From Nitrospirota bacterium (GTDB lineage Bacteria; Nitrospirota; Thermodesulfovibrionia; Thermodesulfovibrionales; JdFR-88): a DNA stretch of 64,000 bases. A program made the translations under genes and the position numbers. The notes under the pieces are model-generated. The model did no database searches and was not told the origin of the DNA. It saw nothing but the letters and a program-made list of their open reading frames with translations. The DNA is taken from positions 21,234 to 85,233 of the forward strand of contig JACWAF010000033.1 of NCBI GenBank assembly GCA_014874185.1, read 5' to 3'. Shown one piece after another: positions 1-64,000 of this stretch (positions are counted from its first letter, which is position 1; each line of letters begins with the position of its first letter).

Positions 1-1022
1 CGGCCAGCCACATGGCATCCCTGTGCAGGGAGTTCAGGCTGCCAACCGTCGTCAACGCAGGGGACGCCACGAAGAAGCTTGAGCACGGGCGTGAGGTGAC
101 GCTTGCGGCGGCGGACGGGGGCTATGCCATATACGACGGGATCGCCAGGGAACTCCTGGCGGAGGCGAGGCGGGGTTCGCCCGGCGTCGAAGGGCTTTAC
201 GAGTTCAGGAAAAAAAGGTACATAATGAGGTTCATCTCCATGCTGAACCTCGTAAACCCGCTTACGGATGAATTCACCCCCGAGAAGTGCAGGACGATGC
301 ACGATATTTTGAGGTTCATGCACGAGAAATCTGTGCAGGAGCTTATAGAGTCATCGAGGCGGGCGGGCGGTGGATTCGCGCTGAAAAAGCTTGAGATGGC
401 CGTCCCCGCTGGAATCCAGGTGGTGGACATCGGCGGCGGCCTCAGCCCTGAAACGGGAGAAACGGCGCACCTGGATGATATCGAGTCGGTCCCGTTCAGG
501 GCCATTCTGGAGGGAATGCTCTATCCAGGCGCCTGGCAGGAGGCGGCAGTGGGTTTGCACGCCAGGGACTTTCTTTCCAGCATGATGAGGATGGAGGACA
601 TCACAAGCGGCGGTGCCGCCTACGCTGAAAAAAATATTGCCGTGATAAGCAGGGAGTACGTGAACCTCTCGCTCCGGTTCGGGTATCATTTCAACCTGGT
701 GGATTCTTTCTGCACGGAACGCGCGGCAAGCAACCACATATATTTCCGCTTTGTCGGCGGCGCGACCGATATTTCGAAGAGGTCCAGAAGGATAAGGCTG
801 ATAGAGGCGGTCCTGCGGGAATACGGCTTCGTCTCGTCCGCGAAGGGGGACCTGATCGTGGCCAGGATATCCAATATCGCAAAAGAAGAGGCGCTCAGGG
901 TGCTGGACCGCGCCGGAAGACTTATCGCCTTCACACGGCAGCTGGATGCCGTGCTGGAGAGGGACGACCAGGTGGAAGAGTTCAAAAGGCGCTTCCTGGA
1001 GAACAATTTCCGGATTGGCTAG
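1..1022 (+). CDS. PEP-utilizing enzyme family protein (phosphohistidine swivel domain plus ~290-aa C-terminal region); 5' end cut by window edge
   Basis: Frame is open from base 3. Residues A-S-H-MASLCREFRLPTVVN resemble the T/S-H-x-A-x-x-A-R-E-x-x-I/L-P phospho-His loop of PEP synthase/PPDK swivel domains. Stop TAG at 1020-1022. Confidence 0.55.
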   Translation, partial: ASHMASLCREFRLPTVVNAGDATKKLEHGREVTLAAADGGYAIYDGIARELLAEARRGSPGVEGLYEFRKKRYIMRFISMLNLVNPLTDEFTPEKCRTMHDILRFMHEKSVQELIESSRRAGGGFALKKLEMAVPAGIQVVDIGGGLSPETGETAHLDDIESVPFRAILEGMLYPGAWQEAAVGLHARDFLSSMMRMEDITSGGAAYAEKNIAVISREYVNLSLRFGYHFNLVDSFCTERAASNHIYFRFVGGATDISKRSRRIRLIEAVLREYGFVSSAKGDLIVARISNIAKEEALRVLDRAGRLIAFTRQLDAVLERDDQVEEFKRRFLENNFRIG

Positions 1023-1209
1023 TGTAGTGCGTCATAAATCTCTTTACATAGAAAACTCCGGGAAACCCGTTTTCCGTCATTCCCGAGGTAGTAATCGGGA
1101 ATCCATTTATTCTTTTGAAAACAAGGAGTCCCTGGATTCCCGCTTTCGCGGGAATGACGGCTAAAACACTCGAACATATGTAAAGAAGCGTTGGCCGCAC
1201 TACACTAGC
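1018..1209. mobile_element. MITE-like palindromic element with perfect 14-bp terminal inverted repeats and a nested double hairpin
   Basis: GCTAGTGTAGTGCG (1018-1031) is the exact reverse complement of CGCACTACACTAGC (1196-1209). Inside, CCGTCATTCCCGA..TCGGGAATCC and GGATTCCCGC..GCGGGAATGACGG (1074-1160) form two hairpins that also pair with each other. No ORF with a recognisable function lies inside. Confidence 0.55.
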
Positions 1210-1264
1210 ATATCATGGGTTATACTAGGCGATCATCAGTTTTAAACAGTCTCATAATAGGATG

Positions 1265-1392
1265 CATATGATTATAAATAAATCCCTCCTAACCTCCCTT
1301 TGCCAAAGGGAGGAATTTACCCCTCTTTTGCAAAGAGGGGCAGGGGAGATTTTTTATCAAATGTCAATTCAATTTTGAGGCCATTAATAGGC
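1265..1392. repeat. Structured intergenic repeat, family B copy 1
   Basis: Tandem hairpins CCTCCCTTTGCCAAAGGGAGG and CCCCTCTTTTGCAAAGAGGGG, then GGGGAGATTTT and the tail AAATGTCAATTCAATTTTGAGGCCATTAATA. Aligns by eye with 48285-48455; the core AATCCCTCCTAACCTCCCT is identical at 1281-1299 and 48301-48319. Confidence 0.6.
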
Positions 1393-1507
1393 TGCATCCG
1401 TTGTCATTCTGTCATGGTGAGGTCTTAATGAGCCTATTAGCAATAGCCGAATCTGAGTTTAGCGGGAGGCCGTTCTGAGGGTTCCGTCCGAAAGCAGTCT
1501 GCATAAA

Positions 1508-2413
1508 TTGTTCTCTATTCCCCTTTTCCTGGGCAGGCTGTCAGGGCTCGTAAAAAAATCCAACTGGTCTATCGGCATTGTCAGCGGCGAATCACCGTAC
1601 TCCTTCAGCCAGGCTGCAATCATAAACCCCGTACTCACCGCTTCGGACGTTACCGATACGGAGGCCCTTTTCCTTGCGGACCCTTTCATGCTGAAAGAGG
1701 GCGGTCTTTGGCACATGTTCTTCGAACTGCTGGAAAGGAAAACCCGCAAGGGCGTTATCGGCTGGGCACAGAGCCGGGACGGCTTCAGGTGGGAGTACGG
1801 TGGGAAAGTGCTTGAAGAGGATTTCCACCTCTCGTACCCTTACGTGTTCAGGTGGGAGGAAGGCATTTACATGGTCCCTGAGGCATCCAGGATGGATTCC
1901 GTAAGGCTCTACAGGGCGGCACGCTTTCCAGGCCGGTGGAAGTTCGTAAAAGAGCTTTTAACGGGGCGTGATTACGTGGACAACTCCATATTCCGCTATC
2001 ACGGAGGGTGGTGGATGCTCAATTCAAACCGCGCCTCCGATACCCTGCGGCTCTTCCATTCCGATGAGCTGGAAGGCCCGTGGCAGGAGCACCCGAAGAG
2101 CCCGGTAATAAAGGGCGATAAAATGACGGCAAGACCGGCGGGGAGAGTCGTCGAGCATGAAGGGAGGCTTATCAGGTTCGCCCAGGACGACAGCAAAAAA
2201 TACGGCAAAAGGATTTTTGCGTTCGAGATAACACGCCTCTCTGAAACCGATTACGAGGAGAGGTTTTTGGGGGAGCCGGTTAAAAAACCTTTTTTTGGCT
2301 GGAACTCCTCAAGGGTGCACAATATAGACCTGCATCCGATGGAAGACGGCAGGTGGCTGGCCTCGCTGGACGGGAAGGGCTACCGTTGGGCCTTCCAAAG
2401 GGCAAGACGGTAA
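1508..2413 (+). CDS. GH43-like beta-propeller fold protein (family usually annotated glucosamine inositolphosphorylceramide transferase-like); start uncertain (TTG)
   Basis: 301-aa ORF. Motifs ADPF..., HMFFE, LSYPYVF..G.YMVPE, LY.A..FPG.W, GGWWML, ARPAGR, IRFAQD...YG recall that family from memory. There is no in-frame ATG near the 5' end. Confidence 0.45.
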   Translation: MFSIPLFLGRLSGLVKKSNWSIGIVSGESPYSFSQAAIINPVLTASDVTDTEALFLADPFMLKEGGLWHMFFELLERKTRKGVIGWAQSRDGFRWEYGGKVLEEDFHLSYPYVFRWEEGIYMVPEASRMDSVRLYRAARFPGRWKFVKELLTGRDYVDNSIFRYHGGWWMLNSNRASDTLRLFHSDELEGPWQEHPKSPVIKGDKMTARPAGRVVEHEGRLIRFAQDDSKKYGKRIFAFEITRLSETDYEERFLGEPVKKPFFGWNSSRVHNIDLHPMEDGRWLASLDGKGYRWAFQRARR

Positions 2414-3462
2414 ACATCCATGGTTTTTTCGGCCATTGCCCGGAGGGTGAATTTTTCCTTAAAGCTGGTATAGGCATTTTCGCCCAGCCTTTTTTGAAGG
2501 GGCTTATCATCCGCTAATCTCTTTATAAGCCCTGCAAGCTCTTGCCAGCTGCCGTTCCTGAACAGGAAACCGTTTTCACCATTGGTGATGGCCTCCGGTA
2601 TTCCCCCCGTATCCGAAGCAATCACGGACAGGCCGGCCGAGAGGGCCTCCAGTATCGAAAGCGGCATGGCCTCTCTCCTGGAGGGGGCCAAATATATGTC
2701 CATTGCTCCAAGGAGGGCCGGGACGTCTTCCCTGTGGTCTAAAAAGATTACTCTATCATGAAGGCCGTAATCCATGACCGTCTTTTCTATTTTTTTATGA
2801 AATTCCCCTTCTTCCTTTCCGGCGAGGAAGAGGTGCAGGCGCGGATTATTTATGGTTCGCAGTGCCTCGATTGCCAGGTCGTGGCCCTTGTCTTCGATGA
2901 ACCTTGCCGCCATGAAAAGGGCGATATCCGATCCCTTTATCCCCAGCGCCGTCCTTTTTTCAGCCTTTTCTTCAGGGCTGGCCGGTCCCACTTCGGGCAC
3001 GCTGTTATGGATAACAGAGATTTTTTCCGGCTTGAGCCCTTTTTTAACCAGGTTATCTTTAACAGCCTGCGAGACCGCTATAAGCCGCTCCGACATCTGG
3101 AAATGTTTATGCGTATGGGTGGCATGGGCCGTTGCAACGCAGGGCACGCCGGAGAGTTTCGAGGCAAGCCCGCCGTAAAAGGCCCCCCTTGTAAGATGTG
3201 CATGGACCAGGCCGGCCTTAATCTTCTTTGCGAAATGGGCCAGCTTTAAAACCGAGTAAAAATCATATGTGCCGTGCATGGGGAGGGAAAGCGACTGGAT
3301 CCCGGCCCGCTTCGACTCTTCCCACAGCCAGGAGTCCCGCGGCCCGGCATAGGCTGCGGAATGGCCGGACTGGATAAGCGATTCCATAAGGTAAAGGGCG
3401 TGCTTTTCAGCGCCGCCGCATTTATGGCTGTGCAGGGCCAAAATTATATTCAGCTTTTCCAT
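2380..3462 (-). CDS. Glycosyltransferase family 4 (GT-B fold)
   Basis: 360-aa ORF. N-terminal HS.K.GGAEKH and C-terminal PSR.EAMPLSILEALSAGLSVIASDTGGIPE are the typical GT4 E-x7-E region. It overlaps the convergent upstream ORF by 34 nt. Confidence 0.85.
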   Translation of the reverse strand: MEKLNIILALHSHKCGGAEKHALYLMESLIQSGHSAAYAGPRDSWLWEESKRAGIQSLSLPMHGTYDFYSVLKLAHFAKKIKAGLVHAHLTRGAFYGGLASKLSGVPCVATAHATHTHKHFQMSERLIAVSQAVKDNLVKKGLKPEKISVIHNSVPEVGPASPEEKAEKRTALGIKGSDIALFMAARFIEDKGHDLAIEALRTINNPRLHLFLAGKEEGEFHKKIEKTVMDYGLHDRVIFLDHREDVPALLGAMDIYLAPSRREAMPLSILEALSAGLSVIASDTGGIPEAITNGENGFLFRNGSWQELAGLIKRLADDKPLQKRLGENAYTSFKEKFTLRAMAEKTMDVYRLALWKAQR

Positions 3463-3538
3463 GAAATATAATACCTTCCAGGGCCCGTTTTAAGAAATAG
3501 AAGCTGTTCTCCGCCCCGGATATAAGGTTATAATCAAC

Positions 3539-3566
3539 TTGACTCAGACAGGACCGAAAATATAAT
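3539..3566 (+). promoter_or_regulatory. Near-consensus sigma70-type promoter upstream of nuoA
   Basis: TTGACT (3539-3544), 16-nt spacer, TATAAT (3561-3566), about 100 nt upstream of the nuoA ATG. Sequence match only. Confidence 0.45.
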
Positions 3567-3664
3567 GAGGGTATAACGGACTCCTTGACTTTTCATGTCC
3601 CGGTGCTAGTTTGTTAATAGGCTTGGAGGCGAACGGTTCACCCTTTTTGGGGAGGACGGATTTG

Positions 3665-4075
3665 ATGGTCACGAAGGCCGGATACAGTGCAGAGTTATGG
3701 CCGCTTGCGGTCTATTTCGCGGGGGCGCTCCTCCTGGTCACAGGGCTTCTGGGCCTATCGCATTTCCTCGGAGAACAGCACAGGGAAAGGGCAACCGGCC
3801 AGCCCTATGAATCCGGCATTGCCGCCACAGGAACGGCTAGGGTCCGCTTCGACGTAAAATTCTATCTGCTGGCGATGATATTCGTGGTCTTCGACCTGGA
3901 GGCGGTCTTTTTAATAGCCTGGGCCATATCCGTCCGGGAGGACGGCTGGGCCGGATATATAGAGGTACTTGTCTTTGCGGGAGTGCTGGTGGCCGCCCTT
4001 GTTTACCTCTGGAAAATAGGCGCCCTGGACTGGGGCACCGAGGCGAAAAAAAAGGGGAGGGGATTCAGTCGATGA
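3665..4075 (+). CDS. nuoA: NADH-quinone oxidoreductase subunit A
   Basis: ATG at 3665 follows GGAGG (3651-3655). Three TM helices. PYESG and FDLEAVFL motifs typical of NuoA/ND3. Confidence 0.9.
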
Positions 4076-4701
4076 GGCCCAAAGGGGAAAGGGCATGGCC
4101 CGAGCTTCAAAAAACAGACCCGATACATGAGGCCGTAAAGCGCAATATCGCCTTCACCCGTCTTCAGGACATGATCTCCTGGGGCAGAAAGAATTCGATC
4201 TGGCCGTTCAACTTCGGCCTTTCCTGCTGTTACGTGGAGATGGCCACAAGTGTGACCAGCAGGTACGATATAGCCAGGTTCGGCGCGGAGGTCTTGAGGG
4301 GCTCCCCCAGGGAAGCCGATATGATTGTGATTGCCGGAACGGTCTTTGTAAAAATGGCCCCGGTCATCAAATGGCTTTATCAGCAGATGATGATGCCCCG
4401 GTGGGTAATTTCGATGGGTTCCTGCGCGAACTCCGGGGGGATGTACGATATCTACAGCGTTGTTCAGGGGGTGGACCAGTTCCTGCCGGTGGACGTCTAT
4501 GTGCCAGGCTGCCCGCCACGGCCCGAGGCCTTCATGGAGGGGCTTCTGCTTTTGCGGGAGAAGATAGGTAAGGAAAGGCGCCCGGTAAGCTGGGCAGCCG
4601 GTCCGCAGGAGGAGGAAATCCCGCTGATGCCCTCCATGCGCGACCTGAAAAGGGAAGAGAGGTCCCGGGTTACCGAGCTGCCTTCGCCGGATACCGTATG
4701 A
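4072..4701 (+). CDS. nuoB: NADH-quinone oxidoreductase subunit B, with a ~40-aa charged C-terminal extension
   Basis: ATGA overlap with nuoA. N2-cluster cysteines in GLSCC...[10 protein letters not shown]...VPGCPPRPE. Confidence 0.95.
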
Positions 4702-6458
4702 GCCACGTGGAAGCAAAAGGGCCCCCTTCCGTCCTGGATGAGCTTTCCGGGAAGTTCAAGGGCTCGGTGCTTTGCTTTCAGGAAACAAAGGACCGGATTC
4801 CCACGGCCTGGGTCAGCAGCATGGCCGCCCATGACGTGCTTGAATACCTGAAGACAGGCAGCCGCCGTTACCGCACGGTTTACGACCTCACCGCCATTGA
4901 CGAGCGCGTCCGTTCGAACAGGCAGGGCCAGCCGGAAAGCGATTTCACGGTCGTCTATCACCTGCTTTCATATGACAAGAACGAAGACGTAAGGATAAAA
5001 GTACCCCTGAAGGGCGAGAGCCCGTCACTAAAAAGCATCGTCGATATCTGGCCCGCGGCCAACTGGTACGAGCGCGAGGCGTGGGACATGTTCGGGATCA
5101 AATTTGAGGGGCATCCCTCGCTCAGGCGGATCCTGATGCCCCCATACTGGAAGGGGCACCCCCTCAGAAAAGAGCACCCGGCCAGGGCCACCGAGCTTGG
5201 CCCTTTTCTGATGCCGGATGAGATGGAGGCCTCGCTGGAGGACATGCTCAAATTCAAGCCTGAGGACTACGGGATGGTGCGGCACGCCGGGGACACGGAT
5301 TTCATGTTCCTTAACGTGGGGCCGCACCATCTGGGCACGCATGGCGTGCTCAGGATAGTACTGGAGCTGGACGGTGAAGAGATCATCGACGCAGTTATGG
5401 ATATCGGGTTCCACCACCGGGGCGCTGAGAAGATGGGGGAGCGCCAGTCATGGCATACATACATCCCCTATACGGACAGGATAGACTACCTTGGGGGCCT
5501 GCTGAACAACCTTGCCTACCTGCTGGCGGTGGAACAGCTGGCGGGGATAGACATCCCGCCCAGGGCGATGGCGATACGGGTGATGCTTGCGGAGCTGTTC
5601 CGCATAGAGAGCCATCTTGTATGGCTGGGCACATTCGCGCAGGACCTTGGCCAGCTCTCACCGGTCTTTTACACCTTCAACGACCGGGAGAGGATATTCT
5701 CAATCATCGAGGCGGTCTGCGGCGGAAGGATGCATCCAGAGTGGTTCAGGATAGGGGGGGTTGCCCAGGACCTGCCGAAGGGCTGGGACAAGATGATGCG
5801 CGATTTTCTCGCCTATCTGCCGAAACGGCTCCGCGAATACGACAGGCTGATAATGAACAACCGCATCTTCAAGGCCCGCACCCAGGGCGTGGGCAGATAC
5901 AGCCTTAGCGACGCAATAGAGTGGGGGGTCACGGGGCCGAACCTGAGGGCCTGCGGGCTGGAATGGGACTTCAGAAAAAAAAGGCCGTATGCGGGTTATG
6001 AGAATTTCGATTTCGAAATACCGACCGCCCCTTACGGGGACTGCTACAGCCGTGCACTGGTGCGCATGGAAGAGATGAGGCAGAGCATGCGGATAATCGG
6101 GCAGTGCATGGAGAATATGCCGGAGGGGCCTTACAAGTCGCATCATCCTCTTGCCGCCCCTCCCCTGAAAGAGCGCACGATGCACGACATAGAAACCCTG
6201 ATAGACCATTTTTTGAACGTGAGCTGGGGGCCTGTCATCCCGGCCGGAGAGGCGGTCTCCCGCATAGAGTCATCCAAGGGGAACTATTCATATTATCTGG
6301 TCAGTGATGGAAATACCGTTTCCTACCGGACCAGGATAAGGACCCCTTCGTTCCCACATATACAGACCGTCTCTTTTTTATGCCGGGGGCTGATGGTCTC
6401 CGACCTGATAGCCATCCTGGGGAGCATTGATTTCGTCCTTGCGGACATAGACAGATAG
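4698..6458 (+). CDS. nuoCD: NADH-quinone oxidoreductase fused subunits C and D
   Basis: 586 aa. The N-terminal 30-kDa part has [21 protein letters not shown]. The 49-kDa part has [15 protein letters not shown] and a C-terminal ADIDR. ATGA overlap with nuoB. Confidence 0.95.
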
Positions 6459-6487
6459 CGCGCGCATGGACGGGTGAAGGAAGGGCG

Positions 6488-6952
6488 ATGCTGAGCGAAG
6501 AGGAAAGAAAAGAGATCGAGGCGGAGGCAGGGCAATACGACAGGAAAGAGGCCGGGTCGGTGGAGGCCCTGAAAGTAGTCCAGAGGCACAGAGGATGGGT
6601 CTCCGATGAGGCCATCAGGGACATATCAGCAGCCCTCGATATGACGCCGGACGAACTGGACGCGGTTGCCACCTTCTACTCTTTCATCTTCAGAAGGGAA
6701 GTGGGCCGGAACCTGATACTGGTCTGCGACAGCGTTGCATGCTACGTAATGGGGTACCAGGGGGTGCTTGATTCGATAAAGGAAAAGCTGGGGATAGACC
6801 TGGGCGGCACGACGGAAGACCGAAGGTTCACCCTGCTGCCCATCTCCTGCCTGGGACAATGCGACAAGGCCCCGGCAATAATGATAAACGAGGACATTTA
6901 CGGCAATCTGGGGCCGGAGATGCTCGATTCCATTTTATCGAGGTATAAGTGA
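6488..6952 (+). CDS. nuoE: NADH-quinone oxidoreductase subunit E (24 kDa, 2Fe-2S)
   Basis: CDSVAC...CLGQCDKAP cysteine pattern; 154 aa. Confidence 0.93.
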   Translation: MLSEEERKEIEAEAGQYDRKEAGSVEALKVVQRHRGWVSDEAIRDISAALDMTPDELDAVATFYSFIFRREVGRNLILVCDSVACYVMGYQGVLDSIKEKLGIDLGGTTEDRRFTLLPISCLGQCDKAPAIMINEDIYGNLGPEMLDSILSRYK

Positions 6953-8223
6953 ACGAACGGCCGCTTACGGGGATGTTCAGGCCGGACGGGCTTGCCCCGG
7001 ATATAAAGGAATATGAATCCAAAGGGGGCTACCAGGGGTTGCGCAGGGCGCTCTCGATGAGCCCCGGGGAGGTGCAGGAAGAGGTGAGGGCCTCGGACCT
7101 GAGGGGCAGGGGCGGGGCGGGCTTCCAGACAGGCGCCAAGTGGAGTTTCGTTCCGATGGGAGAGAACGCGCCCAGACCCAAATACCTGGCGGCCAACTGC
7201 GACGAGATGGAGCCGGGGGCCTTCAAGGACCGCCTGCTGATGGAAGGCAACCCGCACCTTTTGATAGAGGGAATGATAATAGGCGCGTGGGCGGTGCAGG
7301 CGGATATCGCCTTCATCTTCCTGCGCTGGGCATATAAGGAGGCGGCACGGCGGCTGGAGAAGGCGCTCCACGAAGCCTGTCAAGGCGGCTATCTTGGGAA
7401 AAACATCCTGGGCTCGGGGTTCAGCCTTGAGATGCGAATTCACACGAGTGCCGGCCGCTACATCTGCGGCGAGGAGACGGCCCTTATTACCGCCCTGGAG
7501 GGGAAGCGCGCGACTCCCAGGTCGAAACCCCCGTTTCCGCAGACGAGCGGGCTATGGGGAAAGCCTACCGTGGTGAACAATACCGAGAGCTTTTGCAATG
7601 TGCCCCATATCCTTGCGAAGGGGGCCGAATGGTACAAGTCCATAAGCCGCTCCGCAGACGGCGGCACCAAAATATATACGGTAAGCGGAAGGGTGAAAAA
7701 CCCCGGCTGGTGGGAACTGCCGATGGGCGCCACCGTCCGCGAACTCATTTATGAACATGCGGGCGGCATGCGCGAGGGGTATAAATTCAGGGCTGTGATA
7801 CCGGGCGGGGCTTCGACCGAGTTTCTGATAGAGGAACACCTGGACGTGAAGATGGATTTCGATGATGTCCAGAAGGCGGGAAGCCGCCTTGGCACCGGGA
7901 CCATGATAGTGCTTGACGACCGCACCTGTCCGGTAGGGACCGTCTTCAACCTGGAAAATTTTTTCGCACGCGAGTCCTGCGGCTGGTGCACGCCGTGCAG
8001 GGAGGGCCTGCCGTGGATAGCAAAAACCCTGAATGCCATCGAATGCGGCGAGGGCCGTTATGAGGACCTGAGTATGCTGGAGGCCCATTGCCATCTGCTT
8101 GCTCCGGGCCATACCTATTGCGCGCTGGCGCCGGGGGCGGTAGAGCCCCTGCAGAGCGCCCTCAAGTACTTCCGCGAGGATTTTTCAAGGCATATTGAGG
8201 GGAAAGGCTGCCCGTGGAGCTAG
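6949..8223 (+). CDS. nuoF: NADH-quinone oxidoreductase subunit F (51 kDa; FMN/NADH site)
   Basis: GTG start in a GTGA overlap with nuoE. Motifs GRGGAGFQTGAKW, CDEMEPGAFKDR, SCGWCTPCREG. Confidence 0.95.
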   Translation: MNERPLTGMFRPDGLAPDIKEYESKGGYQGLRRALSMSPGEVQEEVRASDLRGRGGAGFQTGAKWSFVPMGENAPRPKYLAANCDEMEPGAFKDRLLMEGNPHLLIEGMIIGAWAVQADIAFIFLRWAYKEAARRLEKALHEACQGGYLGKNILGSGFSLEMRIHTSAGRYICGEETALITALEGKRATPRSKPPFPQTSGLWGKPTVVNNTESFCNVPHILAKGAEWYKSISRSADGGTKIYTVSGRVKNPGWWELPMGATVRELIYEHAGGMREGYKFRAVIPGGASTEFLIEEHLDVKMDFDDVQKAGSRLGTGTMIVLDDRTCPVGTVFNLENFFARESCGWCTPCREGLPWIAKTLNAIECGEGRYEDLSMLEAHCHLLAPGHTYCALAPGAVEPLQSALKYFREDFSRHIEGKGCPWS

Positions 8224-8227
8224 ACCA

Positions 8228-10960
8228 ATGGCGACCATATATATAGATAACAAACCCTATCAGGCAAACGAGAAGCAGAACCTGCTGCACGCCTGCCTGT
8301 CACTGGGCTTCAACATACCTTATTTCTGCTGGCATCCGGCGATGAACTCGGTGGGCGCGTGCAGGCAGTGCGCCGTAAAAGAGTTCAAGGACGAGAACGA
8401 TAAACGGGGAAAGATCGTGATGTCCTGCATGACAGCGGTAAGAGACGGGCTCAGGATATCGATAGACGACCCGGAGGTAAAGGAATTCCGCGCCAGGGTG
8501 ATCGAGTGGCTGATGACCAACCATCCCCATGACTGTCCCGTCTGCGACGAAGGCGGCGAGTGCCACCTGCAGGACATGACCGTGATGACGGGCCATGTTT
8601 ACCGCCGGTTCCGCTTCAGGAAGCGCACGTATGTAAACCAGGATTTGGGGCCTTTCGTGAACCATGAGATGAACCGATGCATACAGTGTTACAGGTGCGT
8701 TCGGTTTTATAACGAATACGCGGACGGCCGGGACTTTGGCGTATTCGCCTGCCATAACCACGTCTACTTCGGACGGCATAAGGACGGAGTGCTGGAGAGC
8801 AAATTCAGCGGAAACCTGGTAGAGGTCTGCCCGACGGGGGTCTTCACGGACAAAACGCTGAAGCGCCATTACACGCGCAAATGGGACCTGCAGACCGCGC
8901 CCTCCATATGCCCCCACTGCGGAATGGGCTGTAATACAATACCCGGCGAGCGGTACGGCACTCTGCGCAGGATCAGAACCCGCTACAGCGGGCAGGTGAA
9001 CGGGTATTTCATCTGCGACCGGGGCAGATACGGCTATGAGTTCGTCAATTCCCCGGAGCGGATAAAGGACCCCCTCCGCCGCGTATCAGGGGAAGGCGCC
9101 GGGCCCGGTAAATATGCCCCTTTTGAAAAAGGGACCGCCTTGGGGGCGATAAAAGACGTGCTGAACGTCTCCAGGGGGGTGATGGGAATAGGTTCGCCGC
9201 GCGCCTCGCTTGAGGCCAATTTCGCCCTTAAAAAACTGGTGGGGGCGGAGAATTTTTTCCTCGGCATACCTGATGCGGACTACCGGATTTTGTCTCTGGT
9301 CCTTGATATATATACCAAAGGCAGCGCAAGGACGCCCACCCTGGACGAAGTGGAATCCTCCGATGCAATCCTTATTCTGGGGGAGGATGTCTCCAGTACG
9401 GCCCCCAGGCTTGCCCTTGCGATACGGCAGGCCGTAAAAAGAAAGAGCTTTGAGGCGGCCGGCGGTATGACGATACCCTATTGGGACGACAAGGCGGTGC
9501 GTATTGCCGCGGGCGGCCGGAGAAACCCGCTTTTCATTCTCTCCTGTTCGCATACAGGTCTGGACGACATGGCCAAAGAGAGATATTTTGCCGCTCCGGA
9601 CGATCTGGCCCGGCTGGCATTCGCCTTCGCCAGCCGGATAGACACGGGCGCGCCCGGACCAGAGGGCATGAGTCCGGATTTTAAAGATCTGACCGCCAGG
9701 ATTTGCGGCGCGCTCGAAAGCTCAAAAAATCCGTTAATCGTATGCGGCGCGGGCGCAAAAAACGAAGGCCTGGTGCAGGGGGCGGCCAACCTGGCTTGGG
9801 CCTTGAGAAAACAGGGGAAGAGCGCGTTCCTCTCTTTTGTCCTGCCCGGGGCCAACGAGCTTGGCCTTGGCATCATCGGGGGCCGCCCTGTTGCGGACGC
9901 TTTGAAGGCGATAGGGGAACAAAAGGCCGATACCGTCATAGCGCTTGAAAACGACCTCTATAGGTCCCTCGATAAAAAAAATGCGGACACGCTTTTGTCC
10001 GCAAAATTCTCGATAACGCTGGACCAAATCTCAAATGAGACCACAAAAAAAAGCTGGGCCGTCCTTCCCGCCGCGAGCTTCGCCGAATCGGAGGGCACCT
10101 ATGTTAATTTCGAGGGCAGGGCGCAGCGGTTCTACAAGGTTTTTGTTCAGGGCGGGGGGACGGAAGAGAGCTGGAAGTGGCTGCGCGACATAATGCTTGA
10201 GGCCGGAAGGCCGGAGGCCTCAAACTGGGATACGCTGGACGGCATACTGCGGGACATGGCAAACGAAATTCCGGTCCTTGCCCCGATAACGGGGATAGCC
10301 CCGCCTGAGACTTTCCGGATAGCCGGGATGAAGGTGCCCCGCCAGCCGCACAGGTATAGCGGAAGGACGGCCATGCACGCGGACAAGAGCCTGCTTGAGC
10401 CCAAGCCCCCGGAAGACCGTGATTCCGCACTTTCATTCTCCATGGAGGGCTATGCCGGGGTGCCGCCTCCGGCGCTGATACAGCGGTTCTGGGCCCCAGG
10501 ATGGAATTCGGTGCAGGCGTTGAACAAATTCCAAAGCGAAGTGGGCGGCCCGCTCCGGGGCGGAGACCCTGGGAAGAGGCTCTTCGAGCCGGGGCCGGGG
10601 GCATCTCCGGCTTACTTCGCCCAGGTCCCGCCGGGTTTCCAGCCCAGGAAAGACGAGTGGCTCCTGTTGCCCGTTTACCACATTTTCGGCTCGGAAGAAT
10701 TGAGTATGCATGCTCCGGGAATAGCCTCACTCGCCCCTGATCCGTATATAGCCCTTTCTGAACAGGACCGCCTGCAGTTGGGCAAACAGGAAGGGGAATA
10801 CATGGAGGTCGGCATAGGGGAAACGTCTTACAGCCTTCCTGTAAAACCGGTCCGGGAATTGCCGGAGGGAATAGCGCTGATGCCGTCAGGGCTGCCCGGC
10901 CTTTCCGGGATCGGATTTCCGGTCTGGATAAAAAAGCCCGGCAAGGGAGCACGAAGATGA
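8228..10960 (+). CDS. nuoG: NADH-quinone oxidoreductase subunit G, long (~910 aa) form
   Basis: ATG at 8228 (MATIYIDNKPY). Motifs CRQCAV, HPHDCPVCDEGGECHLQD, CIQCYRCVRF...CPTG, then a molybdopterin-oxidoreductase-like C-terminal region. The upstream extension of the ORF to 8195 overlaps nuoF and is not needed. Confidence 0.93.
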   Translation: MATIYIDNKPYQANEKQNLLHACLSLGFNIPYFCWHPAMNSVGACRQCAVKEFKDENDKRGKIVMSCMTAVRDGLRISIDDPEVKEFRARVIEWLMTNHPHDCPVCDEGGECHLQDMTVMTGHVYRRFRFRKRTYVNQDLGPFVNHEMNRCIQCYRCVRFYNEYADGRDFGVFACHNHVYFGRHKDGVLESKFSGNLVEVCPTGVFTDKTLKRHYTRKWDLQTAPSICPHCGMGCNTIPGERYGTLRRIRTRYSGQVNGYFICDRGRYGYEFVNSPERIKDPLRRVSGEGAGPGKYAPFEKGTALGAIKDVLNVSRGVMGIGSPRASLEANFALKKLVGAENFFLGIPDADYRILSLVLDIYTKGSARTPTLDEVESSDAILILGEDVSSTAPRLALAIRQAVKRKSFEAAGGMTIPYWDDKAVRIAAGGRRNPLFILSCSHTGLDDMAKERYFAAPDDLARLAFAFASRIDTGAPGPEGMSPDFKDLTARICGALESSKNPLIVCGAGAKNEGLVQGAANLAWALRKQGKSAFLSFVLPGANELGLGIIGGRPVADALKAIGEQKADTVIALENDLYRSLDKKNADTLLSAKFSITLDQISNETTKKSWAVLPAASFAESEGTYVNFEGRAQRFYKVFVQGGGTEESWKWLRDIMLEAGRPEASNWDTLDGILRDMANEIPVLAPITGIAPPETFRIAGMKVPRQPHRYSGRTAMHADKSLLEPKPPEDRDSALSFSMEGYAGVPPPALIQRFWAPGWNSVQALNKFQSEVGGPLRGGDPGKRLFEPGPGASPAYFAQVPPGFQPRKDEWLLLPVYHIFGSEELSMHAPGIASLAPDPYIALSEQDRLQLGKQEGEYMEVGIGETSYSLPVKPVRELPEGIALMPSGLPGLSGIGFPVWIKKPGKGARR

Positions 10961-11910
10961 GCGAGACCGCCCGCGGCCTGATAACCGTCTTCGTGGTCCT
11001 TTTTGTGCTCATGTCCGTTGCGGCAGGGCTTATCTGGCTGGAGCGCAGGCTTCTGGCCCTTTGGCAGGACAGGTACGGGCCGAACCGGGTTGGCCCGTTC
11101 GGGGTTTTGCAGGTGTTGGCGGACATGATAAAGGTGCTTTCCAAGGAGGACTGGGTCCCGCCCTTCGCCGATAAAGGGGTGTTCATAATCGCGCCAACCA
11201 TTATAATGATGACCACTTTGCTTTCTTTCGCAATCGTCCCGTTTGCCCCCGGAATGCGAGTGGTTGACTTGAACATAGGGGTGCTCTTTTTTCTGGCGAT
11301 GGTGGCCCTTACGGCATACAGCGTCGCATTGAGCGGCTGGGCGTCAAACAGCAAGTACTCGCTCCTTGGAGGATTGCGGGCCCTTGCCCAGATGATAAGC
11401 TATGAGGTCTTCATGGGGCTCTCCATGATGGGGGTGGTCATGCTGGCGGGTTCCTTTGACCTTTCAAAGATTGTGGAGGCGCAAAGGAAGATATGGTTTG
11501 TCATCCCGCAATTCCTCGGGTTCATATCGTTTTTCATCGCCAGCATCGCGGAAGCTCACCGGCTCCCGTTCGACCTGCCGGAATCGGAAAGCGAGCTTGT
11601 CGCGGGGTTCCACGTAGAGTACTCTGGAATGAAGTTCGGGATGTTCTTTGTGGGTGAGTACATTGCCATAACCCTGGTCTCCGCGCTGATGACAACGATG
11701 TTCCTTGGCGGATGGCTGGGGCCGGTGCTGCCCCCGCTGGCCTGGTTCATCATAAAGACGTTCGCTTTGATCTGCGTATTCATTTTGTTGAGGGCGGCCC
11801 TGCCAAGGCCGCGTTACGACCAGCTTACCGAACTGGCATGGAAGGTGATGCTCCCAGTGACCCTGCTGAACCTGATGGCAACCGGAGGGATACTTCTGGC
11901 ATGGAGATAA
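10957..11910 (+). CDS. nuoH: NADH-quinone oxidoreductase subunit H
   Basis: ATGA overlap with nuoG. Motifs RYGPNRVGP.G.LQ and EAHRLPFDLPE.ESELVAGFHVEYSG. Confidence 0.95.
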   Translation: MSETARGLITVFVVLFVLMSVAAGLIWLERRLLALWQDRYGPNRVGPFGVLQVLADMIKVLSKEDWVPPFADKGVFIIAPTIIMMTTLLSFAIVPFAPGMRVVDLNIGVLFFLAMVALTAYSVALSGWASNSKYSLLGGLRALAQMISYEVFMGLSMMGVVMLAGSFDLSKIVEAQRKIWFVIPQFLGFISFFIASIAEAHRLPFDLPESESELVAGFHVEYSGMKFGMFFVGEYIAITLVSALMTTMFLGGWLGPVLPPLAWFIIKTFALICVFILLRAALPRPRYDQLTELAWKVMLPVTLLNLMATGGILLAWR

Positions 11911-11913
11911 CGA

Positions 11914-12429
11914 ATGTTTAGCATACTGAAAACCATGTGGTATACATTTCTGCACATGTTCAGCAGGAGGTTCACCGTCCAGTACCCGGACGAGAGGCCC
12001 AGGATAGCGCCAAGATGGCGGGGCAGGATCATACTCTCCAGGGACCCCGATGGACAGGAAAGATGCGTTGCATGCCATCTCTGCTCGGTGGCCTGCCCGG
12101 TGGACTGCATAGCCCTGCAGGCCGCAGAGGACGAGACCGGGAGGCGCTATCCGGAGTTCTTCAGGATAAACTTCTCCAGGTGCATATTCTGCGGGTTCTG
12201 CGAGGAGGCCTGCCCCACTTATGCCATTCAGCTCACCAACGATTTTGAGATGGGCGAATATCACAGACATAATCTCGTTTACGAGAAAGAGCATCTCCTT
12301 ATAAGCGGCACGGGCAAGTACCCCGGCTATAATTTTTACCGGGTGGCGGGGCTCGCCATCGGAGGCAAGGGAAAGGGCCAGGCCGAAAACGAGTCCCCGC
12401 CGGTTGACGTCAAGGACTTGATGCCATAG
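11914..12429 (+). CDS. nuoI: NADH-quinone oxidoreductase subunit I (2x[4Fe-4S])
   Basis: [12 protein letters not shown] and [12 protein letters not shown] ferredoxin motifs. Confidence 0.95.
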
Positions 12430-12436
12430 GAGCGAT

Positions 12437-12949
12437 ATGGAATACCTTTTCTACATATCGGGTGCGGCGGCGGTAATTTCCACCTTCATGGTTATCATCC
12501 AGACGAAGGCGGTGCACGCCCTGTTGTACCTGATCGTCTCACTGCTTTCAGTGGCACTGGTCTTCTTCTCGTTTGGGGCGCCGTTCGTTGCCGCCCTGGA
12601 GGTGATTATCTATGCCGGGGCGATCATGGTCCTGTTCGTCTTCGTTATCATGATGCTTAACCTCGGCCCCGAGGCCGCTGAAGAGGAGAAGAAACTCATC
12701 TCCGCCAGGATGTGGATAGGGCCTTCCATACTGGCCGCAATCCTGCTTGCGGTGCTCATCTACACGCTGACCAGGACCGGAACAATAGCCAATCCGCTGA
12801 TAGTCGGGCCAAAAGAGGTGGGGATGGCGCTCTACGGCCCGTATCTCATAGGCGTGGAACTGGCCTCGATATTGCTTCTGGCCGGAATGGTAGGGGCCTA
12901 TCACCTGGGCAGGGGACGGCGTTACGGCGGCCCTGGGGAGGGGGAGTAA
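12437..12949 (+). CDS. nuoJ: NADH-quinone oxidoreductase subunit J
   Basis: 170 aa and hydrophobic. Position between nuoI and nuo[17 protein letters not shown] motif. Confidence 0.9.
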
Positions 12950-12950
12950 G

Positions 12951-13259
12951 ATGGCTTATCTGCCCGTGGAGCATGGGTTCATCCTGGCCGCGATTCTATT
13001 CGTAACCGGGCTTGCCGGCGTCCTGGTGAGGCGGAATATCATCTTCATACTCATGTCCATAGAGATCATGTTGAACGCCGCCGGGCTGGCCTTCATTTCG
13101 GCGGGCTCCAGGTGGGGGCAGCCGGACGGGCAGGTCATGTATATCTTCATTCTGGCCATGGCCGGGGCCGAGGTCTCGGTTGGGCTGGGTCTTGTGCTCC
13201 GCTTCTATCACCTGTTCAGGACCCTTGACGCCGACGAGGCAAGCAGGATGAAAGGATAA
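12951..13259 (+). CDS. nuoK: NADH-quinone oxidoreductase subunit K
   Basis: 102 aa with three TM helices. SIEIMLNA and AGAEVSVGL motifs. Confidence 0.93.
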
Positions 13260-15155
13260 ATGGATATGATGGGATTACTCTGGCTGGTCCCACTCTTGCC
13301 GTTCATCGGGTTCATAATCCTGGCCCTCTTCGGGAAGAGGATTTCAAACAGGGGCGCCGCCGCCGTGGGATGCGCATCCGTGGGGCTCTCCGCGGTCATT
13401 TCCATGCTTATCGCGGCAGACTTCATCTCCTTCAATCCCGATGGAAGGGCGTATTCGCAGGTGCTATGGACGTGGCTGCAGGTGGGCGGCTTCAGGCCGC
13501 AGATAGGCCTCTACCTGGACAGCCTTTCCCTGATAATGGTTCTCGTGGTCAGCTTTGTGGCCTTTTTCATACACCTCTATTCCGCGGCCTACATGAGGGG
13601 CGATGATGGCTACAGCAGGTTTTTCGCTTACATGAACCTCTTTGTTGGCTCGATGCTCACCCTCGTCCTGGCCGACAACCTGCTCCTTCTATACCTGGGA
13701 TGGGAGGGGGTAGGGCTTTGCAGTTATCTCCTTATAGGCTTCTGGTACAGGGACCCGGCGAACATACGGGCGGCCGTGAAGGCGTTTATCATAACCCGCG
13801 TGGGCGACACCTCGATGGCCATCGGGCTGTTTTTTCTTTTCCTGAACCTGGGCAGCCTGAACATACAGCAATTACTGGGGCTTGCAAGCCGGAGCTGGCC
13901 CATTGGTTCCGGGATGGCGGTTGCCGGAGCGGCCCTGCTGTTAGGAGGGGCGCTTGGCAAATCGGCCCAGCTTCCGCTTCAGACCTGGCTTCCTGACGCC
14001 ATGGCGGGCCCCACGCCCGTGAGCGCACTTATACACGCGGCCACAATGGTGACGGCGGGCGTCTATCTCATCGCGCGCACGCACGTGCTCTTCGAGCTTG
14101 CCCCCCAGGTGCAGGCGGCCGTGGCCGTAATCGGCGCGGTCACATTGCTTGTTTCGGCCGCGAGCGCGCTTACGCAGGTGGACATAAAACGGGTGCTTGC
14201 GTATTCGACAATAAGCCAGATAGGCTATATGTTTCTTGCCCTGGGGGTGGGCGCGTGGTCCGGGGCGATATTCCACTTCATGACGCACGCGTTCTTCAAG
14301 GCCCTCCTGTTCCTTGCGGCGGGCGTGATAATAACCGCCATGGGCGGAGAGCACGACATCTTCAAGATGGGCGGGCTAAGGAAGACCCTGCCCCTGGCGT
14401 TCTGGGCCTTTCTTGCCGGTGCGGCCTCGCTTGCGGCCATTCCCTTCATAACCGCCGGTTTCTACAGCAAGGACCTGATCCTCTGGAGCGTCTTCTCCTC
14501 AACTAAAGGGGGGGTATGGCTCTGGCTGACGGGATTGGCCGGGGCATTCCTCACCGCGCTTTATATCTTCCGGGTCTTCTTTGTGGTCTTCTTCGGCCAG
14601 ATGAAGGCCATTCCCCTGAGAAAGCGCGAGACCCTGTTCATAATACCCCTAGTAGTGCTTGCGGTCTTTTCGGTGATAGCGGGCTTCGTGGACCTGCCCG
14701 GCTGGATGGGGGCGGAGCGTTTCACCGGGTTCATAAGCACGAGTCTCCCCCTTACGCAGACCCTGCCCGTCGGCGGGGGGGCCGAGTTCATGGTGGACCT
14801 CCTTGGGGCGGTTGTGCCCCTGATAGGGCTCCTCTTTGCGTATCTGATCTACATTAGAAAACCTGCCTTTGCCGCAAACGTGGTCAGGAACCAGGCTGGC
14901 CGCGCCCTGAACCGGTTCTGGCTTGCCGGATGGGGATTCGATGCCGCCTATGACATCCTTCTGGTCCGCCCGTTTGACCGGCTCTCGCGGATGCTGAGAG
15001 GGGATGCGATTGATCTCGTTTACTCCGGGATAGCCTGGCTGAACAGGCTGGTCCATCTCCTCCTGAGCGGCACGGAGACGGGCAGGCTGAGGTGGTACGT
15101 CCTGGTGCTGGGGTTTGGCGGGGCGATCCTGATAGGGATAGCGGTGCTCTTATGA
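13260..15155 (+). CDS. nuoL: NADH-quinone oxidoreductase subunit L
   Basis: 631 aa antiporter-like subunit. WLPDAMAGPTPVSALIHAATMVTAG motif. Confidence 0.95.
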   Translation: MDMMGLLWLVPLLPFIGFIILALFGKRISNRGAAAVGCASVGLSAVISMLIAADFISFNPDGRAYSQVLWTWLQVGGFRPQIGLYLDSLSLIMVLVVSFVAFFIHLYSAAYMRGDDGYSRFFAYMNLFVGSMLTLVLADNLLLLYLGWEGVGLCSYLLIGFWYRDPANIRAAVKAFIITRVGDTSMAIGLFFLFLNLGSLNIQQLLGLASRSWPIGSGMAVAGAALLLGGALGKSAQLPLQTWLPDAMAGPTPVSALIHAATMVTAGVYLIARTHVLFELAPQVQAAVAVIGAVTLLVSAASALTQVDIKRVLAYSTISQIGYMFLALGVGAWSGAIFHFMTHAFFKALLFLAAGVIITAMGGEHDIFKMGGLRKTLPLAFWAFLAGAASLAAIPFITAGFYSKDLILWSVFSSTKGGVWLWLTGLAGAFLTALYIFRVFFVVFFGQMKAIPLRKRETLFIIPLVVLAVFSVIAGFVDLPGWMGAERFTGFISTSLPLTQTLPVGGGAEFMVDLLGAVVPLIGLLFAYLIYIRKPAFAANVVRNQAGRALNRFWLAGWGFDAAYDILLVRPFDRLSRMLRGDAIDLVYSGIAWLNRLVHLLLSGTETGRLRWYVLVLGFGGAILIGIAVLL

Positions 15156-16684
15156 CGCTTGGGCTGATTATCCTGATACTCATTGCCGGCGGGGTGCTCG
15201 CCTGGGCTCTGGGCAGGGTGAACGAGGTATTGGCAAGGGCGGTTTCCCTTCTGGCTATTTTCGTGGATTTGATTCTAACTATAAGCCTTCTTGCGGGCGG
15301 CGAATTCCGGATCTCGGGGGGCGGCGCATTCGTGGACCAGCTAAAAATGCCCTGGATACCCCAGCTTGGGATATCGCTTCATTTCGGGGCGGATGGGCTG
15401 AGCCTTCTTCTTCTGCTTCTGACCATGCTCCTTGGAATCGTCTCGGTGCTTGTCTCATGGAGGGAGATTACCGAGAGGGTTGGGTTTTTCCATTTCAATC
15501 TCCTGTTGGTGCTGGCGGGGATAGCGGGGGTATTTACGGCTCTGGATCTGTTCCTTTTCTATTTCTTCTGGGAGCTGATGCTGATACCCATGTACTTCCT
15601 CATCGCGGTCTGGGGGCACGAAAAGCGGGTCTATGCCTCGATAAAGTTTTTCATCTTCACCCAGGCGGGGGGGCTCCTGATGCTCCTTTCCATACTGGGG
15701 CTCTTTTATCTCCACGGGCAGGACACCGGAGTTTATACCTTCGATTATTTCAGCCTGGTTGGGACGCGAATGCCTTACGCGGTCTCCTTCTGGCTCATGC
15801 TGGGGTTTCTGGCCGGTTTCCTGGTGAAGGTCCCCGCCGTGCCGGTACACAGCTGGCTTCCAGACGCGCACACCGAGGCCCCTACGGCCGGGAGCGTGGT
15901 CCTGGCGGGCCTTTTGTTGAAGACCGGCGCGTACGGGCTCATCAGGTTCGTGGTGCCGTTTTTCCCGGACGCCTCGGCGGCCTTCGCCCCGGTAGGGATG
16001 GCACTGGGGGTTGCGGGCATAATTTACGGCGCCGTCCTTGCGTTCGGCCAGACCGATATGAAGAGGCTTATAGCCAACTCCAGCATAAGCCACATGGGGT
16101 TTGTCATACTTGGCATATATGCCTGGAACACTCTTGCCCTTCAGGGGGCGGTCATACAGATGCTCTGCCACGGGATCAGCACGGGGATGCTCTTTGTGAT
16201 CGCTGGCGCCCTGCAGGACAGGCTCCATACCAGGGAGATGGCGCGGATGGGCGGGCTGTGGGATGCGGCCCCGGCGCTTTCAGGTGTGGCGCTTTTCTTC
16301 GCGATGGCCTCACTGGGGCTGCCCGGGCTGGGTAATTTCGTTGCCGAGTTCCTCGTCCTCATGGGGACGTTCCGCTCGGATATGGTCTATTCGGTCCTGG
16401 CCTCTACGGGTTTCGTGCTCTCGACCATTTATTCGCTTAGTTTCGTGAGCAGGGTCTTTCACGGCAGGAGACCGGAGGGCCTTGCCCTTGCCGATCTCTC
16501 CCCCCGTGAAGGCGCGGTTTCACTTGTAATGATAGCCCTTATACTCTGGATAGGCCTTTATCCCCAGCCCATACTGCGGGTCTCAGGGGCGGCCCTCAAA
16601 GAGATAGAGCTTGGCGCGGCGGGCAGGCAGATGGCTGAGACGGCCGTCCCGCTCCTTCCGGAGGCATCCAATGGCGCCAGATGA
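15152..16684 (+). CDS. nuoM: NADH-quinone oxidoreductase subunit M
   Basis: ATG at 15152 in an ATGA overlap with nuoL. SWLPDAHTEAPTAGSVVLAG motif. Confidence 0.95.
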   Translation: MTLGLIILILIAGGVLAWALGRVNEVLARAVSLLAIFVDLILTISLLAGGEFRISGGGAFVDQLKMPWIPQLGISLHFGADGLSLLLLLLTMLLGIVSVLVSWREITERVGFFHFNLLLVLAGIAGVFTALDLFLFYFFWELMLIPMYFLIAVWGHEKRVYASIKFFIFTQAGGLLMLLSILGLFYLHGQDTGVYTFDYFSLVGTRMPYAVSFWLMLGFLAGFLVKVPAVPVHSWLPDAHTEAPTAGSVVLAGLLLKTGAYGLIRFVVPFFPDASAAFAPVGMALGVAGIIYGAVLAFGQTDMKRLIANSSISHMGFVILGIYAWNTLALQGAVIQMLCHGISTGMLFVIAGALQDRLHTREMARMGGLWDAAPALSGVALFFAMASLGLPGLGNFVAEFLVLMGTFRSDMVYSVLASTGFVLSTIYSLSFVSRVFHGRRPEGLALADLSPREGAVSLVMIALILWIGLYPQPILRVSGAALKEIELGAAGRQMAETAVPLLPEASNGAR

Positions 16685-18092
16685 TCTGAGGGCCCTTCTG
16701 CCTTTTATGATACTTGCGGCAAGCCCTGTTGCCGTAATCCTCGCCATAGCCTTTTACCGGGGCCACGCGCTCTCGTTCATAATCTCGATAGCCGGGCTTC
16801 TGATATCCTTCGGTTCCCTTTTTTATTCCTTCCGGTATGCCCCAAGGGCCGTCACGCCGCTTTTAATAATAGACAGGTACAGCCTTTTTTTTACCGGGCT
16901 TATCCTGCTGGCCACGCTTGCGGTCTCATTGATCTCGTTTGGCTATCTTGAGAACCGCTCATACAGGAGGGGTGAATACTACGCCCTGCTATTGAGCGCG
17001 GCGCTGGGCGCGTCAACCCTTGTTGCAAGCTCGCATTTCGCCTCCTTCTTCCTGGGTCTTGAGATACTTAGCCTCTCCCTTTACGCGATGGTGGCCTACA
17101 CGCGCGGCAGCAGGTTCAGCCTGGAAGCCGCTTTCAAGTACCTGGTGCTGGCCTCGGTCTCATCCGCGTTCCTGCTCTTCGGGATGGCCCTGATATATTC
17201 GTATGCGGGCACGATGGAGCTGGCCGGGCTTGCGCTGGTCTCACGGGCAGGCCCTTCGGTGTTCGCCACGGCAGGGCTTGCGATGATGCTGGTGGGGATT
17301 GGCTTCAAGCTGGCCCTGGCGCCTTTTCACATGTGGACGCCGGATGTGTACGAAGGGGCCCCGGCCCCCGTATCCGCCTTTGTGGCTACAGTCTCCAAGG
17401 GGGCGGTCTTCGCGCTCCTGGTGCGCTATTTCTCGGCGTTCAGCCTGCACGACTACCCCTACTTGTTCTGGGTGCTCGCGGGGATTTCCATACTGTCCAT
17501 GCTCATAGGCAACCTGCTGGCTCTTTTGCAGAACAATGTAAAGCGCATCCTTGCATACTCCTCTATCTCCCAACTGGGTTACCTGCTGGTGGCCTTTCTC
17601 GCTTCCGGACCTCAGTCCTTCGCGGCCGTCTCCTATTACCTGGCCTCGTATTTTGTCGCGATGCTGGGCTCATTCGGCATAGTGGCCGTCCTGGCCGGCC
17701 CGCGAGGCGAGCTGGTGAACCTGGAGGATTATCAGGGGCTGGTCTGGAACAGGCCCTGGCTGGCGGGGATATTCACCGGCATGCTCTTATCGCTGGCGGG
17801 GCTTCCGCTCACCGCGGGTTTCATAGCCAAATTCTATATCGTCTCGGCGGGCGTCCAGGCGGGCCAGTGGGCGCTTGTCCTGGTGCTTGCCGCAAGCAGC
17901 GTGATAGGGCTTTTCTACTATGTCCGGGTGATAGCGGCCATGTATTCCAAACGGCTTGAGGCCGTCCCTTACGGAGAGGTCCCGGTGGGGGGAGGGATAG
18001 CTGTCGCCGTCCTGACGGTAGCGCTCCTCTGGCTTGGGATATGGCCCTCTACGCTGATAGGGATCATACAAAGAATGATTTACGGCAACTGA
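16671..18092 (+). CDS. nuoN: NADH-quinone oxidoreductase subunit N
   Basis: ATG at 16671 (MAPDDLRALLPF), 14-nt overlap with nuoM. HMWTPDVYEGAPAPVSAF motif. Confidence 0.93.
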   Translation: MAPDDLRALLPFMILAASPVAVILAIAFYRGHALSFIISIAGLLISFGSLFYSFRYAPRAVTPLLIIDRYSLFFTGLILLATLAVSLISFGYLENRSYRRGEYYALLLSAALGASTLVASSHFASFFLGLEILSLSLYAMVAYTRGSRFSLEAAFKYLVLASVSSAFLLFGMALIYSYAGTMELAGLALVSRAGPSVFATAGLAMMLVGIGFKLALAPFHMWTPDVYEGAPAPVSAFVATVSKGAVFALLVRYFSAFSLHDYPYLFWVLAGISILSMLIGNLLALLQNNVKRILAYSSISQLGYLLVAFLASGPQSFAAVSYYLASYFVAMLGSFGIVAVLAGPRGELVNLEDYQGLVWNRPWLAGIFTGMLLSLAGLPLTAGFIAKFYIVSAGVQAGQWALVLVLAASSVIGLFYYVRVIAAMYSKRLEAVPYGEVPVGGGIAVAVLTVALLWLGIWPSTLIGIIQRMIYGN

Positions 18093-18107
18093 ATCTCTAA
18101 ACTAAAC

Positions 18108-18135
18108 TTGACACTGAAAGCCCTCATGATAGACT
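18108..18135 (+). promoter_or_regulatory. Candidate sigma70-type promoter for the cytochrome c / nar unit
   Basis: TTGACA (18108-18113), 16-nt spacer, TAGACT (18130-18135), inside the 123-bp nuoN/cytochrome-c spacer. Sequence match only. Confidence 0.3.
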
Positions 18136-18215
18136 TCAAAGAGAAAAAACCGGGCCTTCTCAAATTGAAAAGCAGGATTGTTTTGTTTTTAAAATAGCGG
18201 TCTTAGAGGTGTTTG

Positions 18216-18731
18216 ATGCTTAGGGTTCCAGGTGCCGTTATGCTGGTCTTCTTTCTGGTCCCGTTCCTCCCGGCGCAAGCCCCTATGGCAGCGGGCGACC
18301 CGCAGACGGGAAGACAGCTTTTCATCGGCACAAGGGAATTGAAAAATGGCGGGCCGCCCTGCATGGCCTGCCATAACGCCGGAGCCATAGAATTCCTCGG
18401 GGGCGGCAATCTTGGCCCGGACCTGACCAATTCGTTTTCCTCTTTCGGGCCGGGAATCGCCGGACTTCTGGAAAACGTGAGCTTTCCGGTCATGAAGCCC
18501 ATTTATGACGCGCACCCGATACAGCCGGATGAGGCGCAGGATATCGCGGCCTACTTGAAGGGCCTTTCGGGCGTTATTGTGCCCGTAGACCTGTTTTACA
18601 GGTTTCTCGTCCTCTCTCTTGTTGTATTCGTGGTCTTCATGCTCATAATCTGGTTCGCCTGGCGGCACAGGCTTGTGGGCGCAAGAAAGAGGCTTGTCAG
18701 CGCAGGACTGCCGCTTAATCCCCAGAGGTGA
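18216..18731 (+). CDS. Monoheme c-type cytochrome with signal peptide and C-terminal membrane anchor (NarC-like position)
   Basis: AGAGGTG Shine-Dalgarno then ATG at 18216. Hydrophobic N-terminal leader, a single CMACH heme motif, C-terminal TM helix LVLSLVVFVVFMLIIWFAW. The stop at 18729-18731 lies 1 nt before the narG ATG. Confidence 0.8.
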   Translation: MLRVPGAVMLVFFLVPFLPAQAPMAAGDPQTGRQLFIGTRELKNGGPPCMACHNAGAIEFLGGGNLGPDLTNSFSSFGPGIAGLLENVSFPVMKPIYDAHPIQPDEAQDIAAYLKGLSGVIVPVDLFYRFLVLSLVVFVVFMLIIWFAWRHRLVGARKRLVSAGLPLNPQR

Positions 18732-18732
18732 T

Positions 18733-21700
18733 ATGGGCTGGATACAGGACATAGTGGACCCCAAGGCAAGACTGTGGGAGGAATTGTACCGGAACCGGTG
18801 GGAATACGACCGACTGCACAGGAGCACCCATGGCGTGAACTGCACGGGCGGATGTTCCTGGGAGGTCTACGTGAAAGACGGCATCGTGGTCTGGGAGCTG
18901 CAGGCCACCGATTATCCTTCCCTTGAGCCCGGACTTCCCGGTTATGAGCCCCGCGGATGCCAGAGGGGCATAACCTTTTCCTGGTATATATACAGCCCTC
19001 TCAGGGTGAAATACCCCTATATAAGAGGCGTACTGGCCGATATGTGGCGGAAGGCCAGGGCGGCCTTCGCCGATCCCGTCGAGGCATGGGCGTCGATTAT
19101 GGAAGATGAAGAGGCCAGGAAGAGATTTCAGAAGGCCAGGGGAAAGGGCGGACTGAGGCGCACTACATGGGACGAAGCCGTGGAGATAATCTCCGCCGCC
19201 ACCCTTTATACCATAAAGAAGTACGGCCCCGACCGGCTGGCGGGTTTTACGCCCATCCCGGCCATGTCCATGCTCAGCTACGCCTCGGGCGCCAGGTTCC
19301 TGCAGCTTCTGGGCGGGGTAGTCCTCAGCTTTTACGACTGGTATGCCGATTTCCCTCCGGCCTTTCCGGAGGTCTGGGGGGACAAGACCGACGTTGGGGA
19401 GAGCGCGGACTGGTACAACAGCAAGATGATCGCCGTTATGGGGTCGAACCTGAACATGACGAGGACGCCTGACGTGCACTTTGCCGCGGAGGCAAGGAAC
19501 AACGGCTCCAAACTTGTCGTCTTCTCCCCGGATTTCAGCCAGCTCTCCAAATACGCCGACTGGTGGCTGCCAGTGAGGGCCGGGCAGGACGCGGCCTTCT
19601 GGATGGCCGTGGACCACGTGATCCTTAAAGAGTTTTACGCCGATGCGGAGGTCCCTTTCTTCTCCGGGTATCTGAAAAAATATACGGACGCCCCGTTCCT
19701 GGTTGAAATAGAAGTGAAAGAGGACTCCAACAGGGCTGGAAAATTCCTCCGGGCGGGCGAGCTTGACCGGTATAAAGGTTCCGAAAACCCCGAATGGAAA
19801 CTCCTGGTATTCGATGCCAAAACGAACTCGGCAAAATCTCCCAACGGCTCGATAGGGTTCAGATGGCAGAAGCGGGAAGGGCTGTGGAACCTCAATATGA
19901 AAGACGGCGAGGACGGTTCGGAAATAGAGCCGGTGCTCAGTTTTATAAAAGACAGGGATGCCGTCATCCCGGTAGATTTCCATTCTGCCGGGGATGCCGG
20001 GAATCTCCGGCGCGGGGTGCCGGTAAAGTACATCGAGACTGCGAGGGGCCCGGTGGCCGTAAGCACGGCCTTTGACCTGATGACGTCGCAGTTCGGCGTC
20101 TCGCGCGGCCTGGAGGGGGATTATCCTGAAGGGTACGGCGATAATATGGCTTATACCCCTGCATGGCAGGAAAAACATACGGGGATAAGTGCGGACACCG
20201 TTGTGCAGTTCGCGCGCGAATGGGCCCGCACCGCAGTCAGCACCAGGGGCAAATGCATGGTAATCGCGGGCTCCGGCGTGAACCACTGGTACAACGCCAA
20301 CCTGATTTACCGTTCGGCCATTACGGCCCTGATGCTCTGCGGGTGCGTGGGGGTGAACGGGGGAGGGATGAACCACTATACCGGGCAGGAGAAGATCGTC
20401 CCCGAGTCGGCCTGGCGCACTATCGCGTTCGCGACGGACTGGCTCAATCCGCCACGCCTTCAGAATACGCCCTCTTACCATTACGTGCACAGCTGCCAGT
20501 GGCGCTACGACTCGCCCGGACGCGAGGACAGGATCCTTGGGAACGATCACCCCATGGATATGCAGGCCATGGCGGTGCGCCTAGGGTGGCTGCCTTTTTA
20601 TCCCCAGTTCGACAGGAGCACCATCGGGCTTGTGAAAGAGGCCGCAGGGGCGGGTGCGAAAACGGATGATGAGATAATAAGCTGGCTTATACGAGAACTG
20701 AAGGAAGAGAGGGTCCGCTTCGCCGTGGAGGAACCGGACAGGCCTGAAAACTGGCCCAGGGTTCTTTTCATATGGCGCGGCAACGCCCTCCACACCAGCG
20801 CAAAAGGCGAAGAGTATTCGTTCAAACATTACCTTGGCACCGGCACAAACGAGATATCCGAAGAGACGAAGAACCCGCCCATCCATGATGTAAGCATGAA
20901 GTGGCCGGCCCCCGAGGGAAAGCTGGACCTTGTCGTGGATCTTAATTTCAGGATGGACACCTCGGCGCTTTATTCCGATATCATACTGCCCTCCGCAAGC
21001 TGGTACGAAAAAGACGACATGAACACGACCGACCTTCATTCCTATATCCATCCCCTTTCCGCCGCGGTGCCCCCGTGCTGGGAGTCGAAGGACGACTGGG
21101 AGATTTTCAAGACGATAGCAAGGAAAGTGAGCGAGCTTTCCAGGGCCCATTTCCCAAGGCCGTTCAAGGACATCGTTGCCACCCCCCTCATGCATGATTC
21201 AAGGGATGAAATGGCACAGCCCTCGGTCAAGGACTGGAAAAAGGGCGAGTGCGAGCCCATCCCCGGAAAGACCATGCCCAGGTTCACCATAGTGGAAAGA
21301 AATTATCCGGACCTCTATAACAGGTATATCTCCTTCGGCCATCTTCCCAAAAAGACCGGCATGCACGAAAAGGGCGTCCACTGGCAGATGGAAGACCTCT
21401 ATTACGATTATCTGAAGGGAGCGCCGTCTGAAACCTGGGGCGGCAAGACCTACATATCACTTTCGGGGGCAAGGGAGGCGGCCAATGTGGTCCTGTTCTT
21501 CGCCCCGGAGACAAACGGTGAGGTATCACACAGGGGTTTTGAGGACCTCGAAAAAAAGACCGGCGTGAAACTGGCCGGCCTGGCGGAAGAGACGAGGGGG
21601 GTGCGCTACAGTTTCGCGGACCTCCTGGCCCAGCCAAGAAGGATACTTACATCTCCATGCTGGACCGGCATAACGAACAGGGGCAGGGCATACTCGGCCT

Positions 21701-22329
21701 TTGTGATAAACGTGGAGCGGGGAGTGCCCTGGCGGACCCTTTCCGGGCGGCAGCATTTTTACATGGACCATGAAGGCTATCGCGAGTTCAACGAGGGCTT
21801 CCCCACCTTCAAGGCAAAGCTTACGAAAGAGCGCTCCGGGGACCTGCGGAAGACAGCCTCCGCGGGCAGGTCCGTCCTTCTCAACTGCCTGACCCCGCAT
21901 GGCAAGTGGCACATACACAGCACCTATTCTGACAACTTGCTGATGCTGCTCCTGTCGAGAGGGGTGGAGCCTTTCTGGCTGAACCTGGCGGACGCCGCGG
22001 AAATTGGCGTAAGGGACAACGACTGGGTGGAGGTCTACAACGACAACGGGGTGGTGGTGACCAGGGCGGTCCTGAGCGCGCGAATCCCGAGGGGGGTGGG
22101 CTTCTTCTATCATGCCCCTGAGCGCACTATGGGTTTCCCGAAATCGCCCTTGAGAAATATGAAACGGGGAGGCGGCACGAACGCCCTGACGCGCGTGCGC
22201 CTTAAACCCCTTTTCATGATCGGCGGATACGCGCAGTTTTCATACGCGTTCAATTACTGGGGGCCTCCGGCCCCGGACAGGGACACGTACGCCCTGGTCC
22301 GGAAGCTGGAAGGCAAGCCGGTTTTTTAA
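18733..22329 (+). CDS. narG: Respiratory nitrate reductase alpha subunit (NarG-type Mo-bisMGD enzyme; could equally be a cytoplasm-facing NxrA)
   Basis: ATG at 18733 after AGAGGTG. HRSTHGVNCTGGCSWEVY is the FS0 H-x3-C-x3-C motif. Similarity to my recollection of E. coli NarG runs end to end (GPDRLAGFTPIPAMSMLSYASGARF, YDWYADFPP, ILPSASWYEKDDMNT, TPHGKWHIHSTYSDNLLML). No twin-arginine signal. Confidence 0.93.
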   Translation: MGWIQDIVDPKARLWEELYRNRWEYDRLHRSTHGVNCTGGCSWEVYVKDGIVVWELQATDYPSLEPGLPGYEPRGCQRGITFSWYIYSPLRVKYPYIRGVLADMWRKARAAFADPVEAWASIMEDEEARKRFQKARGKGGLRRTTWDEAVEIISAATLYTIKKYGPDRLAGFTPIPAMSMLSYASGARFLQLLGGVVLSFYDWYADFPPAFPEVWGDKTDVGESADWYNSKMIAVMGSNLNMTRTPDVHFAAEARNNGSKLVVFSPDFSQLSKYADWWLPVRAGQDAAFWMAVDHVILKEFYADAEVPFFSGYLKKYTDAPFLVEIEVKEDSNRAGKFLRAGELDRYKGSENPEWKLLVFDAKTNSAKSPNGSIGFRWQKREGLWNLNMKDGEDGSEIEPVLSFIKDRDAVIPVDFHSAGDAGNLRRGVPVKYIETARGPVAVSTAFDLMTSQFGVSRGLEGDYPEGYGDNMAYTPAWQEKHTGISADTVVQFAREWARTAVSTRGKCMVIAGSGVNHWYNANLIYRSAITALMLCGCVGVNGGGMNHYTGQEKIVPESAWRTIAFATDWLNPPRLQNTPSYHYVHSCQWRYDSPGREDRILGNDHPMDMQAMAVRLGWLPFYPQFDRSTIGLVKEAAGAGAKTDDEIISWLIRELKEERVRFAVEEPDRPENWPRVLFIWRGNALHTSAKGEEYSFKHYLGTGTNEISEETKNPPIHDVSMKWPAPEGKLDLVVDLNFRMDTSALYSDIILPSASWYEKDDMNTTDLHSYIHPLSAAVPPCWESKDDWEIFKTIARKVSELSRAHFPRPFKDIVATPLMHDSRDEMAQPSVKDWKKGECEPIPGKTMPRFTIVERNYPDLYNRYISFGHLPKKTGMHEKGVHWQMEDLYYDYLKGAPSETWGGKTYISLSGAREAANVVLFFAPETNGEVSHRGFEDLEKKTGVKLAGLAEETRGVRYSFADLLAQPRRILTSPCWTGITNRGRAYSAFVINVERGVPWRTLSGRQHFYMDHEGYREFNEGFPTFKAKLTKERSGDLRKTASAGRSVLLNCLTPHGKWHIHSTYSDNLLMLLLSRGVEPFWLNLADAAEIGVRDNDWVEVYNDNGVVVTRAVLSARIPRGVGFFYHAPERTMGFPKSPLRNMKRGGGTNALTRVRLKPLFMIGGYAQFSYAFNYWGPPAPDRDTYALVRKLEGKPVF

Positions 22330-22340
22330 GAGGAGATAAA

Positions 22341-23828
22341 GTGGACATCCGCGCCCAGGTATCGATGGTCTTTCATCTGGACAAGTGCATAGGCTGCCAC
22401 ACATGCAGCATCGCCTGCAAGAACATCTGGACCCCCAGGCGCGGCACCGAGTACATGTGGTGGAACAACGTTGAGACGAAGCCCGGCACCGGCTATCCCA
22501 CCCTGTGGGAAGACCAGGGTAAATACAGGGGCGGCTGGGCCGTCCACAAGGGAAAACCCAAACTGAAATTGCAGGGCAGGGCGGGCGCGCTGGCCAACAT
22601 ATTCTTCAACCCGTATCTGCCCACGATGGGCGACTATTACGAGCCCTGGACATATCACTATGAAGACCTCGCCAATGCCCCGGAGGGCGACGACCAGCCG
22701 GTCGCGACCCCGGTCTCGGAGATAACCGGCCGGGACATGGAAATAGAGGCCGGGCCTAACTGGGATGATGATCTGAGCGGCTCTTACATTTATGCCGAAA
22801 GCGACCCGAACAGGCTGGCGCTTACGCCGGAGGAGAGAGAGGTCTCCTTCAGGATGGAGAGGCTCGCCTTCTTCTACCTGCCCAGGATCTGCAATCACTG
22901 CCTGAACCCCGGCTGCCTTGCCGCGTGTCCGGCGGGCGCCATTTACAAACGCGGGATGGACGGCATAGTGCTTGTAAGCCAGGACAAGTGCCGGGCGTGG
23001 AGGATGTGCATATCCGGCTGTCCGTATAAAAAAGTCTATTACAACTGGGCGACGGGAAAATCCGAGAAGTGCATATTGTGCTATCCAAGGCAGGAAACGC
23101 AGCAGCCGCCCGCGTGTTTCCACGCGTGCGTGGGGCGCATCCGTTATCTGGGGCTGGTGCTTTATGATGCCAAGATGATAGAGGCGGCCGCCTCCGTTCC
23201 GGACCATGAGCTTGTGAGCGCGCACAGGGACATTATTAAAGACCCGTTTGACCCGGAGGTCATCGCCAGGGCGAAAGAGAATGGCATATCCGATCACATG
23301 ATCAAAGCCGCGCAGTCGTCGCCCGTATACAAATTTGTGAAAGAGTGGCGGATCGCGCTCCCCCTTCATCCAGAATTCAGGACACTGCCGATGCTCTTTT
23401 ATGTCCCGCCGCTTCTTCCGGTTACAGCCTCGATGAAAGACGGCATCTACGAGAGCACGGGTGAATTTTTCGGCTCACTTGAGAATTTGAGGGTCCCTCT
23501 CAGGTATTTCGCGTCGCTTCTGGCCGGGGGGAACGAAGCCGAAGTGGAGCGCTCTTTCAAAAAGCTCTACGCGGTGCGGGTCTACAGGCGCGCGCAGACG
23601 GCGGGCGATATAAGCCAGAAGGAGGTCAGCCGGGTGCTCGAAGCGGCGGACACGTCTCCGGAGGAAGTCGAAGCCATATACAAAATGAGCTCGCTTGCCT
23701 CATATGAGGAGCGGTTCGTCATGCCGCCGTTCATGCGCGAGGCGGCCATAGAGGCCGAGGAAGAGCCGTCCAGGAGAAAAACGGATGCAGGGGCCGGGTT
23801 CATAAGCAAACTGAGGAGGGGTATCTGA
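22341..23828 (+). CDS. narH: Respiratory nitrate reductase beta subunit (Fe-S)
   Basis: GTG start 7 nt after AGGAG. MDIRAQVSMVFHLDKCIGCHTCSIACKNIW..WWNNVETKPG closely parallels E. coli NarH. Further Cys clusters CNHCLNPGCLAACP and CRAWRMCISGCPY. Confidence 0.95.
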   Translation: MDIRAQVSMVFHLDKCIGCHTCSIACKNIWTPRRGTEYMWWNNVETKPGTGYPTLWEDQGKYRGGWAVHKGKPKLKLQGRAGALANIFFNPYLPTMGDYYEPWTYHYEDLANAPEGDDQPVATPVSEITGRDMEIEAGPNWDDDLSGSYIYAESDPNRLALTPEEREVSFRMERLAFFYLPRICNHCLNPGCLAACPAGAIYKRGMDGIVLVSQDKCRAWRMCISGCPYKKVYYNWATGKSEKCILCYPRQETQQPPACFHACVGRIRYLGLVLYDAKMIEAAASVPDHELVSAHRDIIKDPFDPEVIARAKENGISDHMIKAAQSSPVYKFVKEWRIALPLHPEFRTLPMLFYVPPLLPVTASMKDGIYESTGEFFGSLENLRVPLRYFASLLAGGNEAEVERSFKKLYAVRVYRRAQTAGDISQKEVSRVLEAADTSPEEVEAIYKMSSLASYEERFVMPPFMREAAIEAEEEPSRRKTDAGAGFISKLRRGI

Positions 23829-23832
23829 AAAT

Positions 23833-24363
23833 ATGGAAAACTGCCCTGCGGGGCTTTATGCCCTTTTTGCGGACCTGATGGATTATCCCACCCCCGCCTT
23901 GAAGGAAAAGGCGGGCGAGTGCGCTTCCGCCTTGCCGGCGGTGAACGGAAAGGCCCTGGGCCCGTTTTCCAGGTTCAGGGATTTTCTGGAAGGGGCCGAA
24001 CTCTCCCTGGTCGAGGAACTTTACACAAGGACATTCGATCTGCAGCCCGTGTGTCCCCCATACGCCGGGCAATACCTCTTCGGTCAGGACATGAGGCGGG
24101 GCATGTTCATGGCGAAATTAAGGAAGCTCTACCGCGAGCGCAATTTCCCGGAGAACGGCGAACTTCCGGACCACCTTGGCGTGATGCTCAGGTTCGTGTC
24201 GAAAAGCCCCTCCATCGAGGAGGCCAGGGAGATTGTGGAATTCTGTCTTGTGCCCTCTTTTCAGAAAATGGTCTCGAAGCTTGCGGAAGGGGAAAACCCT
24301 TACGGGTTTCTGGTCAACGCAATCCTCCTGGCCCTGAACGGGAAAGAGGAGAAAGCGGCGTAG
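23833..24363 (+). CDS. narJ: Nitrate reductase molybdenum cofactor assembly chaperone (NarJ/TorD family)
   Basis: 176 aa. Position between narH and narI. YTRTFDL and ELPDHLGVMLRF motifs typical of NarJ. Confidence 0.8.
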   Translation: MENCPAGLYALFADLMDYPTPALKEKAGECASALPAVNGKALGPFSRFRDFLEGAELSLVEELYTRTFDLQPVCPPYAGQYLFGQDMRRGMFMAKLRKLYRERNFPENGELPDHLGVMLRFVSKSPSIEEAREIVEFCLVPSFQKMVSKLAEGENPYGFLVNAILLALNGKEEKAA

Positions 24364-24367
24364 AGAT

Positions 24368-25072
24368 ATGTCAGATACGGTCTATTTCATAGCCTTCCCC
24401 TACCTTGCCCTCTTTGCCGCATTGGGAGGCGGCCTTTACAGGTACTACAAGCACCGGTTTACGTATTCGAGCGTCTCCTCCCAGCTACTGGAGAACAGGA
24501 TGCTTTTCTGGGGTTCCGTGCCCTGGCATTACGGGATAATCCTGATACTTCTTGCCCATATCGTTCCCCTGGTGGCAACGCCCTTCTGGATATGGCTCCA
24601 TGCGGATCCCACCAGGATACTGCTCCTGGAGGTCATCGGCTCGGCCATGGGGTTCCTGGCCATCCTGGGCATGGCGGCCCTGATCCTGAGGCGCCTCTTC
24701 AGCTTGAAGCCGCGCCATGCCACATCCATCATGGACTGGGTGCTATTGATCGACCTGGCATTTCAGATAGCGCTCGGGTTTTACATCACCCTGTATTACA
24801 GGTGGGGATCAAGCTGGTATCTGTTCACGGCCACTCCGTGGATACGCTCGCTTGCCGCCCTGAACCCCAGGGTAGATTTCGTCAATGAGCTGCCGCCGGT
24901 TGTCCAGCTCCATTTCGTGAACGGGTTCCTGGTTATCGCCCTGATACCGTTTACAAGGCTGGGCCACTTGTTTACCGTTCCGGTCACTTATCTGTGGAGG
25001 CCGTTCCAGGTATTTATATGGAGCAGGAAGAAAAACGGCTATAATGAAACGGGAGGCATATATGGGAAATGA
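24368..25072 (+). CDS. narI: Respiratory nitrate reductase gamma subunit (diheme b, membrane)
   Basis: 234 aa with five TM helices. Conserved His in WHYGIILILLAHIV and later helices. The gene order narGHJI fits. Confidence 0.85.
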   Translation: MSDTVYFIAFPYLALFAALGGGLYRYYKHRFTYSSVSSQLLENRMLFWGSVPWHYGIILILLAHIVPLVATPFWIWLHADPTRILLLEVIGSAMGFLAILGMAALILRRLFSLKPRHATSIMDWVLLIDLAFQIALGFYITLYYRWGSSWYLFTATPWIRSLAALNPRVDFVNELPPVVQLHFVNGFLVIALIPFTRLGHLFTVPVTYLWRPFQVFIWSRKKNGYNETGGIYGK

Positions 25073-25589
25073 AGAGGAGCGGTCAGCCCCTACGGTCTCA
25101 AGGCGGAGCTTTGTATTGAGAGCGGTCATAGGCGTGTTCACTTCGCTGGGCGCGCTGGTGATGGCCGTGCCTTTTTTAAGGGTGGTATTCAACGCCGCCC
25201 CGCTTAGAAAGGCCGAATGGGCCGAAGCCGCCAATATCAGCATATTGCCGGAAGGGCAGCCGAAAGACGTTAAATTCGAGGCCCATTCGGTGGACGCTTA
25301 TTTGCGGCAGATGAAACTGAGGAGCGTATGGGTGATAAAGCACTCCCCCGAAATTTTTTCCGTTTTTTCCCCCATCTGCCCCCACCTGGGCTGCTATTAT
25401 AAGTGGGACCCCTCGACACAGCATTTCGAATGCCCCTGCCATGGCAGCGTTTTCACCATTACCGGGAAGGTCATAGGCGGGCCTGCTCCAAGGCCGCTGG
25501 ACACCCTCCCTTACAAGGTGCAGGGGGGCAAGCTGTTTGTGAAGTGGGAGAGGTTCCAGGTCGGCATACCTCAGAAGGTAAGGGTATAG
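25062..25589 (+). CDS. Rieske [2Fe-2S] protein with twin-arginine signal (bc-complex copy 1)
   Basis: GGGAGG then ATG at 25062 (an alternative ATG lies at 25044). SRRSFVLRAVIG Tat motif. CPHLGC...CPCHGS Rieske boxes. Overlaps the narI 3' end by 11 nt. Confidence 0.9.
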   Translation: MGNEEERSAPTVSRRSFVLRAVIGVFTSLGALVMAVPFLRVVFNAAPLRKAEWAEAANISILPEGQPKDVKFEAHSVDAYLRQMKLRSVWVIKHSPEIFSVFSPICPHLGCYYKWDPSTQHFECPCHGSVFTITGKVIGGPAPRPLDTLPYKVQGGKLFVKWERFQVGIPQKVRV

Positions 25590-25591
25590 CC

Positions 25592-27583
25592 ATGGCCTGG
25601 AAATGGTTTACCGAAAAGTGGCCCTATTACCAGCTTAAAAAGCTGCTCCTTTATGAGGAGCTGCCCGGAGGAGCTGCGTTTGCGTCTACGCTGGGAAGCT
25701 CCCTCATGGTCATCTTTACCTTGCAGGTCCTCACCGGCATAGCCCAGCTCTTCTATTATGTCCCTACGACAGACCATGCCTACGACAGCGTGGCCTATCT
25801 GCGCACGGAAGTCCCGTTCGGCTGGTTCGTTCATAACATGCACTACTGGGGCGCCAACGCGATGGTCCTCGTTATCGCCCTGCACATGATAAGGGTTTAT
25901 GTCTGGGGGGCATACAAGACACAGCTTACCTGGCTTATCGGGGTCGCCCTCATGCTTTGCGCAATGGTAATGAGCTTCACCGGCGCGCCCCTCATATGGG
26001 ACGAGAAGGGATACTGGGCAGGTGAAGTAGGCTCCGGCATAACCAGTACTGTCCCTGTTTTGGGCAATATTGTGAAAACGATACTCCGGGGCGGCGAATC
26101 GATGGGCCAGCTTTCGATATCCCGGTTCTTCGTATTTCATGTGTGGGTCTTCGCGCCGGTCCTGGCTTTCCTGATAGCGGCCCATATAGCGGCCTTAAGG
26201 ACGACCGGGATAGCAGGCCCCTGGGATGAAAGAAAGAGAAGGCGGGTGGGCCATTTCTGGCCGGACCAGGCGGCTAGAGACATTATCGTGGCCTCGGTCG
26301 TCTTTTTCATCCTGGTCACCCTTTCCGTATTTTTGCCCCCTCCGTTCACCGGGCAGGCGGACCCCCTCAACACATCCTATGTGCCCAAACCGGAGTGGAA
26401 CTTCCTTTTCGTCTACCAGGCGCTCAAATATTTTCAGGGCCCGCTGGAGCCGGTCGGCACCGTGGGCGTGCCGACAGTTCTTATAGTTCTCCTTGTCATA
26501 TTGCCCTTCATTGACAAGGGCCCGGAACGGAACCCGCTTAGAAGGCCGATTGCAATGGCCTGCCTGTTCGTATATGCCTGTTTCATAATAGCCATGACCA
26601 TAATGGGTTATCTCAGCCCCGGTTTTGCCCAGATGGCCGGGGCGGCCGGGGCCCCGGCGGCAAGGTTGGGAAAAGGCGAGACCGGCGGCGCAAAAGGGCC
26701 GGCTGGGAAGGGCGTTGCGGCCGGCCGGAAGCTCTTTCAAAGCGAAGGCTGTGCCGGATGCCACAAGGTAAACGGACAGGGCGGAACCATGGGGCCTGAG
26801 TTATCAGGGGCCACGCTGAAGGGAAAGACCAGGAAGTGGCTTGCCGATCAGATAAGAAACCCGAAATCACATAATCCGAATTCCATAATGCCCGCTTTCA
26901 GCCAGCTCTCGAAGAACCAGGTAAACGCGCTGGTTGACTATCTCATGGGTCTTGCTGGCACTGGCGGGGCCCCGGGGCCTGCGGCAAAGCCGCAGCCCCG
27001 GGCGCCGGGTGCCGGTGCTCAAGTCCAGCCCGGTCAGGCAAATGCGGTATCGGCACCGGGGCAGGCCCAACCCAGCCAATTAAAGGTGGTCCCGCCCGAT
27101 ACGGTGCCGGAAACTCCGTCGGGTAAAGCGGCATATATAATAGGCAGTGCCAGCAATGGAGAACAGCTCTTCAAGGAACAATGCGCGCAATGCCATGGGG
27201 CAAAAGGGGCTGGCGGAGTGCCCAATCCCGGTTCGGCTGAGGGGGTGGTCCCCCCGCTTAGTCCCATAAATAAAAACATCGCGAGCCCGGACCCGAAGCA
27301 GTTTGCCCGGAACATAGATAAATTCATTCAGCATGGGGCCATTCCCCCAGGGCCCAATCCGGCCCTGCAGATGCCGGTCTTCGGCGACAATAATTCCCTC
27401 ACCCAGCCGGAGATTTCAAACATAGAGGCATACATACTGAAGCTGAACGGGGTGGACCGCAGCATCCCCGCTCACCCCGGAATGGACCCGCGCCTGTTTT
27501 ATGCGGTATTCGTTATCGCCTATGTTGTCGCCGCAATCGTTCTCCTCATGATGTGGCGAAATGCGGGGAGGAGCCGGACATGA
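25592..27583 (+). CDS. Fusion protein: cytochrome b (b6-like N domain + subunit IV-like C domain) + two class I c-type heme domains + C-terminal TM anchor
   Basis: ATG at 25592 (MAWKWFTEKW). Helix B is H-x13-H (HYWGANAMVLVIALH) and helix D is H-x14-H (HVWVFAPVLAFLIAAH). KPEWNFLF sits at the PEWY position. CAGCH..MPAF and CAQCH..MPVF heme c units are separated by P/A/G/Q-rich linkers. Terminal TM helix FYAVFVIAYVVAAIVLLMMW. Confidence 0.9.
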   Translation: MAWKWFTEKWPYYQLKKLLLYEELPGGAAFASTLGSSLMVIFTLQVLTGIAQLFYYVPTTDHAYDSVAYLRTEVPFGWFVHNMHYWGANAMVLVIALHMIRVYVWGAYKTQLTWLIGVALMLCAMVMSFTGAPLIWDEKGYWAGEVGSGITSTVPVLGNIVKTILRGGESMGQLSISRFFVFHVWVFAPVLAFLIAAHIAALRTTGIAGPWDERKRRRVGHFWPDQAARDIIVASVVFFILVTLSVFLPPPFTGQADPLNTSYVPKPEWNFLFVYQALKYFQGPLEPVGTVGVPTVLIVLLVILPFIDKGPERNPLRRPIAMACLFVYACFIIAMTIMGYLSPGFAQMAGAAGAPAARLGKGETGGAKGPAGKGVAAGRKLFQSEGCAGCHKVNGQGGTMGPELSGATLKGKTRKWLADQIRNPKSHNPNSIMPAFSQLSKNQVNALVDYLMGLAGTGGAPGPAAKPQPRAPGAGAQVQPGQANAVSAPGQAQPSQLKVVPPDTVPETPSGKAAYIIGSASNGEQLFKEQCAQCHGAKGAGGVPNPGSAEGVVPPLSPINKNIASPDPKQFARNIDKFIQHGAIPPGPNPALQMPVFGDNNSLTQPEISNIEAYILKLNGVDRSIPAHPGMDPRLFYAVFVIAYVVAAIVLLMMWRNAGRSRT

Positions 27584-28059
27584 AAATAGCCATAGGCTCC
27601 GATCACGGCGGTTTCGTACAGAAGGGGATAATCAGGCAATTCCTGGCAGAGGCAGGCCACGAGGTAACCGATATGGGCGCCCACAGCTTCAATCCCATCG
27701 ATGATTACCCGGAATTTTCCAGGAAGGTTGCCGAAGCCGTCCTCGATGGCCGGGCCGAAAGGGGCATACTGATATGCGGCAGCGGGGTGGGGGCCTCCAT
27801 TGCCGCCAACAAGTTCCCGGGTATAAGGGCGGCCGTCTGCCATGATACCTTTTCCGCCCGCCAGGGGGTCGAGGACGACAACATGAACGTCCTCTGCATG
27901 GGTGAAAGGGTTGTTGGCCACGAGCTTGCGAAAGAGATAGTGGAGAGGTTCATCTCCGCCCGGTTCTCAGGGGCCGAGAGGCATCTGCGCAGGCTGAAAG
28001 AGGTAACGGAGATGGAAAAGGAATTTCTGAAGCCGGCTGGGGGGGCCGGGCCGTGCTAA
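27580..28059 (+). CDS. rpiB: Ribose-5-phosphate isomerase B
   Basis: ATG at 27580 in an ATGA overlap with the cytochrome b-c stop. MKIAIGSDHGG...ICGSGVG.SIAANK...R motifs of RpiB/LacAB. Confidence 0.9.
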   Translation: MKIAIGSDHGGFVQKGIIRQFLAEAGHEVTDMGAHSFNPIDDYPEFSRKVAEAVLDGRAERGILICGSGVGASIAANKFPGIRAAVCHDTFSARQGVEDDNMNVLCMGERVVGHELAKEIVERFISARFSGAERHLRRLKEVTEMEKEFLKPAGGAGPC

Positions 28060-29594
28060 TGAAAGAGATCATCGATATAAGATTCCTCGAGTCCTGCGAC
28101 TTTCCGGCGGAACAATACAAGATACAGCCGTTCACGATGGTGATCTTCGGGGGGGCAGGGGACCTGAGCAGGCGCAAGCTCATACCCTCGATCGTCCATC
28201 TCTTCAAGGACAGGGAGCTGGCGAACCTGAACTTTTCGATAATTTCCTTCGGCATGCCTGAGATGGGCGATTCCGCGTACAGGGATTACATGAAAGAGGG
28301 CTACCTGCTTTATGACGAGGACCCGGACAAGAATCTCTGGGACGAGTTCGCGAGGCATATCCACTACCTCCCGGCCGATTTCAACGACGACTCCAAATAC
28401 CGCCAGCTTAAAGACAAGCTGGAGCAGGTGGGGCTCTGCTCGGAGTTCCAGAAAAACCTGATCTATTACATGGCCGTTCCCCCTTCGGCCGTCCCCGCGA
28501 TAATAGGAAAACTGAAGGAATTCGAACTCTGCAAGGGGGACTACCGGACCAAGCTCATAGTGGAAAAGCCCTTCGGGCGCGACCATGATTCCGCCGCCCA
28601 TCTGGATGAAATACTAAACCAGGCGTTTGAGGAAGACCAGATATACAGGATAGACCATTATCTGAGCAAGGAGCCCGTACAGAATATATTGTTTTTCCGG
28701 TTCTCCAATTTCATATTCGAGCAGATATGGAACCGTAATTATATAAGCAACGTGCAGATCACGGCGGCAGAGGACATAGGCATAGAGCACAGGGGCGCTT
28801 TTTACGAACAGACGGGCGTCGTAAGGGACATGGTCCAGAACCACATGCTTCAGCTCCTGGCCTTTGTGGCGATGGAGCCCCCCGTCAGCTTCAAGCAGGA
28901 CTACATAAGGGACGAAAAGACCCGGGTATTCCGCTCGATTTTTCCCTTCGACAATGAGTTCATCGACAAATACACGGTCAGGGGGCAATATGCCGGGGGT
29001 GAAACAGGCGGGGAGAAAGTCCCCGGCTACCGCGGGGAGAAGAACGTTTCTCCCGGTTCAGACCAGCCCACCTTCTTTGCGGGGAAATTTTACGTGGACA
29101 ACCTGCGGTGGGCGGGGGTCCCGTTTTTCCTGCGCACCGGCAAGAGGCTGAACAAGAAGCTCACCGAGATAGCCATCCAGTTCAAATATCTCCCGATACG
29201 GCTCTTTGGCAGGATCTGCGACCTCCCGGAGGCAAACATACTTATCTTCACCATTCAGCCGGATGAAAAGATATCGATGCGCTTCGCCGTGAAAGACCCC
29301 AGGTTCGAAAACCGCATTCAGCCGGTCAACATGGTCTTCAACTATTCTGAGGTGTTCAAGACGCAGCCTCTGCCCGCTTACGAGCGGCTCCTTGTGGACT
29401 GCATGAAGAGCGATCTGAGGGCCTTCGTCCGGCGGGATTCGGTAGAGGAGATGTGGCGGGTTGTGGACCCCATAATAGCACGATGGGAGGGCGTCCCGCC
29501 AAAAGACTTCCCGAATTACACCGCCGGCTCCTGGGGGCCCGATGCCGCGCGGGAATTGATAGAGAAAGAGGGGTTCCATTGGATCACAAGCTGA
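28059..29594 (+). CDS. zwf: Glucose-6-phosphate 1-dehydrogenase
   Basis: ATG at 28059 overlaps the rpiB TAA (TAATG); a GTG at 28053 is also possible. Motifs FGGAGDLSRRKL, EKPFGRD, RIDHYLSKE (Ser in place of the usual Gly of RIDHYLGKE). Confidence 0.95.
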   Translation: MKEIIDIRFLESCDFPAEQYKIQPFTMVIFGGAGDLSRRKLIPSIVHLFKDRELANLNFSIISFGMPEMGDSAYRDYMKEGYLLYDEDPDKNLWDEFARHIHYLPADFNDDSKYRQLKDKLEQVGLCSEFQKNLIYYMAVPPSAVPAIIGKLKEFELCKGDYRTKLIVEKPFGRDHDSAAHLDEILNQAFEEDQIYRIDHYLSKEPVQNILFFRFSNFIFEQIWNRNYISNVQITAAEDIGIEHRGAFYEQTGVVRDMVQNHMLQLLAFVAMEPPVSFKQDYIRDEKTRVFRSIFPFDNEFIDKYTVRGQYAGGETGGEKVPGYRGEKNVSPGSDQPTFFAGKFYVDNLRWAGVPFFLRTGKRLNKKLTEIAIQFKYLPIRLFGRICDLPEANILIFTIQPDEKISMRFAVKDPRFENRIQPVNMVFNYSEVFKTQPLPAYERLLVDCMKSDLRAFVRRDSVEEMWRVVDPIIARWEGVPPKDFPNYTAGSWGPDAARELIEKEGFHWITS

Positions 29595-30328
29595 AGGAAA
29601 AAGGCGGCCTTTTCGTCTTTTCAAGCGAGGGCGAACTGGCGGATTTTTTCATCTCCAGATGGCGTGAGAACTCTTCCCGGTCCATCCGGGAAAGAGGTAA
29701 GTTCACCGCGGCGCTATCAGGTGGAAAGAGCCCGGTGGAGATATACTCCAGGCTCTCGCGGGCCGGTGGACTGGACTGGGGGCGCACTTTCATCTTCCAG
29801 GTGGACGAGAGGCTGGTGCCCCGGACCAGCGCGGACAGCAATTTCAATATGATCAAAAGCACCCTTCTGAACAGGATAAGGATACCCGCCGGAAACGTGT
29901 TCCCGGTGCCGGTAGAGGAGAGCACGCCGCAACTTGCGGCGGAAAGGTACGAAGCGGAAATAAAGAGCTTTTTCGGCTTGCGCCCCGGCGAATTCCCCGT
30001 CTTTGACCTCATCTCGCTTGGCATAGGCGAGGACGGGCATACGGCGTCTCTCTTTCCGGGCAGCCCGGCCTTGGATGAAAAGGAGCATATTGTCGCGGCT
30101 GTCCATCCGGGCGGCGGGATGCACGACCGGATCACGCTGACCCTGCCGGTCCTGAACAGGGCAAGAGAGGTCATATTCGCCGTGAAAGGAAAAGAAAAGG
30201 CGCACATATTCAAAAAGGTGGTTGATGGAGACAGGAATTGTCCCGCGGCACTGGTGGTGCCCGATGGAGAACTCCTCTTCGTTGCCGATATGGAAGCGGC
30301 CGCCCTCATCAGCATGGAAAAGGCCTAG
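29579..30328 (+). CDS. pgl: 6-phosphogluconolactonase; start codon uncertain (no ATG; TTG 29579 or CTG 29591)
   Basis: ALSGGKSP and GIGEDGHTASLFPG motifs. Every in-frame ATG upstream lies deep inside zwf, so a non-ATG start overlapping the zwf 3' end is inferred. Confidence 0.85.
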   Translation: MDHKLKEKGGLFVFSSEGELADFFISRWRENSSRSIRERGKFTAALSGGKSPVEIYSRLSRAGGLDWGRTFIFQVDERLVPRTSADSNFNMIKSTLLNRIRIPAGNVFPVPVEESTPQLAAERYEAEIKSFFGLRPGEFPVFDLISLGIGEDGHTASLFPGSPALDEKEHIVAAVHPGGGMHDRITLTLPVLNRAREVIFAVKGKEKAHIFKKVVDGDRNCPAALVVPDGELLFVADMEAAALISMEKA

Positions 30329-30391
30329 CGGCCCGGCGGAGAATTACAACCTGTTTGAGCTTGAGGCCAGGCTGGCCTGAAAGGAGATGTG

Positions 30392-31309
30392 ATGCAACTT
30401 GGGATGATAGGGCTTGGCCGGATGGGCGCTAACATGACGAGGCGGCTGATTCAGGCGGGCCACGAGATAATCGTTTTGGACCGGAACCCGGATAGAGTCC
30501 GGCAGATGGAAAAGGAAGGGGCTGCGGGGGCCTACTCGCACGAGGAGCTTGCAAAAAAACTGAACGCGCCCCGGGCCGTATGGATAATGGTCCCCGCCGG
30601 AGGCCCCGTGGACGAGACAATAGAAAAGCTTAAAGGGCATCTGCGGGAAGGTGACCTGGTCATAGACGGCGGAAACAGCCATTACACGGACGGCCTGAGG
30701 CGGGGCGAAGAGCTTAAAAAATCCGGCATCGGCTTCATGGACGCGGGCGTGAGCGGCGGAATCTGGGGGCTGAAGGAAGGCTACTGCATTATGGCCGGAG
30801 GGGAAAGAGACCAGTACCAGCGGCTTGAGCCCATACTGAAATCGCTTGCGCCGCCCGAAGGCCATCTCTATTGCGGCCCGCTTGGGGCCGGGCATTTCGT
30901 GAAAATGGTCCACAACGGCATAGAGTACGGCATGATGGCCGCATACGGAGAGGGATTTTCGCTGCTTAATGCATCGCGGTATTCCGATTCGCTTGATTTC
31001 GAAAAAATAGCCCACCTATGGAACAGGGGGAGCGTGGTGCGCTCATGGCTGCTGGAGCTTGCCGAGGACGCGTTCAGAAAAGACAAGCGCCTCTCAAATA
31101 TCGAAGGATATGTGGAGGATTCCGGAGAGGGGCGCTGGACCGTCCAGGAGGCAATCAATATGGCGGTGCCCGCTCCTGTAATCGCCCTCTCCTTATTCCA
31201 GAGGTTTGCGTCCAGAGGGCGAGGTGATTTCGCAAGCAGGCTGGAGGCGGCTTTAAGGAGCGAATTCGGAGGGCACGCGATAAAGAAAGAAACGGCTGGA
31301 AAGAAATAA
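30392..31309 (+). CDS. gnd: 6-phosphogluconate dehydrogenase, decarboxylating, short (~300 aa) form
   Basis: AAGGAG then ATG at 30392. MQLGMIGLGRMGANM Rossmann motif. GHFVKMVHNGIEYG motif. Confidence 0.85.
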   Translation: MQLGMIGLGRMGANMTRRLIQAGHEIIVLDRNPDRVRQMEKEGAAGAYSHEELAKKLNAPRAVWIMVPAGGPVDETIEKLKGHLREGDLVIDGGNSHYTDGLRRGEELKKSGIGFMDAGVSGGIWGLKEGYCIMAGGERDQYQRLEPILKSLAPPEGHLYCGPLGAGHFVKMVHNGIEYGMMAAYGEGFSLLNASRYSDSLDFEKIAHLWNRGSVVRSWLLELAEDAFRKDKRLSNIEGYVEDSGEGRWTVQEAINMAVPAPVIALSLFQRFASRGRGDFASRLEAALRSEFGGHAIKKETAGKK

Positions 31310-31436
31310 CTTCTACTTTTCTTTTTTGCAAAAAAGAAAAGTAGCAAAAGAAAAAATTCTTGTATTTTTTTGCCCCATTCGGGGCAAAAAAATCAAAAAG
31401 TTCTCTTTGCTACTTTCTCTAACAAGAGAAAGTAGG
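31310..31436. repeat. Structured AT-rich repeat, family C copy 1 (three hairpins)
   Basis: Hairpins at 31313-31344 (15-bp stem CTACTTTTCTTTTTT/AAAAAAGAAAAGTAG), 31364-31393 (ATTTTTTTGCCCC-ATTC-GGGGCAAAAAAAT) and 31410-31435 (CTACTTTCTCT-AACA-AGAGAAAGTAG). Same modular layout as 51237-51337 and 55674-55760. Confidence 0.6.
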
Positions 31437-31442
31437 GGAATT

Positions 31443-32066
31443 ATGTATTCCATAACGACCCTTTTTCTTGACATAGGCGGCGTGCTCCTTGAGAACGGAT
31501 GGGGCCGTGCAAAGCGGGCCATGGCGGCCCGCGTATTCGGCCTGGACCTGGAGGATTTCAACGAGCGCCATCACCTCACATTCGATACCTACGAGCAGGG
31601 CAAGATAGACCTTGAGACCTACCTGGACCGGGTGGTCTTTTATCAGGAGCGGCCCTTTACAAGAAAGGAATTCAGGGATTTCATGCTGGCCACCCGCCCT
31701 TTCCCCGAGATGATCGAACTGGTGCGTAACCTGAAAAGGGAATACCGCCTTAAGACCGTGGTAGTGAGCAACGAGGGGCGGGAGCTTACGGTTCACAGGA
31801 TACAAAAGTACGGCTTGATTAATTTGATGGACCTGTTCGTGGTCTCCAGTTTTGTCCATATAAGAAAGCCCGACCAGGACCTTTATCAAATGGCCCTGGA
31901 TCTGGCCCAGGCGAGCCCTGAGAACACAGTCTATGTGGAAGACAGGGCCATGTTCGTGGAAGTGGCCCGCAAGATGGGGATAACCGGGGTACACCATACC
32001 GGATATGAAGAGACCAGAAAGGCGCTCGAATCGCTTGGCCTTGCCTTGAAGCGTGAAGCTAAATAA
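31443..32066 (+). CDS. HAD-superfamily hydrolase (subfamily IA-like)
   Basis: ATG at 31443 (MYSITTLFLDIGGVL). Motif I reads D-I-G-G-V, so the second Asp is replaced by Gly. Also VVSNE, K-P, and VYVEDR motif IV. The ORF extension back to 31326 is translation of the repeat. Confidence 0.8.
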   Translation: MYSITTLFLDIGGVLLENGWGRAKRAMAARVFGLDLEDFNERHHLTFDTYEQGKIDLETYLDRVVFYQERPFTRKEFRDFMLATRPFPEMIELVRNLKREYRLKTVVVSNEGRELTVHRIQKYGLINLMDLFVVSSFVHIRKPDQDLYQMALDLAQASPENTVYVEDRAMFVEVARKMGITGVHHTGYEETRKALESLGLALKREAK

Positions 32067-32171
32067 AAAAGTATGCTTATCCGGTTTATTCAGTTGATCA
32101 CATTTTCTTGAGTTCGGGGAATAGCTGTAAAGGGTCTCTAAATAAGGCTCTTCGGGAATCGTGTGGGTAGT

Positions 32172-32196
32172 CCCCCCCCTTTGGAAAAGGGGGGGG
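32172..32196. repeat. Family B-type hairpin (C8-TTTGGAAAA-G8)
   Basis: CCCCCCCCTTTGGAAAAGGGGGGGG followed by ATTTTAAAAA. Resembles the CCCTTTGCCAAAGGG-type hairpins at 1294-1340 and the GGGGGATTTTAAA at 55928-55940. Confidence 0.45.
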
Positions 32197-32325
32197 ATTT
32201 TAAAAATAAATGCTCCACTAAAAAGATTGGCATTCTTGCGGGGGCTTAGAAAAAACATGGCGGACGCCGAAAAGTATCCATGGTCAAGGTTTAAAGAGAA
32301 AATTTGGAATTATTTCATGGTTCGA

Positions 32326-32362
32326 AAAATCTCCCCCTCCCCTCTTTTCCAAAGAGGGGAAT
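32326..32362. repeat. Family B partial copy in inverted orientation
   Basis: AAAATCTCCCCCTCCCCTCTTTTCCAAAGAGGGGAATT is the reverse-complement counterpart of GGAATTTACCCCTCTTTTGCAAAGAGGGGCAGGGGAGATTTT at 1312-1352. Confidence 0.5.
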
Positions 32363-32427
32363 TCCACAGAAAAGTCTGAAGAGCCCGAAATAATAACGAT
32401 ACATCTCTTTGTATGCAAAGGATTCCT

Positions 32428-32550
32428 GTCATTCCGGCTTGTCCGGAATCTACCCACCCCTTAATCCCCTCCTGGGAGGGGACGGAGGTGGGTTGGATTC
32501 CCGGCGCGCGGAGCCTGCCCCGTACTTGATACGGGGCTTGCGGGAATGAC
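32428..32550. repeat. Family A element copy 2 (GTCATTCC...GGAATGAC outer inverted repeat with internal hairpins)
   Basis: GTCATTCCGG-CTTGT-CCGGAATC, CCCCTCC-TG-GGAGGGG, GGATTCCCGG...GCCCCGTA-CTTGA-TACGGGGC...GCGGGAATGAC. Same outer logic as 1074-1160. Confidence 0.55.
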
Positions 32551-32589
32551 ATAATTGGGGGCTTTACTGGGTTTATGAGCTATAAGCAT

Positions 32590-32632
32590 ATAAAAAAATA
32601 AAAAGCCCCGCGCATCCGTCCAGCGCGGGGCC
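32590..32632 (-). terminator. Rho-independent terminator downstream of tal
   Basis: On the minus strand, a GCCCCGCGC-N9-GCGCGGGGC hairpin (32605-32631) is followed by TTTTTATTTTTTTA. It starts about 15 nt after the tal stop. Confidence 0.75.
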
Positions 32633-32646
32633 TTTTGCCTTCACGG

Positions 32647-33804
32647 CTAACGGGATTTCATTATCATGAATGCGTCCCGTTTCTGGGCGATGGCGTCCAG
32701 GACATTGAAGAACGAGTCCGAGAATTTCTTCACGCCGTCTCTTTCAAGCTCGTCCGTGACCTCGTCCATGTCGATGCCAAGGTTTTTCAGGTCTTCCATC
32801 AGCTTTTTTACTTCTTCAAGCCCTTCGCTTATCCTGACCTCAACTCTGCCGTGGTCCTTGAATGCCTGCATGGTCTCTTCGGGCATGGTGTTGATGGAAT
32901 CTGGCGCGATAAGCTCCTCAACATATTTGATATCACTGTAGGCGGGGTTTTTGGTGCTGGTGCTGGCCCATAAAATCCTCTGCACGCGCGCCCCTTTTTC
33001 GGCCAGTTTCCGCCACCTCTCCCCTGCGAAGGTCTGTTTGTATAACCGGTAGGCCATCCTGGCGTTGGCTGCGGCGGCCTTTCCGTACATGTCCTTAATG
33101 GCTTCTTTCTCCGGGATGTCGCCCTCCTCATACAGCCGGTCCAGAAGGCTGTCCACCAGGGTGTCCACCCTGCTTACGAAGAAGCTTGCGACGGAATTTA
33201 TTTCGTTCACCGGCTGCCCCGCACTCGTCCGCCTCTCCAGCCCTTTCATGTACGCGTCCATCACCTCTTCGTAGCGTTTTACTGAGAAGAGCAGGGTCAC
33301 GTTCACGTTGATGCCTTCGCTTATGAGTTCTTCTATGGCGGCGAGGCCTTCCTTCGTCCCCGGCACCTTTACAAAGATGTTCTTCTTGCCCACCATCGAG
33401 GAGAGTTGCCTTGCCTCTCTTATCGTGGCCTCCGTCTCGTATGCCAGGTCCGGCGAGACCTCGATGCTGACAAACCCGTCCACTCCCCTGGTCTGCTCGT
33501 GCACGGGCCACATGATGTCAGCCGCCAGGTGGACGTCCGCCGTGGTGAGCCCTAAATATAATTCCTTGGGATTGGAGACGTTTTTTGCGAGCAGGTCATG
33601 CAGGCCGTTGTCGTATTCCTTGCCGCGCTCTATGGCCTTCTGAAAGATGGTGGGGTTTGAGGTTATGCCCTTCAGCCCGTCCTCCTTTATAAGGCGGTTC
33701 AGCTCGCCGGAGTTTATGAGGTTTCTGCTCAGGTTATCCAGCCAGACGCTCTGGCCTGCCCTGCCAAGCTGTATTAAAGGGCTTTCTCCCGTTATCGCGC
33801 TCAT
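32647..33804 (-). CDS. tal: Transaldolase (long, ~380 aa type)
   Basis: GQSVWLDNLSR, ITSNPTIF, FVSIEVSP, NIFVKVPGT and SFFVSRVD motifs. Confidence 0.9.
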   Translation of the reverse strand: MSAITGESPLIQLGRAGQSVWLDNLSRNLINSGELNRLIKEDGLKGITSNPTIFQKAIERGKEYDNGLHDLLAKNVSNPKELYLGLTTADVHLAADIMWPVHEQTRGVDGFVSIEVSPDLAYETEATIREARQLSSMVGKKNIFVKVPGTKEGLAAIEELISEGINVNVTLLFSVKRYEEVMDAYMKGLERRTSAGQPVNEINSVASFFVSRVDTLVDSLLDRLYEEGDIPEKEAIKDMYGKAAAANARMAYRLYKQTFAGERWRKLAEKGARVQRILWASTSTKNPAYSDIKYVEELIAPDSINTMPEETMQAFKDHGRVEVRISEGLEEVKKLMEDLKNLGIDMDEVTDELERDGVKKFSDSFFNVLDAIAQKRDAFMIMKSR

Positions 33805-33817
33805 ATCGCCTCCTTTT

Positions 33818-35917
33818 CTAATGCAGGGCCCCGGCCTTTTTGCCCAGTATGGCCTTTGCCGTCTCTATTATATGCTCCGCGGTAAAGCCGAATTCCCGCA
33901 TATTGGTCTTCCCCGGTGCGGAGGCTCCGAAGTGGTCCAGGCCTATCACCGCACCCTCGCCCATGTATTTTGGCCCGGCGTACTTGTACCAGTCCTGGGT
34001 TGCGGCCGCCTCTACGGCTATCCTCTCGCCCACTTCGGGCGGCAGCACCTTGTTCCTGTACTCCTCCGGCTGGCTGTCGAAGAACTCCTGGCAGGGCATG
34101 CTCACCAGCCGCGCGCTGATCCCCTCGGACCTGAGCGTTTCGTAAGCTTGCAGGCAGATATGCACCTCGGAGCCGGTCGCGATGATTATAATATCGGGCT
34201 TTTCGGTCTCGTCTCCCGCCAGGACGTAAGCGCCTTTATGAAGGCCGCTGGCTGCGGCGTATTTTTTCCTGTCTATGGTCGGAAGGTTCTGCCTGGACAA
34301 TATAAGAGAGACCGGGCCTTCCTTGTGCATGAGGGCCGCCTTCCATGCCTCGGCGGTCTCGTTGGCGTCGGCGGGTCTTATCACGGTCATGTTGGGAATG
34401 GCCCGGAGGCTTGGTATATGCTCAACCGGCTGATGGGTAGGGCCGTCTTCGCCCAGGGCCACGGAGTCGTGCGTGAAGACGTATATAAGCCTCAGTCCGC
34501 CAAGCGCGGCAAGCCTTATCGCGGGCCTCATGTAGTCGGAGAAGATGAGGAATGTGGCCCCGTATGGGAGGAAGCCTCCGTGCATGGCAAGCCCGCTTAT
34601 TATGCCTCCCATTGCGTGTTCCCTCACGCCGAAATTGAGATTTGCCCCGCCGTACCACCACTTGCCCTCGGAGCCCTGTATCTCTTCGCCGCCCTCTTGC
34701 GGCGGCTCGAATGTGCCCCCGTCCTTGAGGGCCGTCTTTGTGGAGGGGTTCAGGTCTCCGGAGCCGCCAATCAGAAAAGGCAGGTCGTTTGCTATGGCGT
34801 TCATCACTTTGCCGCCTGCCGAGCGTGTGGCGATCCCCTTCTCATCAGGCCCGAACGAGGGGACCTTCTGCTGCCAGTCAGGTGGGAACTCCAGTTTCAT
34901 CATCCGGTCCCATTCCCGCCTCATGTCGGGATAGGCTTTGGCGTATTCGCTTAGTTTATTGTCCCAGCCGGATTCCAGTTTGGCCCCTCGATCTCCGGAC
35001 TGCCTGAAGAAAGAGAGCACTTCGTCCGGGACATAAAAGGGCGGCTCGGTGGGCCAGCCCAGGTTCTCTTTCGCCTTTCTTGTGTCTTCCGGGCCAAGCG
35101 GGCTTCCGTGGGCCTCAAAGCTGTCCTGCTTCGGACTGCCGTAGCCTATATGGGTGCGCACCTCTATGAGCGAAGGGCGGCCGGTCTCTTCGCGGGCTTT
35201 TTTTATTGCCTCTTCGATTGCGGCGAGGTCGTTGCCGTCCTCTACGTATTGATAATGCCAGCCGTAGGCCTCGAACCTCTTGCCAACGTTTTCGGTCATG
35301 ACAAGAGAGGTCGCGGCAGAAAGGGTTATGTGGTTGGAGTCATAAAGATAGACCACTTTTCCAAGTTTCAGATGCCCGGCCAGGGAGGCGGCCTCCGAGG
35401 CGACGCCTTCCATTATATCGCCGTCGCTCACTATGGAATAAGTATAATGGTCCATAATTTCGTGCCCCGTGCGGTTGAACCGGGCGGCGAGGAACGCCTC
35501 GCCCATGGCCATGCCGATTGCGTTTGCAAACCCCTGTCCCAGGGGGCCTGTGGTGCACTCCACGCCAGGGGTCCGGCGGTATTCGGGGTGCCCAGGGGTC
35601 TTGCTCCCCCATTGCCTGAACTGCTTTATATCGTCCAGCGAGAGGTCATAGCCGGAAAGATATAAGAGCGAATAGAGGAGGGCGGAGCCATGCCCAGCTG
35701 AAAGGACAAAGCGGTCCCTGTCCGCCCAGTATGGGTCTTTCGGGTTGAACTTCAGGAATTTAGTCCAGAGGACATAAGCCATAGGGGCCGCGCCCATCGG
35801 CATCCCCGGGTGACCGGAATTCGCCTTCTCAATCATGTCCACGGATAAGAACCTGATAGCGTTTATGCATCGGGTGTCAAAATCCACGAAGGACCTCCAG
35901 GATGTGAATTCGGTCAT
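33818..35917 (-). CDS. tkt: Transketolase
   Basis: 699 aa. [12 protein letters not shown]...[42 protein letters not shown] motifs. Confidence 0.95.
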
Positions 35918-36125
35918 ATTGGCCGGAGAAAAAAGATAAAATCATATTTCCTCTATTCAAGAACTATCAGGAAAACCATGTATTGTCAAGGAAATGCGGT
36001 TCCGCGGTGATGGATTAATCCAGGACAGGCGGTCATTACCCGGGCTGGACACAACCCGTCCTATGAATCCATAATAGAGGAGCTTCCTTTTCCGGAAGAA
36101 ATTGGCAACGGGGGTAGATGGAGAG

Positions 36126-36515
36126 ATGCCGGGCAGGGCCAGGATACTGGTCATGGATGATGAAGAGATAGTAAGGCTTACGCTGGCCAGCATGCTTGAG
36201 GGGCTTGGCTATGAGGCGGAACTGGCCGAAGACGGTTTGCAGGCGGTCGGCCTGTATAAAAGGGCACTGGAAGAGAAAAGGCCGTTTGACGCGGTCATTA
36301 TGGACCTTACCGTAAAAGGGGGGATGGGTGGCAGGGACGCCATAAAAAGTCTTCTGGAACTGGACCCGCAGGTTAAGGCGATAATCTCCAGCGGCTATTC
36401 CGAGGACGCCATGACAGCCGGCTACAGGTCACTGGGCTTCAGAAAATGCATTTTGAAGCCCTACAGCATTGAAGAGCTGAGGGCCGGGCTGGTTGAGCTT
36501 TTAAACCAGGATTAA
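36126..36515 (+). CDS. Stand-alone response regulator receiver domain (CheY-like)
   Basis: ILVMDDEE, phospho-acceptor context DAVIMDLTV, SSGYS, KP. No output domain and no adjacent histidine kinase. Its TAA stop shares the palindrome TTAA with the convergent helicase stop. Confidence 0.85.
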   Translation: MPGRARILVMDDEEIVRLTLASMLEGLGYEAELAEDGLQAVGLYKRALEEKRPFDAVIMDLTVKGGMGGRDAIKSLLELDPQVKAIISSGYSEDAMTAGYRSLGFRKCILKPYSIEELRAGLVELLNQD

Positions 36516-38764
36516 CCCTTTCGGGAAATCCTTTCTCCGGCCTCAAGCAGCATCCCGGCCAGCCGCATTGCCCCTGCCTTGTGCAAGGGCCTGTTCGCGT
36601 TGCCGCACTGGGGGTCCTGCACGCAGGATGGGCAGCCCTCTTCACACGGGCACTCGGTCATGATGGCAAGCGATGCGCCGAGCCATTTCGAAAGCAACTC
36701 ATAGGGCTTCCATGTAAGCCCTATGCCGCCCTCCACGCCGTCATAGAAGAAGATGGCGCTCCCCCCGAAAGACGGATAGAAAGGATAGCTTATCCCGCCT
36801 ATGTCCATCTTGTCGCACATGGAAAAGAGCGGCATGGCCGATATGGCGGCGTGCTCGAAGGCATGCAATGAGCCGCCAAGGTCTGTCTGCTCAAGCTCCT
36901 TTACGATTCCATCCGCCAGCCTCATCCAGACCCCTTTCGTGCTGAAGACGTATTCGGGCAGTTCCAAGGGGTGCACGGAATATCTTTTGCCGTCATGGAG
37001 GCCCCTCTTCTCAAACCCGGTTACCCTGAAGCGAAGTCTGATGCTGCCTTTATGCAGGCTGAAGCCCTTAAAGTTTTCATGCGCGTTTTCATCGATTATC
37101 TCAGCGTTCTGCTCGGACAGGGCCCTTGTAAAATATTCAGCCCCGGTCTCCTCGCAAAAGACCTTCCTGTCCGCATAATCGATCTCCCGCACCCTGTACT
37201 GCCTTCCCCTGTGCAGGTAGATGGCGCCTGGGAAGGCCTCCTTTAAAAGCCTCAGCCCGCCGGTCTCCCCTATCTTCGCGCCCTTTGCGATTATTGAACA
37301 GGCCTCGCCTATGGCCCTTATCCCGGCGTCCCTGTGGGGTGTCCTTCCGGTGGAGAACCAGGTGCCGGGAATCCTCCCCGGGTTCAGTTTCCCTTCTCTT
37401 GCAAGCTCTTCAATGACCGGGTATATTATTTTCCGATCGTAGACCGGGTCGTCCTCTTTAAGGAAGACCTCTTTTGCGGCGCACGGGAGGTGCGCCTTCA
37501 GGATGGCCTCGTTGTCCTGGTCTGTTACGGCCGACTCGCTTGGTTTTCCGAAGAACTCTTCCGGGTGCCTGATGATGTACTGGTCCAGTGCATCGTTCAG
37601 CCCTATGAGCGCAACGATGCTCTCCTGCCCCTGCCTGCCCACCCGCCCGGCCCTCTGCCATGTGCTCGAGACCGAGCCCGGATAGCCTATCAATATGCAG
37701 ACGTCCAGGCCGCCGATGTCAACGCCCAGTTCCAGGGCCGAGGTGGAGACCACGCCAAGGAGTTCTCCATTGAATAGAGCCTGCTCTATCTCCCGCCTTT
37801 CAGAGGGCAGGAACCCCGCCCGATAGGGGCTTACAAGCCCGGCAAGATGCGGGGACTTGGCCAGCGCCCAGGAATAGACAAGCTCGGTTATCTTCCTGGA
37901 TTTGGTAAAAACGATCGTCCTCAGTCCCCGGTCAAGGCAATAGGTGAACAGGTTTACCCCCATCGTGTAAGGGCTTTCGTACTGCGGACTTATGAACAGG
38001 AAATGCTTTCCTCCGGAAGGGGCCCCGCTCCGCTCGACCAGATCGAAGGGAAGCCCTGTCAGGTTTCGGGCCAACTCCGCTGGGTTGGCGATAGTGGCGG
38101 AGCATGTTATGAACTGAGGATTCGCGCCCCATCTCAGGGCTATGCGCCTCAGCCTTCGTATGACCTGTGCCACGTTTGAGCCGAATACCCCCCTGTAGGC
38201 GTGGATCTCATCGAGCACTACAAATTTCAGGTTTCTGAAGAACGCCTCCCACTTTGGGTGGAACGCGTTTATAGCCAGGTGCAGCATGTCAGGGTTGGTG
38301 AATATCACATCCGGCAGATTTTCCCTGATCTTCTTTCTTCTGTACGGGGTGGTGTCGCCGTCGTAGACGGCCCCGCCGGAAAGCCCGAGCGGGCCGGCCA
38401 GCGAATTCAAAGCGCCAAGCTGGTCCTGCTCCAGCCCCTTCATGGGCGAGATATAGAGGGCCTTCGAGCCGGGCGCTTTCAGAAGCATCTCCAGTATGGG
38501 GATATTGTAAATTAGGCTTTTGCCGCTTGCCGTGGGGGTCATCACGACCAGATTGCGGCCCGCCCTTATCAGCCGCAGGGCCTCCGCCTGATGAGAGAAG
38601 AGGCGCTCAATCCCGTTTTCCCTCAGCAGCCTTGAAAGCTCCGGGACGAGTTCGATTTCGGCCCATTCGGCCGGTTTTGGCGGAATGTATTTTTCAAAGG
38701 AAAGCTCGCCCTCCCGAAGGACCCCGCCTTTCAGCCCGGCGAGAAGTTCTTCTGTTTTTTTCAC
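36512..38764 (-). CDS. DEAD/DEAH-box helicase with C-terminal DUF1998 zinc domain (MrfA/YprA family)
   Basis: Walker A TPTASGKS, DEIH box VVLDEIHAYRG, QRAGRVGRQG motif VI, C-terminal C.CEEGCPSCV..PQCGN. The start is set at GTG 38764, a GTGA overlap with the upstream subunit IV stop. The longer ORF to 38977 would overlap that gene by 217 nt. Confidence 0.85.
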   Translation of the reverse strand: MKKTEELLAGLKGGVLREGELSFEKYIPPKPAEWAEIELVPELSRLLRENGIERLFSHQAEALRLIRAGRNLVVMTPTASGKSLIYNIPILEMLLKAPGSKALYISPMKGLEQDQLGALNSLAGPLGLSGGAVYDGDTTPYRRKKIRENLPDVIFTNPDMLHLAINAFHPKWEAFFRNLKFVVLDEIHAYRGVFGSNVAQVIRRLRRIALRWGANPQFITCSATIANPAELARNLTGLPFDLVERSGAPSGGKHFLFISPQYESPYTMGVNLFTYCLDRGLRTIVFTKSRKITELVYSWALAKSPHLAGLVSPYRAGFLPSERREIEQALFNGELLGVVSTSALELGVDIGGLDVCILIGYPGSVSSTWQRAGRVGRQGQESIVALIGLNDALDQYIIRHPEEFFGKPSESAVTDQDNEAILKAHLPCAAKEVFLKEDDPVYDRKIIYPVIEELAREGKLNPGRIPGTWFSTGRTPHRDAGIRAIGEACSIIAKGAKIGETGGLRLLKEAFPGAIYLHRGRQYRVREIDYADRKVFCEETGAEYFTRALSEQNAEIIDENAHENFKGFSLHKGSIRLRFRVTGFEKRGLHDGKRYSVHPLELPEYVFSTKGVWMRLADGIVKELEQTDLGGSLHAFEHAAISAMPLFSMCDKMDIGGISYPFYPSFGGSAIFFYDGVEGGIGLTWKPYELLSKWLGASLAIMTECPCEEGCPSCVQDPQCGNANRPLHKAGAMRLAGMLLEAGERISRKG

Positions 38765-39135
38765 AGGTTGAAGACGGAGAGTATGCTGAGGGTTACCGCG
38801 CTTGCAAGCAGAAAGAGGCCGGCCACCACCGCGATCTTCCTTCCCCTTCCATCCTTGTCCATATACGGTATGAAGACCAGCAGCGAGATGAACACAAGGG
38901 GCATTATAACCGTTCCGAAGAAGGTCCATCGGCCGGGAAAATACCTCAGGAGCTGATAGAGCCAGAGGAAGTACCATTCCGGCTTCGGCGTGAAGCGCGA
39001 GACGAAATCTATCGCCTGCCCGGCCCGCGGCGGAAAAAGGAGCGCCACGGCCAGAAGCAGCTCGAAGGCTATAAAGGCGCTTGCAGCCACATAGGGCAGG
39101 TATTCCGGGTACAGCCGCATTTTCTTTTTTGCCAT
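38761..39135 (-). CDS. Cytochrome b6f subunit IV-like protein (cytochrome b C-terminal domain), bc-complex copy 2
   Basis: 124 aa with three TM helices and a canonical Qo motif, TPKPEWYFLWLYQ. Confidence 0.85.
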   Translation of the reverse strand: MAKKKMRLYPEYLPYVAASAFIAFELLLAVALLFPPRAGQAIDFVSRFTPKPEWYFLWLYQLLRYFPGRWTFFGTVIMPLVFISLLVFIPYMDKDGRGRKIAVVAGLFLLASAVTLSILSVFNL

Positions 39136-39136
39136 A

Positions 39137-39787
39137 TCAGAGCCCCCCTGAAATCCCCTGCCTCTTCACCATATGAAAGTGCGCCCATAGCACCATGAAC
39201 ATGAAAACGGGTATCCAGAGGACGTGCAGGCTGTAAAACCTTATGAGCGTTGCACCCTGCACCTCGGCACCGCCACGGAGAAGCATGACTACAAACGGCC
39301 CGATGCCGGGCACTGTGCCGCCCATCGATGTGCCAACCACCGTGGCCCAGTATGCCTTCTGGTCCCACGGGAGCAGATATCCGGTAAATCCGGAGGCAAG
39401 CACCAGGACAAGGGTAAGCGAGCCGGCTATCCAGTTAAGCTCTCTTGGCGGCCTGTACGCCTTGTAAACGAAAACCCGGACAGTATGGAAGACGATGAAG
39501 ATTATCAGGATGGTTGCGGACCATTTATGCAGGCTTCTTATCAGCCAGCCCCCCCAGACGGCGTTGTTTATCTCAAGCACGCTCTTGTAGGCGTCCGTGG
39601 CGGAGGGCACATAATAGACCGAAAGCATCAGCCCGGTGACAACGGAGGTCATGAAGCAGACAAAAGCCATCCCGCCGAAGCAGTAGGAAAAGTTCAGCTT
39701 TACGGGGACCGACCTGGAGAGGAACCCCTTGTGAGGCTCCCTCAGCCTGAAGAGCCTGTCCAGTACGCGTACGATGAGGTCTATCAA
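39137..39787 (-). CDS. Cytochrome b6-like protein (cytochrome b N-terminal domain), bc-complex copy 2
   Basis: 216 aa. H-x13-H (HKWSATILIIFIVFH) and H-x14-H (HVLWIPVFMFMVLWAH). NFSYCFGG matches the FYCLGG Cys that binds heme ci in b6-type cytochromes. Confidence 0.9.
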   Translation of the reverse strand: MIDLIVRVLDRLFRLREPHKGFLSRSVPVKLNFSYCFGGMAFVCFMTSVVTGLMLSVYYVPSATDAYKSVLEINNAVWGGWLIRSLHKWSATILIIFIVFHTVRVFVYKAYRPPRELNWIAGSLTLVLVLASGFTGYLLPWDQKAYWATVVGTSMGGTVPGIGPFVVMLLRGGAEVQGATLIRFYSLHVLWIPVFMFMVLWAHFHMVKRQGISGGL

Positions 39788-40248
39788 GTCCTCACCCCGA
39801 TGTAGAAATCCCCGTTCACTATCTTATAGGGCAGGCGTGTAAGGGGCCTGGGGGCGGGGCCGCCGATTACCTTGCCCGTTATATCGAAAGCGCTCCCGTG
39901 GCAGGGGCAGTCGAATTCGTTCTTGAAGGGGTTCCAGCGCACCTGGCAGCCAAGATGGGTGCATGTGGGCGAGAGGGCGATAATCTTCCCGTTCGCGTTT
40001 GAGAGGTAGACCCTGAAGCTCTGGTCACGGAAGGTGAAATCCACTTTCTTGACCCCTCTGCGCGGGAGGGAGTACTCATCGAATACCCTGACGAACTCTA
40101 ACGCGCCTTCTTTTCCCGTGCTGAAAGGATAGAAATAAGGCAGGCCGGCAAGCCCTCCGAGTCCCAAAACCGCCAGAGAGGCCTTTACGAGAGCGGAAAG
40201 GAAATCCCTTCTGCCTTCATGGCCTTTATTCCTCTGTGTCCTCAACAT
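39784..40248 (-). CDS. Rieske [2Fe-2S] protein with Tat-like signal, bc-complex copy 2
   Basis: GRRDFLSALVKASLAV, CTHLGC...CPCHGS. 4-nt overlap with the b6-like gene. The start overlaps the ihfB 3' end by 23 nt. Confidence 0.9.
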   Translation of the reverse strand: MLRTQRNKGHEGRRDFLSALVKASLAVLGLGGLAGLPYFYPFSTGKEGALEFVRVFDEYSLPRRGVKKVDFTFRDQSFRVYLSNANGKIIALSPTCTHLGCQVRWNPFKNEFDCPCHGSAFDITGKVIGGPAPRPLTRLPYKIVNGDFYIGVRT

Positions 40249-40525
40249 CTATGTTCAGGGCCTCTTTAAGGGCCTTGCCCATTTTGAAGTGCAGGGCTAC
40301 TTTTCTGGGCACTTCAACGCTCTCGCCGGTCTTGGGGTTTCTGGCCTTGCGGGGCTTTCTCTCCCTGAGCCTGAAATTGCCGAACCCGCGGATCTCGATC
40401 TTTTCCCCTTTGGCCAGGGATTCCCGCATGCTGTCGAAGACGGTGTCTATTATCATCTCGGTCTGCTTAACCGTCAGTCCTTCCACCTTCTGAGCCACCT
40501 TCTCGATAAGGCCGGACTTCGTCAT
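40226..40525 (-). CDS. ihfB: Integration host factor beta subunit (HU/IHF family)
   Basis: 99 aa. MTKS.LIE..., GEKIEIRGFGNF, ARNPKTGE. Lies downstream of rpsA, as in many proteobacterial-type operons. Confidence 0.8.
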   Translation of the reverse strand: MTKSGLIEKVAQKVEGLTVKQTEMIIDTVFDSMRESLAKGEKIEIRGFGNFRLRERKPRKARNPKTGESVEVPRKVALHFKMGKALKEALNIDVEDTEE

Positions 40526-40537
40526 ATAAAATCCCTC

Positions 40538-41386
40538 CTATGGAGAAAAGAAGTATTTGAACCTTATTGCGGGAGAGGTGTCGGGCAGCGCGGTCTTGAC
40601 CTCCTGCCTCAGAAGATCGAATATCCCGCCTTTCTTTTTCTTGGTGACCAGGGTTGGCTCTCCTTTTATGCCCGCAAGCTTCTGGGCCAGCTTTATCGCG
40701 TCGTTCAGGTCCCCGAGCTGGTCAACAAGCCCGATCTCCATGGCCTGCCTTCCCGAGAAGATCCTGCCGTCCGCTATGGCCCTGACCTTTTCAACCGGCA
40801 GTTTCCTGCCCTCGGCCACGGCCGCTATGAACTGCTCGTGAACGTCGTCAAGGACCCCTTGCAGGATAGCGCGCTCCTCCGGGCTGATCTCCTTGAACAT
40901 GGAGGCTATGTCCTTGTTCTTGCCGCTCTTTATGACTTGCGCCTTTACCCCGATCTTGTCCATCAGGCCCTTTATGTTGGGTATCTCCATGATCACGCCG
41001 ATTGAGCCGGTGATGCTGCCCGGATTGGCAACGATCCTGGTCGCGGGGGCGGAGATATAATAGCCGCCGGAGGCCGCCATCGAGCCTACCGAGACGACTA
41101 TTATCTTTTTGGCCACGGCCTTCACCATCTCTTCATGGATCTCCTGCGAGGGGGCCACTCCCCCTCCGGGGCTGTCCACCCTTACCACTATGGCCTTTAT
41201 GGAAGGGTCCTTGACGTAATCCCGAAGGGTGTCTATCGTCTCGCGGGAGCTGTTGATGGTGCCCTCGATCCTGAGGACGGCGATCTTCTCTCCGCCGGGC
41301 AGCCTGTTTGACAAAAGCGCAATTATGGCGCTTATTACCAAGATCGACAGCAGGATGACAGCCAGCACAAAGCAGACCTTTTTCAT
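40538..41386 (-). CDS. sppA: Signal peptide peptidase SppA (36K type)
   Basis: N-terminal TM helix, VDSPGGGV, SMAASGGYYISAPA (catalytic Ser context), GSIGV. Confidence 0.85.
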   Translation of the reverse strand: MKKVCFVLAVILLSILVISAIIALLSNRLPGGEKIAVLRIEGTINSSRETIDTLRDYVKDPSIKAIVVRVDSPGGGVAPSQEIHEEMVKAVAKKIIVVSVGSMAASGGYYISAPATRIVANPGSITGSIGVIMEIPNIKGLMDKIGVKAQVIKSGKNKDIASMFKEISPEERAILQGVLDDVHEQFIAAVAEGRKLPVEKVRAIADGRIFSGRQAMEIGLVDQLGDLNDAIKLAQKLAGIKGEPTLVTKKKKGGIFDLLRQEVKTALPDTSPAIRFKYFFSP

Positions 41387-42958
41387 CTAGGAGCCGGCTG
41401 CCGCCTTCACGTTCTTCATGCTTAGCCCTATCTTCCGGTTATCGAGGTCTATCTTTATTATTCTGGCCCAAAGCTCTTCGCCTTCCTGCACGGGCTCTTC
41501 CCGCCTCAGCGCCTCGGAGGCATAGATAAGCCCTTCCACTTCGCCGGGCATCTCCACGAATATCCCGAAATCGGTCTGCCTCAGCGCACGGCATTTTACC
41601 TCGTCTCCCAGGTGGAAGGTGCGGGGTATCTCTTCTATCCAGGGGTCTTCCTTCAGCTGCTTGAGCCCGAGGGCTATCCTCTCTTTTTCCGGCTCCACGC
41701 TGAGCACTACCGCGTCTACCTTCTGCCCTTTTTTGAGGACCTCGGAAGGGTGCTTTATGTGTCTTGTCCAGGAGATATCGGATATATGGATCAGGCCGTC
41801 AACACCCTCGGGAAGCCCCACGAAGGCCCCGAACTCGGTCACGCTCTTCACCTTGCCCGATATCGTCATGCCCGGCTTGTAGTTTTCCGACACCATCTGC
41901 CACGGGGAGAGCTTCAACTGCTTCATGCTCAGTGACAGCCGTCTCTCGTCCCTGTCCGCCTTGAGGACGAGCGCCTCCACCTCGTCGCCCACCGAGACGT
42001 ATTTGGAGGGGTGCTTGGGTTTGGGGGCCCAGTCCATCTCGGAGACGTGCACAAGCCCTTCAAGTCCTTCTTCCACCTTGACGAATGCGCCGTAATCGGT
42101 GATGCTCACGACCTTGCCGCTGACCTTCATCCCGGCCGGGTATTTCTGGTCCACATTGCTCCACGGGTCGGGCATCTTCTGCTTGTATCCCAGGGTGACC
42201 TTCTCGGTAGCCGGATCGTACTTGAGGACCAGCACCTCCACTTCCTGGCCCACGGAGAGCATCTCGGAGGGATGTGATATCCTGCCCCAGGACATGTCCG
42301 AGATATGGAGGAGGCCGTCTATCCCGCCCAGGTCTATGAAGGCGCCATAGTCCGTGATGTTCTTGACCGCGCCTTTCATTATCGCGCCCTCGTGCAGGAA
42401 CTGGAGCGTCTCGGATTTTTTCTTCTGCCGTTCCTCATCCACGTAGCTCTTCCTGGAGACCACGAGGGTGGTGCGTTTATTGTTCACTTTAAGTATCTTG
42501 AATGTGAGCTTTTTGCCGAGGAGCGCCTCCAGCTCATTGGCCTTGGCCCCTATATGCGAGCCGGGCAGGAAGGCCTTTACGCCGTAGATGTCAACGAAGA
42601 GGCCGCCTTTGGTCTTCGAAAGAATAGTGCCCTCCACGGGCTCTTCCTTTCCCATCGCCTCTTCGATCTGCTCCCAGGCCTTCATCCTGACGGCCTTGCG
42701 CCTGGAGAGCACGACCATTCCCTCGGCATCGGATATGTGCTGGACATAGACTTCGAGGACATCGCCAAGCTTAAGTTCGGCCAGTTCCTCTTCGGTGAAT
42801 TCCTCCCGGGGCACGAATCCCTCGGATTTGTATCCGACATCGACCACGACCCCGGTTTCCTTTACTGAGATGACCCTGCCATTGATCAGCGTGCCGGCTT
42901 CAATCTCATGGAAAGACTCCTCGTAAAGCCTTTCTAGTTCGTTTTCGTTCATTTCCAT
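41387..42958 (-). CDS. rpsA: 30S ribosomal protein S1
   Basis: 523 aa with repeated S1 domains (G.V..I...GAFV.L..G..GL.H.S). Confidence 0.93.
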   Translation of the reverse strand: MEMNENELERLYEESFHEIEAGTLINGRVISVKETGVVVDVGYKSEGFVPREEFTEEELAELKLGDVLEVYVQHISDAEGMVVLSRRKAVRMKAWEQIEEAMGKEEPVEGTILSKTKGGLFVDIYGVKAFLPGSHIGAKANELEALLGKKLTFKILKVNNKRTTLVVSRKSYVDEERQKKKSETLQFLHEGAIMKGAVKNITDYGAFIDLGGIDGLLHISDMSWGRISHPSEMLSVGQEVEVLVLKYDPATEKVTLGYKQKMPDPWSNVDQKYPAGMKVSGKVVSITDYGAFVKVEEGLEGLVHVSEMDWAPKPKHPSKYVSVGDEVEALVLKADRDERRLSLSMKQLKLSPWQMVSENYKPGMTISGKVKSVTEFGAFVGLPEGVDGLIHISDISWTRHIKHPSEVLKKGQKVDAVVLSVEPEKERIALGLKQLKEDPWIEEIPRTFHLGDEVKCRALRQTDFGIFVEMPGEVEGLIYASEALRREEPVQEGEELWARIIKIDLDNRKIGLSMKNVKAAAGS

Positions 42959-43806
42959 TTGTTTTTACTTCCTCCCATTTCCTTTAATGCATTTTCTACT
43001 TCTTTTATGATCCAGTCGGGGGTCGATGCCCCGGCGGTCAGTCCTATTTTCTCCACCTTTTCAAACCATTCCTCTTTCAGTTCCCCTGCGGTCTCTATAT
43101 GATATGTCCTGACGGAAAGAGACTCGCAGAGCCTGGCAAGCTGGGTTGTGTTGGCGCTGTTGCGGCCCCCAACGACCACCATGGCGTCCGCCCCGCGCGC
43201 GACCTCCTCGGTCTCCTTGAGCCTCAGGGCGGTGGAACTGCATATCGTATTATAAACTTTCATTTCCTTCGTGTGTTCAACTATTCTGGAGACGAGCTTT
43301 TTCAGGGCTTCGACAGGCTGGGTGGTCTGCACTACTATGCCGGCCTTGGACTTTATCTGCGGCAGTTCCTGGTCTCCCCTGACCACCGCGACGCCTTTGC
43401 CGGCATAACTCATCAACCCTTTTACTTCGGGGTGTTCCATGTCCCCCAATATAATTACCTGGCAGCCTTCTTCCTTAAGAAGTTTAGCATAATGCTGGGC
43501 CTTTTTTACATAAGGGCAGGTGAGGTCTATGAGCTCGAAGCCCTCTTTTACAAGCCTCTGCATCTCCTCCATCGGGATGCCGTGGGTGCGCACTATCACG
43601 GTGCCCGCTTTCCTGTCCTTCAGCTCGCCGATGCTGTTTGCAACGCCCACGCCTTCACGCTCCAGGGCCTCTATCACCTGAGGGTTGTGTATTATGGGGC
43701 CAAGGGTATAGACGCCCTTCCGGTTTCTCGCCGTCTCAAAGGCCATGTCTATTGCCCTTTTCACGCCGAAGCAGAACCCGGCCTTATTGCCCACCACCAC
43801 CTTCAA
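42949..43806 (-). CDS. ispH: 4-hydroxy-3-methylbut-2-enyl diphosphate reductase
   Basis: GFCFGVKRAI, GPIIHNPQV, CPYV, NTIC and SANT motifs. Confidence 0.93.
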   Translation of the reverse strand: MKVVVGNKAGFCFGVKRAIDMAFETARNRKGVYTLGPIIHNPQVIEALEREGVGVANSIGELKDRKAGTVIVRTHGIPMEEMQRLVKEGFELIDLTCPYVKKAQHYAKLLKEEGCQVIILGDMEHPEVKGLMSYAGKGVAVVRGDQELPQIKSKAGIVVQTTQPVEALKKLVSRIVEHTKEMKVYNTICSSTALRLKETEEVARGADAMVVVGGRNSANTTQLARLCESLSVRTYHIETAGELKEEWFEKVEKIGLTAGASTPDWIIKEVENALKEMGGSKNKWK

Positions 43807-44396
43807 TTTTTCAGTCTCCTTAAAGCATCAAGCACCACGGGCGCAATCTCTTTTTCATGGTAATCACTTTTATAAATCAATGGCGGCCCGAAGCGGACCC
43901 TCACTTTTACCGGCTTTGGAATTTTCTTGCCCACGGGCAGCGACCTTCCCGTCCCGTCAAGATAGGCCGGCAGGATGGCTGCCTTTGAAAGCCGGGCTAT
44001 AAGCTCCACCCCGCCCCTTATCTCCTCCGTGCCGTCACCCTCCGCGGCCCTTTGGCCTCCGGGGAATATCGCTATGGCCTCCCCGGCGCAGAGCCTCCGC
44101 ACGGTCTCTTTTATCACGTTATGGGATGTCTTTCCCCTGTTCACCGGGAATGAAAAACTGCCCACGAACCTGCCCACGCCAAGCGGGGCGGCGAACAGCG
44201 ATTCTTTTGCCATATAGGTCATCCTGCGCGTCATTGCCACCCCAAGGAGGGGCGGGTCCAGGTAGCTTGCGTGGTTGGCCACCACTATCAGCCCGCCGCT
44301 TTGGGGGATGTGCTCACGCCCTTCCACTTCAAGCCTGTTCCAAATCTTGAAATAGAGGCAGAAAAAATCCCTGAATACATAATAACAGTTTTTCAA
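43803..44396 (-). CDS. plsC: 1-acyl-sn-glycerol-3-phosphate acyltransferase
   Basis: VANHASYLDP (H-x4-D) and IFPGG motifs. 4-nt overlaps on both sides. Confidence 0.8.
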   Translation of the reverse strand: MKNCYYVFRDFFCLYFKIWNRLEVEGREHIPQSGGLIVVANHASYLDPPLLGVAMTRRMTYMAKESLFAAPLGVGRFVGSFSFPVNRGKTSHNVIKETVRRLCAGEAIAIFPGGQRAAEGDGTEEIRGGVELIARLSKAAILPAYLDGTGRSLPVGKKIPKPVKVRVRFGPPLIYKSDYHEKEIAPVVLDALRRLKN

Positions 44397-45043
44397 TCGC
44401 CGATTGCTTTAAGTATTTTTTCGACCACCTCTTCCGGGGAGAGGCTGGTGGAATCAATATATATCGCGTCCGGGCTCTTGCTTAGAGGCGCGATCTCGCG
44501 CGAGGAATCCCGCCTGTCCCGCTTCAACACGTCCTCAAGCGCGTCAGCCTCTGTCATCGGATTCGGGCTGTCCTTCATCTGCTCGTATCTTCTCCTGGCG
44601 CGCTCTTTGGCCGAGGCATCAAGATATATCTTTTCCCAGGCGCCAGGGAATACAACCGTTGTCATGTCCCTGCCTTCCGCCACCAGGTTGTGTCCTTCAC
44701 CCAGCTTCCTTTGAATAGGGAAGAGGAAATCCCGCACCGGTTTCCTCGCGGAGAATACGGAGGAATAGTGCCCGGCCTCCTTGGTCCTTATCTCAGCCGA
44801 TACATCCCTGCCGTTCAGATAGACCCTGCCATCTTTAAAATCCACTGACACGCTTTTTAGTGTTTCGAGGATATTTTCATCGCTTTCGTCCGGGCCGATG
44901 CCCTTCTGCACCAGATACAGGGCCACGGCCCTGTATAACGCGCCGGTGTCCAGGTATTCGAAGCCGAGCCTCCTGGCGAGCATCCGGGCCACCGTGCCCT
45001 TTCCCGCCCCGGAGGGCCCATCTATGGCGATGACCTTACCCAA
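44393..45043 (-). CDS. cmk: Cytidylate kinase
   Basis: IAIDGPSGAGKGT P-loop, YLDTGALYRA, and position upstream of rpsA. Confidence 0.93.
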   Translation of the reverse strand: MGKVIAIDGPSGAGKGTVARMLARRLGFEYLDTGALYRAVALYLVQKGIGPDESDENILETLKSVSVDFKDGRVYLNGRDVSAEIRTKEAGHYSSVFSARKPVRDFLFPIQRKLGEGHNLVAEGRDMTTVVFPGAWEKIYLDASAKERARRRYEQMKDSPNPMTEADALEDVLKRDRRDSSREIAPLSKSPDAIYIDSTSLSPEEVVEKILKAIGD

Positions 45044-45048
45044 TTTTT

Positions 45049-46371
45049 TTATCCAGCCGGGATTCGCCGCAGCTCCTCGAAGAATTCCGGATAAGAGATA
45101 TTTACGGCCTGGGCTTCATCGATAACGGTTTTTCCTTCCGCCCGGAGCGCGGCAACGGCAAAGGCCATGGCAATCCTGTGGTCTCCGAAGCTCCGCACAA
45201 TGCCCCCCCGGAGCCTTCCGCCATTTATCGTGAGCCCGTCCTTATGTTCTTCCGTCTCTATCCCCATAGTCCTCAGGTTTTCGGATACGGCCTTTATCCT
45301 GTCTGATTCCTTTACCCGCAGCTCTTCGGCCCCCCTTATGGAGGACTCTCCGGACGCGGCCGACATGGCAACCGCAAGTATCGGCACTTCATCTATCAAG
45401 AGGGGGATTTCCCCCCCTCTTACGCTTGTCCCTTTCAGGCCCCCGGAATATCTTGCAACCAGGTCTCCCACCAGTTCGCCTGAGACCTCCTGTTTGTTTT
45501 CGATTTGGATATCCGCGCCCATTCGATGGAGCACGTTCAGAAGTCCTGTTCTCCTCTCGTTCAGCCCAACTCCCTTTATGAGCACCTCGGAGCCCGGCAC
45601 AAGCAGCGCGGCCACGATGAAGAAAGCGGCCGATGAAAAATCCCCAGGGACAATGAGTTCGAATGGGGCAAGCTCGTCTCCCGGCTCTACCGAGATCGTG
45701 TCCCCCTCCGCCCAGACCTTTGCCCCCTGCGCGGCGAGCATCCGCTCCGTATGATCTCTGGAATAGCCTGGCTCTTTTAAAACGGTCTTCCCTTCGGCAT
45801 AGAGCCCGGCCAGTATCAGGGCGGACTTTACTTGCGCCGAGGCCACCGGCATCTCGTAATTCATCCCCGTGAGATCGCCGCCTTTTACGGCCATCGGAAG
45901 AAATTTGTTTCCGCCCCTCGCCTTGATATCGGCCCCCATTTTCGACAAAGGCGTTATCACCCGCGCCATCGGGCGGGACCTCAGCGAGTCGTCTCCGGTG
46001 AGGACGGAAAAAAAAGGATTCCCGGCGAGGAGGCCTGATAATAGCCTTGCCGTTGTGCCTGAGTTCCCGCAGTCTATAACGTCAAAGGCCTCTTTTAAGC
46101 CGGAAAGGCCGCCTCCCCGTATGGTGAAACCTTCGGCCCTTTCTCCCACATTCGGGATTTTTTTCTTCCTTAGCTCGTCCATTTGCACGCCAAGAGACTT
46201 AAGGGCGCTCAGTGTGGAAAGGGTGTCCCCGGCTATAAGATAATTCCTTATAAGAGAGTCCCCTTTGGCTATGGCGGCGAATATCGCGGCCCTGTGGGAG
46301 ATGGACTTGTCGGGCGGCGGCTGTATTGTCCCCTTAAGAGGGGTTTTTATCTTCTCAAGCTCAATTCTCAA
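45049..46371 (-). CDS. aroA: 3-phosphoshikimate 1-carboxyvinyltransferase (EPSP synthase)
   Basis: PPDKSISHRA, NSGTTARLL, RVKESDR, DHRIAMAFAVA motifs. Confidence 0.93.
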   Translation of the reverse strand: MRIELEKIKTPLKGTIQPPPDKSISHRAAIFAAIAKGDSLIRNYLIAGDTLSTLSALKSLGVQMDELRKKKIPNVGERAEGFTIRGGGLSGLKEAFDVIDCGNSGTTARLLSGLLAGNPFFSVLTGDDSLRSRPMARVITPLSKMGADIKARGGNKFLPMAVKGGDLTGMNYEMPVASAQVKSALILAGLYAEGKTVLKEPGYSRDHTERMLAAQGAKVWAEGDTISVEPGDELAPFELIVPGDFSSAAFFIVAALLVPGSEVLIKGVGLNERRTGLLNVLHRMGADIQIENKQEVSGELVGDLVARYSGGLKGTSVRGGEIPLLIDEVPILAVAMSAASGESSIRGAEELRVKESDRIKAVSENLRTMGIETEEHKDGLTINGGRLRGGIVRSFGDHRIAMAFAVAALRAEGKTVIDEAQAVNISYPEFFEELRRIPAG

Positions 46372-47209
46372 GTGTCTTCCTCAGTTTCTGCGCGCGCGAA
46401 AGGAGGCGTTCAAGCGCATTGCCGTCCTTCTCTCTCAGGGCGGACGCGATCTTTTCAAGATTCTTTATGAACATTTCCAGATATGAGACCAGGTTGTCCC
46501 CGTTTAAAATGGATACATCCCGCCAGAGTTCAGGCGAGCTGGCGGCAATCCTCGTGGTGTCCTTTAATCCCGCGCCCGCCAGCTTCATGAGTTCGGGGTC
46601 CACATCGCCCACCGTGTTCACAAGCGCATAGGCCGCAAGGTGCGGAAGATGGCTCACCAGCGCGAAGATGCGGTCGTGCTCCATAGGGTCCATCAGTTCC
46701 ACCCTGCTGCCAAGTCTCTCCCAGAGGGAAGATATCTTTTTGAACGCCTCCTCATCAGTTGAAGGCGTTTTGGCAATAATGCACTTCATTCCTTTAAAGA
46801 GGTTTCCCCTCGCGTCAGCGATGCCAGGGCGTTCGCCCCCCGCGATCGGGTGGCAGGCCACATAACGGGGCAGGATTTTCTCAAGCTCATAGACGAGGTT
46901 TCCCTTTACGCTCCCAAGGTCTATCTGGATGGAACCGCCAGCCAGGTTTTTTTTAATCTGGCTCGAAATTTCCTTGAAACAGCCCACGGGGGTGGAGAGG
47001 ACCACAAGGTCCGCGCCCTTCACCGCCTGGGCGGGGTCAAGCGAAAAAGAATCAATAATTCCACGCTCTTTGGCTTCTTCCAGGTTCTCCTTGCGCCTGC
47101 CGAAACCGGCGATGTTGCTGCAAATGCCGTTCTCCCTTATCGCCAGCGCGAACGAGGCGCCAAGAAGGCCGACACCGAGGATAGCTGTCTTTTTGAAGGA
47201 GAACCCCAA
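46361..47209 (-). CDS. tyrA: Prephenate (or arogenate) dehydrogenase
   Basis: ILGVGLLGASFA Rossmann motif, HPIAG, SHLPH motifs. Confidence 0.8.
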   Translation of the reverse strand: MGFSFKKTAILGVGLLGASFALAIRENGICSNIAGFGRRKENLEEAKERGIIDSFSLDPAQAVKGADLVVLSTPVGCFKEISSQIKKNLAGGSIQIDLGSVKGNLVYELEKILPRYVACHPIAGGERPGIADARGNLFKGMKCIIAKTPSTDEEAFKKISSLWERLGSRVELMDPMEHDRIFALVSHLPHLAAYALVNTVGDVDPELMKLAGAGLKDTTRIAASSPELWRDVSILNGDNLVSYLEMFIKNLEKIASALREKDGNALERLLSRAQKLRKTLEN

Positions 47210-47215
47210 GCGGGC

Positions 47216-48241
47216 CTATATCTCCCTTCCCACTGCCTGGGCCACGGGTTTCAGTTCCTTCATCATCTGTTTGAAGGCGTCGGGCCTGAGGGACTGCTCG
47301 CCGTCCGAGAGGGCCTCTTCGGGATGCGTGTGCACTTCGATAACCAGCCCGTCCGCCCCGGCCGCGACGGCCGCCTTCGCCATCGGGGAGACGTGCTCCA
47401 TGATCCCCACGCCATGGCTTGGGTCTACCACGACGGGCAGGTGAGTAAGCTTTTTAAGGACGGGCACGGCGCTCAAATCCAGGGTGTTTCTGGTTGCCGT
47501 CTCGAATGTCCTTATGCCGCGCTCGCAGAGGATCACGTTCATGTTGCCTCGGCTCATGATGTACTCCGCGGACATGAGCCATTCCTTTATGGTGGCCGAG
47601 AGGCCGCGCTTCAGGAGGATGGGCTTTTTGCTCTCGCCCACCACCAGAAGGAGCCTGAAATTCTGCATGTTCCTTGCGCCAATCTGTATCACATCGGAGT
47701 ACTTTTCGATCACGTCAATATCGCGCGGGTCCATTATCTCGGTCACTATCGGAAGCCCCGATTTCTCGCGCGCGAGGGCAAGGTATTTCAAACCCTCTTC
47801 CCCAAGGCCCTGGAAGGAGTAGGGCGAAGTCCTTGGCTTGAAGGCGCCGCCCCGCAGGAAGCTTGCGCCGGCCTTTTTTACTTCCTTCGCTATCTCCACC
47901 ATCATCGACTGGTTCTCTACGGAGCAGGGCCCGGCTATAACGCAAATCTTTTTGCCGCCTATGACCTGCTTGCCCACCTTTACCGTGGTGGCGGTCTTCT
48001 TGAACTCGCGGCTTGCCAGCCTGTACGGTTTCAGGATGCGCATCACGGTCTCCACGCCCGCGGCCGCGCGGATGGAGTTTTCCACCTCTTCGTTCACCTT
48101 CGATGTGTTCCCTATGACCCCGATGATGGTCCTCTCGGTCCCCTTTGATACGGTCGCTTCCAAGCCTAAGCTTTCAAGCCTCTTTATGATGTGCTTCTTC
48201 TCTTTCTCGCTTGCACGGGGTTTTAAAACGATGATGTCCAA
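47216..48241 (-). CDS. aroF: 3-deoxy-7-phosphoheptulonate (DAHP) synthase, type I-beta with N-terminal ferredoxin-like regulatory domain
   Basis: 341 aa. [21 protein letters not shown] and DPSH motifs. An ~70-aa N-terminal domain as in the Thermotoga-type enzyme. Confidence 0.85.
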
Positions 48242-48284
48242 TTCAGCCTCCAGAATTCATTTATTGATGTTTCGAAATAGGATA

Positions 48285-48455
48285 TACATAATTATACGTA
48301 AATCCCTCCTAACCTCCCTTTTCCAAAGGGAGGGATTACCCCTCTTTGGAACGGGGTCCCCGAAAAGTGGCAGACTTTTTGGGGTGCAGGTTGAGGGGTG
48401 AGGGGAGATTTCCAGTTAAAATGTCTATTCAATTATGAGACCCTTAATATCTAAA
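48285..48455. repeat. Structured intergenic repeat, family B copy 2 (longer; overlaps the last ~10 codons and stop of hisC)
   Basis: Shares the AATCCCTCCTAACCTCCCT core (48301-48319), the two hairpins, GGGGAGATTT and the AAATGTCTATTCAATTATGAGACCCTTAATA tail with 1265-1392, and carries an extra ~40-bp insert. The hisC stop (48425-48427) lies inside the tail. Confidence 0.6.
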
Positions 48456-49519
48456 ATTTTTTTGAGCGTTTCTATAAGACGGGCATTCTCTTCGGGGGTG
48501 CCTATGGTGATCCTCACCGCCCCCGGCCCCATCGGCCTTATGATGACCCCATCGCGAAGGAGCTTTTCATATAAAGAGGCGGCATTCTCCACCGGAAGAA
48601 AGATGAAATTGGCCTCCGTCGGAATATATTCCAGTCCCAGGGCGGATAGCTCCCCGTAAAGGAATTCTTTTCCTTGATTATTGATCTTTCTGGACATCTC
48701 CACATGCCCGACGTCGTCCAGGGCAGCCATGGCGGCCGCCTGCGAGATAGCGCCGGTATTGAAGGGCGGCCTCACGCGGTCCATCTGGTCAAGAATTCCC
48801 GGATGGCTTATCCCGTAGCCTATGCGCAGCCCCGCAAGGCCATAAATCTTCGAGAACGTCCTTAATATGAGGATATTTTTTTTCGCGAGAAAATGTCTCA
48901 TGCTGCGGGCGTATTCGGGTGCGGTCACGTATTCGTAATAGGCCTCGTCCATCACCACAAGAATTTCCGGCGGAATGGAGGCGAAGAGCCCGTCCAGTTC
49001 GGCCTCCGTGTTTATCGTGCCCGTTGGGTTATTGGGGTTTGCTATGAAGAGCATCCTGGTTTTTGGGGTCACGGCCTTTGCCATCGCGTCAAGATCGTGC
49101 CTGAAATCCCCGGTCAGAGGCACTTCCACGGGGATCCCGCCCTGTATCCGCACGGACGAGGCGTATACCACAAAGGACGGGCGGGCCATCACGGCCTCGT
49201 CGCCGGGGCCCATGAACGTGCGGACGGCTATATCCAGAAGCTCGTTGGAGCCGTTTCCAAGGATAAAGCAATCCTGATTGACACCCAGCACCTGAGAGAG
49301 CTTTTGCCTTAAGTAGAAACCGCCGCCGTCGGGGTAGCGGTTCAGCCCCGCCGTGCAGTTTGCGATTGCCTCGATGGCAAGCTTTGAGGGGCCAAGGGGA
49401 TTTTCGTTTGAGGCAAGCTTTATCGAGCCCTTTATGCCAAGCTCGCGCTCCAGCTCCTCTGCCGGTTTTCCCGGCACGTATGCCTTCACCTGAAGGACGT
49501 AATCAGGCGCCTTTATCAT
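48425..49519 (-). CDS. hisC: Histidinol-phosphate / aromatic aminotransferase (class II PLP)
   Basis: LASNENPLGP, NPNNPTG, RTFSKIYGLAGLRIGY (PLP Lys context). Start set at the ATG at 49519 (MIKAPDYV); an alternative ATG lies at 49546. Confidence 0.85.
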   Translation of the reverse strand: MIKAPDYVLQVKAYVPGKPAEELERELGIKGSIKLASNENPLGPSKLAIEAIANCTAGLNRYPDGGGFYLRQKLSQVLGVNQDCFILGNGSNELLDIAVRTFMGPGDEAVMARPSFVVYASSVRIQGGIPVEVPLTGDFRHDLDAMAKAVTPKTRMLFIANPNNPTGTINTEAELDGLFASIPPEILVVMDEAYYEYVTAPEYARSMRHFLAKKNILILRTFSKIYGLAGLRIGYGISHPGILDQMDRVRPPFNTGAISQAAAMAALDDVGHVEMSRKINNQGKEFLYGELSALGLEYIPTEANFIFLPVENAASLYEKLLRDGVIIRPMGPGAVRITIGTPEENARLIETLKKILDIKGLIIE

Positions 49520-50588
49520 CTTCAATCCCCATCGGATAAGAGCCAAGGATCTTCAGGAAAAGACAGTTGTCTTCTATTTCTTTTATGGCCTTTTTAACAG
49601 TCTCGTTCTGGACATGCCCTTCCATATCCACAAAGAATATATACTCCCAGGCCTTTCGTTTTGACGGCCTGGACTCTATCTTCGTGAGGTTCAGCCCCGA
49701 TTTCTTGAACGGCTCAAGTATGTCGTACAGCGCGCCGGGCCTGTCCTTGATGGAAAACATTATGGATGTCTTGTCTCTTCCGGTTACGGGCGGGCTCTCC
49801 TTCCCGATTATCAGGAACCGGGTGTAATTGTGCCTCCTGTCTTCTATCTGCCTGGCCGCGAATTTAAGGTCATACAGCCTTGCCGCCGCCTCGCTGGCGA
49901 TGGCCGCCGCGCCTTCTTCCCTGGCCGCGATCTCCGCCGCCTTGGCGGTGCTGCTTGTGTCCAGGAGCATCGCGCCGGGCAGGTTTTTTTCAAGCCATTC
50001 CTTGCACTGGGCAATGCCCTGCGGGTGGGAGTATACCCGCTTTATCTTCGAGAGGTCTCCGTCCCTTGAGAGTAGGTTGTGGGAGACCTCGAGCATCACC
50101 TCGGCTATCACCTTAAGGTCGTAGTCTATGAACATGTCCAGGGTATAGCTTACGACGCCCTCGTTGGAGTTCTCTATCGGGACCACGCCGTAAGAGGCCC
50201 GTCCGGTGTCCACTGCCTCGAATACTTCTTTTATGCTGTCCACCGGTATGTATTCGGAAGAGGAGCCAAAATGCCTCAGCGCGGCAAGGTGGGTATAGGT
50301 GGCCAAGGGGCCAAGGCAGGCTATCTTCAAGGGCTCTTCCAGTGAGCGGGAGGCCGATATTATCTCCCTGTAGATGGTCTTCAGCGCGTCATCTGGGAAA
50401 GGGCCTTCGTTTTGCGCCTTTATCCTCTCCAGCACCTCTCTTTCCCGTCCGGGGGAATAGGTGTGGGCATTGTTCCTGCGTTTTATCCTGCCAATCTCCA
50501 TGGCGAGCCTGGCCCGCTCATTGAGGAGCTTTAATAATTCCCCGTCGATGCGGTCGATTCCTTTTCTGAGGTCTTCGAGTTCTTTCAT
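49503..50588 (-). CDS. pheA: Bifunctional chorismate mutase / prephenate dehydratase (P-protein)
   Basis: The N-terminal CM helix motif R..ID.ID.ELL.LL..R, a PDT domain (TRF, ESRP) and a C-terminal ACT domain. Confidence 0.9.
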   Translation of the reverse strand: MKELEDLRKGIDRIDGELLKLLNERARLAMEIGRIKRRNNAHTYSPGREREVLERIKAQNEGPFPDDALKTIYREIISASRSLEEPLKIACLGPLATYTHLAALRHFGSSSEYIPVDSIKEVFEAVDTGRASYGVVPIENSNEGVVSYTLDMFIDYDLKVIAEVMLEVSHNLLSRDGDLSKIKRVYSHPQGIAQCKEWLEKNLPGAMLLDTSSTAKAAEIAAREEGAAAIASEAAARLYDLKFAARQIEDRRHNYTRFLIIGKESPPVTGRDKTSIMFSIKDRPGALYDILEPFKKSGLNLTKIESRPSKRKAWEYIFFVDMEGHVQNETVKKAIKEIEDNCLFLKILGSYPMGIEDDKGA

Positions 50589-50696
50589 AATGGCCTTTTA
50601 CCGGTAAAGCTTAGAATAATATTTTTTTCCTTGTTTTTTCAAGGATTATGCCCCTGAATTTGTAATGGCGGGAGCACTGAATGTATAATTCCGGTT

Positions 50697-51236
50697 ATGG
50701 ACGAGCGGGAAAAGAAAATAGCCGAAAAGGTAATGGGCGAAGAGCGCGAGACGGTCATGCTCACCGGGCTTGTCCGGGAGAGGGTTTACGAGTTCCTTGT
50801 AATGAAAAAAGGCTACTTGCCCGAAGAGATAGAGATAGACATGCCCCTGGAGGTCTCGGACGGGAAAAGATCGGAAGAGTGCACGGTGGACTATATTGTA
50901 AGGCCCGGGGGCAGGCCCCTTATGGCCATCAAATGCGCCCTGACCGCCCTGGAATCCAGCGAGAGGCATATCCTGGCCTTCTGCCGTGTGGCGGGCGGGA
51001 TACCCATAAGCGTGGTCACAAACAGCGAGGCCGCAAGGGTCATCGATACCAAAAGCGGAAAGCTTGTCTCCGAGGACATTCAATCTCTTCCCGGCAGGGC
51101 GGAGGGGCTGGAGATGACTGAAAAGCTTGGAGCCAACTATTCCGAAGACAGGATCGCAAAAGAAAAACGGATACTTCTGGCCTTCAACGCGCTCAGGTGC
51201 TCCGCGCCAAACGCCTGCCCTGGAAAAGAGGAATAA
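50697..51236 (+). CDS. Small HsdR_N-like (PD-(D/E)xK fold) domain protein; function unknown
   Basis: 179 aa. VDYIV...PLMAIKC...SERHILAFCRVAGGIPISVVTNSEAARVID resembles the D...(E/A)xK...Q..Y...y.v.TNG pattern of type I restriction enzyme R N-terminal domains (from memory). No hsdM/hsdS nearby. Confidence 0.45.
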   Translation: MDEREKKIAEKVMGEERETVMLTGLVRERVYEFLVMKKGYLPEEIEIDMPLEVSDGKRSEECTVDYIVRPGGRPLMAIKCALTALESSERHILAFCRVAGGIPISVVTNSEAARVIDTKSGKLVSEDIQSLPGRAEGLEMTEKLGANYSEDRIAKEKRILLAFNALRCSAPNACPGKEE

Positions 51237-51337
51237 CTGTTCTTTTTCTTGTAAGAAAAAGAACCAAAAAGAACTTCTGGATTTTTTCGCTCCCGTTCGG
51301 GAGCGAAAAAATATTAAGAGTTTTTTCTCTTTGGTTT
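51237..51337. repeat. Structured AT-rich repeat, family C copy 2
   Basis: Hairpins at 51239-51264 (GTTCTTTTTC-TTGTAA-GAAAAAGAAC) and 51281-51312 (ATTTTTTCGCTCCC-GTTC-GGGAGCGAAAAAAT), with linker CAAAAAGAACTTCT. It exactly fills the gap between two convergent stops. Confidence 0.6.
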
Positions 51338-52639
51338 TTATTTCCCCTCGGTCGAGACGGTTATGGTCTTCTCCGCCTTGTTGAAGAGGAAGGCGTTATC
51401 GTCCTTCACGCCGAATGGCTCGTACCATAGCTCTACGAGGACGTTGATCTTGTCATTAAGTATTTTCCGCACCGGTTTGCCGTCAATGGCCACATCCCGG
51501 CAGGGGAATTTGAACGTGAACTTCTCGTCGACATCTCGAAGCGGCGGAAGGCTTGTGTCCCTCAGGATACCGCTCTTTTCGTATGGTCCTCTGCCCATCC
51601 GGTCTCCGCGGCCCAACTGCAGCGGGATCGGCATGTAGATCCTGGAATCCTTGAAAACTTCCTGCCCGTCAGGTGTCTTAGCGGTGACTTCCAGCACCAG
51701 CCTGTTGGGGGTAGGTCAACCATCGGGTATGCCGTGGCCGGCCTTGTTTCTCAGATGGACCCGCACCTCGCCCTGGGGGACGATAACAGTGCCGTCACGC
51801 CAGATATCGGCGTCCGCGTGTACGTCGAAGTCCACGGCCATCTTTTGCATCTCCGGCGAGCGGTAGCTCTGCATATTGTGCCCAAGGCCGCTCTTTTCCA
51901 TATGGCATTCCTGGCAGGTCTCGTTGCCCCCCTCGGCCCTGTAGACCATGTTATAGCTGGCGTAAAGGGTGGCGCACTGGGAGGGGTTGTCGAACTCGAA
52001 ATTGGGCCCTGTGCCGTGGCATTGCCCGCAGAGGACGGATTCCTTCATTATGAAACTCTTTTTAAGCTTCGTGAAGGTCGGGTGCGGGTGCTTGCCATCC
52101 CTGGTGCCGTAGACGGTGTCCTTCTGGGGATAGCCGTCCGCCCATTTGTGGATTATGGCGTTCCGGTTATGGCAGATAAGGCAATTGATGTTTACCTTTT
52201 CAAGCTGCTCTCTGGCATGCGCCGCCACCTTCTCGTCTGGCGAGGATAGGTCGAAGACGTTTTTCATGATCTCCCTGGCCACGGAGTCCTCCGCGTCTTT
52301 CAATTGCGGCAGGTGGCACTTGGCGCAGACCATCAGGTGCACCACCTTGACGTCCTCGGGCTTCTTCACGCCGGAGTAGGGCCATTCCATGAACCCGTTA
52401 ATGCTGGTGGTCTTAAGCGTGGCCGCCGTACGGCCTGTGCCGAAGATGCTCCTTGAGTGGATGGATTTCTGCCAGTCCTCGTAGATCCTGGCATGGCATT
52501 CCTTGCACGAGCTGGAATCGTACATGGCCGCAAGCTCGTCAATCGTCTTCGCCTTCTTTGTCTCGGCCCCTGACTGGCCAGGCAGGGATAAGACGGCCAG
52601 GGCGAGGGCGAGACAGAACACTGCTCCCGCTGATCGCAT
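51338..52639 (-). CDS. Secreted pentaheme c-type cytochrome whose frame continues through an in-frame TGA (51716-51718)
   Basis: Signal peptide, then five CxxCH motifs (CKECH, CAKCH, CLICH, CGQCH, CQECH). The 307-aa ORF ends ...NKAGHGIPDG-TGA. The same frame continues PTPNRLVLEVTAKTPDGQEVF... for 125 more codons to TAA at 51338. The ORF track lists the tail as a separate GTG-started 119-aa ORF. Confidence 0.7.
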
Positions 52640-52984
52640 AGACTCCTCCTCCTGTTTTGGTCCTAAATAAAATACCCGCTTCCCGATTATCCATGGAAAG
52701 AAGCTAAACGTAAATCGTACAAAGCAAAAAAGATCACCAAAACTTCGGATTCAGCAGAAATCCTCCATCTCCTGGCCATATTTAAGCACTATTTAAAAAG
52801 AAGTCAATGGGTTTATAAACTATATGATTATTTTCCGCGTTTGTTCCTGGAAAGAGGGCCTTTTCAAAACTGCCTAAAATCTGAAAATAGCGTAAAATAT
52901 TACTATCTTCTGGCTGGCGGCTCGCTTGACAGTTCAGGCGGGCCCTCTATATTATTTAAGACTTGTGTGAAGGATGGCGGAAAG

Positions 52985-53488
52985 GTGAAAATAAAAGTAT
53001 CTGAAATCCCCGACGAGGGGCTGGAGATAGACGAAAGGACTTCGTTGAGGCCCAACGAAGGCGAAACGCCGGCGGAACTGAAGCTCAGGCTTCAGAAGCA
53101 GGGCCCGGAGGTGACCATCAGCGGCTCTATAAAGGCGCAGGTCACGCTTGTTTGCGGGCGTTGCCTCAAGGAGTTTCAGAAGGACACGGAGATACCGGTG
53201 GAGCTGGTCTACATGCCGGTCCGGGAATTGCGGGAGGAAAAACACGAACTTGAGCCCGACGAGCTGGACACGGGCTTTTATAAAGAGGACGAGATAGACC
53301 TGGACAGCATAGCCGGCGAGCAGGTGCTCCTGAGCGTCCCCATGAAGGCGCTCTGCAGTGACGCCTGCAAGGGCATCTGCCCCAAGTGCGGGGCCGACCT
53401 GAACGCGGGGGAGTGCGGGTGCTCTATCGAGTCCGGCGGCGGGTCAAAATTCGCCGACCTCAAGAAATTCATGAAGGAAAGGAGCTAA
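52985..53488 (+). CDS. yceD: YceD/DUF177 family protein (23S rRNA accumulation protein)
   Basis: GTG at 52985 (VKIKVSEIPDEG). CGRCL...CKGICPKCGADLN cysteine pairs. Lies immediately upstream of rpmF, as is typical. Confidence 0.8.
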   Translation: MKIKVSEIPDEGLEIDERTSLRPNEGETPAELKLRLQKQGPEVTISGSIKAQVTLVCGRCLKEFQKDTEIPVELVYMPVRELREEKHELEPDELDTGFYKEDEIDLDSIAGEQVLLSVPMKALCSDACKGICPKCGADLNAGECGCSIESGGGSKFADLKKFMKERS

Positions 53489-53492
53489 AAAG

Positions 53493-53681
53493 ATGGCTAA
53501 CCCAACCCACAGACATACCAGGACCAGAAGGGACAAGCGCAGGGCCAACTGTAAAGGCGAGCTGCCGGTGCTTGTGGCCTGCCCGGAGTGCGGCGAGCCC
53601 AGGGTCCCCCACAGAGTATGCCAGAGCTGCGGCACCTACAATAAAAGGAAAGTCCTGGAGATAGTGGAAAAAGAGGCATGA
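53493..53681 (+). CDS. rpmF: 50S ribosomal protein L32
   Basis: MANPTHRHTRTRRDKRRA..., CPECGE...CQSCG zinc-ribbon form. Confidence 0.95.
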   Translation: MANPTHRHTRTRRDKRRANCKGELPVLVACPECGEPRVPHRVCQSCGTYNKRKVLEIVEKEA

Positions 53682-54706
53682 GGATTGTCCTTGACGCCAT
53701 GGGCGGGGACCACGCCCCTTCTGTAATTGTCGAAGGTGCGATTGAAGCGGCAAACGAATACGATGACCTGGAAGTCATACTGGTAGGAGACGAGGGCGCA
53801 ATCCAGAGGGAGCTTTCCGGCAAGAAATACCCCGCATCCCGCATCTCGGTAAGGCATGCCCCCGAAGTTATCGGCATGGGAGAGCCCCCCCTGCAGGCGA
53901 TCAGGAGAAAAAAGAACTCGTCCATCCGCAAGGCGTTCGATATCGTGAAAGCGGGCGAGGGGGACGCGGTTGTGACCGCCGGGCATTCCGGCGTGGCAAT
54001 GGCCCTTGCCCTTATCGTGCTTGGCACTTCGGAAGGCGTGGACAGGCCCGCCATCGCGGCCATCATGCCTACGTTCAAAAAGCCCTTCGTCCTTATAGAC
54101 GCAGGCGCAAACGTGGACACCGGGCCGGCCAATCTGCTTCAATTCGCCCTGATGGGCAATTCCTACGCGAGGCATATCTGGAACCGGGAGTATCCGAAAA
54201 TTGCCCTCCTCAGCATCGGCGAAGAGGCCACCAAAGGCAACGAGCTTACCAAAGAGGCTTTCAAGCTGATAAGCGATTCCGGCCTGGACTTTATCGGAAA
54301 TATGGAAGGAAAAGACATATTCCTCGGAGAGGCCGACGTGGTGGTCTGCGATGGTTTCGTGGGCAATATCGTGCTCAAGACCAGCGAAGGGCTTGCCGAG
54401 GTGATAATAAAAATGCTTAAACGCGAGATCGCGGGCGTCACCATGGGCAGGGTGGCATACCTCCTCATAAAGGGCGCGGTCAGGGCGTTCAAGAAGAAAA
54501 CGGATTACGCCGAGTACGGCGGCGCGCCCCTTCTTGGTGTGAACGGCACCTGCATCATAGGTCACGGCCGCTCTACCAGCAAGGCGGTCAAAAACGCCAT
54601 TAAAGTGGCCTCCGAATTCGCGAGGAAAAAAGTCTACCAGATCATCTCCGAGGAAATAAAGAAGACCAATCCCTCCGTTAAAGGCAATACCCTTGCCGCG
54701 GGCTAG
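53678..54706 (+). CDS. plsX: Phosphate acyltransferase PlsX
   Basis: ATGA overlap with rpmF. MRIVLDAMGGDHAP, GNSGA-like HSGV, GFVGN, GAPLLGVNG motifs. Confidence 0.95.
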   Translation: MRIVLDAMGGDHAPSVIVEGAIEAANEYDDLEVILVGDEGAIQRELSGKKYPASRISVRHAPEVIGMGEPPLQAIRRKKNSSIRKAFDIVKAGEGDAVVTAGHSGVAMALALIVLGTSEGVDRPAIAAIMPTFKKPFVLIDAGANVDTGPANLLQFALMGNSYARHIWNREYPKIALLSIGEEATKGNELTKEAFKLISDSGLDFIGNMEGKDIFLGEADVVVCDGFVGNIVLKTSEGLAEVIIKMLKREIAGVTMGRVAYLLIKGAVRAFKKKTDYAEYGGAPLLGVNGTCIIGHGRSTSKAVKNAIKVASEFARKKVYQIISEEIKKTNPSVKGNTLAAG

Positions 54707-55673
54707 GATCGTCTCAACCGGTTCGTATGTCCCCGAGCGCGTCCTCACCAACCGGGAACTGGAACAGATGGTGGACACGTCCGATGAGTGGATCATCGAA
54801 AGGACCGGCATCAGGGAAAGGCGCATAGCCTCCGAGAAGCAGGCCTCCTCGGACTTGGCTTATGAGGCCGCAAAAAGCGCGCTCAAGAGGGCCGGCCTGA
54901 AGCCAAAAGACCTGGACCTGATAATAGTCGCCAGCGTTACGCCCGATATGCCCTTTCCCTCCACGGCCTGCATCCTGCAGGCCAAACTCGGGGCAAAGGA
55001 TGCCGCCGCCCTGGATGTGAACGCCGCCTGCTCGGGTTTCATATATTCCCTTTCAATGGCAAACGCCTTCATAAGCAGCGGCCAGTACCGCTGCGTCCTT
55101 GTCGTCGGCGCCGAGACCCTCTCAAAGATAACCGACTGGGAAGACCGCTCTACTTGCGTGCTGTTCGGGGACGGGGCGGGGGCGGCCATACTTGGACCCG
55201 CTGACGGCGACGCGGGGATACTCTCCGTCCGGCTCCATTCGGACGGCAGCATGGGAGACCTCCTCACCCTGCCGGGCGGCGGCTCCAGAAACCCCGTTTC
55301 AAAAGACACCATAAAAAAGAGGCTCCATTACATAAAAATGAAAGGGAACGAGACCTTCAAGTTCGCGGTAAAAACGCTTGAGAAGCTTGTCGCCGATACC
55401 CTCGCGGAATTCAGGCTGAAGCCATCCGATATCTCGCTGCTTATTCCCCATCAGGCAAATCTGAGAATAATCAAGGCCACAGCCGAGCGTGTGGGGCTGC
55501 CTATTGAAAAGGTCTTCGTGAACATAGACAAATATGGCAACACCTCAGCCGCTTCCATCCCCATAGCCCTCGACGAGGCCGTTAGATGCGAACGCGTCCG
55601 CCCTGGCGATTATTTAATGCTGGAGGCCTTCGGCGGCGGCATTACCTGGGCCAGCGCCTTAATAAGGTGGTAA
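54693..55673 (+). CDS. fabH: Beta-ketoacyl-ACP synthase III
   Basis: TTG start inferred (no ATG). RIVSTGSYVPE, active-site NAACSGF, HQANLRI, GNTSAASIP motifs. Confidence 0.93.
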   Translation: MPRARIVSTGSYVPERVLTNRELEQMVDTSDEWIIERTGIRERRIASEKQASSDLAYEAAKSALKRAGLKPKDLDLIIVASVTPDMPFPSTACILQAKLGAKDAAALDVNAACSGFIYSLSMANAFISSGQYRCVLVVGAETLSKITDWEDRSTCVLFGDGAGAAILGPADGDAGILSVRLHSDGSMGDLLTLPGGGSRNPVSKDTIKKRLHYIKMKGNETFKFAVKTLEKLVADTLAEFRLKPSDISLLIPHQANLRIIKATAERVGLPIEKVFVNIDKYGNTSAASIPIALDEAVRCERVRPGDYLMLEAFGGGITWASALIRW

Positions 55674-55760
55674 AAAGAAAATAAGGGGCTCCGCCCCTTA
55701 AACCCCGCTTGCTTTCTCTTGCAAGAGAAAGTAAGCAAAGAGAACTCTTATCTTTCGCTC
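55674..55760. repeat. Structured AT-rich repeat, family C copy 3
   Basis: AAGGGGC-TCC-GCCCCTT (55683-55699), then GCTTGCTTTCTCT-TGCA-AGAGAAAGTAAGC (55707-55736, one G:T pair), then AAAGAGAACTCTT linker as in copies 1 and 2. Confidence 0.55.
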
Positions 55761-55839
55761 AATAGCCTTGCCACGGAGGATTCCATATAATCCCCTCCCC
55801 CTTGAATGGGGAGGGTTAGGGTGAGAGTGAAAAGTATTT

Positions 55840-55965
55840 GGCCCGTTCGGGGAACGGGCCCTACAGGAAATAGCAGAAAATCTTAACAGGGCTGATCGTA
55901 ACGATCTTAATATAGGGCTTTAGGAAAGGGGGATTTTAAAGTAGGGCCCGCTCCCCGAGCGGGCC
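55840..55965. mobile_element. MITE-like unit with 25-bp imperfect terminal inverted repeats, each arm itself a hairpin
   Basis: The left arm GGCCCGTTCGGGGAACGGGCCCTAC (55840-55864) matches the reverse complement of the right arm GTAGGGCCCGCTCCCCGAGCGGGCC (55941-55965) at 23 of 25 positions. The ~76-bp core is AT-rich. Confidence 0.5.
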
Positions 55966-55991
55966 GGCTCGTTTCAGCGGGCTGGCCATTA

Positions 55992-56029
55992 ATAAAAAAA
56001 CCGCCGCAAGGCGGATTACCTCGCGGCGG
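55992..56029 (-). terminator. Rho-independent terminator downstream of the SPFH/NfeD operon
   Basis: On the minus strand, GC-rich hairpins (CCGCC-TTGC-GGCGG, or the alternative GCCGCCGC...GCGGCGG) are followed by TTTTTTTATT, about 60 nt after the SPFH gene stop. Confidence 0.65.
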
Positions 56030-56088
56030 CTGAAAAATCCCTTGCAGGGCGGACAATCCTTAGTACTTTTCCCTTAAAGGGAAATCTT

Positions 56089-56865
56089 TTACTTTCCCTC
56101 TTCCTTCTTGATTATCTTCTCGTAAAACGGCCTCAGGATGTCTATGGGTATGGGGAAGAGGATGGTAGAGTTTTTCTCGGTGGCGATCTCCGCGAGTGTC
56201 TGCAGGAACCTGAGCTGCAGAGTCATCGGATTGGTGGCCATAATGTTAGCTGCTTCGGTAAGCTTCTCCGAGGCCTGGTACTCGCCCTCGGCGTTGATGA
56301 CCTTCGCGCGGCGCTCCCTTTCGGCCTCGGCCTGGCGGGCTATGACGCGGAGCATCTCCTGCGGCAGGTCAACATTCTTCACCTCGACAGCGGTGACCTT
56401 CACGCCCCAGGGTTCGGTCTGAAAATCTATCACTTTCTGAAGCTCTGCGTTCAGTTCCTCACGTTTGGCCAGGAGGTCGTCAAGCTGGCCCTGGCCAAGG
56501 ATGCTCCGCAGGGACGTCTGGGAGATCTGGCTTGTGGCGTAGAAGAAGTCCTCCACGTCGGTTATGGCCTTAACGGGGTCTATGACGCGGAAGTAGAGGA
56601 CCGCGTTCACCTTCACTGTGATGTTGTCCCTGGTTATTACATCCTGCGAGGGGACGTCCATGGTAATCGTCCTCAGGCTCACCTTCACCAGCTTATCGAG
56701 GATAGGCCAGATTATGACCAGGCCGGGGCCTTTTACGGGTATGACACGCCCAAGCCTGAAGACTACGCCCCTTTCGTACTCCTTCAATATCCGTATTGCC
56801 GAAGTAAGGAAATAGAGCACTACGAATATTGCCGCCAGAAAGCCTATGAGAGTAGATGTGATCAC
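56089..56865 (-). CDS. SPFH/band 7 (stomatin-like) membrane protein
   Basis: N-terminal TM helix. [37 protein letters not shown] motifs. Confidence 0.9.
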
Positions 56866-58169
56866 TTGATTCCTCCTTGCTGAAATTTCCTGACCTTCAA
56901 TTTGAGCCCCTGCATGGACTCCACTATGATTTTTTCTTGTTTTGGGATTTTTTCATCCGAAAAGGCCGACCATATCTCCCCGTGGACAAGCACCATCCCC
57001 CCTTCGGGGCCGATATCCGAGCTTGCGGTCCCCTCTTCCCCTTTAAGCCCCTCCTTGCCGGTCAGGGGTTTTCGCCTGTAAGCCTTCAAGGCAAGCCGTA
57101 TGGTAAACGCAAAGAAAAGGGCCGTGATCAGCACCGCCGGAATCACGAACGAGAGGGAAAGCCTTATGAACGGCCCACCCATATCAAAGAGCATCAGCGA
57201 ACCTATTAGCATCGAGATTATGCCTCCCAGCGTAAGCACCCCGTGCGAGGTTATTTTTATCTCCAGGACGAAAAGTATTATGGCGAGGATTATCAGGAGA
57301 AGTCCCGCGTAATTTACCGGAAGGGTCTGGAAGGAGTAGAATGCCAGAATCAGCGAGATCGCCCCAATCACCCCGGGGAATATCGCTCCCGGGCTGACAA
57401 ACTCGAAGAAGAGCCCGTAAAAGCCGAGGAGCATTAAAATATAGGCCACGTTGGGGTCGCTTATCACCGAGAGTATCTTCAGCCTGAGGCCCATTTCGCG
57501 GGTGACGATTTTTGCCCCTTTGGTATCAAGCACCCTGGGGCCGGAGGCGGTCTCAACCTTTCGTCCGTCCATTTCTTTTACGAGGTCGCCCGTATTGTTG
57601 GCTATCAGGTCAATAACGTGCAGGTTCAGGGCTTCGGTATCGGTTATCGAGACGCTGTTGCGCACGGCGGCCTCGGCCCATTCCGCGTTCCTGCCGCGCT
57701 TTTCGGCAAGGCTCTTTATGAAAGCCACGGCATCGTTGGTGACCTTTTCAGTCATCGTCCTGCTCATCTTCTGCCCCATTGAGACCGGGTGGGCCGCGCC
57801 GATGTTGGTCTCCGGGGCCATGGCCGCCACCTGGGCCGCCATGGTGATGAACACCCCAGCCGAGGCCGCCCTGGCCCCGCTGGGGGACACATAGACCACA
57901 ACAGGCACATCGCTGGCCAGCATGGATTTGATTATCGCCCGCATCGAGGTGTCAAGGCCGCCCGGGGTGTCCAGCCTTATGATAAGCGCTTCGTCGTTTT
58001 CCTTGTTTGCCCTCTGGATATTTTTATCCATGAACTCGGCGGCAACGGGATTTATAATCCCTTCATATTTTATCGCTACGATATCCCTGGCGGTTGAGGC
58101 CCTTACGGGCAGGAATGCAATGAGCAGGATAAGGAAAACAAGCCCCGCGGGTAGAAATTTCCGCACCAT
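56862..58169 (-). CDS. NfeD-family membrane-bound ClpP-class serine protease
   Basis: Signal/[16 protein letters not shown], four central TM helices and a C-terminal OB-like domain. 4-nt overlap with the SPFH gene, the classic pair. Confidence 0.85.
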
Positions 58170-58221
58170 GGACTATTCTATATCAAAGAGGGGCTTAAGT
58201 GGTGAAAAGGAAAGGCGAAGT

Positions 58222-58389
58222 TCAGGTAATCTCTTTCTTTTCCGCTTCCGCCCCGCTCTTCGGAGGCTCTGGTTTGCAGACCGGACAATATGGCTCGCCC
58301 AAATCCAGAGGGCAAACATGCCCTCATTCCGGGCAGCAGACGCACTTTGAAATCGGGTTGTCGCATACGGGACAAATTTGTTCTTCCAT
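58222..58389 (-). CDS. Candidate small Cys-rich protein (55 codons) containing an in-frame TGA in a C-x-x-U context; hypothetical
   Basis: The minus strand reads ATG(58389) MEEQICPVCDNPISKCVCCPE-TGA(58326-58324)-GHVCPLDLGEPYCPVCKPEPPKSGAEAEKKEIT-TGA(58224-58222). The two CPVC knuckles lie on opposite sides of the TGA. TTGAAT-N18-TATAAT ends 6 nt before the ATG. Too short for the ORF track. Confidence 0.3.
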
Positions 58390-58500
58390 CTGAAAATTAT
58401 AATTCAGCTGGCCGGGTTTATTCAATAAAGGGCCGGGTTAAGATTACAAATGCATCCCGAAGTGGTAAAATAAATTTTATATGACCTATCAGGAGTTGCT

Positions 58501-59535
58501 ATGAAAGAGGCAATGCTGTATGAAAGGCTTGAAGGAGGCAGGGTACACTGTTATCTTTGCGCCCACAATTGCCGGTTCGGCCCCGGAAAACGGGGCATCT
58601 GCGCGGTGCGGGAGAATATCGACGGCGGTCTTTATACCCTTGTTTACGGGAAGGTGGCGGCCGCCAACATAGACCCGATAGAGAAAAAGCCCCTTTTCCA
58701 TTTTCTTCCTGGTTCGAAGAGTTTTTCCATAGCCACGGCGGGGTGCAACCTGAGATGCATGCACTGCCAGAACTACGAGATATCACAGCTCCCGCGCGAA
58801 AGGAGGGACTTGGAGATACCCGGCACGGATATGTCCCCGGAAGAGGTGGTCTCGCTTGCGGCCTCGGCTGGCTGCGGGAGCATTTCCTATACGTATACCG
58901 AGCCGACTATTTTCATGGAATTCGCCTATGACTGCATGAGGCTCGCCCGGGAGAGGGGGATGAAGAACGTTTTTGTGAGCAACGGTTTCATGAGCCCGGA
59001 GGCGGCAAATTTCATCGCCCCCTATCTTGACGCCAACAACATAGATATGAAGGGGGACGACGATTTTTACAGAAAGGTCTGCGGGGCGAGGCTTGGGCCG
59101 GTAAAAGAGACAATAAAGACCATGCATGAAAAAGGGGTCTGGGTGGAGGTTACCACATTGGTAATACCGGACTACAACGATTCGGACCAGGTGCTCTCTG
59201 ATATCGCCCGTTTTGTAAAGGGTGTAAGCCCGGATATTCCCTGGCACGTGTCGCAGTTCTATCCCGCCTACAAGCTTCTGGATAAGCCCCGCACCCCGAT
59301 AGACACCCTGAAAAGGGCCAGGCAGACAGGGCTGGATGCCGGGCTCAAGTTCGTCTACATGGGAAATGTCCCCGGAGAAGGGGAAGACACCGTTTGCCCC
59401 TCCTGCGGGGCCCCGGTGATAGAGAGGATAGGGTTCACGATAATGAAAAACCGGCTTGAAAAGGGGAAATGCCCGTCCTGCGGGCGGAGCCTGCCCGGCA
59501 TCTGGGCAGTGGAGCAAGCCGGGGTTGCAGGATAA
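58501..59535 (+). CDS. AmmeMemoRadiSam-system type radical SAM enzyme (PflA-like activase family)
   Basis: AGGAG then ATG. N-terminal C.LC.H.C......GIC, radical SAM CNLRCMHCQN, C-terminal CPSCG...CPSCG. Confidence 0.85.
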   Translation: MKEAMLYERLEGGRVHCYLCAHNCRFGPGKRGICAVRENIDGGLYTLVYGKVAAANIDPIEKKPLFHFLPGSKSFSIATAGCNLRCMHCQNYEISQLPRERRDLEIPGTDMSPEEVVSLAASAGCGSISYTYTEPTIFMEFAYDCMRLARERGMKNVFVSNGFMSPEAANFIAPYLDANNIDMKGDDDFYRKVCGARLGPVKETIKTMHEKGVWVEVTTLVIPDYNDSDQVLSDIARFVKGVSPDIPWHVSQFYPAYKLLDKPRTPIDTLKRARQTGLDAGLKFVYMGNVPGEGEDTVCPSCGAPVIERIGFTIMKNRLEKGKCPSCGRSLPGIWAVEQAGVAG

Positions 59536-59619
59536 CAACCAGCAGATTGTAGAAACAACAGTTGTTTTTAGGACATAATCTAAACTGGTCTCGATTATGC
59601 TATGGGGAAAAGGAGTGAA

Positions 59620-59988
59620 ATGTTTAAAAGCGAAAAGGCAATAGGCGCCCTGATCAGGCAATTAAGGAAGTCGTCCGGCATGAGCCAGATGCAGCTCGCG
59701 GAAAAGATCGGGGTCTCGTACCAGCAGGTGCAGAAATACGAAAAGGGCATAAACAGGCTGAGCATATCCAGGCTGAAGCAGATTGCCGGCGCCCTTGGCG
59801 TAATGGTGAACGTATTTCTGGATGACGTGGAGCCCCTGGCGGTAGGAGAGGGCAGGGCCGCTTATGGCGGACTGTCCAACGAGGAAGCCAAGCTCCTGAT
59901 GCTTTTCAGAAGGCTGCAGAGCAAGAAGCTCAAAAACGGCTTTGTAGAGATGCTCGAAGACGTGGTGAAGCTGTCAAACAGGAAGTAG
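59620..59988 (+). CDS. XRE-family helix-turn-helix transcriptional regulator
   Basis: AAGGAG then ATG at 59620. LRKSSGMSQMQLAEKIGVSYQQVQKYEKG HTH_3 pattern. Confidence 0.8.
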   Translation: MFKSEKAIGALIRQLRKSSGMSQMQLAEKIGVSYQQVQKYEKGINRLSISRLKQIAGALGVMVNVFLDDVEPLAVGEGRAAYGGLSNEEAKLLMLFRRLQSKKLKNGFVEMLEDVVKLSNRK

Positions 59989-59989
59989 C

Positions 59990-60430
59990 TCAGAGCGCCA
60001 GCGCCATCAGCACGGCGTCCTCAAACGGCTGTATGTAGTAAAGTTTTCTGCGGCCAACCTCCCTGAAACCCGCGCTCTCGTAAAGCTTCCGGGCCGCTAT
60101 ATTGGAATCTCTCACCTCCAGGTAGACATAAAGGCATCCGTTTTCCTTCATCTTCTGAAGGACGTGCTTCAGAAGCGACCTGCCTGTACCCGACCTCCTG
60201 TGCGCTGGATGCACCGTAAGATTCAGGATATGGCCCTCGTCCATCTGCCAGGAGGCGCAAACGTAGCCGACCACGGCGCCGTCCATCAGGGCGGCAAAGG
60301 AAAGGCCGTAGGGGTTGCAGAGCTCGCTTTTGAACGAGGCCTCGGACCAGGGCATGGTATAGCTTTCCCTTTCGATCTTCATCACGGAGGGCAAATGGGC
60401 ATATGAGAGCGGTTCTATTGTGATGTTCAA
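59990..60430 (-). CDS. rimI: Ribosomal-protein-alanine N-acetyltransferase (GNAT)
   Basis: 146 aa. IE..S...PWS, L.V.P..RR.G.G..LL acetyl-CoA motif. TTG start in a TTGA overlap with the tsaB stop. Confidence 0.8.
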   Translation of the reverse strand: MNITIEPLSYAHLPSVMKIERESYTMPWSEASFKSELCNPYGLSFAALMDGAVVGYVCASWQMDEGHILNLTVHPAHRRSGTGRSLLKHVLQKMKENGCLYVYLEVRDSNIAARKLYESAGFREVGRRKLYYIQPFEDAVLMALAL

Positions 60431-61125
60431 GCCTGCTTTCCTTTAAGCTTCAGTTCGGCTTCGCTTCTGCGGATGTAAAAAGGGCCGAGGCCGGCCGGGT
60501 CGCTGAACGCCCCTTCTAATGCCATTTTATACCCGATAAGGGCCACATTGACGGGGGATGGGTAAAGCATGGGCGCGGGGGCGAAAAGGGCATTTTCTCC
60601 CAGATGCCCAAGGAATTCGTCCTTGTATAAAAGAGCGCCTTCGCCGGTGAGCAGCACCTGCTTAAAAACCGAAAGGTCCCGCGCCCACTCGGAGGGGCTC
60701 TTCACTCCTTCAGGGACAAGTCTCCGGAAGCCGCCCTCTTTCCATTCAAAAACGGCGCCGTATAGCTCTTTTTTGCGGGCATCGAAAAAGGTACAGACCG
60801 GGACGGGAGAGAATGGGAGGTTCCATGCGAGGGCCTCCAGCGTGGGGACCGCAGTCACTGGTTTTCCGGCTGCGAACGCCAACCCTTTTACAAGCGAAAG
60901 CCCCACCCTCAAGCCGGTGAAAGAGCCCGGCCCGGCTGAGAAGGCAATCACGTCCACATCCCCGATGGCAAGCCCCGCCGTTTTCAGGAGATGGTCAAGC
61001 CCGGGCAGGAGCCTTTCTGAATGCGTGACCTTCACGTTCATCCTCAGCTCCCCTACCAGGCGCCCGTCTTCCAGCAGGGCCACCCCGCCGGTAAGCGTGG
61101 CCGTCTCGATGCCGAGCACGATCAT
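60427..61125 (-). CDS. tsaB: tRNA t6A biosynthesis protein TsaB
   Basis: ATG at 61125 (MIVLGIETAT) in an ATGA overlap with the MFS stop. GPGSFTGLRVG motif. The longer ORF to 61368 overlaps the MFS gene. Confidence 0.88.
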   Translation of the reverse strand: MIVLGIETATLTGGVALLEDGRLVGELRMNVKVTHSERLLPGLDHLLKTAGLAIGDVDVIAFSAGPGSFTGLRVGLSLVKGLAFAAGKPVTAVPTLEALAWNLPFSPVPVCTFFDARKKELYGAVFEWKEGGFRRLVPEGVKSPSEWARDLSVFKQVLLTGEGALLYKDEFLGHLGENALFAPAPMLYPSPVNVALIGYKMALEGAFSDPAGLGPFYIRRSEAELKLKGKQA

Positions 61126-62330
61126 ATCAGCGTCTCCCTGAGCCGCGCTCCCATTAAAAGGGACAATATCAGGCAAAGTGAAGATGAGATGGCGAGGGCC
61201 TGCGGGGTGCCCATGAGGTCCGCAGCGGCCCCAAGGAGGGTATTGCCGATCGGGGCCATCCCGATGAAGACCAGGGTGTAAACGCTCATGACCCGCCCCC
61301 TCAGTCCGTCGCTGGATTTTAGCTGAATGCCGCTGTTTGTAAGGGCCAGATAGCTGACAAGGGACCACCCGGTGATGACGAGGATCCCCATGGAAAGGAA
61401 AAAGTTTTTCGAGAAGGAAAAAGCCAGGAGAGAGGCCGGGAAGACCACGGCCGAGGTCTTGATGAACGATAGCTGTTTGCGGGGCCCACCCCTGTAAGCC
61501 AGGAAAACGGCGGCCAGGAAAGCCCCCAGCCCCGCCGAGCCCGCCAGGAACCCCAGCCCCTTCGGGCCCGTTTTCAGTACCTCAACGGCAAAAACGGGCA
61601 GAAGGCTTATGAAGGGGATGGCCAGGAGGCTGAAGATGCCGGTTATGGCCAGAAGCGACCGTATGTAGCCTTCGCCCCGTATGAACCGTATCCCTGCCAG
61701 GAGGTCCTCGACAAGGCCGTTCTTCTTCCCTGTTTGGATTGTCCCCCTCGACTTTATCATTATAAGCGCGATTATAACGGCAAAAAAACTGAGGGCGTTC
61801 AAATAGAAGCAGGCCGGCAGCCCCAGGTAGGCTATGGTGAAGCCCGCTATTACCGGCCCGATTATCCTTGCCACGTTTAAGGCGGCGGAATTCAGGGCGA
61901 TAGCGCTTACCAGACTGTCCTTCTCAACCAGCTCGGCGAAAAAGGATTGCCTTGACGGCATGTCAAAGGCGTTCACTATTCCGAAGAAAGAGACAAACGC
62001 CATTACTTCCCAGACATTTATCCGGCCCATCTGGGTAAGTACGCCAATCCCAAGCGCCGGCAGGACCGAGAGCCCCTGCGTCACTATCATCAGGTTTCTC
62101 TTCCGGAACCTGTCGGCGGCCACCCCGCCCGCGAGGCTTAAAAGGAGCACCGGAAGGGACGAGGCGGCGGCCACCAGGCCCAGGTACAGTGGAGACCTGG
62201 TCAGCGAGTAGACAAGCCATCCCTGGGCGGTCGAGTGCATCCACGTGCCGGAAAACGATATTATCTGCCCGATCCAGAAGAGTCTGAAATCTCTCTTGTG
62301 AAGGGCGGGGAACCTGCCCGTTTCTTCCAT
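61122..62330 (-). CDS. MFS transporter
   Basis: 402 aa with about 12 TM helices. GGVAADRFRKR loop motif between TM2 and TM3. Confidence 0.85.
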   Translation of the reverse strand: MEETGRFPALHKRDFRLFWIGQIISFSGTWMHSTAQGWLVYSLTRSPLYLGLVAAASSLPVLLLSLAGGVAADRFRKRNLMIVTQGLSVLPALGIGVLTQMGRINVWEVMAFVSFFGIVNAFDMPSRQSFFAELVEKDSLVSAIALNSAALNVARIIGPVIAGFTIAYLGLPACFYLNALSFFAVIIALIMIKSRGTIQTGKKNGLVEDLLAGIRFIRGEGYIRSLLAITGIFSLLAIPFISLLPVFAVEVLKTGPKGLGFLAGSAGLGAFLAAVFLAYRGGPRKQLSFIKTSAVVFPASLLAFSFSKNFFLSMGILVITGWSLVSYLALTNSGIQLKSSDGLRGRVMSVYTLVFIGMAPIGNTLLGAAADLMGTPQALAISSSLCLILSLLMGARLRETLI

Positions 62331-62476
62331 AGAGCTTTATTTTACATTATCGTCCGCTGAAAGCAGCCCGGGGGCCCTGAAAGTTGCGGTAAATTGAGCG
62401 GATATGCCAAAATAGCACTTGGTTTAATGCCAAATCGACCGTGTCCCGGAGGGGCCCGGCAAGGAGGAATTTCGAG

Positions 62477-63370
62477 ATGAGGTCTGGTCTTTACAGGATT
62501 CTGTCTGCGGCGGCCCTGCTTTTGCTTATAGCGGGGTGCTCAAAGCCGGCCGCCATAGTGAACGGAGAGAAAATATCCAAAAAGGAATTCAATAAGGCCC
62601 TGGACAACAGGATGAAGGTGATGGTCCGCATGGGGATCAGCGCCGATAAGGCCTCGCTTGCCAATACGGTAATGCACGAGCTTATCAGCGATAAGCTTTT
62701 GATGCAGGAAGTGAAAAGCAGGAAGCTCGATGTGCCGGATGTGGATGTGGAGGCCGCGGTAAGGAACATGGAGGTAATCTCCGGCGGCAAGGACAAGCTT
62801 GAAGCCAACCTGAAGCAGAACGGCATCAGCAAAGAGTCCTTCAGGAAGGAAGTGAAAAAAGACCTGCTCATCCAGAAGCTGGAGGAGACCCTTCTGCCAG
62901 ACAGCGCGGTGACCGACGAGGAAGTCAGGAATATCTACGACACCCAGCCGCAGATGTCCGTCACGCCTGAAAGGGTGAATATGAGGTTCATCGAGACCAG
63001 CTCCGAAGACCGGGCCAATGCGATCGCCGCCGATATGAAAAAAGAGAAGCTCGGCTTCGACCAGGAGGCGGCAAAGCTTGCGGGTGACAAGGACGTCAGG
63101 GTGAGCGAATACGGCTGGACGGAGCTTGTCCTGGGCCCCGTGATCGACAAGGCCCTGAATGAGCTTAAGCCGGGTGAGACCGGCGGCCCCTACAAGGGAG
63201 GACAGGACTATTACATGCTGACCGTAAAGGGGAAAGAGCCGGCCCGGAAGCTGAAGTTCGAGGAGGCAAAGGACAAGATAAAACAGCTTGCCCTTGAACA
63301 GAAGAGGCAGGCCGCGCTGATGAACCTCCTTGGCGAAAAGATGAAGGAAGCCAGGATACAGACCTTCTGA
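62477..63370 (+). CDS. SurA/PrsA-like lipoprotein chaperone with degenerate parvulin-like region
   Basis: AAGGAGG (62461-62467) then ATG at 62477. Lipobox LLIAGC. SurA_N-like helices (INGEKISKKEF...). The C-terminal region is only weakly parvulin-like. Confidence 0.65.
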   Translation: MRSGLYRILSAAALLLLIAGCSKPAAIVNGEKISKKEFNKALDNRMKVMVRMGISADKASLANTVMHELISDKLLMQEVKSRKLDVPDVDVEAAVRNMEVISGGKDKLEANLKQNGISKESFRKEVKKDLLIQKLEETLLPDSAVTDEEVRNIYDTQPQMSVTPERVNMRFIETSSEDRANAIAADMKKEKLGFDQEAAKLAGDKDVRVSEYGWTELVLGPVIDKALNELKPGETGGPYKGGQDYYMLTVKGKEPARKLKFEEAKDKIKQLALEQKRQAALMNLLGEKMKEARIQTF

Positions 63371-64000
63371 TGAAAAAGACGATTGCCATCCTTGCAGTAG
63401 TGCTTGCCCTTTGGGCCGGGCCGCTCTTCGCCTCCGCTTTCGAGCTTGACAGGGTAGTGGCCGTGGTAAACAAGGACGTTATAACCTGGGCCGAGCTTTA
63501 CAGGGCCATGGAATTCGAATTCGGCCAGAAGATGACATCTCTGGACCCGAAAGGCAGGGACGCCTTTTTCAAGCAGAACGAGAGTCCCTTCCTGGACAGG
63601 ATGATCGAGATGAATCTTCAGCTGCAGGAGGCCGAAAAGCTGGGGCTGAAAGCCGACGATGCCGAGATAAAGGACGCCATAGACTCCATCAAGAAGCGGT
63701 ACTCGATGGACGACAGCGCCTTCCAGGCGGCCCTTAAGAAAGAGGGGTTCACCCTGGAAGAATACAAGAAAAAACTCTCCGACCAGATAGCGATAGGCAA
63801 GGTCATCTCCAGGGAAGTGCGTGATAAGATCGTCATAACCGATCAGGACGTAAACGCCTATATAGCGAAGAAGGGCATGAAGGCGCAGTCCGGAGAATCT
63901 TATCGTCTTTCCCATATCCTCTTTCCCGCGGCGGCGGAAGATGAGTTCGCGGCCGCCGAGGAAAAGGCCAAAGCGGCGCTGGCGAAGATACGCTCCGGCC
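63370..64000 (+). CDS. surA: SurA-like periplasmic chaperone / peptidyl-prolyl isomerase; 3' end cut by window edge
   Basis: Not in the ORF track because no stop lies in the window. ATG at 63370 overlaps the upstream TGA by 1 nt. MKKTIAILAVVLALWAGPLFASA signal peptide, then DRVVAVVNKDVITWAELY and a SurA_N pattern. Confidence 0.7.
   Translation, partial: MKKTIAILAVVLALWAGPLFASAFELDRVVAVVNKDVITWAELYRAMEFEFGQKMTSLDPKGRDAFFKQNESPFLDRMIEMNLQLQEAEKLGLKADDAEIKDAIDSIKKRYSMDDSAFQAALKKEGFTLEEYKKKLSDQIAIGKVISREVRDKIVITDQDVNAYIAKKGMKAQSGESYRLSHILFPAAAEDEFAAAEEKAKAALAKIRSG

Follow-up and report, generated by a model that had tools for sequence, protein, structure and literature searches.

The nitrate reductase of Thermus thermophilus is encoded by narCGHJIKT, the first gene of which encodes NarC, a membrane-anchored periplasmic cytochrome c that is the fourth subunit of the enzyme and binds NarI (PMC7694296). 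This enzyme reportedly does not need complex III and can even take its place (PMC7694296). The locus described here lies in a 64-kb stretch of DNA, all of which was analysed (the window). It resembles the Thermus system in the order narC-G-H-J-I, in the homologous first gene, in a NarG that faces the cytoplasm, and in a dedicated NADH dehydrogenase nearby (nrc in Thermus, nuo in the window). Thermus NarC contains two haems whereas that of the window contains one, and in Thermus narK/narT follow downstream, with no Rieske or cytochrome b genes, whereas a Rieske gene and a cytochrome b::c gene are built into the operon of the window. In Geobacter metallireducens, the cytochrome c-narGYJI operons (Gmet_0328-0337) also begin with a similar cytochrome gene, encoding a dihaem protein, and links beyond the menaquinol pool were considered possible in 2009 (PMC2700814). 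Unlike in the window, no Rieske or cytochrome b genes were described there, and narK, ppcF and moeA/moaA are found downstream.

Rieske and cytochrome b genes are clustered with narGH in Haloferax and Haloarcula (narB, narC, narG, narH), as in the window, and a Q-cycle-coupled electron supply to nitrate reductase was proposed for these clusters (PMC2483277, PMC3509893). However, haloarchaeal NarG carries a Tat signal and is outward-facing, and the haloarchaeal cluster contains neither NarI nor a c-type cytochrome. In the family of the window, NarG is cytoplasm-facing, NarI is retained and forms the fusion with the Rieske protein, and NarC and the cytochrome b fusion both contain c-haems. Nar1 of Streptomyces coelicolor is also a cytoplasm-facing NarGHI linked to a bc-type complex; its nitrate reduction in vivo needs an active bcc-aa3 supercomplex, with which it co-purifies (PMC7931247). 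It is the only experimental precedent that we found for a bc-dependent bacterial Nar, and it differs from the window in its unlinked genes, in the lack of a fusion and of NarC, and in its partner, the actinobacterial bcc-aa3 supercomplex. The Nap of Campylobacter depends on Qcr (PMC6195509). NxrABI of Nitrobacter, Nitrococcus and Nitrolancea resembles the window in that a NarG-like enzyme facing the cytoplasm, an anchor similar to NarI and a cytochrome c are encoded in one cluster (PMC7694296). The window differs from such clusters, since no nxrX was found between the alpha and beta genes (the narG/narH spacer is 11 nt) and no nitrite-oxidiser context was found. Nitrobacter is not known to have a Rieske fusion.

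Gene order and limits of the array

The gene calls and domain matches agreed with the initial annotation that 20 consecutive genes, all on the + strand, run from nuoA to the cytochrome b-c fusion: nuoA-N, the cytochrome c gene, narGHJI, the Rieske gene and cytochrome b::c (Table 1). Its junctions were also found in the sequence. The 123-nt spacer between nuoN and the cytochrome c gene is the only one in the array longer than 40 nt, a single nucleotide lies between the cytochrome c stop and the narG ATG, and the 3' end of narI shares 11 nt with the Rieske gene. The latter is read in the +1 frame and is preceded by a GGGAGG Shine-Dalgarno sequence. The remaining junctions range from -14 to +29 nt. 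The remark that this is not the textbook nar layout also holds, with narC in front of narGHJI and Rieske/cytochrome b::c behind.

Table 1. Features of the locus (positions counted from the first nucleotide of the window)
Feature	Position	Strand	Evidence
sigma-70-like promoter match TTGACT-16-TATAAT	3539..3566	+	upstream of nuoA; 11/12 consensus match
nuoA-B-CD-E-F-G-H-I-J-K-L-M-N	3665..18092	+	13 genes; Pfam and NCBIfam
nuoN/narC spacer, 123 nt	18093..18215	+	holds promoter-like site 18108-18135
narC-like membrane-anchored monohaem cytochrome c	18216..18731	+	signal peptide, one CxxCH, C-terminal transmembrane helix
narG, catalytic subunit	18733..22329	+	TIGR01580, 1456 bits (cut-off 1084)
narH, iron-sulfur subunit	22341..23828	+	TIGR01660, 633 bits (cut-off 524)
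narJ, assembly chaperone	23833..24363	+	PF02613; TIGR00684, 57.0 bits, just below cut-off 59.35
narI, dihaem b membrane anchor	24368..25072	+	PF02665, 191 bits; TIGR00351, 106.1 (cut-off 105.55)
Rieske 2Fe-2S protein	25062..25589	+	Tat motif SRRSFV, one transmembrane helix
cytochrome b6 + subunit IV + dihaem c fusion	25592..27583	+	PF00033, PF00032, PF00034 (two matches)
rpiB, zwf, pgl, gnd, oxidative pentose phosphate genes	27580..31309	+	profile matches, junction reading
hairpin, 14-bp stem	31313..31344		directly 3' of gnd

On the - strand of the same window, the genes aroA-cmk-plsC-ispH-rpsA-sppA-HU-Rieske2-cytb6, which include a second Rieske/cytochrome b6 pair, are joined by junctions of -23 to +12 nt. 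As equally tight junctions are found here between unrelated genes, spacing alone is no proof of a functional link; close gene spacing is a general trait of this compact genome. The signal above chance is that nar, Rieske and cytochrome b genes are linked repeatedly, gene fusion included, in unrelated assemblies.

Both ends of the array had to be revised. Position 3539, given as its start, is the first base of a promoter-like hexamer and not a start codon, and translation that begins there runs into stops after 8 codons. The promoter match found there is the best-scoring sigma-70-like site in 3300-18300. The start of nuoA is most likely the ATG at 3665, while a TTG start at 3611 is possible. 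Nor does the array end at 27583, because tightly spaced + strand genes go on past cytochrome b::c: rpiB, zwf, pgl and gnd are followed by a HAD hydrolase gene, up to 32066. The start of rpiB overlaps the cytochrome b::c stop as ATGA, by which the two genes are translationally coupled, and rpiB-zwf-pgl-gnd are probably present on the nar-bc transcript, for which the hairpin is a candidate end. The order of nar-bc and then pentose phosphate genes is common to loci L001 and L162. Since the tight coupling reaches the pentose phosphate genes, co-transcription here needs no shared function.

The complex I operon, in which NuoC/D are fused and NuoG is long, does not belong to the nar-bc unit. The only long spacer of the array lies between them, with a promoter-like site (TTGACA-16-TAGACT with TG; 10/12, a consensus match only), and nuo is absent upstream of the equivalent nar-bc operon in L162 and 5 kb distant from it in L001. 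The bc module generally adjoins nuo, also in loci without nar; in L088, L090, L092, L105 and L106, nuoN is followed directly by Rieske-cytbc. The complex I operon is thus probably a separate transcript with its own promoter and a neighbour of the nar-bc unit, and its adjacency reflects a nuo-bc synteny independent of nar. The nar/Rieske/cytochrome b linkage recurs in relatives; the adjacency of nuo to nar is not conserved.

NarC, NarG and the NarI::Rieske fusion

The narC product contained a single haem motif, CMACH, and hydrophobic segments at residues 1-19 and 130-148, and had no Pfam match in the profile search. It was found to be 35% identical to Thermus NarC over the C-terminal haem domain and anchor, and 47% identical to its counterpart in L001. 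By this similarity, it is a homologue of Thermus NarC and not an oddity. The narC gene was found ahead of narG in all six NarC-clade genome loci with upstream sequence, and no narC-type cytochrome gene was found ahead of narG in any of the 73 proteobacterial-type loci. The N-terminal haem domain is missing from NarC of the window, L001, L162 and L164, whereas the bc-less NarC of Thermus, L002-5, L007, L167 and L168 keep both haems. L085/L086, where a dihaem NarC occurs together with bc, are the exception to this correlation.

NarG of the window scored 1238 bits with E. coli NarG and 123 bits with Kuenenia NxrA. It keeps the FS0 ligands (H/C/C/C) and the Asp that ligates Mo, and its N-terminus contained neither an RR motif nor a twin-arginine signal, which makes it a cytoplasm-facing protein. 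Its identity is 60% to Thermus NarG, 64% to that of Geobacter hydrogenophilus and 47% to enterobacterial NarG. The closest relatives include bc-less forms (L167, 71%; L168, 69%), which indicates that the bc linkage is easily gained and lost. NarI contained all four haem-ligand His residues and 5 hydrophobic segments. An Arg one residue before the position of the E. coli quinol-site Lys86 is present in most NarI members, including 78 of the 93 fused clusters. As NarI has lost neither the haem ligands nor the basic residue close to the quinol site, it may still oxidise quinol directly, and the bc input would then be unnecessary. The Rieske protein contained the cluster motifs CPHLGC and CPCHGS and the redox-tuning pair S...F. 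The cytochrome b::c protein contained a cytochrome b6 match of 154 bits, two CxxCH motifs (residues 387 and 531), PEWN as the Qo motif and a C-terminal transmembrane helix.

In our study, NarI and the Rieske protein were found to be encoded by a single in-frame open reading frame, as read in the DNA, in L001, L085, L162, L164 and L166. In all five operons a cytochrome b::c gene is present beside the nar genes, and no separate Rieske gene was found. Of the 120 best database clusters (NCBI, JGI, ENA and Logan assemblies), 94 consisted of proteins matching both PF02665 and PF00355; the named sources of these fused clusters were Nitrospirota (Nitrospiraceae), Thermodesulfobacteriota, Acidobacteriota and Bryobacterales. 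The order is permuted in L085 and L086, where cytochrome b::c comes before narC and the gene for the fused Rieske follows narJ, which leaves the nar genes with bc genes on either side; on the short contig L111, only cytochrome b::c and then narC are seen. The bc-nar linkage was found in three or more cytochrome b lineages and in two or more NarG subclades. Among the fused clusters, the NarI haem His residues (89-93 of 93), the twin arginines (93/93) and the six Rieske cluster ligands (93/93) are invariant or almost so, and both halves and the Tat signal are therefore under selection. The AlphaFold2 model of the L001 fusion contained two confident domains with a disordered linker and one transmembrane helix between them. 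The redox-tuning residues of the fused family are split between GF (46), SY (43) and SF (3), and thus do not point to any one redox regime. The window, with narI and Rieske unfused, is the sole split case among those seen, and the split may come from a frameshift, real or due to assembly error.

On the strength of this fusion, we read the bc complex as a dedicated partner of Nar and not as a neighbour. The suggestion that an independent bc complex is merely co-located is contradicted by the single NarI::Rieske polypeptide and by the adjacent cytochrome b in operons lacking another Rieske gene. The recurrence of linkage and fusions in relatives instead upholds the earlier idea that the c-type cytochrome and bc genes are tied to nar in a meaningful way.

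Alternative explanations and the proposed electron path

On balance, with a confidence somewhat better than even, we consider that 18216-27583 encodes one respiratory unit, in which a Thermus-type cytoplasm-facing Nar (NarC-NarG-NarH-NarI, with the chaperone NarJ) is joined physically and functionally to its own Rieske/cytochrome b::c. It is rather unlikely that Nar and bc are co-expressed and co-assembled and yet electronically parallel, with NarI taking menaquinol electrons directly, as in E. coli, bc feeding cytochrome c-dependent nitrite, NO and N2O reductases or a haem-copper oxidase, and the NarI::Rieske fusion serving only stoichiometry or supercomplex packing. The residues kept by NarI would suit such an arrangement, as would the second Rieske/cytochrome b6 pair and the usual position of the bc module beside nuo or zwf without nar, which suggests a general-purpose complex III; Thermus NarC, moreover, sends electrons outward to Nir and Nor, replacing complex III (PMC7694296). 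However, unless the two proteins interact directly, it is difficult to see why a covalent NarI-Rieske link is kept in several phyla and with several cytochrome b lineages, and no nir or nor genes were found within 10 kb on either side of the fused operons. When nitrite/NO respiration was tested by complementation, the distal haem c group of Thermus NarC mattered more (PMC7694296), and the loss of this outer haem domain in most bc-linked forms therefore argues against parallel modules. A chance origin, in which narCGHJI inserted as a mobile cassette between nuoN and a housekeeping Rieske/cytochrome b::c and was later compacted with no functional tie, is very improbable. The loci with nuoN-Rieske-cytbc and no nar, the grouping of the window cytochrome b with nuo-adjacent ones, the tight joining of unrelated genes elsewhere in the genome and the horizontal mobility of nar in Thermus (PMC7694296) all fit it. 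It would account for the origin of the layout, but not for an in-frame NarI::Rieske under purifying selection in many lineages, and it leaves the permuted operon of L085/L086 unexplained.

A Nitrobacter-type cytoplasm-facing nitrite oxidoreductase, in which nitrite is oxidised at NarG and electrons reach cytochrome c and an oxidase by way of NarI and NarC, some being driven uphill through bc and complex I to NADH, is improbable. Enzymes of this family are reversible, a Thermus review describes a very similar cluster, NarC homologue included, in Nitrobacter hamburgensis (PMC7694296), and the Geobacter genome paper raised the reverse running of the cytochrome c-nar operon (PMC2700814). The presence of nuo directly upstream in the window and of a SLAC1/TehA-type transporter near the operon in L162 and L167 also agrees with it. 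Against it stand the lack of nxrX, the unconserved nuo-nar adjacency, the lack of any oxidase or CO2-fixation gene within the window and the Thermodesulfovibrionales-like lineage of the host, a member of the phylum Nitrospirota. Such lineages use menaquinone, and about 1 eV per electron pair is required to raise electrons from nitrite (+430 mV) to menaquinone (-74 mV), an energy that exceeds what the roughly 4 charges of this path give at a normal membrane potential. The characterised members of the NarG clade (Thermus, Geobacter) reduce nitrate, and nitrosative-stress genes are neighbours in relatives (NnrS, ScdA and hemerythrin genes beside the Bryobacterales nar-bc operons). Taken with the host lineage, these comparisons favour the nitrate-reducing direction.

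For the joined Nar-bc unit, the most likely function is nitrate reduction through a Q-cycle, from quinol by bc, NarC and NarI to NarGH, a path that we infer from the gene fusion and domain loss. Menaquinol would be oxidised at the Qo site of cytochrome b, and the first electron would pass to the Rieske centre and then to the c-haems fused to cytochrome b. From these it would reach the single haem of membrane-anchored NarC and then the two b-haems of NarI, cross the membrane and pass through NarH to NarG, where nitrate would be reduced in the cytoplasm. The second electron would be recycled through the b-haems in Q-cycle fashion. If so, by Q-cycle and redox-loop bookkeeping, about 4 charges would be moved per 2 electrons, compared with 2 for a quinol-oxidising NarGHI. 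The findings suggest that nitrate respiration in the fusion-bearing relatives runs through the bc complex, not around it.

Gene order and predicted transcript limits

The nitrate reductase genes were found in a run of twenty consecutive plus-strand genes, extending from nuoA to a gene for a cytochrome b::c protein, and ORF listing and profile searches confirmed this run as given in the initial annotation. The distances quoted there were also correct: nuoN ends 123 nt before the cytochrome c gene, this being the sole spacer longer than 40 nt in the array, the stop codon of the cytochrome c gene is 1 nt away from the ATG of narG, and narI overlaps the Rieske gene by 11 nt. Both limits of the array had to be revised. 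The proposed start at 3539 contained no start codon, and reading from this position met stop codons after eight codons; the region's best sigma-70-like match (TTGACT-16-TATAAT) begins at this base. The proposed end at 27583 was not the end of the tight same-strand run, which goes on into rpiB, zwf, pgl and gnd. The stop codon of the cytochrome b::c gene overlapped rpiB in ATGA, followed by an overlap of 1 nt between zwf and rpiB, an overlap of pgl with zwf and a spacer of 63 nt between pgl and gnd. A perfect hairpin with a 14-bp stem (CTACTTTTCTTTTTTGCAAAAAAGAAAAGTAG) was present directly after gnd, at 31313-31344. Past the hairpin, the region 31313-31440 contained an A/T-rich stretch with another AGAAAGTAG motif repeat, followed by the gene of a HAD hydrolase.

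Features of the array and the evidence used to identify them
Feature	Position	Strand	Evidence
Complex I operon nuoA, B, fused C/D, E to N (13 genes)	3665-18092	+	ORF listing, profile searches
c-type cytochrome (narC-like), 171 aa	18216-18731	+	ORF listing, profile searches
narG	18733-22329	+	profile searches
narH	22341-23828	+	profile searches
narJ	23833-24363	+	profile searches
narI	24368-25072	+	profile searches
Rieske protein	25062-25589	+	profile searches
Cytochrome b::c: cytochrome b6-like domain + subunit IV + 2 cytochrome c domains, 663 aa	25592-27583	+	

The complex I operon was found to encode a fused NuoC/D (4698-6458; NF008728, 981 bits) and a long NuoG of 910 aa (8228-10960). The 13-gene format of complex I is best known from Escherichia coli and is unusual outside the Proteobacteria. 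Inside the array, the only strong intergenic promoter-like consensus match (TTGACA-16-TAGACT with an upstream TG) was found in the 123-nt spacer; from these consensus matches we would expect two transcripts, one of nuoA-N, predicted to begin near 3566, and the other from narC to gnd, predicted to run from near 18135 to the hairpin.

The initial annotation had described the cytochrome c, nar and Rieske genes as physically welded. The spacings themselves stood, but spacing alone was not a sign of coupling, as the unrelated minus-strand genes aroA, cmk, plsC, ispH, rpsA, sppA and HU were joined, together with a second Rieske/cytochrome b6 pair, by equally tight junctions of -23 to +12 nt. The tightness is thus a trait of a compact genome and no proof by itself, and the reading of ATGA-type junctions as functional coupling was rejected after this control. 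In the second pair of this minus-strand run (39137-40248), a Rieske protein of 154 aa was encoded together with a stand-alone cytochrome b6 of 216 aa, after which neither subunit IV nor a cytochrome c was encoded; the genome therefore contains at least two Rieske/cytochrome b systems. A multihaem c-type cytochrome of 307 aa with weak matches to cytochrome c7 and MtrC/MtrF-like domains was encoded at 51716-52639 on the minus strand. All named relatives of the ribosomal protein S1 of the window were Nitrospirota or Thermodesulfovibrionales MAGs, with 62-67% identity.

Nitrate reductase NarGHJI and its NarC-type cytochrome

NarG, NarH and NarI passed the cut-offs of their family profiles, with 1456 bits against TIGR01580 (cut-off 1084), 633 bits against TIGR01660 (cut-off 524) and 106.1 bits against TIGR00351 (cut-off 105.55), respectively. 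NarJ scored 57.0 bits against TIGR00684, just under the cut-off of 59.35, and passed Pfam PF02613. In NarG, the FS0 ligands H50, C54, C58 and C93 (motif H-x3-C-x3-C...C) and the Mo-ligand D223, in Salmonella numbering, were all conserved, and the four haem-ligand histidines of NarI were aligned and kept. The N-terminus of NarG lacked the twin arginine and thus a Tat signal, as in the cytoplasm-facing NarGHI. NarG scored 1238 bits against E. coli NarG structures and 123 bits against the periplasmic Kuenenia NxrA (7b04_B); these scores and the missing RR motif do not fit a periplasmic nitrite oxidoreductase (NXR) of the Nitrospira/Kuenenia type. The identity of NarG was 46-48% to proteobacterial and enterobacterial NarG, 60% to Thermus NarG and, among the matches listed, 63-71% to NarG of Nitrospirota, Geobacter, Acidobacteriota and Chloroflexota. 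The neighbour-joining tree resolved two NarG clades, a Thermus/Geobacter-type clade, which contained the NarG of the window, and a proteobacterial clade; the nearest NarG sequences included forms without bc. In NarI, the residue just before the one aligned with E. coli Lys86 was commonly an arginine, whether or not the form had bc, and NarI may still bind quinol. No gene for NarK or another nitrate-nitrite transporter was recognised in the 64-kb window. A gene of a SLAC1/TehA-family transporter was found to adjoin the nar operons of two related loci at the expected place of narK (L162, 17126-18166; L167, 624-1670).

The cytochrome c encoded before narG aligned with Thermus NarC over its C-terminal haem domain and membrane-spanning anchor, at 35% identity. 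The Thermus operon has the order narCGHJIKT, in which narC encodes a dihaem cytochrome that faces the periplasm and is anchored in the membrane (PMC7694296). The window shares with Thermus an operon whose first gene encodes a NarC homologue anchored in the membrane by its C-terminus, whereas the NarC of the window contains one haem c instead of two, with a single CxxCH and the N-terminal haem domain missing. Moreover, the Thermus enzyme is reported to work without a bc complex and has narK/narT after narI, where the window has the Rieske and cytochrome b::c genes. In a genome scan, a narC homologue was found directly 5' of narG in all six loci of the clade with upstream sequence (L001-L005 and L007), and none of the 73 loci of proteobacterial type had one there. 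In Geobacter metallireducens, too, a cytochrome c gene directly before narG was noted in 2009 (PMC2700814). From these occurrences, the linkage of cytochrome c with nar is a layout that is already known.

We compared the haem motifs of NarC from the window and the loci L001, L162 and L164 with those from L002-L005, L007, L081, L086, L167 and L168. One motif was present in the former four, which are bc-linked operons, and two motifs were present in all forms without bc. This distribution suggests that the outer haem domain of NarC may be dispensable once a cytochrome b::c partner is present. A strict rule by which one-haem NarC marks bc-linked operons was rejected, because in L085/L086 NarC contained two haem motifs although the operon is bc-linked.

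Linkage of the bc genes to nar and the NarI::Rieske fusion

The Rieske protein of the window contained the boxes CPHLGC and CPCHGS and the Tat motif SRRSFV, as in Rieske proteins of the bc/b6f type, and its redox-tuning pair was SF. The cytochrome b (PF00033, 142 bits) contained two pairs of histidines 14 and 15 residues apart, which is b6-type spacing. The Qo motif was PEWN instead of the usual PEWY; L162 and L086 also had PEWN, and the peptide patterns that retrieved the metagenome relatives of cytochrome b::c included KPEWNFLF. Three c-haem motifs were present in the unit.

The closest syntenic genome locus was L001, from a Nitrospirae MAG, which shared with the window the order nuoL-M-N ... 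narC-narGHJI-Rieske-cytbc-rpiB-zwf-pgl. In L001, NarI and the Rieske protein were found to be encoded by a single in-frame ORF of 396 aa, and NarI::Rieske was likewise a single ORF in the metagenome loci L085, L162/L163, L164/L165 and L166. With the L001 fusion as query against a collection of 5.8 billion proteins, 94 of the 120 best clusters contained both the Nitrate_red_gam and the Rieske Pfam domains; the assemblies behind the fused clusters came from NCBI, JGI, ENA and Logan, with Nitrospiraceae, Thermodesulfobacteriota, Acidobacteriota and Bryobacterales as named sources. The haem histidines of NarI were conserved in 89-93 of the 93 fused clusters, and the twin arginines of the internal Tat motif and all six Rieske cluster ligands in 93 of 93. 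The redox-tuning pair of the fused family (P0121-P0240) was GF in 46 clusters, followed by SY in 43 and SF in 3; the scale quoted in PMC3509893 gives ~120-160 mV for GF, ~300-350 mV for SY and ~200-230 mV for SF. The nearly equal shares of GF and SY favoured no particular quinone type or direction of electron flow. A fused subgroup of 490-497 aa had a linker longer by ~90 residues (L166). In the AlphaFold2 model of the L001 fusion, the NarI bundle and the Rieske domain were both predicted with confidence, and between them were a disordered linker and one transmembrane helix. The modelled topology fits a cytoplasmic C-terminus of NarI, from which the Rieske helix would carry the cluster domain outward. 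Polytopic Rieske proteins with dual Sec/Tat insertion are known (PMC5449189).

In each fused operon read, cytochrome b::c was encoded beside nar and a separate Rieske gene was absent, so that the cytochrome b of these operons must use the NarI-tethered Rieske. A permuted operon (L085, 582-10427; L086, 9935-13235) had the order cytochrome b::c, dihaem narC, narG, narH, narJ, narI::Rieske, by which the bc genes bracket the nar genes; no Rieske gene was found 5' of its cytochrome b gene. The short contig L111 contained cytochrome b::c followed by narC, with nothing further visible. The nar-bc linkage was found in at least two NarG subclades and with at least three lineages of cytochrome b, namely the window/L001/L162 type, the L085/L111 type and a Bryobacterales type, which is shorter, contains one haem and has a PDWY motif. 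One reading of the initial annotation was ordinary nitrate respiration with an independent bc complex that is merely co-located. Recurrence, fusion and purifying selection together contradict and exclude mere co-location; the bc complex is, on this comparison of sequences, a dedicated partner of the nitrate reductase.

The window contained the only split narI/Rieske form seen. A good Shine-Dalgarno sequence precedes the Rieske ATG, and therefore the split may be real, the alternative being an assembly frameshift. No slippery sequence for programmed frameshifting was evident at the narI/Rieske overlap.

The neighbourhoods of 80 metagenome loci encoding relatives of cytochrome b::c were fetched and compared. 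Among them, nuoN was directly followed by the Rieske gene in 5 and cytochrome b::c by nuoA in 7, and bc adjoined zwf in at least 8 and nar in only 3; in at least 8 loci lacking nar, zwf was found ~1 kb 5' of Rieske-cytbc. In the tree, the cytochrome b of the window grouped among the nuo-adjacent ones. Judged from these neighbourhoods and the tree, nuo-bc and bc-pentose phosphate are the older neighbourhoods, and in the lineage of the window the narC-narGHJI cassette stands between nuoN and the Rieske gene. The genes rpiB-zwf-pgl-gnd are coupled translationally to cytochrome b::c in the window (27580-31309), and this was conserved in L001 (18883-23294) and L162 (13110-17106). The linkage of narC, nar and bc recurred among relatives; the adjacency of nuo and nar was not conserved. 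In L162, with an otherwise identical operon, nuo was absent upstream and KdpD, a response regulator and Usp were found there instead; in L001, a protein of 1457 aa with PEP-utilising and PPDK-like domains was encoded between nuoN and narC (4172-8545). Complex I, which the initial annotation had placed in the same array, is not part of the nar unit by this comparison.

Proposed electron path and its meaning for nitrate respiration

A hard-wired path from quinol to NarG is the most economical reading of the NarI-tethered Rieske, the c-haems on cytochrome b and a NarC reduced to its anchor-side haem domain. Electrons would pass from quinol at the Qo site to the Rieske protein, the fused cytochrome c, NarC, the b-haems of NarI, NarH and finally NarG. 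The Q-cycle would add 2 charges per 2 electrons and the crossing of the membrane to the active site in the cytoplasm 2 more, giving by standard bookkeeping a total of ~4 charges per 2 electrons vs 2 for a quinol-oxidising NarGHI. The redox potentials are ~-74 mV for menaquinol and ~+430 mV for nitrate/nitrite; this difference corresponds to ~1 eV per electron pair, which is enough.

The initial annotation had also considered a Nitrobacter-type nitrite oxidoreductase, which we regard as unlikely. The enzyme family is reversible, and a review on Thermus mentions that the corresponding cluster of Nitrobacter hamburgensis is very similar (PMC7694296). However, Thermus, which is the characterised member of the NarG clade sampled, reduces nitrate, and so does G. 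metallireducens; its congener G. hydrogenophilus belongs to the same clade. The Nitrobacter cluster contains nxrX, a peptidyl-prolyl isomerase gene, between the alpha and beta genes, whereas the narG-narH spacer of the window is 11 nt and lacks nxrX; an nxrX-like gap between narG and narH was found in none of 80 genome loci. The linkage of nuo and nar, which this reading would use for reverse electron transport, was not kept among relatives, and uphill electron flow to menaquinone would cost more energy than the path gives. No oxidase or CO2-fixation genes were found within the 64-kb window, and the Bryobacterales operons had genes of nitrosative stress (NnrS, ScdA and hemerythrins) beside them.

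Returning to the nitrate reductase unit, each of its elements is known: Nar with a NarC-type cytochrome, Rieske/cytochrome b genes beside nar in haloarchaea, and bc-dependent Nar in Streptomyces. For the haloarchaeal Rieske/cytochrome b-Nar clusters a Q-cycle has been proposed (PMC2483277, PMC3509893). These share with the window the Rieske and cytochrome b genes inside the nar cluster; unlike the window, where NarG is without Tat and NarI is kept, they have an outward NarG with Tat, no NarI and no cytochrome c. Streptomyces Nar1 requires the bcc-aa3 supercomplex and co-purifies with it (PMC7931247), and the Nap of Campylobacter with Qcr is another case of bc-fed nitrate reduction (PMC6195509). 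In the full-text literature, with most subscription journals outside its coverage, no description was found of a bacterial cytoplasm-facing NarGHI with a built-in Rieske/cytochrome b::c, nor of a NarI::Rieske fusion. We propose tentatively, and at rather less than even confidence, a widespread bacterial nitrate reductase supercomplex. In it NarI would be joined, by fusion or by translational coupling, to the Rieske protein belonging to a dedicated cytochrome b::c, and the cytoplasm-facing NarG would reduce nitrate with electrons that arrive through a Q-cycle and a transmembrane haem wire from bc through NarC to NarI. The window would be an unfused member of this class, which is of real interest to bioenergetics.

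Proteins of ~400 aa annotated as nitrate reductase gamma subunit are to be read as NarI::Rieske hybrids. In the standard account, explicit in a phylogeny paper of 2012, the bacterial membrane-bound Nar is fed by quinol directly, without passage through complex III (PMC3509893). The conservation of the NarI/Rieske fusion in several phyla, among bacteria that are abundant in soil, sediment and groundwater, argues against this account, and nitrate respiration in the organisms carrying the fusion appears to be hard-wired to the bc complex. If this is true, the rule that bacterial Nar bypasses the Rieske/cytochrome b complex would be overturned, the unexplained bc dependence of Streptomyces Nar1 would gain a genetic parallel, and a natural covalently tethered supercomplex would be on hand for structural work. 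The charge yield per electron pair would be roughly double that of classical NarGHI respiration, and denitrification and DNRA in these groups would gain more energy from their first step than models assume.

Follow-up and report, generated by a model that had tools for sequence, protein, structure and literature searches.

The locus raises the question of why a gene for a small, single-heme, membrane-anchored cytochrome c opens the respiratory nitrate reductase operon of a Nitrospirota bacterium, and what its product does for an enzyme whose catalytic subunit faces the cytoplasm. The window, i.e. the whole stretch of DNA analysed, comprises 64,000 nt. The gene and the elements of its product are as follows:

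18216..18731, + strand: narC-like gene, encoding a 171-aa monoheme membrane-anchored class I cytochrome c (NarC homology, conserved narG linkage, AF2 model)
18216..18296, + strand: N-terminal export signal or hydrophobic segment, residues 1-27 (...FLPAQA/PMAAG) (hydropathy)
18360..18374, + strand: heme c attachment motif CMACH (C49, C52, H53; residues 49-53), invariant in 246 family members
18492..18494, + strand: Met93 in FPVMKPIY, invariant in 246 family members
18594..18662, + strand: transmembrane helix, about residues 127-149, with a conserved stripe at 130/134/137/141/144 (hydropathy, AF2, family alignment)
18660..18698, + strand: predicted cytoplasmic juxtamembrane motif W149-R150-x-R152-L153-x-x-(V)-R157-K-x-L-V (conservation over 246 sequences)

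According to the ORF list and translation, the narC-like frame runs from ATG 18216 to the TGA at 18729-18731 (171 aa); the end at 18735 given in the preliminary description takes in the narG ATG. The earliest start codon in the frame, TTG 18213, would add a single residue and is directly preceded by an in-frame stop, which leaves no space for a second heme domain. CMACH is the only CxxCH of the product, and Met93 is the probable sixth heme ligand; in most family members the ligand Met lies 40-42 residues past the heme His. Hydropathy analysis revealed two hydrophobic segments, residues 1-27 and about 124-155. The AF2 model (pLDDT 80) shows a class I cytochrome c fold, with heme-domain helices at residues 29-37, 73-86, 94-99 and 104-117, followed by a single long helix over residues 124-164. 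Together, these data bear out the preliminary account of a 171-aa protein with a secretory leader, one CMACH site and a C-terminal transmembrane helix. AF2 confidence is low over residues 1-27; cleavage after AQA is uncertain because Pro comes next, and the segment may be retained as a second anchor. The sequence RHRLVGARKR directly follows the second hydrophobic segment and, by the positive-inside rule, places the C-terminus in the cytoplasm and the heme domain in the periplasm, the latter thus being predicted to sit on a C-terminal membrane helix. Within this helix the family consensus (246 sequences) is A/G at position 134 and G at position 137, forming a stripe of small residues, while the W-R-x-R-L-x-x-V-R motif behind it is as conserved as the heme pocket in the 246 family members and may contact the cytoplasmic face of NarGH or NarI.

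With its CxxCH, Met ligand and helical core, the protein is a class I c-type cytochrome, and its PF00034 score of 16.3 bits, below the cutoff of 21.3, makes it a divergent member of the class. The Pfam search of the protein returned nothing at E 0.01, and TIGR04485 matched it weakly. The best PDB fold matches of the AF2 model in Foldseek were SoxX and SorU (2oz1_B, E 2e-3; 4pwa_D); these cytochromes lack a membrane anchor, their genes lie in unrelated surroundings, and the likeness is one of general fold only. A chance open reading frame was also considered and is ruled out by relatives in >505 species genomes.

The region upstream of the gene and its junction with narG contain three short elements:

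18108..18135, + strand: promoter-like site TTGACA-16 nt-TAGACT (consensus match only, 10 of 12)
18205..18211, + strand: Shine-Dalgarno-like AGAGGTG before narC (sequence motif)
18724..18730, + strand: AGAGGTG before narG, over the narC stop codon (sequence motif)

The gap between the upstream nuoN-like gene, ending at 18092, and the narC-like gene measures 123 nt. The promoter-like site is the sole one in positions 17900-18800, with 0.5 expected in shuffled sequences. AGAGGTG occurs seven times on the + strand of the window, and the copy lying over the stop codon suggests a putative translational coupling of narC and narG, the ATG of the latter (18733) being located 1 nt past the narC-like stop. 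Both the 1-nt spacing and the shared motif had been pointed out in the preliminary description and are confirmed here. As in Thermus, the narC-like gene heads the nar operon, with narG next; a promoter-like site lies 5' of it. The nar genes that follow are:

18733..22329, + strand: narG, cytoplasmic respiratory nitrate reductase alpha subunit, 1198 aa, with a Thermus-type short N-terminus (TIGR01580, alignments)
22341..23828, + strand: narH (TIGR01660 633 bits, cutoff 524)
23833..24363, + strand: narJ chaperone gene (PF02613 47.3 bits; TIGR00684 57.0 bits, just below the cutoff of 59.35)
24368..25072, + strand: narI, diheme b membrane subunit (PF02665 191 bits; TIGR00351 106.1 bits, cutoff 105.55)

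The enzyme is of the cytoplasm-facing NarGHI type: NarG scores 1456 bits against TIGR01580 (cutoff 1084), NarH and NarI are above their cutoffs, NarJ is recognized through PF02613, and no twin-arginine motif was found in residues 1-30 of NarG. The proposed arrangement of a periplasmic heme and a Tat-less, cytoplasmic NarG is therefore consistent with the sequence. Alignment of the NarG N-terminus, which the preliminary description had put forward as a check together with its estimate of about 20 missing residues, places R13 of the window NarG opposite R30 of the E. coli protein, i.e. the N-terminus is 17 residues shorter, and shows the same short start in Thermus NarG. Over the first 100 residues the closest sequence is Thermus NarG (73% identity, aligned from residue 3), followed by proteobacterial NarG (about 63%, aligned from residue 13). 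E. coli NarG possesses an N-terminal NarJ-binding end and a hairpin, both of which are missing from this NarG type; the lack of the NarJ-binding end in Thermus NarG has already been published (PMC10609526).

An in-frame TTG at 18673 would allow a longer NarG with a NarJ-binding or Tat-like peptide. However, the 20 additional residues (LWAQERGLSAQDCRLIPRGD) have no counterpart in any homolog, and the overlapped stretch encodes, in the other frame, the conserved cytoplasmic NarC motif. Both Met 18733 and the 25 residues after it are kept in about 70 loci, the pattern MGWIQD..P..R.WEE.YRNRW being conserved across phyla, several loci have an in-frame stop immediately 5' of the ATG, and Thermus NarG begins equally short. 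We regard the chance of the upstream start as close to nil and reject it outright in favour of Met 18733; the recognizable upstream N-terminus that the preliminary description had named as a result against its proposal was thus not observed.

Neither Pfam nor NCBIfam contains a NarC model, therefore membership in the NarC family was assessed by direct comparison. BLASTP against NarC of T. thermophilus NAR1 (L084, 8926-9711) gave 49% identity over 90 residues (E 1e-23), with residues 119-208 of NarC, its second (C-terminal) heme domain, aligned to residues 27-114 of the window protein. In the reverse tblastn search, the narC-like gene was the only match of the Thermus C-terminal domain in the window (E 2.5e-27), and the C-terminal membrane helix is common to both proteins. 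Judged by sequence, the narC-like protein is a homolog of T. thermophilus NarC without its N-terminal heme domain, in agreement with the Thermus comparison drawn earlier; the comparison with NarC and class I cytochromes proposed at that stage thus returned NarC homology and, by AF2 and Foldseek, a class I fold. In Thermus, NarC is likewise a c-type cytochrome that is exported to the periplasm by Sec and has a membrane helix at its C-terminus, and its gene opens the narCGHJIKT operon, which specifies a heterotetrameric NarCGHI, and abuts narG. Unlike the window protein, Thermus NarC has 262 aa and two hemes (CASCH and CQACH), and its operon continues with nitrate/nitrite transporters instead of a Rieske/cytochrome b-c complex. 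The window protein, with its one CxxCH and no possible upstream extension, lacks the diheme character. In the search for a remnant of the lost domain, only the 123-nt gap was found upstream, and sequences resembling this domain occur in the window only as the c domains of a cytochrome b fusion located downstream (38% identity, E 1e-10).

The PDB, which holds no solved NarC structure, was also searched with profiles, and the result was dominated by the N-terminal domain of diheme relatives; the diheme family profile matched QcrC chains weakly (E about 4e-9). Diheme QcrC of actinobacterial bcc complexes and membrane-anchored cytochrome c1 share with the window protein the order of c domain(s) and C-terminal membrane helix. 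However, the gene context of QcrC is unlike that of the narC-like gene, and its role is filled in the window by the cytochrome b-c fusion. The profile NF050122 hits Thermus NarC with E 1e-10 and 41 bits, far under the family cutoff of 200.

Relatives of the narC-like protein were found in many phyla, the nearest of them in Nitrospirota. Among the 80 best loci, narG lies directly downstream of the narC homolog in 78, usually followed by narH, narJ and narI, with stop-to-start gaps of -4 to +7 nt between narC and narG common across loci; the scattering of homologs over unrelated loci, which the preliminary description had considered a result against it, is not what these loci show. All 246 family members keep the ligands C49/C52/H53 and M93. 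The statement that a cytochrome c opening narGHJI was known only from Thermus proved too narrow in view of the many phyla covered, of Nitrobacter-type operons (PMC12823411) and of locus L077. The protein is indeed monoheme and smaller than Thermus NarC, as had been noted, but this is not unusual: among the closest family representatives about 40% carry a single heme, and a rough NJ tree distributes monoheme members over at least six separate clades. A compensating separate cytochrome c gene after narI was seen in one of seven readable monoheme loci, which makes no pattern, and several diheme loci carry a multiheme gene after narI. In a Nitrospira genome (L032) a NarC-NarI pair occurs without NarGH, which suggests that NarC and NarI form a unit. 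The conserved core of NarC comprises the second heme domain, the membrane helix and the cytoplasmic basic motif; several lineages lack the first heme domain, which is dispensable. Since no Pfam or NCBIfam model describes this core, one-heme forms stay unannotated.

These data also bear on the possibility of a general membrane-tethered cytochrome c, of the cytochrome cy or c552 kind, that serves complex III or oxidases and adjoins narG by chance. The weak, generic cytochrome c similarity in Pfam and NCBIfam, the generic class I fold matches and the presence of complex III in the same operon agree with such a function. Against it, the place directly 5' of narG is kept in 78 of 80 loci from many phyla, often with overlapping stop and start, complex III already has two c domains here, and the protein is specifically homologous to a subunit that Nar assembly in Thermus has been shown to require. 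We therefore consider this explanation highly improbable.

With the NarC homology, the tight narG linkage, the consistent topology and the family-wide conservation at hand, the reading that we prefer, with a probability of roughly 75%, is that one-heme NarC is a fourth Nar subunit, seated on NarI, that serves assembly and acts as a periplasmic electron tap. That the monoheme protein is a subunit, that it touches NarI and in which direction it passes electrons are inferred, the assembly role being derived from Thermus genetics. In Thermus, narC mutants have soluble, immature NarG (PMC7694296; PMC10609526), NarC is required for growth on nitrite or NO (PMC7694296; PMC10609526), and two-hybrid assays, in Thermus only, showed its interaction with NarI (PMC7694296). 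By analogy, NarI is the presumed partner of the narC-like protein. The latter would be exported via Sec, acquire one covalent heme with His53 and Met93 as ligands, and be kept in the membrane beside NarI by its C-terminal helix, from which the conserved basic helix would extend on the cytoplasmic side. The conserved stripe of the membrane helix together with the cytoplasmic motif fits a fixed membrane partner and a cytoplasmic contact. As for assembly, NarC and NarI would form the membrane platform for maturation and attachment of NarGH. As for redox function, the periplasmic heme c would lie near the outer heme b of NarI, and menaquinol electrons could leave NarI through the NarC heme towards periplasmic c-type cytochromes. 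The absent N-terminal heme domain would be an accessory relay dispensed with in many lineages; here, class I cytochrome c domains sit instead on the cytochrome b encoded in the same presumptive transcript. In Thermus NarC, the "distal" heme reportedly matters more than the other for passing electrons to Nir/Nor (PMC7694296). Should this be the N-terminal heme, a monoheme protein may tap electrons less well and may have a mainly structural role. No nir, nor or nos genes were found in the 64,000-nt window.

The preliminary description did not mention the genes joined to the 3' end of the operon, namely:

25062..25589, + strand: Rieske [2Fe-2S] protein with an SRRSF twin-arginine motif, its start overlapping the end of narI (profile matches)
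25592..27583, + strand: cytochrome b with fused N- and C-terminal parts, then two class I cytochrome c domains and a transmembrane helix at the C-terminus (profile matches)

The narI, Rieske and cytochrome b/c genes belong to one operon, each overlapping or adjoining the next. In the window, the nuo, nar and Rieske/cytochrome b genes lie side by side, and the nar operon is followed by genes of the oxidative pentose phosphate pathway. The run of narCGHJI into a Rieske protein and a cytochrome b-c fusion is the least ordinary feature of the locus. A second Nitrospirota species (L004) has the same gene order, and in a Melainabacteria MAG (L017) narI is likewise followed by Rieske/cytochrome b genes; overall, they were seen in about 3 of roughly 60 loci with readable sequence at this position. 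The Thermus model offers no explanation for co-transcription with a complete Rieske/cytochrome b-c complex, complex III being repressed in Thermus under denitrification (PMC7694296).

This arrangement invites the opposite direction of electron flow, in which NarC is the inlet and electrons pass from the menaquinol-oxidising Q cycle of the Rieske/cytochrome b complex through the fused c hemes and the NarC heme to NarI, NarH, NarG and nitrate. If true, a supercomplex of Nar and complex III would gain more protons per electron. In textbook bacterial chains Nar bypasses complex III. Besides the overlapping or abutting genes and their recurrence in L004 and L017, the inlet is favoured by the fact that the only window sequences resembling the missing N-terminal domain of NarC are the c domains of the fusion (see above). 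His/Met c hemes usually have potentials well above those of the NarI b hemes, therefore transfer from c to b, and then inward against the membrane potential, would be uphill; moreover, Rieske/cytochrome b genes in about 3 of roughly 60 loci cannot reflect the general role of the family. Haloarchaea provide a precedent, with Rieske and cytochrome b genes inside nar clusters feeding Nar (PMC3509893). However, haloarchaeal NarG has a Tat signal and faces outward, neither of which applies to the window enzyme; the haloarchaeal "NarC" is an unrelated b-type cytochrome, the shared name being coincidental. On balance we find an inlet role unlikely. A broader form of the idea, that one-heme NarC is the docking heme of a Nar-complex III supercomplex encoded by a single operon, with a c-heme wire to NarI for either Q cycle-coupled nitrate reduction or outward reverse flow, is speculative, and we give it a small chance. 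In the outward direction, electrons from nitrite would run towards complex III and the neighbouring complex I in support of reverse electron flow.

Alternatively, the enzyme could run in reverse as a cytoplasm-facing nitrite oxidoreductase of the Nitrobacter type, for which NarC would be the electron exit to the cytochrome c pool and complexes III and I would support reverse flow. In Nitrobacter-type nxr/nar operons (cytochrome c, nxrA, nxrX, nxrB, narJ, narI), a class I cytochrome c gene likewise opens the operon, before a cytoplasm-facing NarG/NxrA catalytic subunit (PMC12823411), and the enzyme is thought to oxidise nitrite. The L077 operon has this layout, with an NxrX-like FKBP gene and a cytochrome of the narC family, although the L077 protein is diheme and the window protein monoheme. 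A review on Thermus draws the same parallel (PMC7694296), and the contiguity of the nuo, nar and Rieske/cytochrome b genes would suit reverse flow. The NxrX isomerase gene situated between the alpha and beta subunit genes in these operons is, however, absent from the window, where narG ends at 22329 and narH starts at 22341. NarG scores well over the narG equivalog cutoff, neither carbon fixation nor terminal oxidase genes were found in the window, and the genes after the operon are those of the oxidative pentose phosphate pathway. Finally, the family occurs mostly in lineages not known to oxidise nitrite. Nitrite oxidation therefore seems very unlikely, and one-heme NarC as an assembly subunit and electron tap on NarI remains the preferred reading.

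One-heme NarC is a variant of the subunit studied in Thermus, in a family that is widespread and in which the monoheme form is common; the find is solid rather than startling. NarC has so far been treated as a Thermus peculiarity, a 2020 review stating that it is absent from the nar operons of mesophiles, whereas hundreds of species from many phyla have a family member at the head of their nar operons. The conserved core suggests where to look in Thermus, and an assembly contact that replaces the NarJ-binding end of E. coli NarG might involve the juxtamembrane motif and the short, conserved start of NarG. The link to the Rieske/cytochrome b-c genes provides a concrete system in which to ask whether electrons can pass between complex III and a Nar that faces the cytoplasm.

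The reading frame ahead of narG begins behind an AGAGGTG motif at 18205; its first start codon is a TTG at 18213, just upstream of which lies an in-frame stop, so that the N-terminus of the protein cannot extend further.

18216-18731, + strand: narC-like open reading frame, 171 residues (from reading of the ORF)
18360-18374, + strand: heme motif CMACH, residues 49-53, the only one in the protein

The N-terminus consists of a hydrophobic segment ending in AQA, after which cleavage by signal peptidase is doubtful because a proline comes next; with or without cleavage, the heme domain is predicted to be periplasmic. A second hydrophobic segment (approximately residues 124-155) is followed by RHRLVGARKR. 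The ATG of narG (18733) lies 1 nt past the TGA of this gene and is preceded by a second AGAGGTG at 18724, and the encoded NarG has no twin-arginine signal. Every element of the preliminary description (leader, single CMACH, C-terminal membrane helix, 1-nt gap, AGAGGTG and Tat-less NarG) is therefore present. The protein has no significant match in Pfam; its AF2 model (mean pLDDT 80) has the fold of a class I cytochrome c, continued by a single long helix, with SoxX and SorU as top matches among solved structures, at the level of general fold only, and a profile search found no NarC among solved structures. A 218-aa ORF on the opposite strand (18189-18845, -) spans narC and the narG start and is treated as a shadow ORF, since the plus-strand genes are strongly conserved.

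A search of a collection of 5.8 billion proteins with the window protein returned 23 relatives, most of which have two heme motifs in a length of 270-290 aa; some, of 185-206 aa, have one motif. Alignment places the window protein on the C-terminal half of the long relatives, comprising heme domain, membrane helix and basic tail, with the shared heme-domain signature G-x-x-x-F-x-G...GGPPC-x-x-CH...LGGG-x-LGPDLT...FP-x-M. As reference, we used the characterised narC of the Thermus thermophilus NAR1 megaplasmid (L084), annotated there in the order c-type cytochrome, nitrate reductase alpha, narH, chaperone, narI and two transporters. BLASTP aligned the window protein with the second heme domain of this NarC (residues 119-208; 49% identity over 90 residues, E 1e-23), which bears out the narC-like reading first proposed and identifies the protein, at the sequence level, as a NarC homolog without the first heme domain.

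With each species represented by one genome, a scan found relatives in at least 505 species, the matches listed including Nitrospirota, Chloroflexota, Acidobacteriota, Actinomycetota, Eremiobacterota, Thermodesulfobacteriota, Bdellovibrionota, Planctomycetota, Pseudomonadota and Thermaceae; searching 1.84 billion cluster representatives exhaustively with HMMER yielded 732 matches at E <= 1e-10. The absence of NarC from nar operons of mesophiles, stated in a 2020 review (PMC7694296), is not supported by this family scan. Of the 80 best loci, 78 have narG directly downstream, normally with narH, narJ and narI, and distances of -4 to +7 nt between narC stop and narG start are frequent; the remaining two loci are L047, where the contig ends, and L032, from Nitrospira. 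That the window protein is a generic tethered cytochrome is contradicted by this conserved linkage.

The monoheme state is not rare in the family. About 13 of the 80 loci carry monoheme genes, after correction of two over-extended ORFs (L004 and L076), and among the best 149 cluster representatives, query excluded, two-heme forms number 76 (median 293 aa) and complete-looking monoheme forms 53-62 (median 193 aa). A neighbour-joining tree of the shared domain distributes monoheme forms over at least six separate clades: the window protein with L004 (Nitrospirota), an Anaerolineales clade, a Thermodesulfobacteriota clade, and single lineages in Acidimicrobiia, Acidobacteria, Actinomycetota and Chloroflexi; the sister group of the window protein and L004 consists of two-heme Nitrospirota proteins (L005, L006). 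Loss or gain of the first heme domain has thus probably happened repeatedly, the number of events being approximate because the tree is a rough one. No description of a monoheme NarC was found in the literature searched; in sequence databases the one-heme variant is common. Longer members with three or four heme motifs were also seen (L047, 3545-4780; proteins P0043, P0139 and P0158), for example one of 411 aa in Candidatus Thiomargarita nelsonii, so that the number of N-terminal heme domains varies in both directions. Anaerolineales monoheme relatives (loci L018, L020, L025, L026; proteins P0011, P0013, P0020) have a lipoprotein-like LFGC box, not an AxA site, in the signal region and may be tethered at both ends. 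In seven Bdellovibrionota/Acidobacteriota loci with diheme NarC (L039, L045, L058, L059, L064, L073, L078), an ORF of about 185-205 aa with 4-5 CxxCH motifs stands right after narI.

NarG, NarH, NarJ and NarI of the window were identified by Pfam and NCBIfam, NarG reaching 1456 bits with the narG equivalog model, whose cutoff is 1084. The NarG N-terminus had been described as shorter than that of E. coli, and alignment pairs R13 of window NarG with R30 of E. coli NarG, which has 17 extra N-terminal residues covering RFRYFKQKGETFADGHGQ; directly aligned, window NarG shares its short start with Thermus NarG and not with E. coli. A longer NarG starting at TTG 18673, posed earlier as an alternative, is ruled out, since across loci the N-terminus is kept from the Met on (M-[GS]-W-I-[QK]-[DE]-[LI]-x-x-P-x-x-R-x-W-E-E-F-Y-R-N-R-W) and in several of them an in-frame stop immediately precedes the ATG. 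Among the NarG proteins of the plasmid collection, that of Thermus alone aligns to window NarG from residue 3 (73% identity), whereas proteobacterial/enterobacterial NarG or NarZ align from residue 13 (~63%); in the cases examined, NarC and the short N-terminus thus go together. According to Magalon's review, Thermus NarG has neither the N-terminal end that binds NarJ nor the hairpin after it, and this absence is tied to the dependence of NarG maturation on NarC/NarI (PMC10609526).

The unusual feature of this locus is that the operon continues downstream with genes of complex III type.

25062-25589, + strand: Rieske gene with SRRSF Tat motif, overlapping the end of narI (Pfam, NCBIfam)
25592-27583, + strand: 663-aa fusion of a cytochrome b, two class I cytochrome c domains and a C-terminal membrane helix, same operon

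L004 has the same nar-Rieske-cytochrome b/c order, and in a Melainabacteria MAG (L017) narI is followed by Rieske/cytochrome b genes; most other loci have none in the ~1-1.6 kb readable past narI. Within the window, only the c domains of the fusion resemble the missing first NarC domain (38% identity, E 1e-10), which may be merely general class I similarity. In published accounts, cytoplasm-facing bacterial Nar bypasses complex III. The joining of nar and Rieske/cytochrome b genes in one operon makes it attractive that complex III passes electrons to NarI, but such a transfer is energetically unfavourable and cannot serve as the general role of the NarC family. Haloarchaeal nar clusters also contain Rieske/cytochrome b genes, although Nar faces outward there (PMC3509893) and the cytoplasm in the window; a planctomycete has adjacent complex III genes and no NarC (PMC5673643). 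A second Rieske and cytochrome b6-type pair lies at 39137-40248 (-), bringing the Rieske/cytochrome b complexes of the organism to at least two. Directly upstream of narC, a putative complex I operon ends at 18092, the gene before narC carrying PF00361, and the 123-nt gap holds a promoter-like site by consensus match; the long run of co-oriented ORFs at 3611-18092 (+) is complex I (nuo)-like, as judged from its last genes (PF00361). In L004, too, nuo genes (NuoM/N-like matches) lie upstream, but there a PEP-utilising-domain protein of 1457 aa sits between them and narC. Right after the respiratory operon lies a pentose phosphate cluster (27553-35917), with rpiB, zwf, pgl, gnd and a HAD hydrolase on the plus strand and transaldolase and transketolase on the minus strand. 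A 307-aa ORF at 51716-52639 (-) has cytochrome c7 and MtrC/MtrF-like multiheme domain matches.

Nitrobacter-type nitrite oxidoreductase operons also start with a class I cytochrome c, and L077, an alphaproteobacterial MAG locus with an NxrX-like gene, has a NarC-family member; with no nxrX in the window and nothing there that indicates autotrophy, it is very improbable that the window enzyme is such an oxidoreductase. The L077 locus (7584-14655) has a Nitrobacter-type layout of NarC-family cytochrome, NarG/NxrA, a 194-aa FKBP/SlyD-like ORF (12339-12923, label judged from sequence) and NarH. Inserts of 0.4-2 kb between narG and narH were seen in L028, L029, L050, L051, L065 and L083, that of L083 resembling a small opposite-strand gene pair.

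Across 246 family members G32, C49, C52, H53, G63 and M93 are invariant, and the membrane helix bears a stripe of conserved positions (130, 134, 137, 141 and 144), position 134 being A/G and position 137 G in most members. In its conservation, the cytoplasmic juxtamembrane motif W149-R150-x-R152-L153-x-x-V156-R157 equals the heme pocket. This is more than expected of a mere anchor, and the pattern is in line with a fixed partner for the helix within the membrane and a contact at the cytoplasmic face. In the Nitrospira sp. MAG (L032, 7542-9215), the gene for a diheme NarC homolog stands immediately before that for a NarI homolog, and the ~7 kb downstream contain neither NarG nor NarH; this pair may be a stand-alone cytochrome b/c module and suggests that NarC and NarI form one unit. 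In Thermus, NarG stays soluble and immature in narC as well as in narI mutants, two-hybrid assays show an interaction between NarC and NarI, and growth on nitrite and NO under complex III repression requires NarC; the 'distal' heme is reported to be the more important one for transfer to Nir and Nor (PMC7694296). By homology with Thermus, the window NarC would have a role in assembly; from its topology and the Thermus phenotype, its periplasmic heme would also exchange electrons with the outer heme of NarI. Going by the usual heme potentials, NarI to c heme would be the thermodynamically easier direction. The window gene is a known kind varied, with one heme where Thermus NarC has two and an operon extended by complex III.

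Follow-up and report, generated by a model that had tools for sequence, protein, structure and literature searches.

A cytochrome b/subunit IV/dihaem cytochrome c fusion with a PEWN Qo motif, encoded beside nitrate reductase genes

What is the role of a single chain that joins cytochrome b, subunit IV and two c-type haem domains, carries Asn at the end of its Qo motif, and is encoded directly behind nitrate reductase and Rieske genes? In the window (the whole 64,000-nt stretch of DNA analysed here), translation gives one uninterrupted open reading frame (ORF) of 663 codons plus stop at 25592-27583 on the forward strand, and its 663-aa product is 100% identical to database protein P0001. The annotated ATG at 25592 is the correct start: it lies 3 nt past the stop of the Rieske gene, and the starts of homologues coincide with it. 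The chain is organised as follows.

25592-27583, + strand: complete ORF, 663 aa, running from cytochrome b through subunit IV and two cytochrome c domains to a transmembrane (TM) anchor
25673-26206, + strand: cytochrome b core of four helices (A-D), aa 28-205, in which H84, H98, H183 and H198 ligate haem b
25688-25690, + strand: Thr33, opposite the Cys that binds haem ci/cn in cytochrome b6, from alignment to 7r0w_I, 2zt9_A and 1vf5_A
25985-25987, + strand: Ala132, at the helix-C Qo tyrosine position (bovine Y131 / Rhodobacter Y147), from alignment
26264-26614, + strand: subunit IV-like part, helices E, F and G, aa 225-341 (Pfam Cytochrom_B_C; model helices 225-247, 283-307 and 317-341)
26390-26401, + strand: Qo motif P267-E268-W269-N270 (PEWN), with the downstream Tyr275 (bovine Y278) kept
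26627-26701, + strand: Gly/Ala-rich disordered linker 1, aa 346-370, pLDDT <50, variable in alignment A1
26708-26959, + strand: cytochrome c domain 1, aa 373-456, with CAGCH at 387-391 and Met433 in IMPAF
26963-27106, + strand: Pro/Ala/Gly/Gln-rich disordered linker 2, about aa 458-505, pLDDT <50 for 458-495
27122-27481, + strand: cytochrome c domain 2, aa 511-630, with CAQCH at 531-535 and Met594 in QMPVFG, pLDDT about 90
27494-27556, + strand: C-terminal membrane anchor helix, aa 635-655, then the basic tail RNAGRSRT, from hydropathy and the AlphaFold model

A preliminary description of this DNA had proposed a b6-type core with H-x13-H and H-x14-H ligand pairs, followed by subunit IV-like helices, and both parts were located in the translation. 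Pfam Cytochrome_B matches aa 33-206 (142.4 bits against a cut-off of 27.2) and Cytochrom_B_C matches aa 255-342 (37.4 against 20.7). Thirteen residues separate H84 from H98 and fourteen separate H183 from H198 on helix D; all four histidines are invariant in homologue alignments A1 and A2. Hydropathy and the AlphaFold model of the fusion protein (pLDDT 78, pTM 0.73) agree on seven helices, A-G, in the b/IV part and one further C-terminal anchor. When searched with Foldseek against the PDB, the b/IV part fell on bc1 cytochromes b with a TM-score of about 0.73 relative to the target, these matches covering the cytochrome b part only and leaving the c domains uninformed.

The N-terminal Cys that binds haem ci in b6-type proteins had been reported missing, AFASTLGSS standing in its place. 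Alignment to solved cytochrome b6 chains bears this out, with the Cys of 'YCLGG' (Cys35 of b6) opposite Thr33 of 'STLGS'. Position 33 is at least 90% conserved in alignment A2; among the 71 locus proteins matched it is T in 48, V in 14, A in 7 and S in 2, and never Cys. The fusion protein is, by alignment, without a haem ci site. The window also encodes a split paralogue, for which the same description had claimed the Cys, correctly.

38761-40248, - strand: paralogous split complex, with Rieske at 39784-40248, cytochrome b6 at 39137-39787 and subunit IV at 38761-39135

The paralogue's cytochrome b6 (39137-39787, - strand) reads 'YCFGG' and TGY, and its subunit IV (38761-39135, - strand) reads PKPEWYF.

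Beyond helix G, Pfam recognises two Cytochrom_C stretches (86 bits), and the domains are of the Cytochrom_C/Cytochrome_CBB3 type with CxxCH and Met. Here too the initial account stood: its two haem c domains (CAGCH with IMPAF, CAQCH with MPVFG), its Gly/Ala-rich and long P/A/G/Q-rich linkers (aa 346-370 and 458-495, both with pLDDT <50) and its terminal TM helix all match what we find. Domain 1 occurs in one to three copies in homologues, being the unit that is repeated in three- and four-haem forms. Domain 2 is the most conserved, with 33 invariant alignment columns against 14 in domain 1. In hydropathy and the AlphaFold model the K/R-rich loops lie on the N side and helix G ends on the P side; the position of these loops places both c domains on the P side, as had been supposed.

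Could the chain simply be two genes, one for cytochrome b and one for a dihaem cytochrome c, run together by a misassembly or a false frameshift? The GC-rich, low-complexity linker at about 26627-26701 could hide an indel, but we give this practically no credence and exclude it, since the 120 homologues listed, from independent assemblies (NCBI, JGI, ENA and Logan), are all continuous b+IV+c(n) chains, the same continuous chain recurs in 80 genome loci from several phyla, and the b/c join is topologically sound, with helix G ending on the P side.

The preliminary description had known of no described b+IV+c+c single chain and had proposed tabulating homologue architecture and the fourth Qo residue. 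Its claim of an undescribed architecture falls: cytochrome b fused to a class I cytochrome c was already described (Kao & Hunte 2014), the CIII_2 of Nitrospira moscoviensis contains a 'fused cytochrome b/c' (Mundinger et al. 2019, PMC6606698), and the exact chain is abundant in databases. The tabulation itself bore out the fusion: 120 of the 120 homologues listed are full-length fusions of 609-1067 aa with the same Pfam set and two to four CxxCH motifs. There were 829 cluster representatives at E<=1e-30 and 195 relatives in species-representative genomes from many phyla; those at 57-61% identity come from Nitrospirota / Thermodesulfovibrionales / Ca. Sulfobium MAGs, which makes an uncultured member of the Nitrospirota the probable host. 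The b+IV+c+c fusion is an abundant database architecture, common in uncultured anaerobes. The fusion itself, being known and common, therefore adds little; the altered Qo site and the nitrate reductase link are more notable.

At the Qo position the translation reads K266-P-E-W-N270-F (nt 26387-26404), as first reported. The first three positions of the motif are canonical and the Asn takes it outside the P-[E/D/P]-W-[Y/F] consensus. In a published tally the fourth position was Y in 84%, F in 13% and another residue in 3% (Kao & Hunte 2014). Among the matches listed, Asn occupies it in 108 of 120 homologues, with the full PEWN in 99 of the 120; PEWN is likewise found in 72 of 81 locus proteins (80 relatives and the window). 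At the level of sequence, this clade as a rule ends its Qo motif in Asn, which is not a peculiarity of one copy. A one-off Tyr-to-Asn mutation or a sequencing error is ruled out by the prevalence of Asn throughout the clade.

A second Qo tyrosine, that of helix C, is missing as well. Tyr at position 132 is absent from the 120 homologues listed, which have A, G, T, S or P, while Glu268, Trp269 and Tyr275 are strictly conserved across the family alignments. The preliminary description overlooked this loss, as it did the nitrate reductase context. Every bc1 complex is said to have the helix-C Tyr (Rhodobacter Y147), and its replacement by F, V, S or A in Rhodobacter bc1 had a dramatic effect on activity (PMC7908018), so a normal bifurcating Q cycle is not to be presumed in the clade. 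In our reading the Asn carboxamide, together with bound water, would take over hydrogen bonding and proton exit from the hydroxyls of the lost tyrosines. A full-text search of the literature, subscription papers being outside its reach, returned no description of PEWN with a cytochrome b, and a prior mention is possible. To the question of whether PEWN-type fusions form a common, described family, the answer is thus divided: common they are, in databases, but no PEWN paper was found. A broad, large complex III-like clade without two Qo-pocket tyrosines amounts to a natural experiment on the residues needed for quinol oxidation and proton exit.

We conclude with good confidence that the ORF belongs to a Rieske/cytochrome b complex built from two genes and supplies its cytochrome b and cytochrome c in one subunit; the complex would probably act as a menaquinol:cytochrome c oxidoreductase. 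By our reading of the gene string, the second gene of the complex is the Rieske gene directly upstream. A Rieske-like ORF is present in 79 of 81 loci (80 relatives and the window), immediately upstream in nearly all; the family's Rieske proteins carry the 'SF' signature in 45 of 61 cases and an RR motif in 61 of 61. Genes that recur nearby code for complex I, for haem-copper oxidase (COX1, COX2-cyt c, SCO1, CtaB) and for small cytochromes c, with 11 loci adjoining a haem-copper oxidase. The family occupies the usual complex III place, between complex I and oxidase genes.

In the proposed mechanism, quinol would be oxidised at the remodelled Qo site. One electron would pass from the Rieske cluster to the anchored, highly conserved last c domain, in the role of cytochrome c1 or f, and then to the upstream c domain. 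Since the latter sits between two disordered linkers and occurs in one to three copies in homologues, it is probably a tethered shuttle to the terminal enzyme; these c-domain roles are assigned from conservation and linker disorder only. The other electron would cross the membrane by way of haem bL and haem bH and arrive at a Qi site that has no haem ci.

Alternatively, there may be no bifurcating Q cycle, the protein being part of a simple quinol dehydrogenase or of an enzyme that runs backwards and passes electrons from cytochrome c or nitrite to quinone, with the b haems as a transmembrane wire. Such a reading would fit the loss of both Qo tyrosines, given that loss of the helix-C Tyr cripples Rhodobacter bc1 (PMC7908018), as well as the absence of haem ci and the occurrence of whole cytochromes b as building blocks of enzymes other than bc complexes (Kao & Hunte 2014). 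We nevertheless consider it improbable: the family strictly conserves the four His, Glu268, Trp269 and Tyr275 as well as a Tat-anchored Rieske of the mobile type, it holds the complex III place just described, and the adjacent NarG resembles, by profile match, a reductase and not a known nitrite oxidoreductase clade.

What, then, is the relation of the complex to nitrate reductase? The gene string in the window is nuoA-N / narGHJI / Rieske / cyt b-c, so that the Rieske and cytochrome b-c genes come last.

18733-24363, + strand: narG (18733-22329), narH (22341-23828) and narJ (23833-24363)
24368-25072, + strand: narI (nitrate reductase gamma), overlapping the Rieske ORF in a different frame
25044-25589, + strand: Rieske 2Fe-2S protein gene, likely start ATG 25062, with GGAGG at 25052-25056

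Against the equivalog models, narG scored 1456 bits (TIGR01580, cut-off 1084), narH 633 against 524, narI 106.1 against 105.55 and narJ 57.0 against 59.35. Because it is without a Tat signal, NarG is of the cytoplasmic type. The Rieske protein has a Tat-type motif, SRRSFVL, and the cluster boxes CPHLGC and CPCHGSVF ('SF' signature). NarI keeps its four haem ligands and has Arg at the quinol-site position of E. coli Lys86; this Arg is uninformative between the models of electron flow.

In the window NarI and Rieske are two overlapping ORFs, and in all other nar-linked relatives examined they are one polypeptide. Such NarI~Rieske single ORFs were found in loci L003, L005, L006, L014 and L081-L085, each adjoining a cytochrome b-c fusion, and both Pfam domains are present in 94 of the best 120 relatives of the NarI~Rieske ORF. 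They occur in Nitrospirota, Thermodesulfobacteriota and Acidobacteriota and accompany cytochromes b-c of two clades, one dihaem with PEWN and the other monohaem with PDWY. A full-text literature search (subscription papers outside reach) gave no relevant description of a NarI-Rieske fusion. The split in the window may be a simple sequencing frameshift; the GGAGG 5 nt before the in-frame ATG 25062, however, fits a genuine, translationally coupled gene. The relatives with a stand-alone NarI that were checked, L086 and L087, have no Rieske gene after narI and so offer no examples of a natural NarI/Rieske split.

These single polypeptides argue for a physical nitrate reductase-bc complex, and we think that the Rieske/cytochrome b-c complex sits physically against NarGHI. 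Possibly electrons from the Q cycle would then reach the P-side haem of NarI through the c haems, with a higher H+/e- yield of nitrate respiration. However, nar linkage is confined to the window and 5 of the 80 family loci, and others stand beside oxidase genes, so Nar is not the general partner of the family.

It is quite possible, though we lean against it, that the complex and NarGHI are independent quinol oxidases, merely co-regulated or co-assembled: the bc complex would feed nitrite, NO or N2O reductases or an oxidase, and Nar would use menaquinol directly as in E. coli. In favour of this, NarI, with all four haem ligands in place and a residue as basic as the Lys86 of E. coli, may itself oxidise quinol, NarG is a standard narG equivalog, most family members lie away from nar with those 11 loci next to an oxidase, and textbook bacterial Nar bypasses the Rieske/cytochrome b complex (Baymann 2012, PMC3509893). 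Against it, the covalent NarI-Rieske fusion recurs with both the PEWN dihaem and the PDWY monohaem clade; in L014 the NarI-fused protein is the sole Rieske match in the locus, the upstream ORF having been checked and found not to be Rieske; and no genes for cytochrome c-dependent reductases were found in the nar-linked clusters examined.

The furthest-reaching reading, which we regard as doubtful, is a hard-wired supercomplex of nitrate reductase with Rieske/cytochrome b, in which menaquinol would be oxidised only at the PEWN Qo site and a Q cycle would be stacked on transmembrane transfer through NarI. Electrons would run from Rieske through the two c haems to NarI haem bD, haem bP, NarH and NarG. 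Were this true, cytoplasmic nitrate reduction would move about 4 charges per 2 e- as against 2, and the NarI~Rieske polypeptides, found as they are with two unrelated cytochrome b-c clades, would serve as a 'Rosetta stone'. If electrons do flow so, nitrate respiration would yield many uncultured bacteria of sediments and soils twice the energy that is assumed. The genomic evidence of the NarI-Rieske fusions strongly indicates that a bacterial Nar of the cytoplasmic type can join a Q-cycle complex physically. Textbook schemes exclude such joining, the sole prior hint being co-purification in Streptomyces spores.

Finally, we compared the complex with known systems. Like the fusion clades of Kao & Hunte 2014, the protein has an unsplit b+IV with at least one class I cytochrome c at its C-terminus; those clades (Nitrospirota, Acidobacteria, Planctomycetes and Firmicutes) form the next-nearest tier to it at 33-40% identity, their relation being judged by similarity tiers. 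They differ in that Tyr ends their Qo motif and mostly also occupies the helix-C position, the two residues being Asn (or else Gln or Asp) and Ala (or else Gly, Thr or Ser) in the present clade: their Qo motif is PEWY or PDWY (PAWY in acidophiles) as against PEWN, and the nearest non-PEWN tier combines the helix-C Tyr with PEWY or PDWY. N. moscoviensis CIII_2, unlike the complex described here, has a separate dihaem c subunit as well. With cytochrome b6f and the Bacillus/Heliobacterium 'green clade' the protein shares an N-terminal half that best matches b6 (E 5e-44), H-x14-H on helix D, and seven helices that put the C-terminus and any fused c domain on the P side; Bacillus QcrC is a subunit IV fused to cytochrome c. 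In contrast to the 'green clade', b6 and IV are here fused, Thr33 replaces the haem ci/cn Cys, and two c domains and an anchor follow; the NCBIfam cytochrome b6 model (NF002990) gave 175.3, below its cut-off of 325.

Haloarchaea have Rieske/cytochrome b genes, narB and narC, within nar clusters, and a Q-cycle complex has been proposed to feed their Nar (Baymann 2012, PMC3509893). Their NarGH, however, is outward-facing and without NarI, whereas the window encodes a NarG that lacks a Tat signal, together with a NarI. Actinobacterial bcc (QcrB plus dihaem QcrC) is alike in being of menaquinol type, with two c haems in series that make a soluble cytochrome c unnecessary; it differs in that QcrC is a separate subunit and in that no NarI-Rieske fusion has been reported for it, and the NCBIfam models bc1_QcrB_actin (77.2 against 500) and bc1_QcrC_actin (45.1 against 200) stayed below their cut-offs. 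In Streptomyces coelicolor the cytoplasmic-type Nar1 depends on and co-purifies with bcc, and electron transfer from the bcc c haems to NarI haem bD has been put forward as a hypothesis (Falke 2021, PMC7931247). Should the supercomplex exist, the dependence of Streptomyces Nar1 on bcc would be the same principle without a fusion.

The open reading frame at 25592-27583 (+) translates without interruption into 663 residues, with Pfam matches far above threshold to cytochrome b (N- and C-terminal domains) and, twice, to class I cytochrome c. No NCBIfam model reached its cut-off on this protein; the closest were cytochrome b6, ExtP, subunit IV and several mono-haem c families. Every sequence feature listed in a preliminary description could be found again:

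H84 and H98: haem b ligand pair, 13 residues between
H183 and H198: haem b ligand pair, 14 residues between
Residues 266-271: Qo motif KPEWNF
First haem c motif: CAGCH, with IMPAF
Second haem c motif: CAQCH, with QMPVFG
Residues 635-655: C-terminal hydrophobic helix
Thr33: position of the haem-ci cysteine in cytochrome b6

The fusion thus lacks that cysteine, as had been noted. Hydropathy and an AlphaFold2 model (pLDDT 78, pTM 0.73) both yield helices A-G and an anchor at the C-terminus, with the basic loops on the cytoplasmic side, and therefore agree in placing both c domains on the P side, a point that the preliminary description had left to be checked. The c domains are joined by two disordered linkers in the model.

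A search of 5.8 billion proteins (E<=1e-10) gave 755 matches, and all 120 listed are 609-1067 aa long with the identical domain set, which effectively rules out an artefactual join of the b and c parts. The single b+IV+c+c chain is real. The number of CxxCH motifs in the listed homologues is 2, 3 or 4, with repeats of the first c domain; the last c domain and the anchor do not change. In a scan with one genome per species we found 195 relatives, the best 80 of them all from MAGs: Nitrospirota (including Thermodesulfovibrionales, Dissulfurispiraceae and Ca. Sulfobium), Anaerolineae, Thermodesulfobacteriota and Syntrophales, Gemmatimonadota, Bacteroidota, Ignavibacteria and Kryptoniota, Aminicenantes, and Calditrichaceae. 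When 1.84 billion cluster representatives were scanned without a profile, 829 had E<=1e-30. Cytochrome b-c fusions have been reported from Nitrospira, Acidobacteria, Planctomycetes, Firmicutes and Verrucomicrobia (Kao & Hunte 2014), and CIII_2 of Nitrospira moscoviensis comprises a Rieske protein, a 'fused cytochrome b/c' and a dihaem c (PMC6606698). The architecture is therefore known and common, and the suggestion that it had not been described does not hold. In a Syntrophaceae MAG, an 825-aa ORF (L035, 9962-12439) apparently unites all three of Rieske, cytochrome b and cytochrome c, with a PEWY motif.

The Qo site is another matter. PEWN occurs in 99/120 listed homologues and in 72 of the 81 locus proteins (80 relatives and the window). 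Asn stands at the fourth position, whatever the motif, in 108 of the 120, and the remainder have Gln, Asp or Ala, except for one that has Tyr; this Asn is a clade signature and no accident. The published tally for this position is Y 84%, F 13% and other 3%. A second change, absent from the preliminary description, is Ala132 (25985-25987), which falls on the helix-C tyrosine of 'TGY.LPW' (bovine Y131, Rhodobacter Y147); none of the 120 listed homologues has Tyr there. This tyrosine has been called conserved among all bc1 complexes, its replacement by F, V, S or A dramatically affects activity, and the PEWY tyrosine hydrogen-bonds myxothiazol (2021 review, PMC7908018). Glu268, Trp269 and Tyr275 (bovine Y278) are kept. 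Ala132 co-varies with the Asn of PEWN: in a wider survey the tier nearest the query was Ala/PEWN, whereas the next, cytochrome b-c fusions at 33-40% identity, was Tyr/PEWY (n=61 representatives) or Tyr/PDWY (n=11), so that the two losses go together in one derived clade. PEWN and cytochrome b were not found together in the searchable literature, and the combination with Ala132 is apparently an undescribed, clade-wide variant. The paralogous cytochrome b at 39137-39787 (-) does carry the haem-ci cysteine (CFGG), as previously stated, and keeps TGY; subunit IV, with PEWY, is encoded by a gene of its own that follows. This split Rieske/b6/subunit IV set (38761-40248, -) is canonical and has no adjoining cytochrome c gene; the genes around it code for a DEAD/MrfA-type helicase, an HU-like protein, an S49 peptidase and ribosomal protein S1.

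Nearly all loci have a Rieske gene ahead of the fusion. All 61 Rieske proteins have a twin-arginine motif, and 45/61 have an 'SF' cluster box, a type associated with 200-230 mV (Baymann et al., PMC3509893). Genes found repeatedly nearby are those for complex I, haem-copper oxidase (COX1, COX2-cyt c, SCO1, haem O synthase) and small cytochromes c. This is a complex III setting, and the pair probably encodes a quinol:cytochrome c oxidoreductase. The last c domain, which is anchored, confidently modelled and has 33 invariant columns versus 14 in the first, would be the c1/f equivalent; the first, flanked by linkers and variable in copy number, would act as a tethered shuttle.

In the window the pair lies in the following order:

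3611-18092 (+): complete nuoA-N with fused nuoCD, directly upstream of narG
18733-25072 (+): narG, narH, narJ, narI
Downstream of narI (+): Rieske gene, then the fusion
After the fusion (+): rpiB, zwf, pgl, gnd

With nuoA-N immediately ahead of narG and in the same orientation, the genes for NADH dehydrogenase, nitrate reductase and the bc-type complex make up a single string running in one direction. Complex I genes adjoin the family in 10-13 other loci. No Tat signal was found on the window NarG. The oxidative pentose-phosphate genes are followed by tal and tkt, encoded on the opposite strand (27553-35917 in all); such genes also lie next to the pair in L084 (12110-19161), and gnd, zwf and rpiB occur in 21/81, 13/81 and 6/81 loci, respectively, from several phyla.

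Only 5/80 family loci are nar-linked. This context, a by-product of the analysis, is what we think matters most: in all other nar-linked relatives examined, NarI and Rieske form a single ORF (loci in other genomes or contigs, own coordinates):

L003, 8782-9972
L005, 8776-9975
L006, 4488-5717
L014, 18416-19696
L081, 9001-10212
L083, 9001-10473
L084, 9001-10161

The ORF comprises the five helices of NarI, a linker, an (I/V)SRRxFFLK Tat motif, the Rieske anchor and the Rieske domain, and both Pfam domains are present in 94 of its best 120 relatives. The fusion makes topological sense, since NarI ends and the Rieske protein begins in the cytoplasm, and polytopic Rieske proteins are known to be inserted by Sec and Tat together (Tooke 2017). 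L084 and L085 share the window's synteny (narGHJ, NarI-Rieske, PEWN cytochrome b-c-c, rpiB-zwf-pgl-gnd), while Bryobacterales and L083, a contig of a further assembly, have narGHJ, NarI-Rieske and a PDWY cytochrome b with one c domain; the fusion therefore recurs with two cytochrome b-c clades. In L014 the ORF examined immediately before the cytochrome b-c-c gene does not encode a Rieske protein, and the sole Rieske match within that locus is the NarI-fused one. In the window, narI and the Rieske gene (24368-25589, +) are separate ORFs in different frames with a 29-nt overlap, and GGAGG lies 5 nt before the Rieske ATG at 25062; either the gene has truly split here or the sequence has an error of one base.

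A cytochrome c gene of ~290-300 aa lies directly upstream of narG in L014 (11926-12831), L086 (401-1273) and L087 (361-1233) and is reminiscent of Thermus narC; in L086 and L087, where NarI stands alone without Rieske or cytochrome b, it may replace the c domains. A SLAC1/TehA-type anion channel gene adjoins the nar-Rieske-cytochrome b-c clusters in L014 (19802-20805, split into two ORFs) and L084 (16126-17166), and may encode a nitrate or nitrite channel replacing NarK.

A description of the NarI-Rieske fusion was not found in the literature searched. From the gene fusion we hypothesize that nitrate reductase may be coupled to the Rieske/cytochrome b-c complex. A point against a route from the c haems to NarI is that NarI retains its haem ligands and a basic residue at the quinol-site position. 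For the coupling itself the closest precedent is Streptomyces Nar1, which needs and co-purifies with the bcc-aa3 supercomplex, and for which electron transfer from the c haems to NarI haem bD was proposed, giving 4 H+ per 2 e- instead of 2 (PMC7931247).
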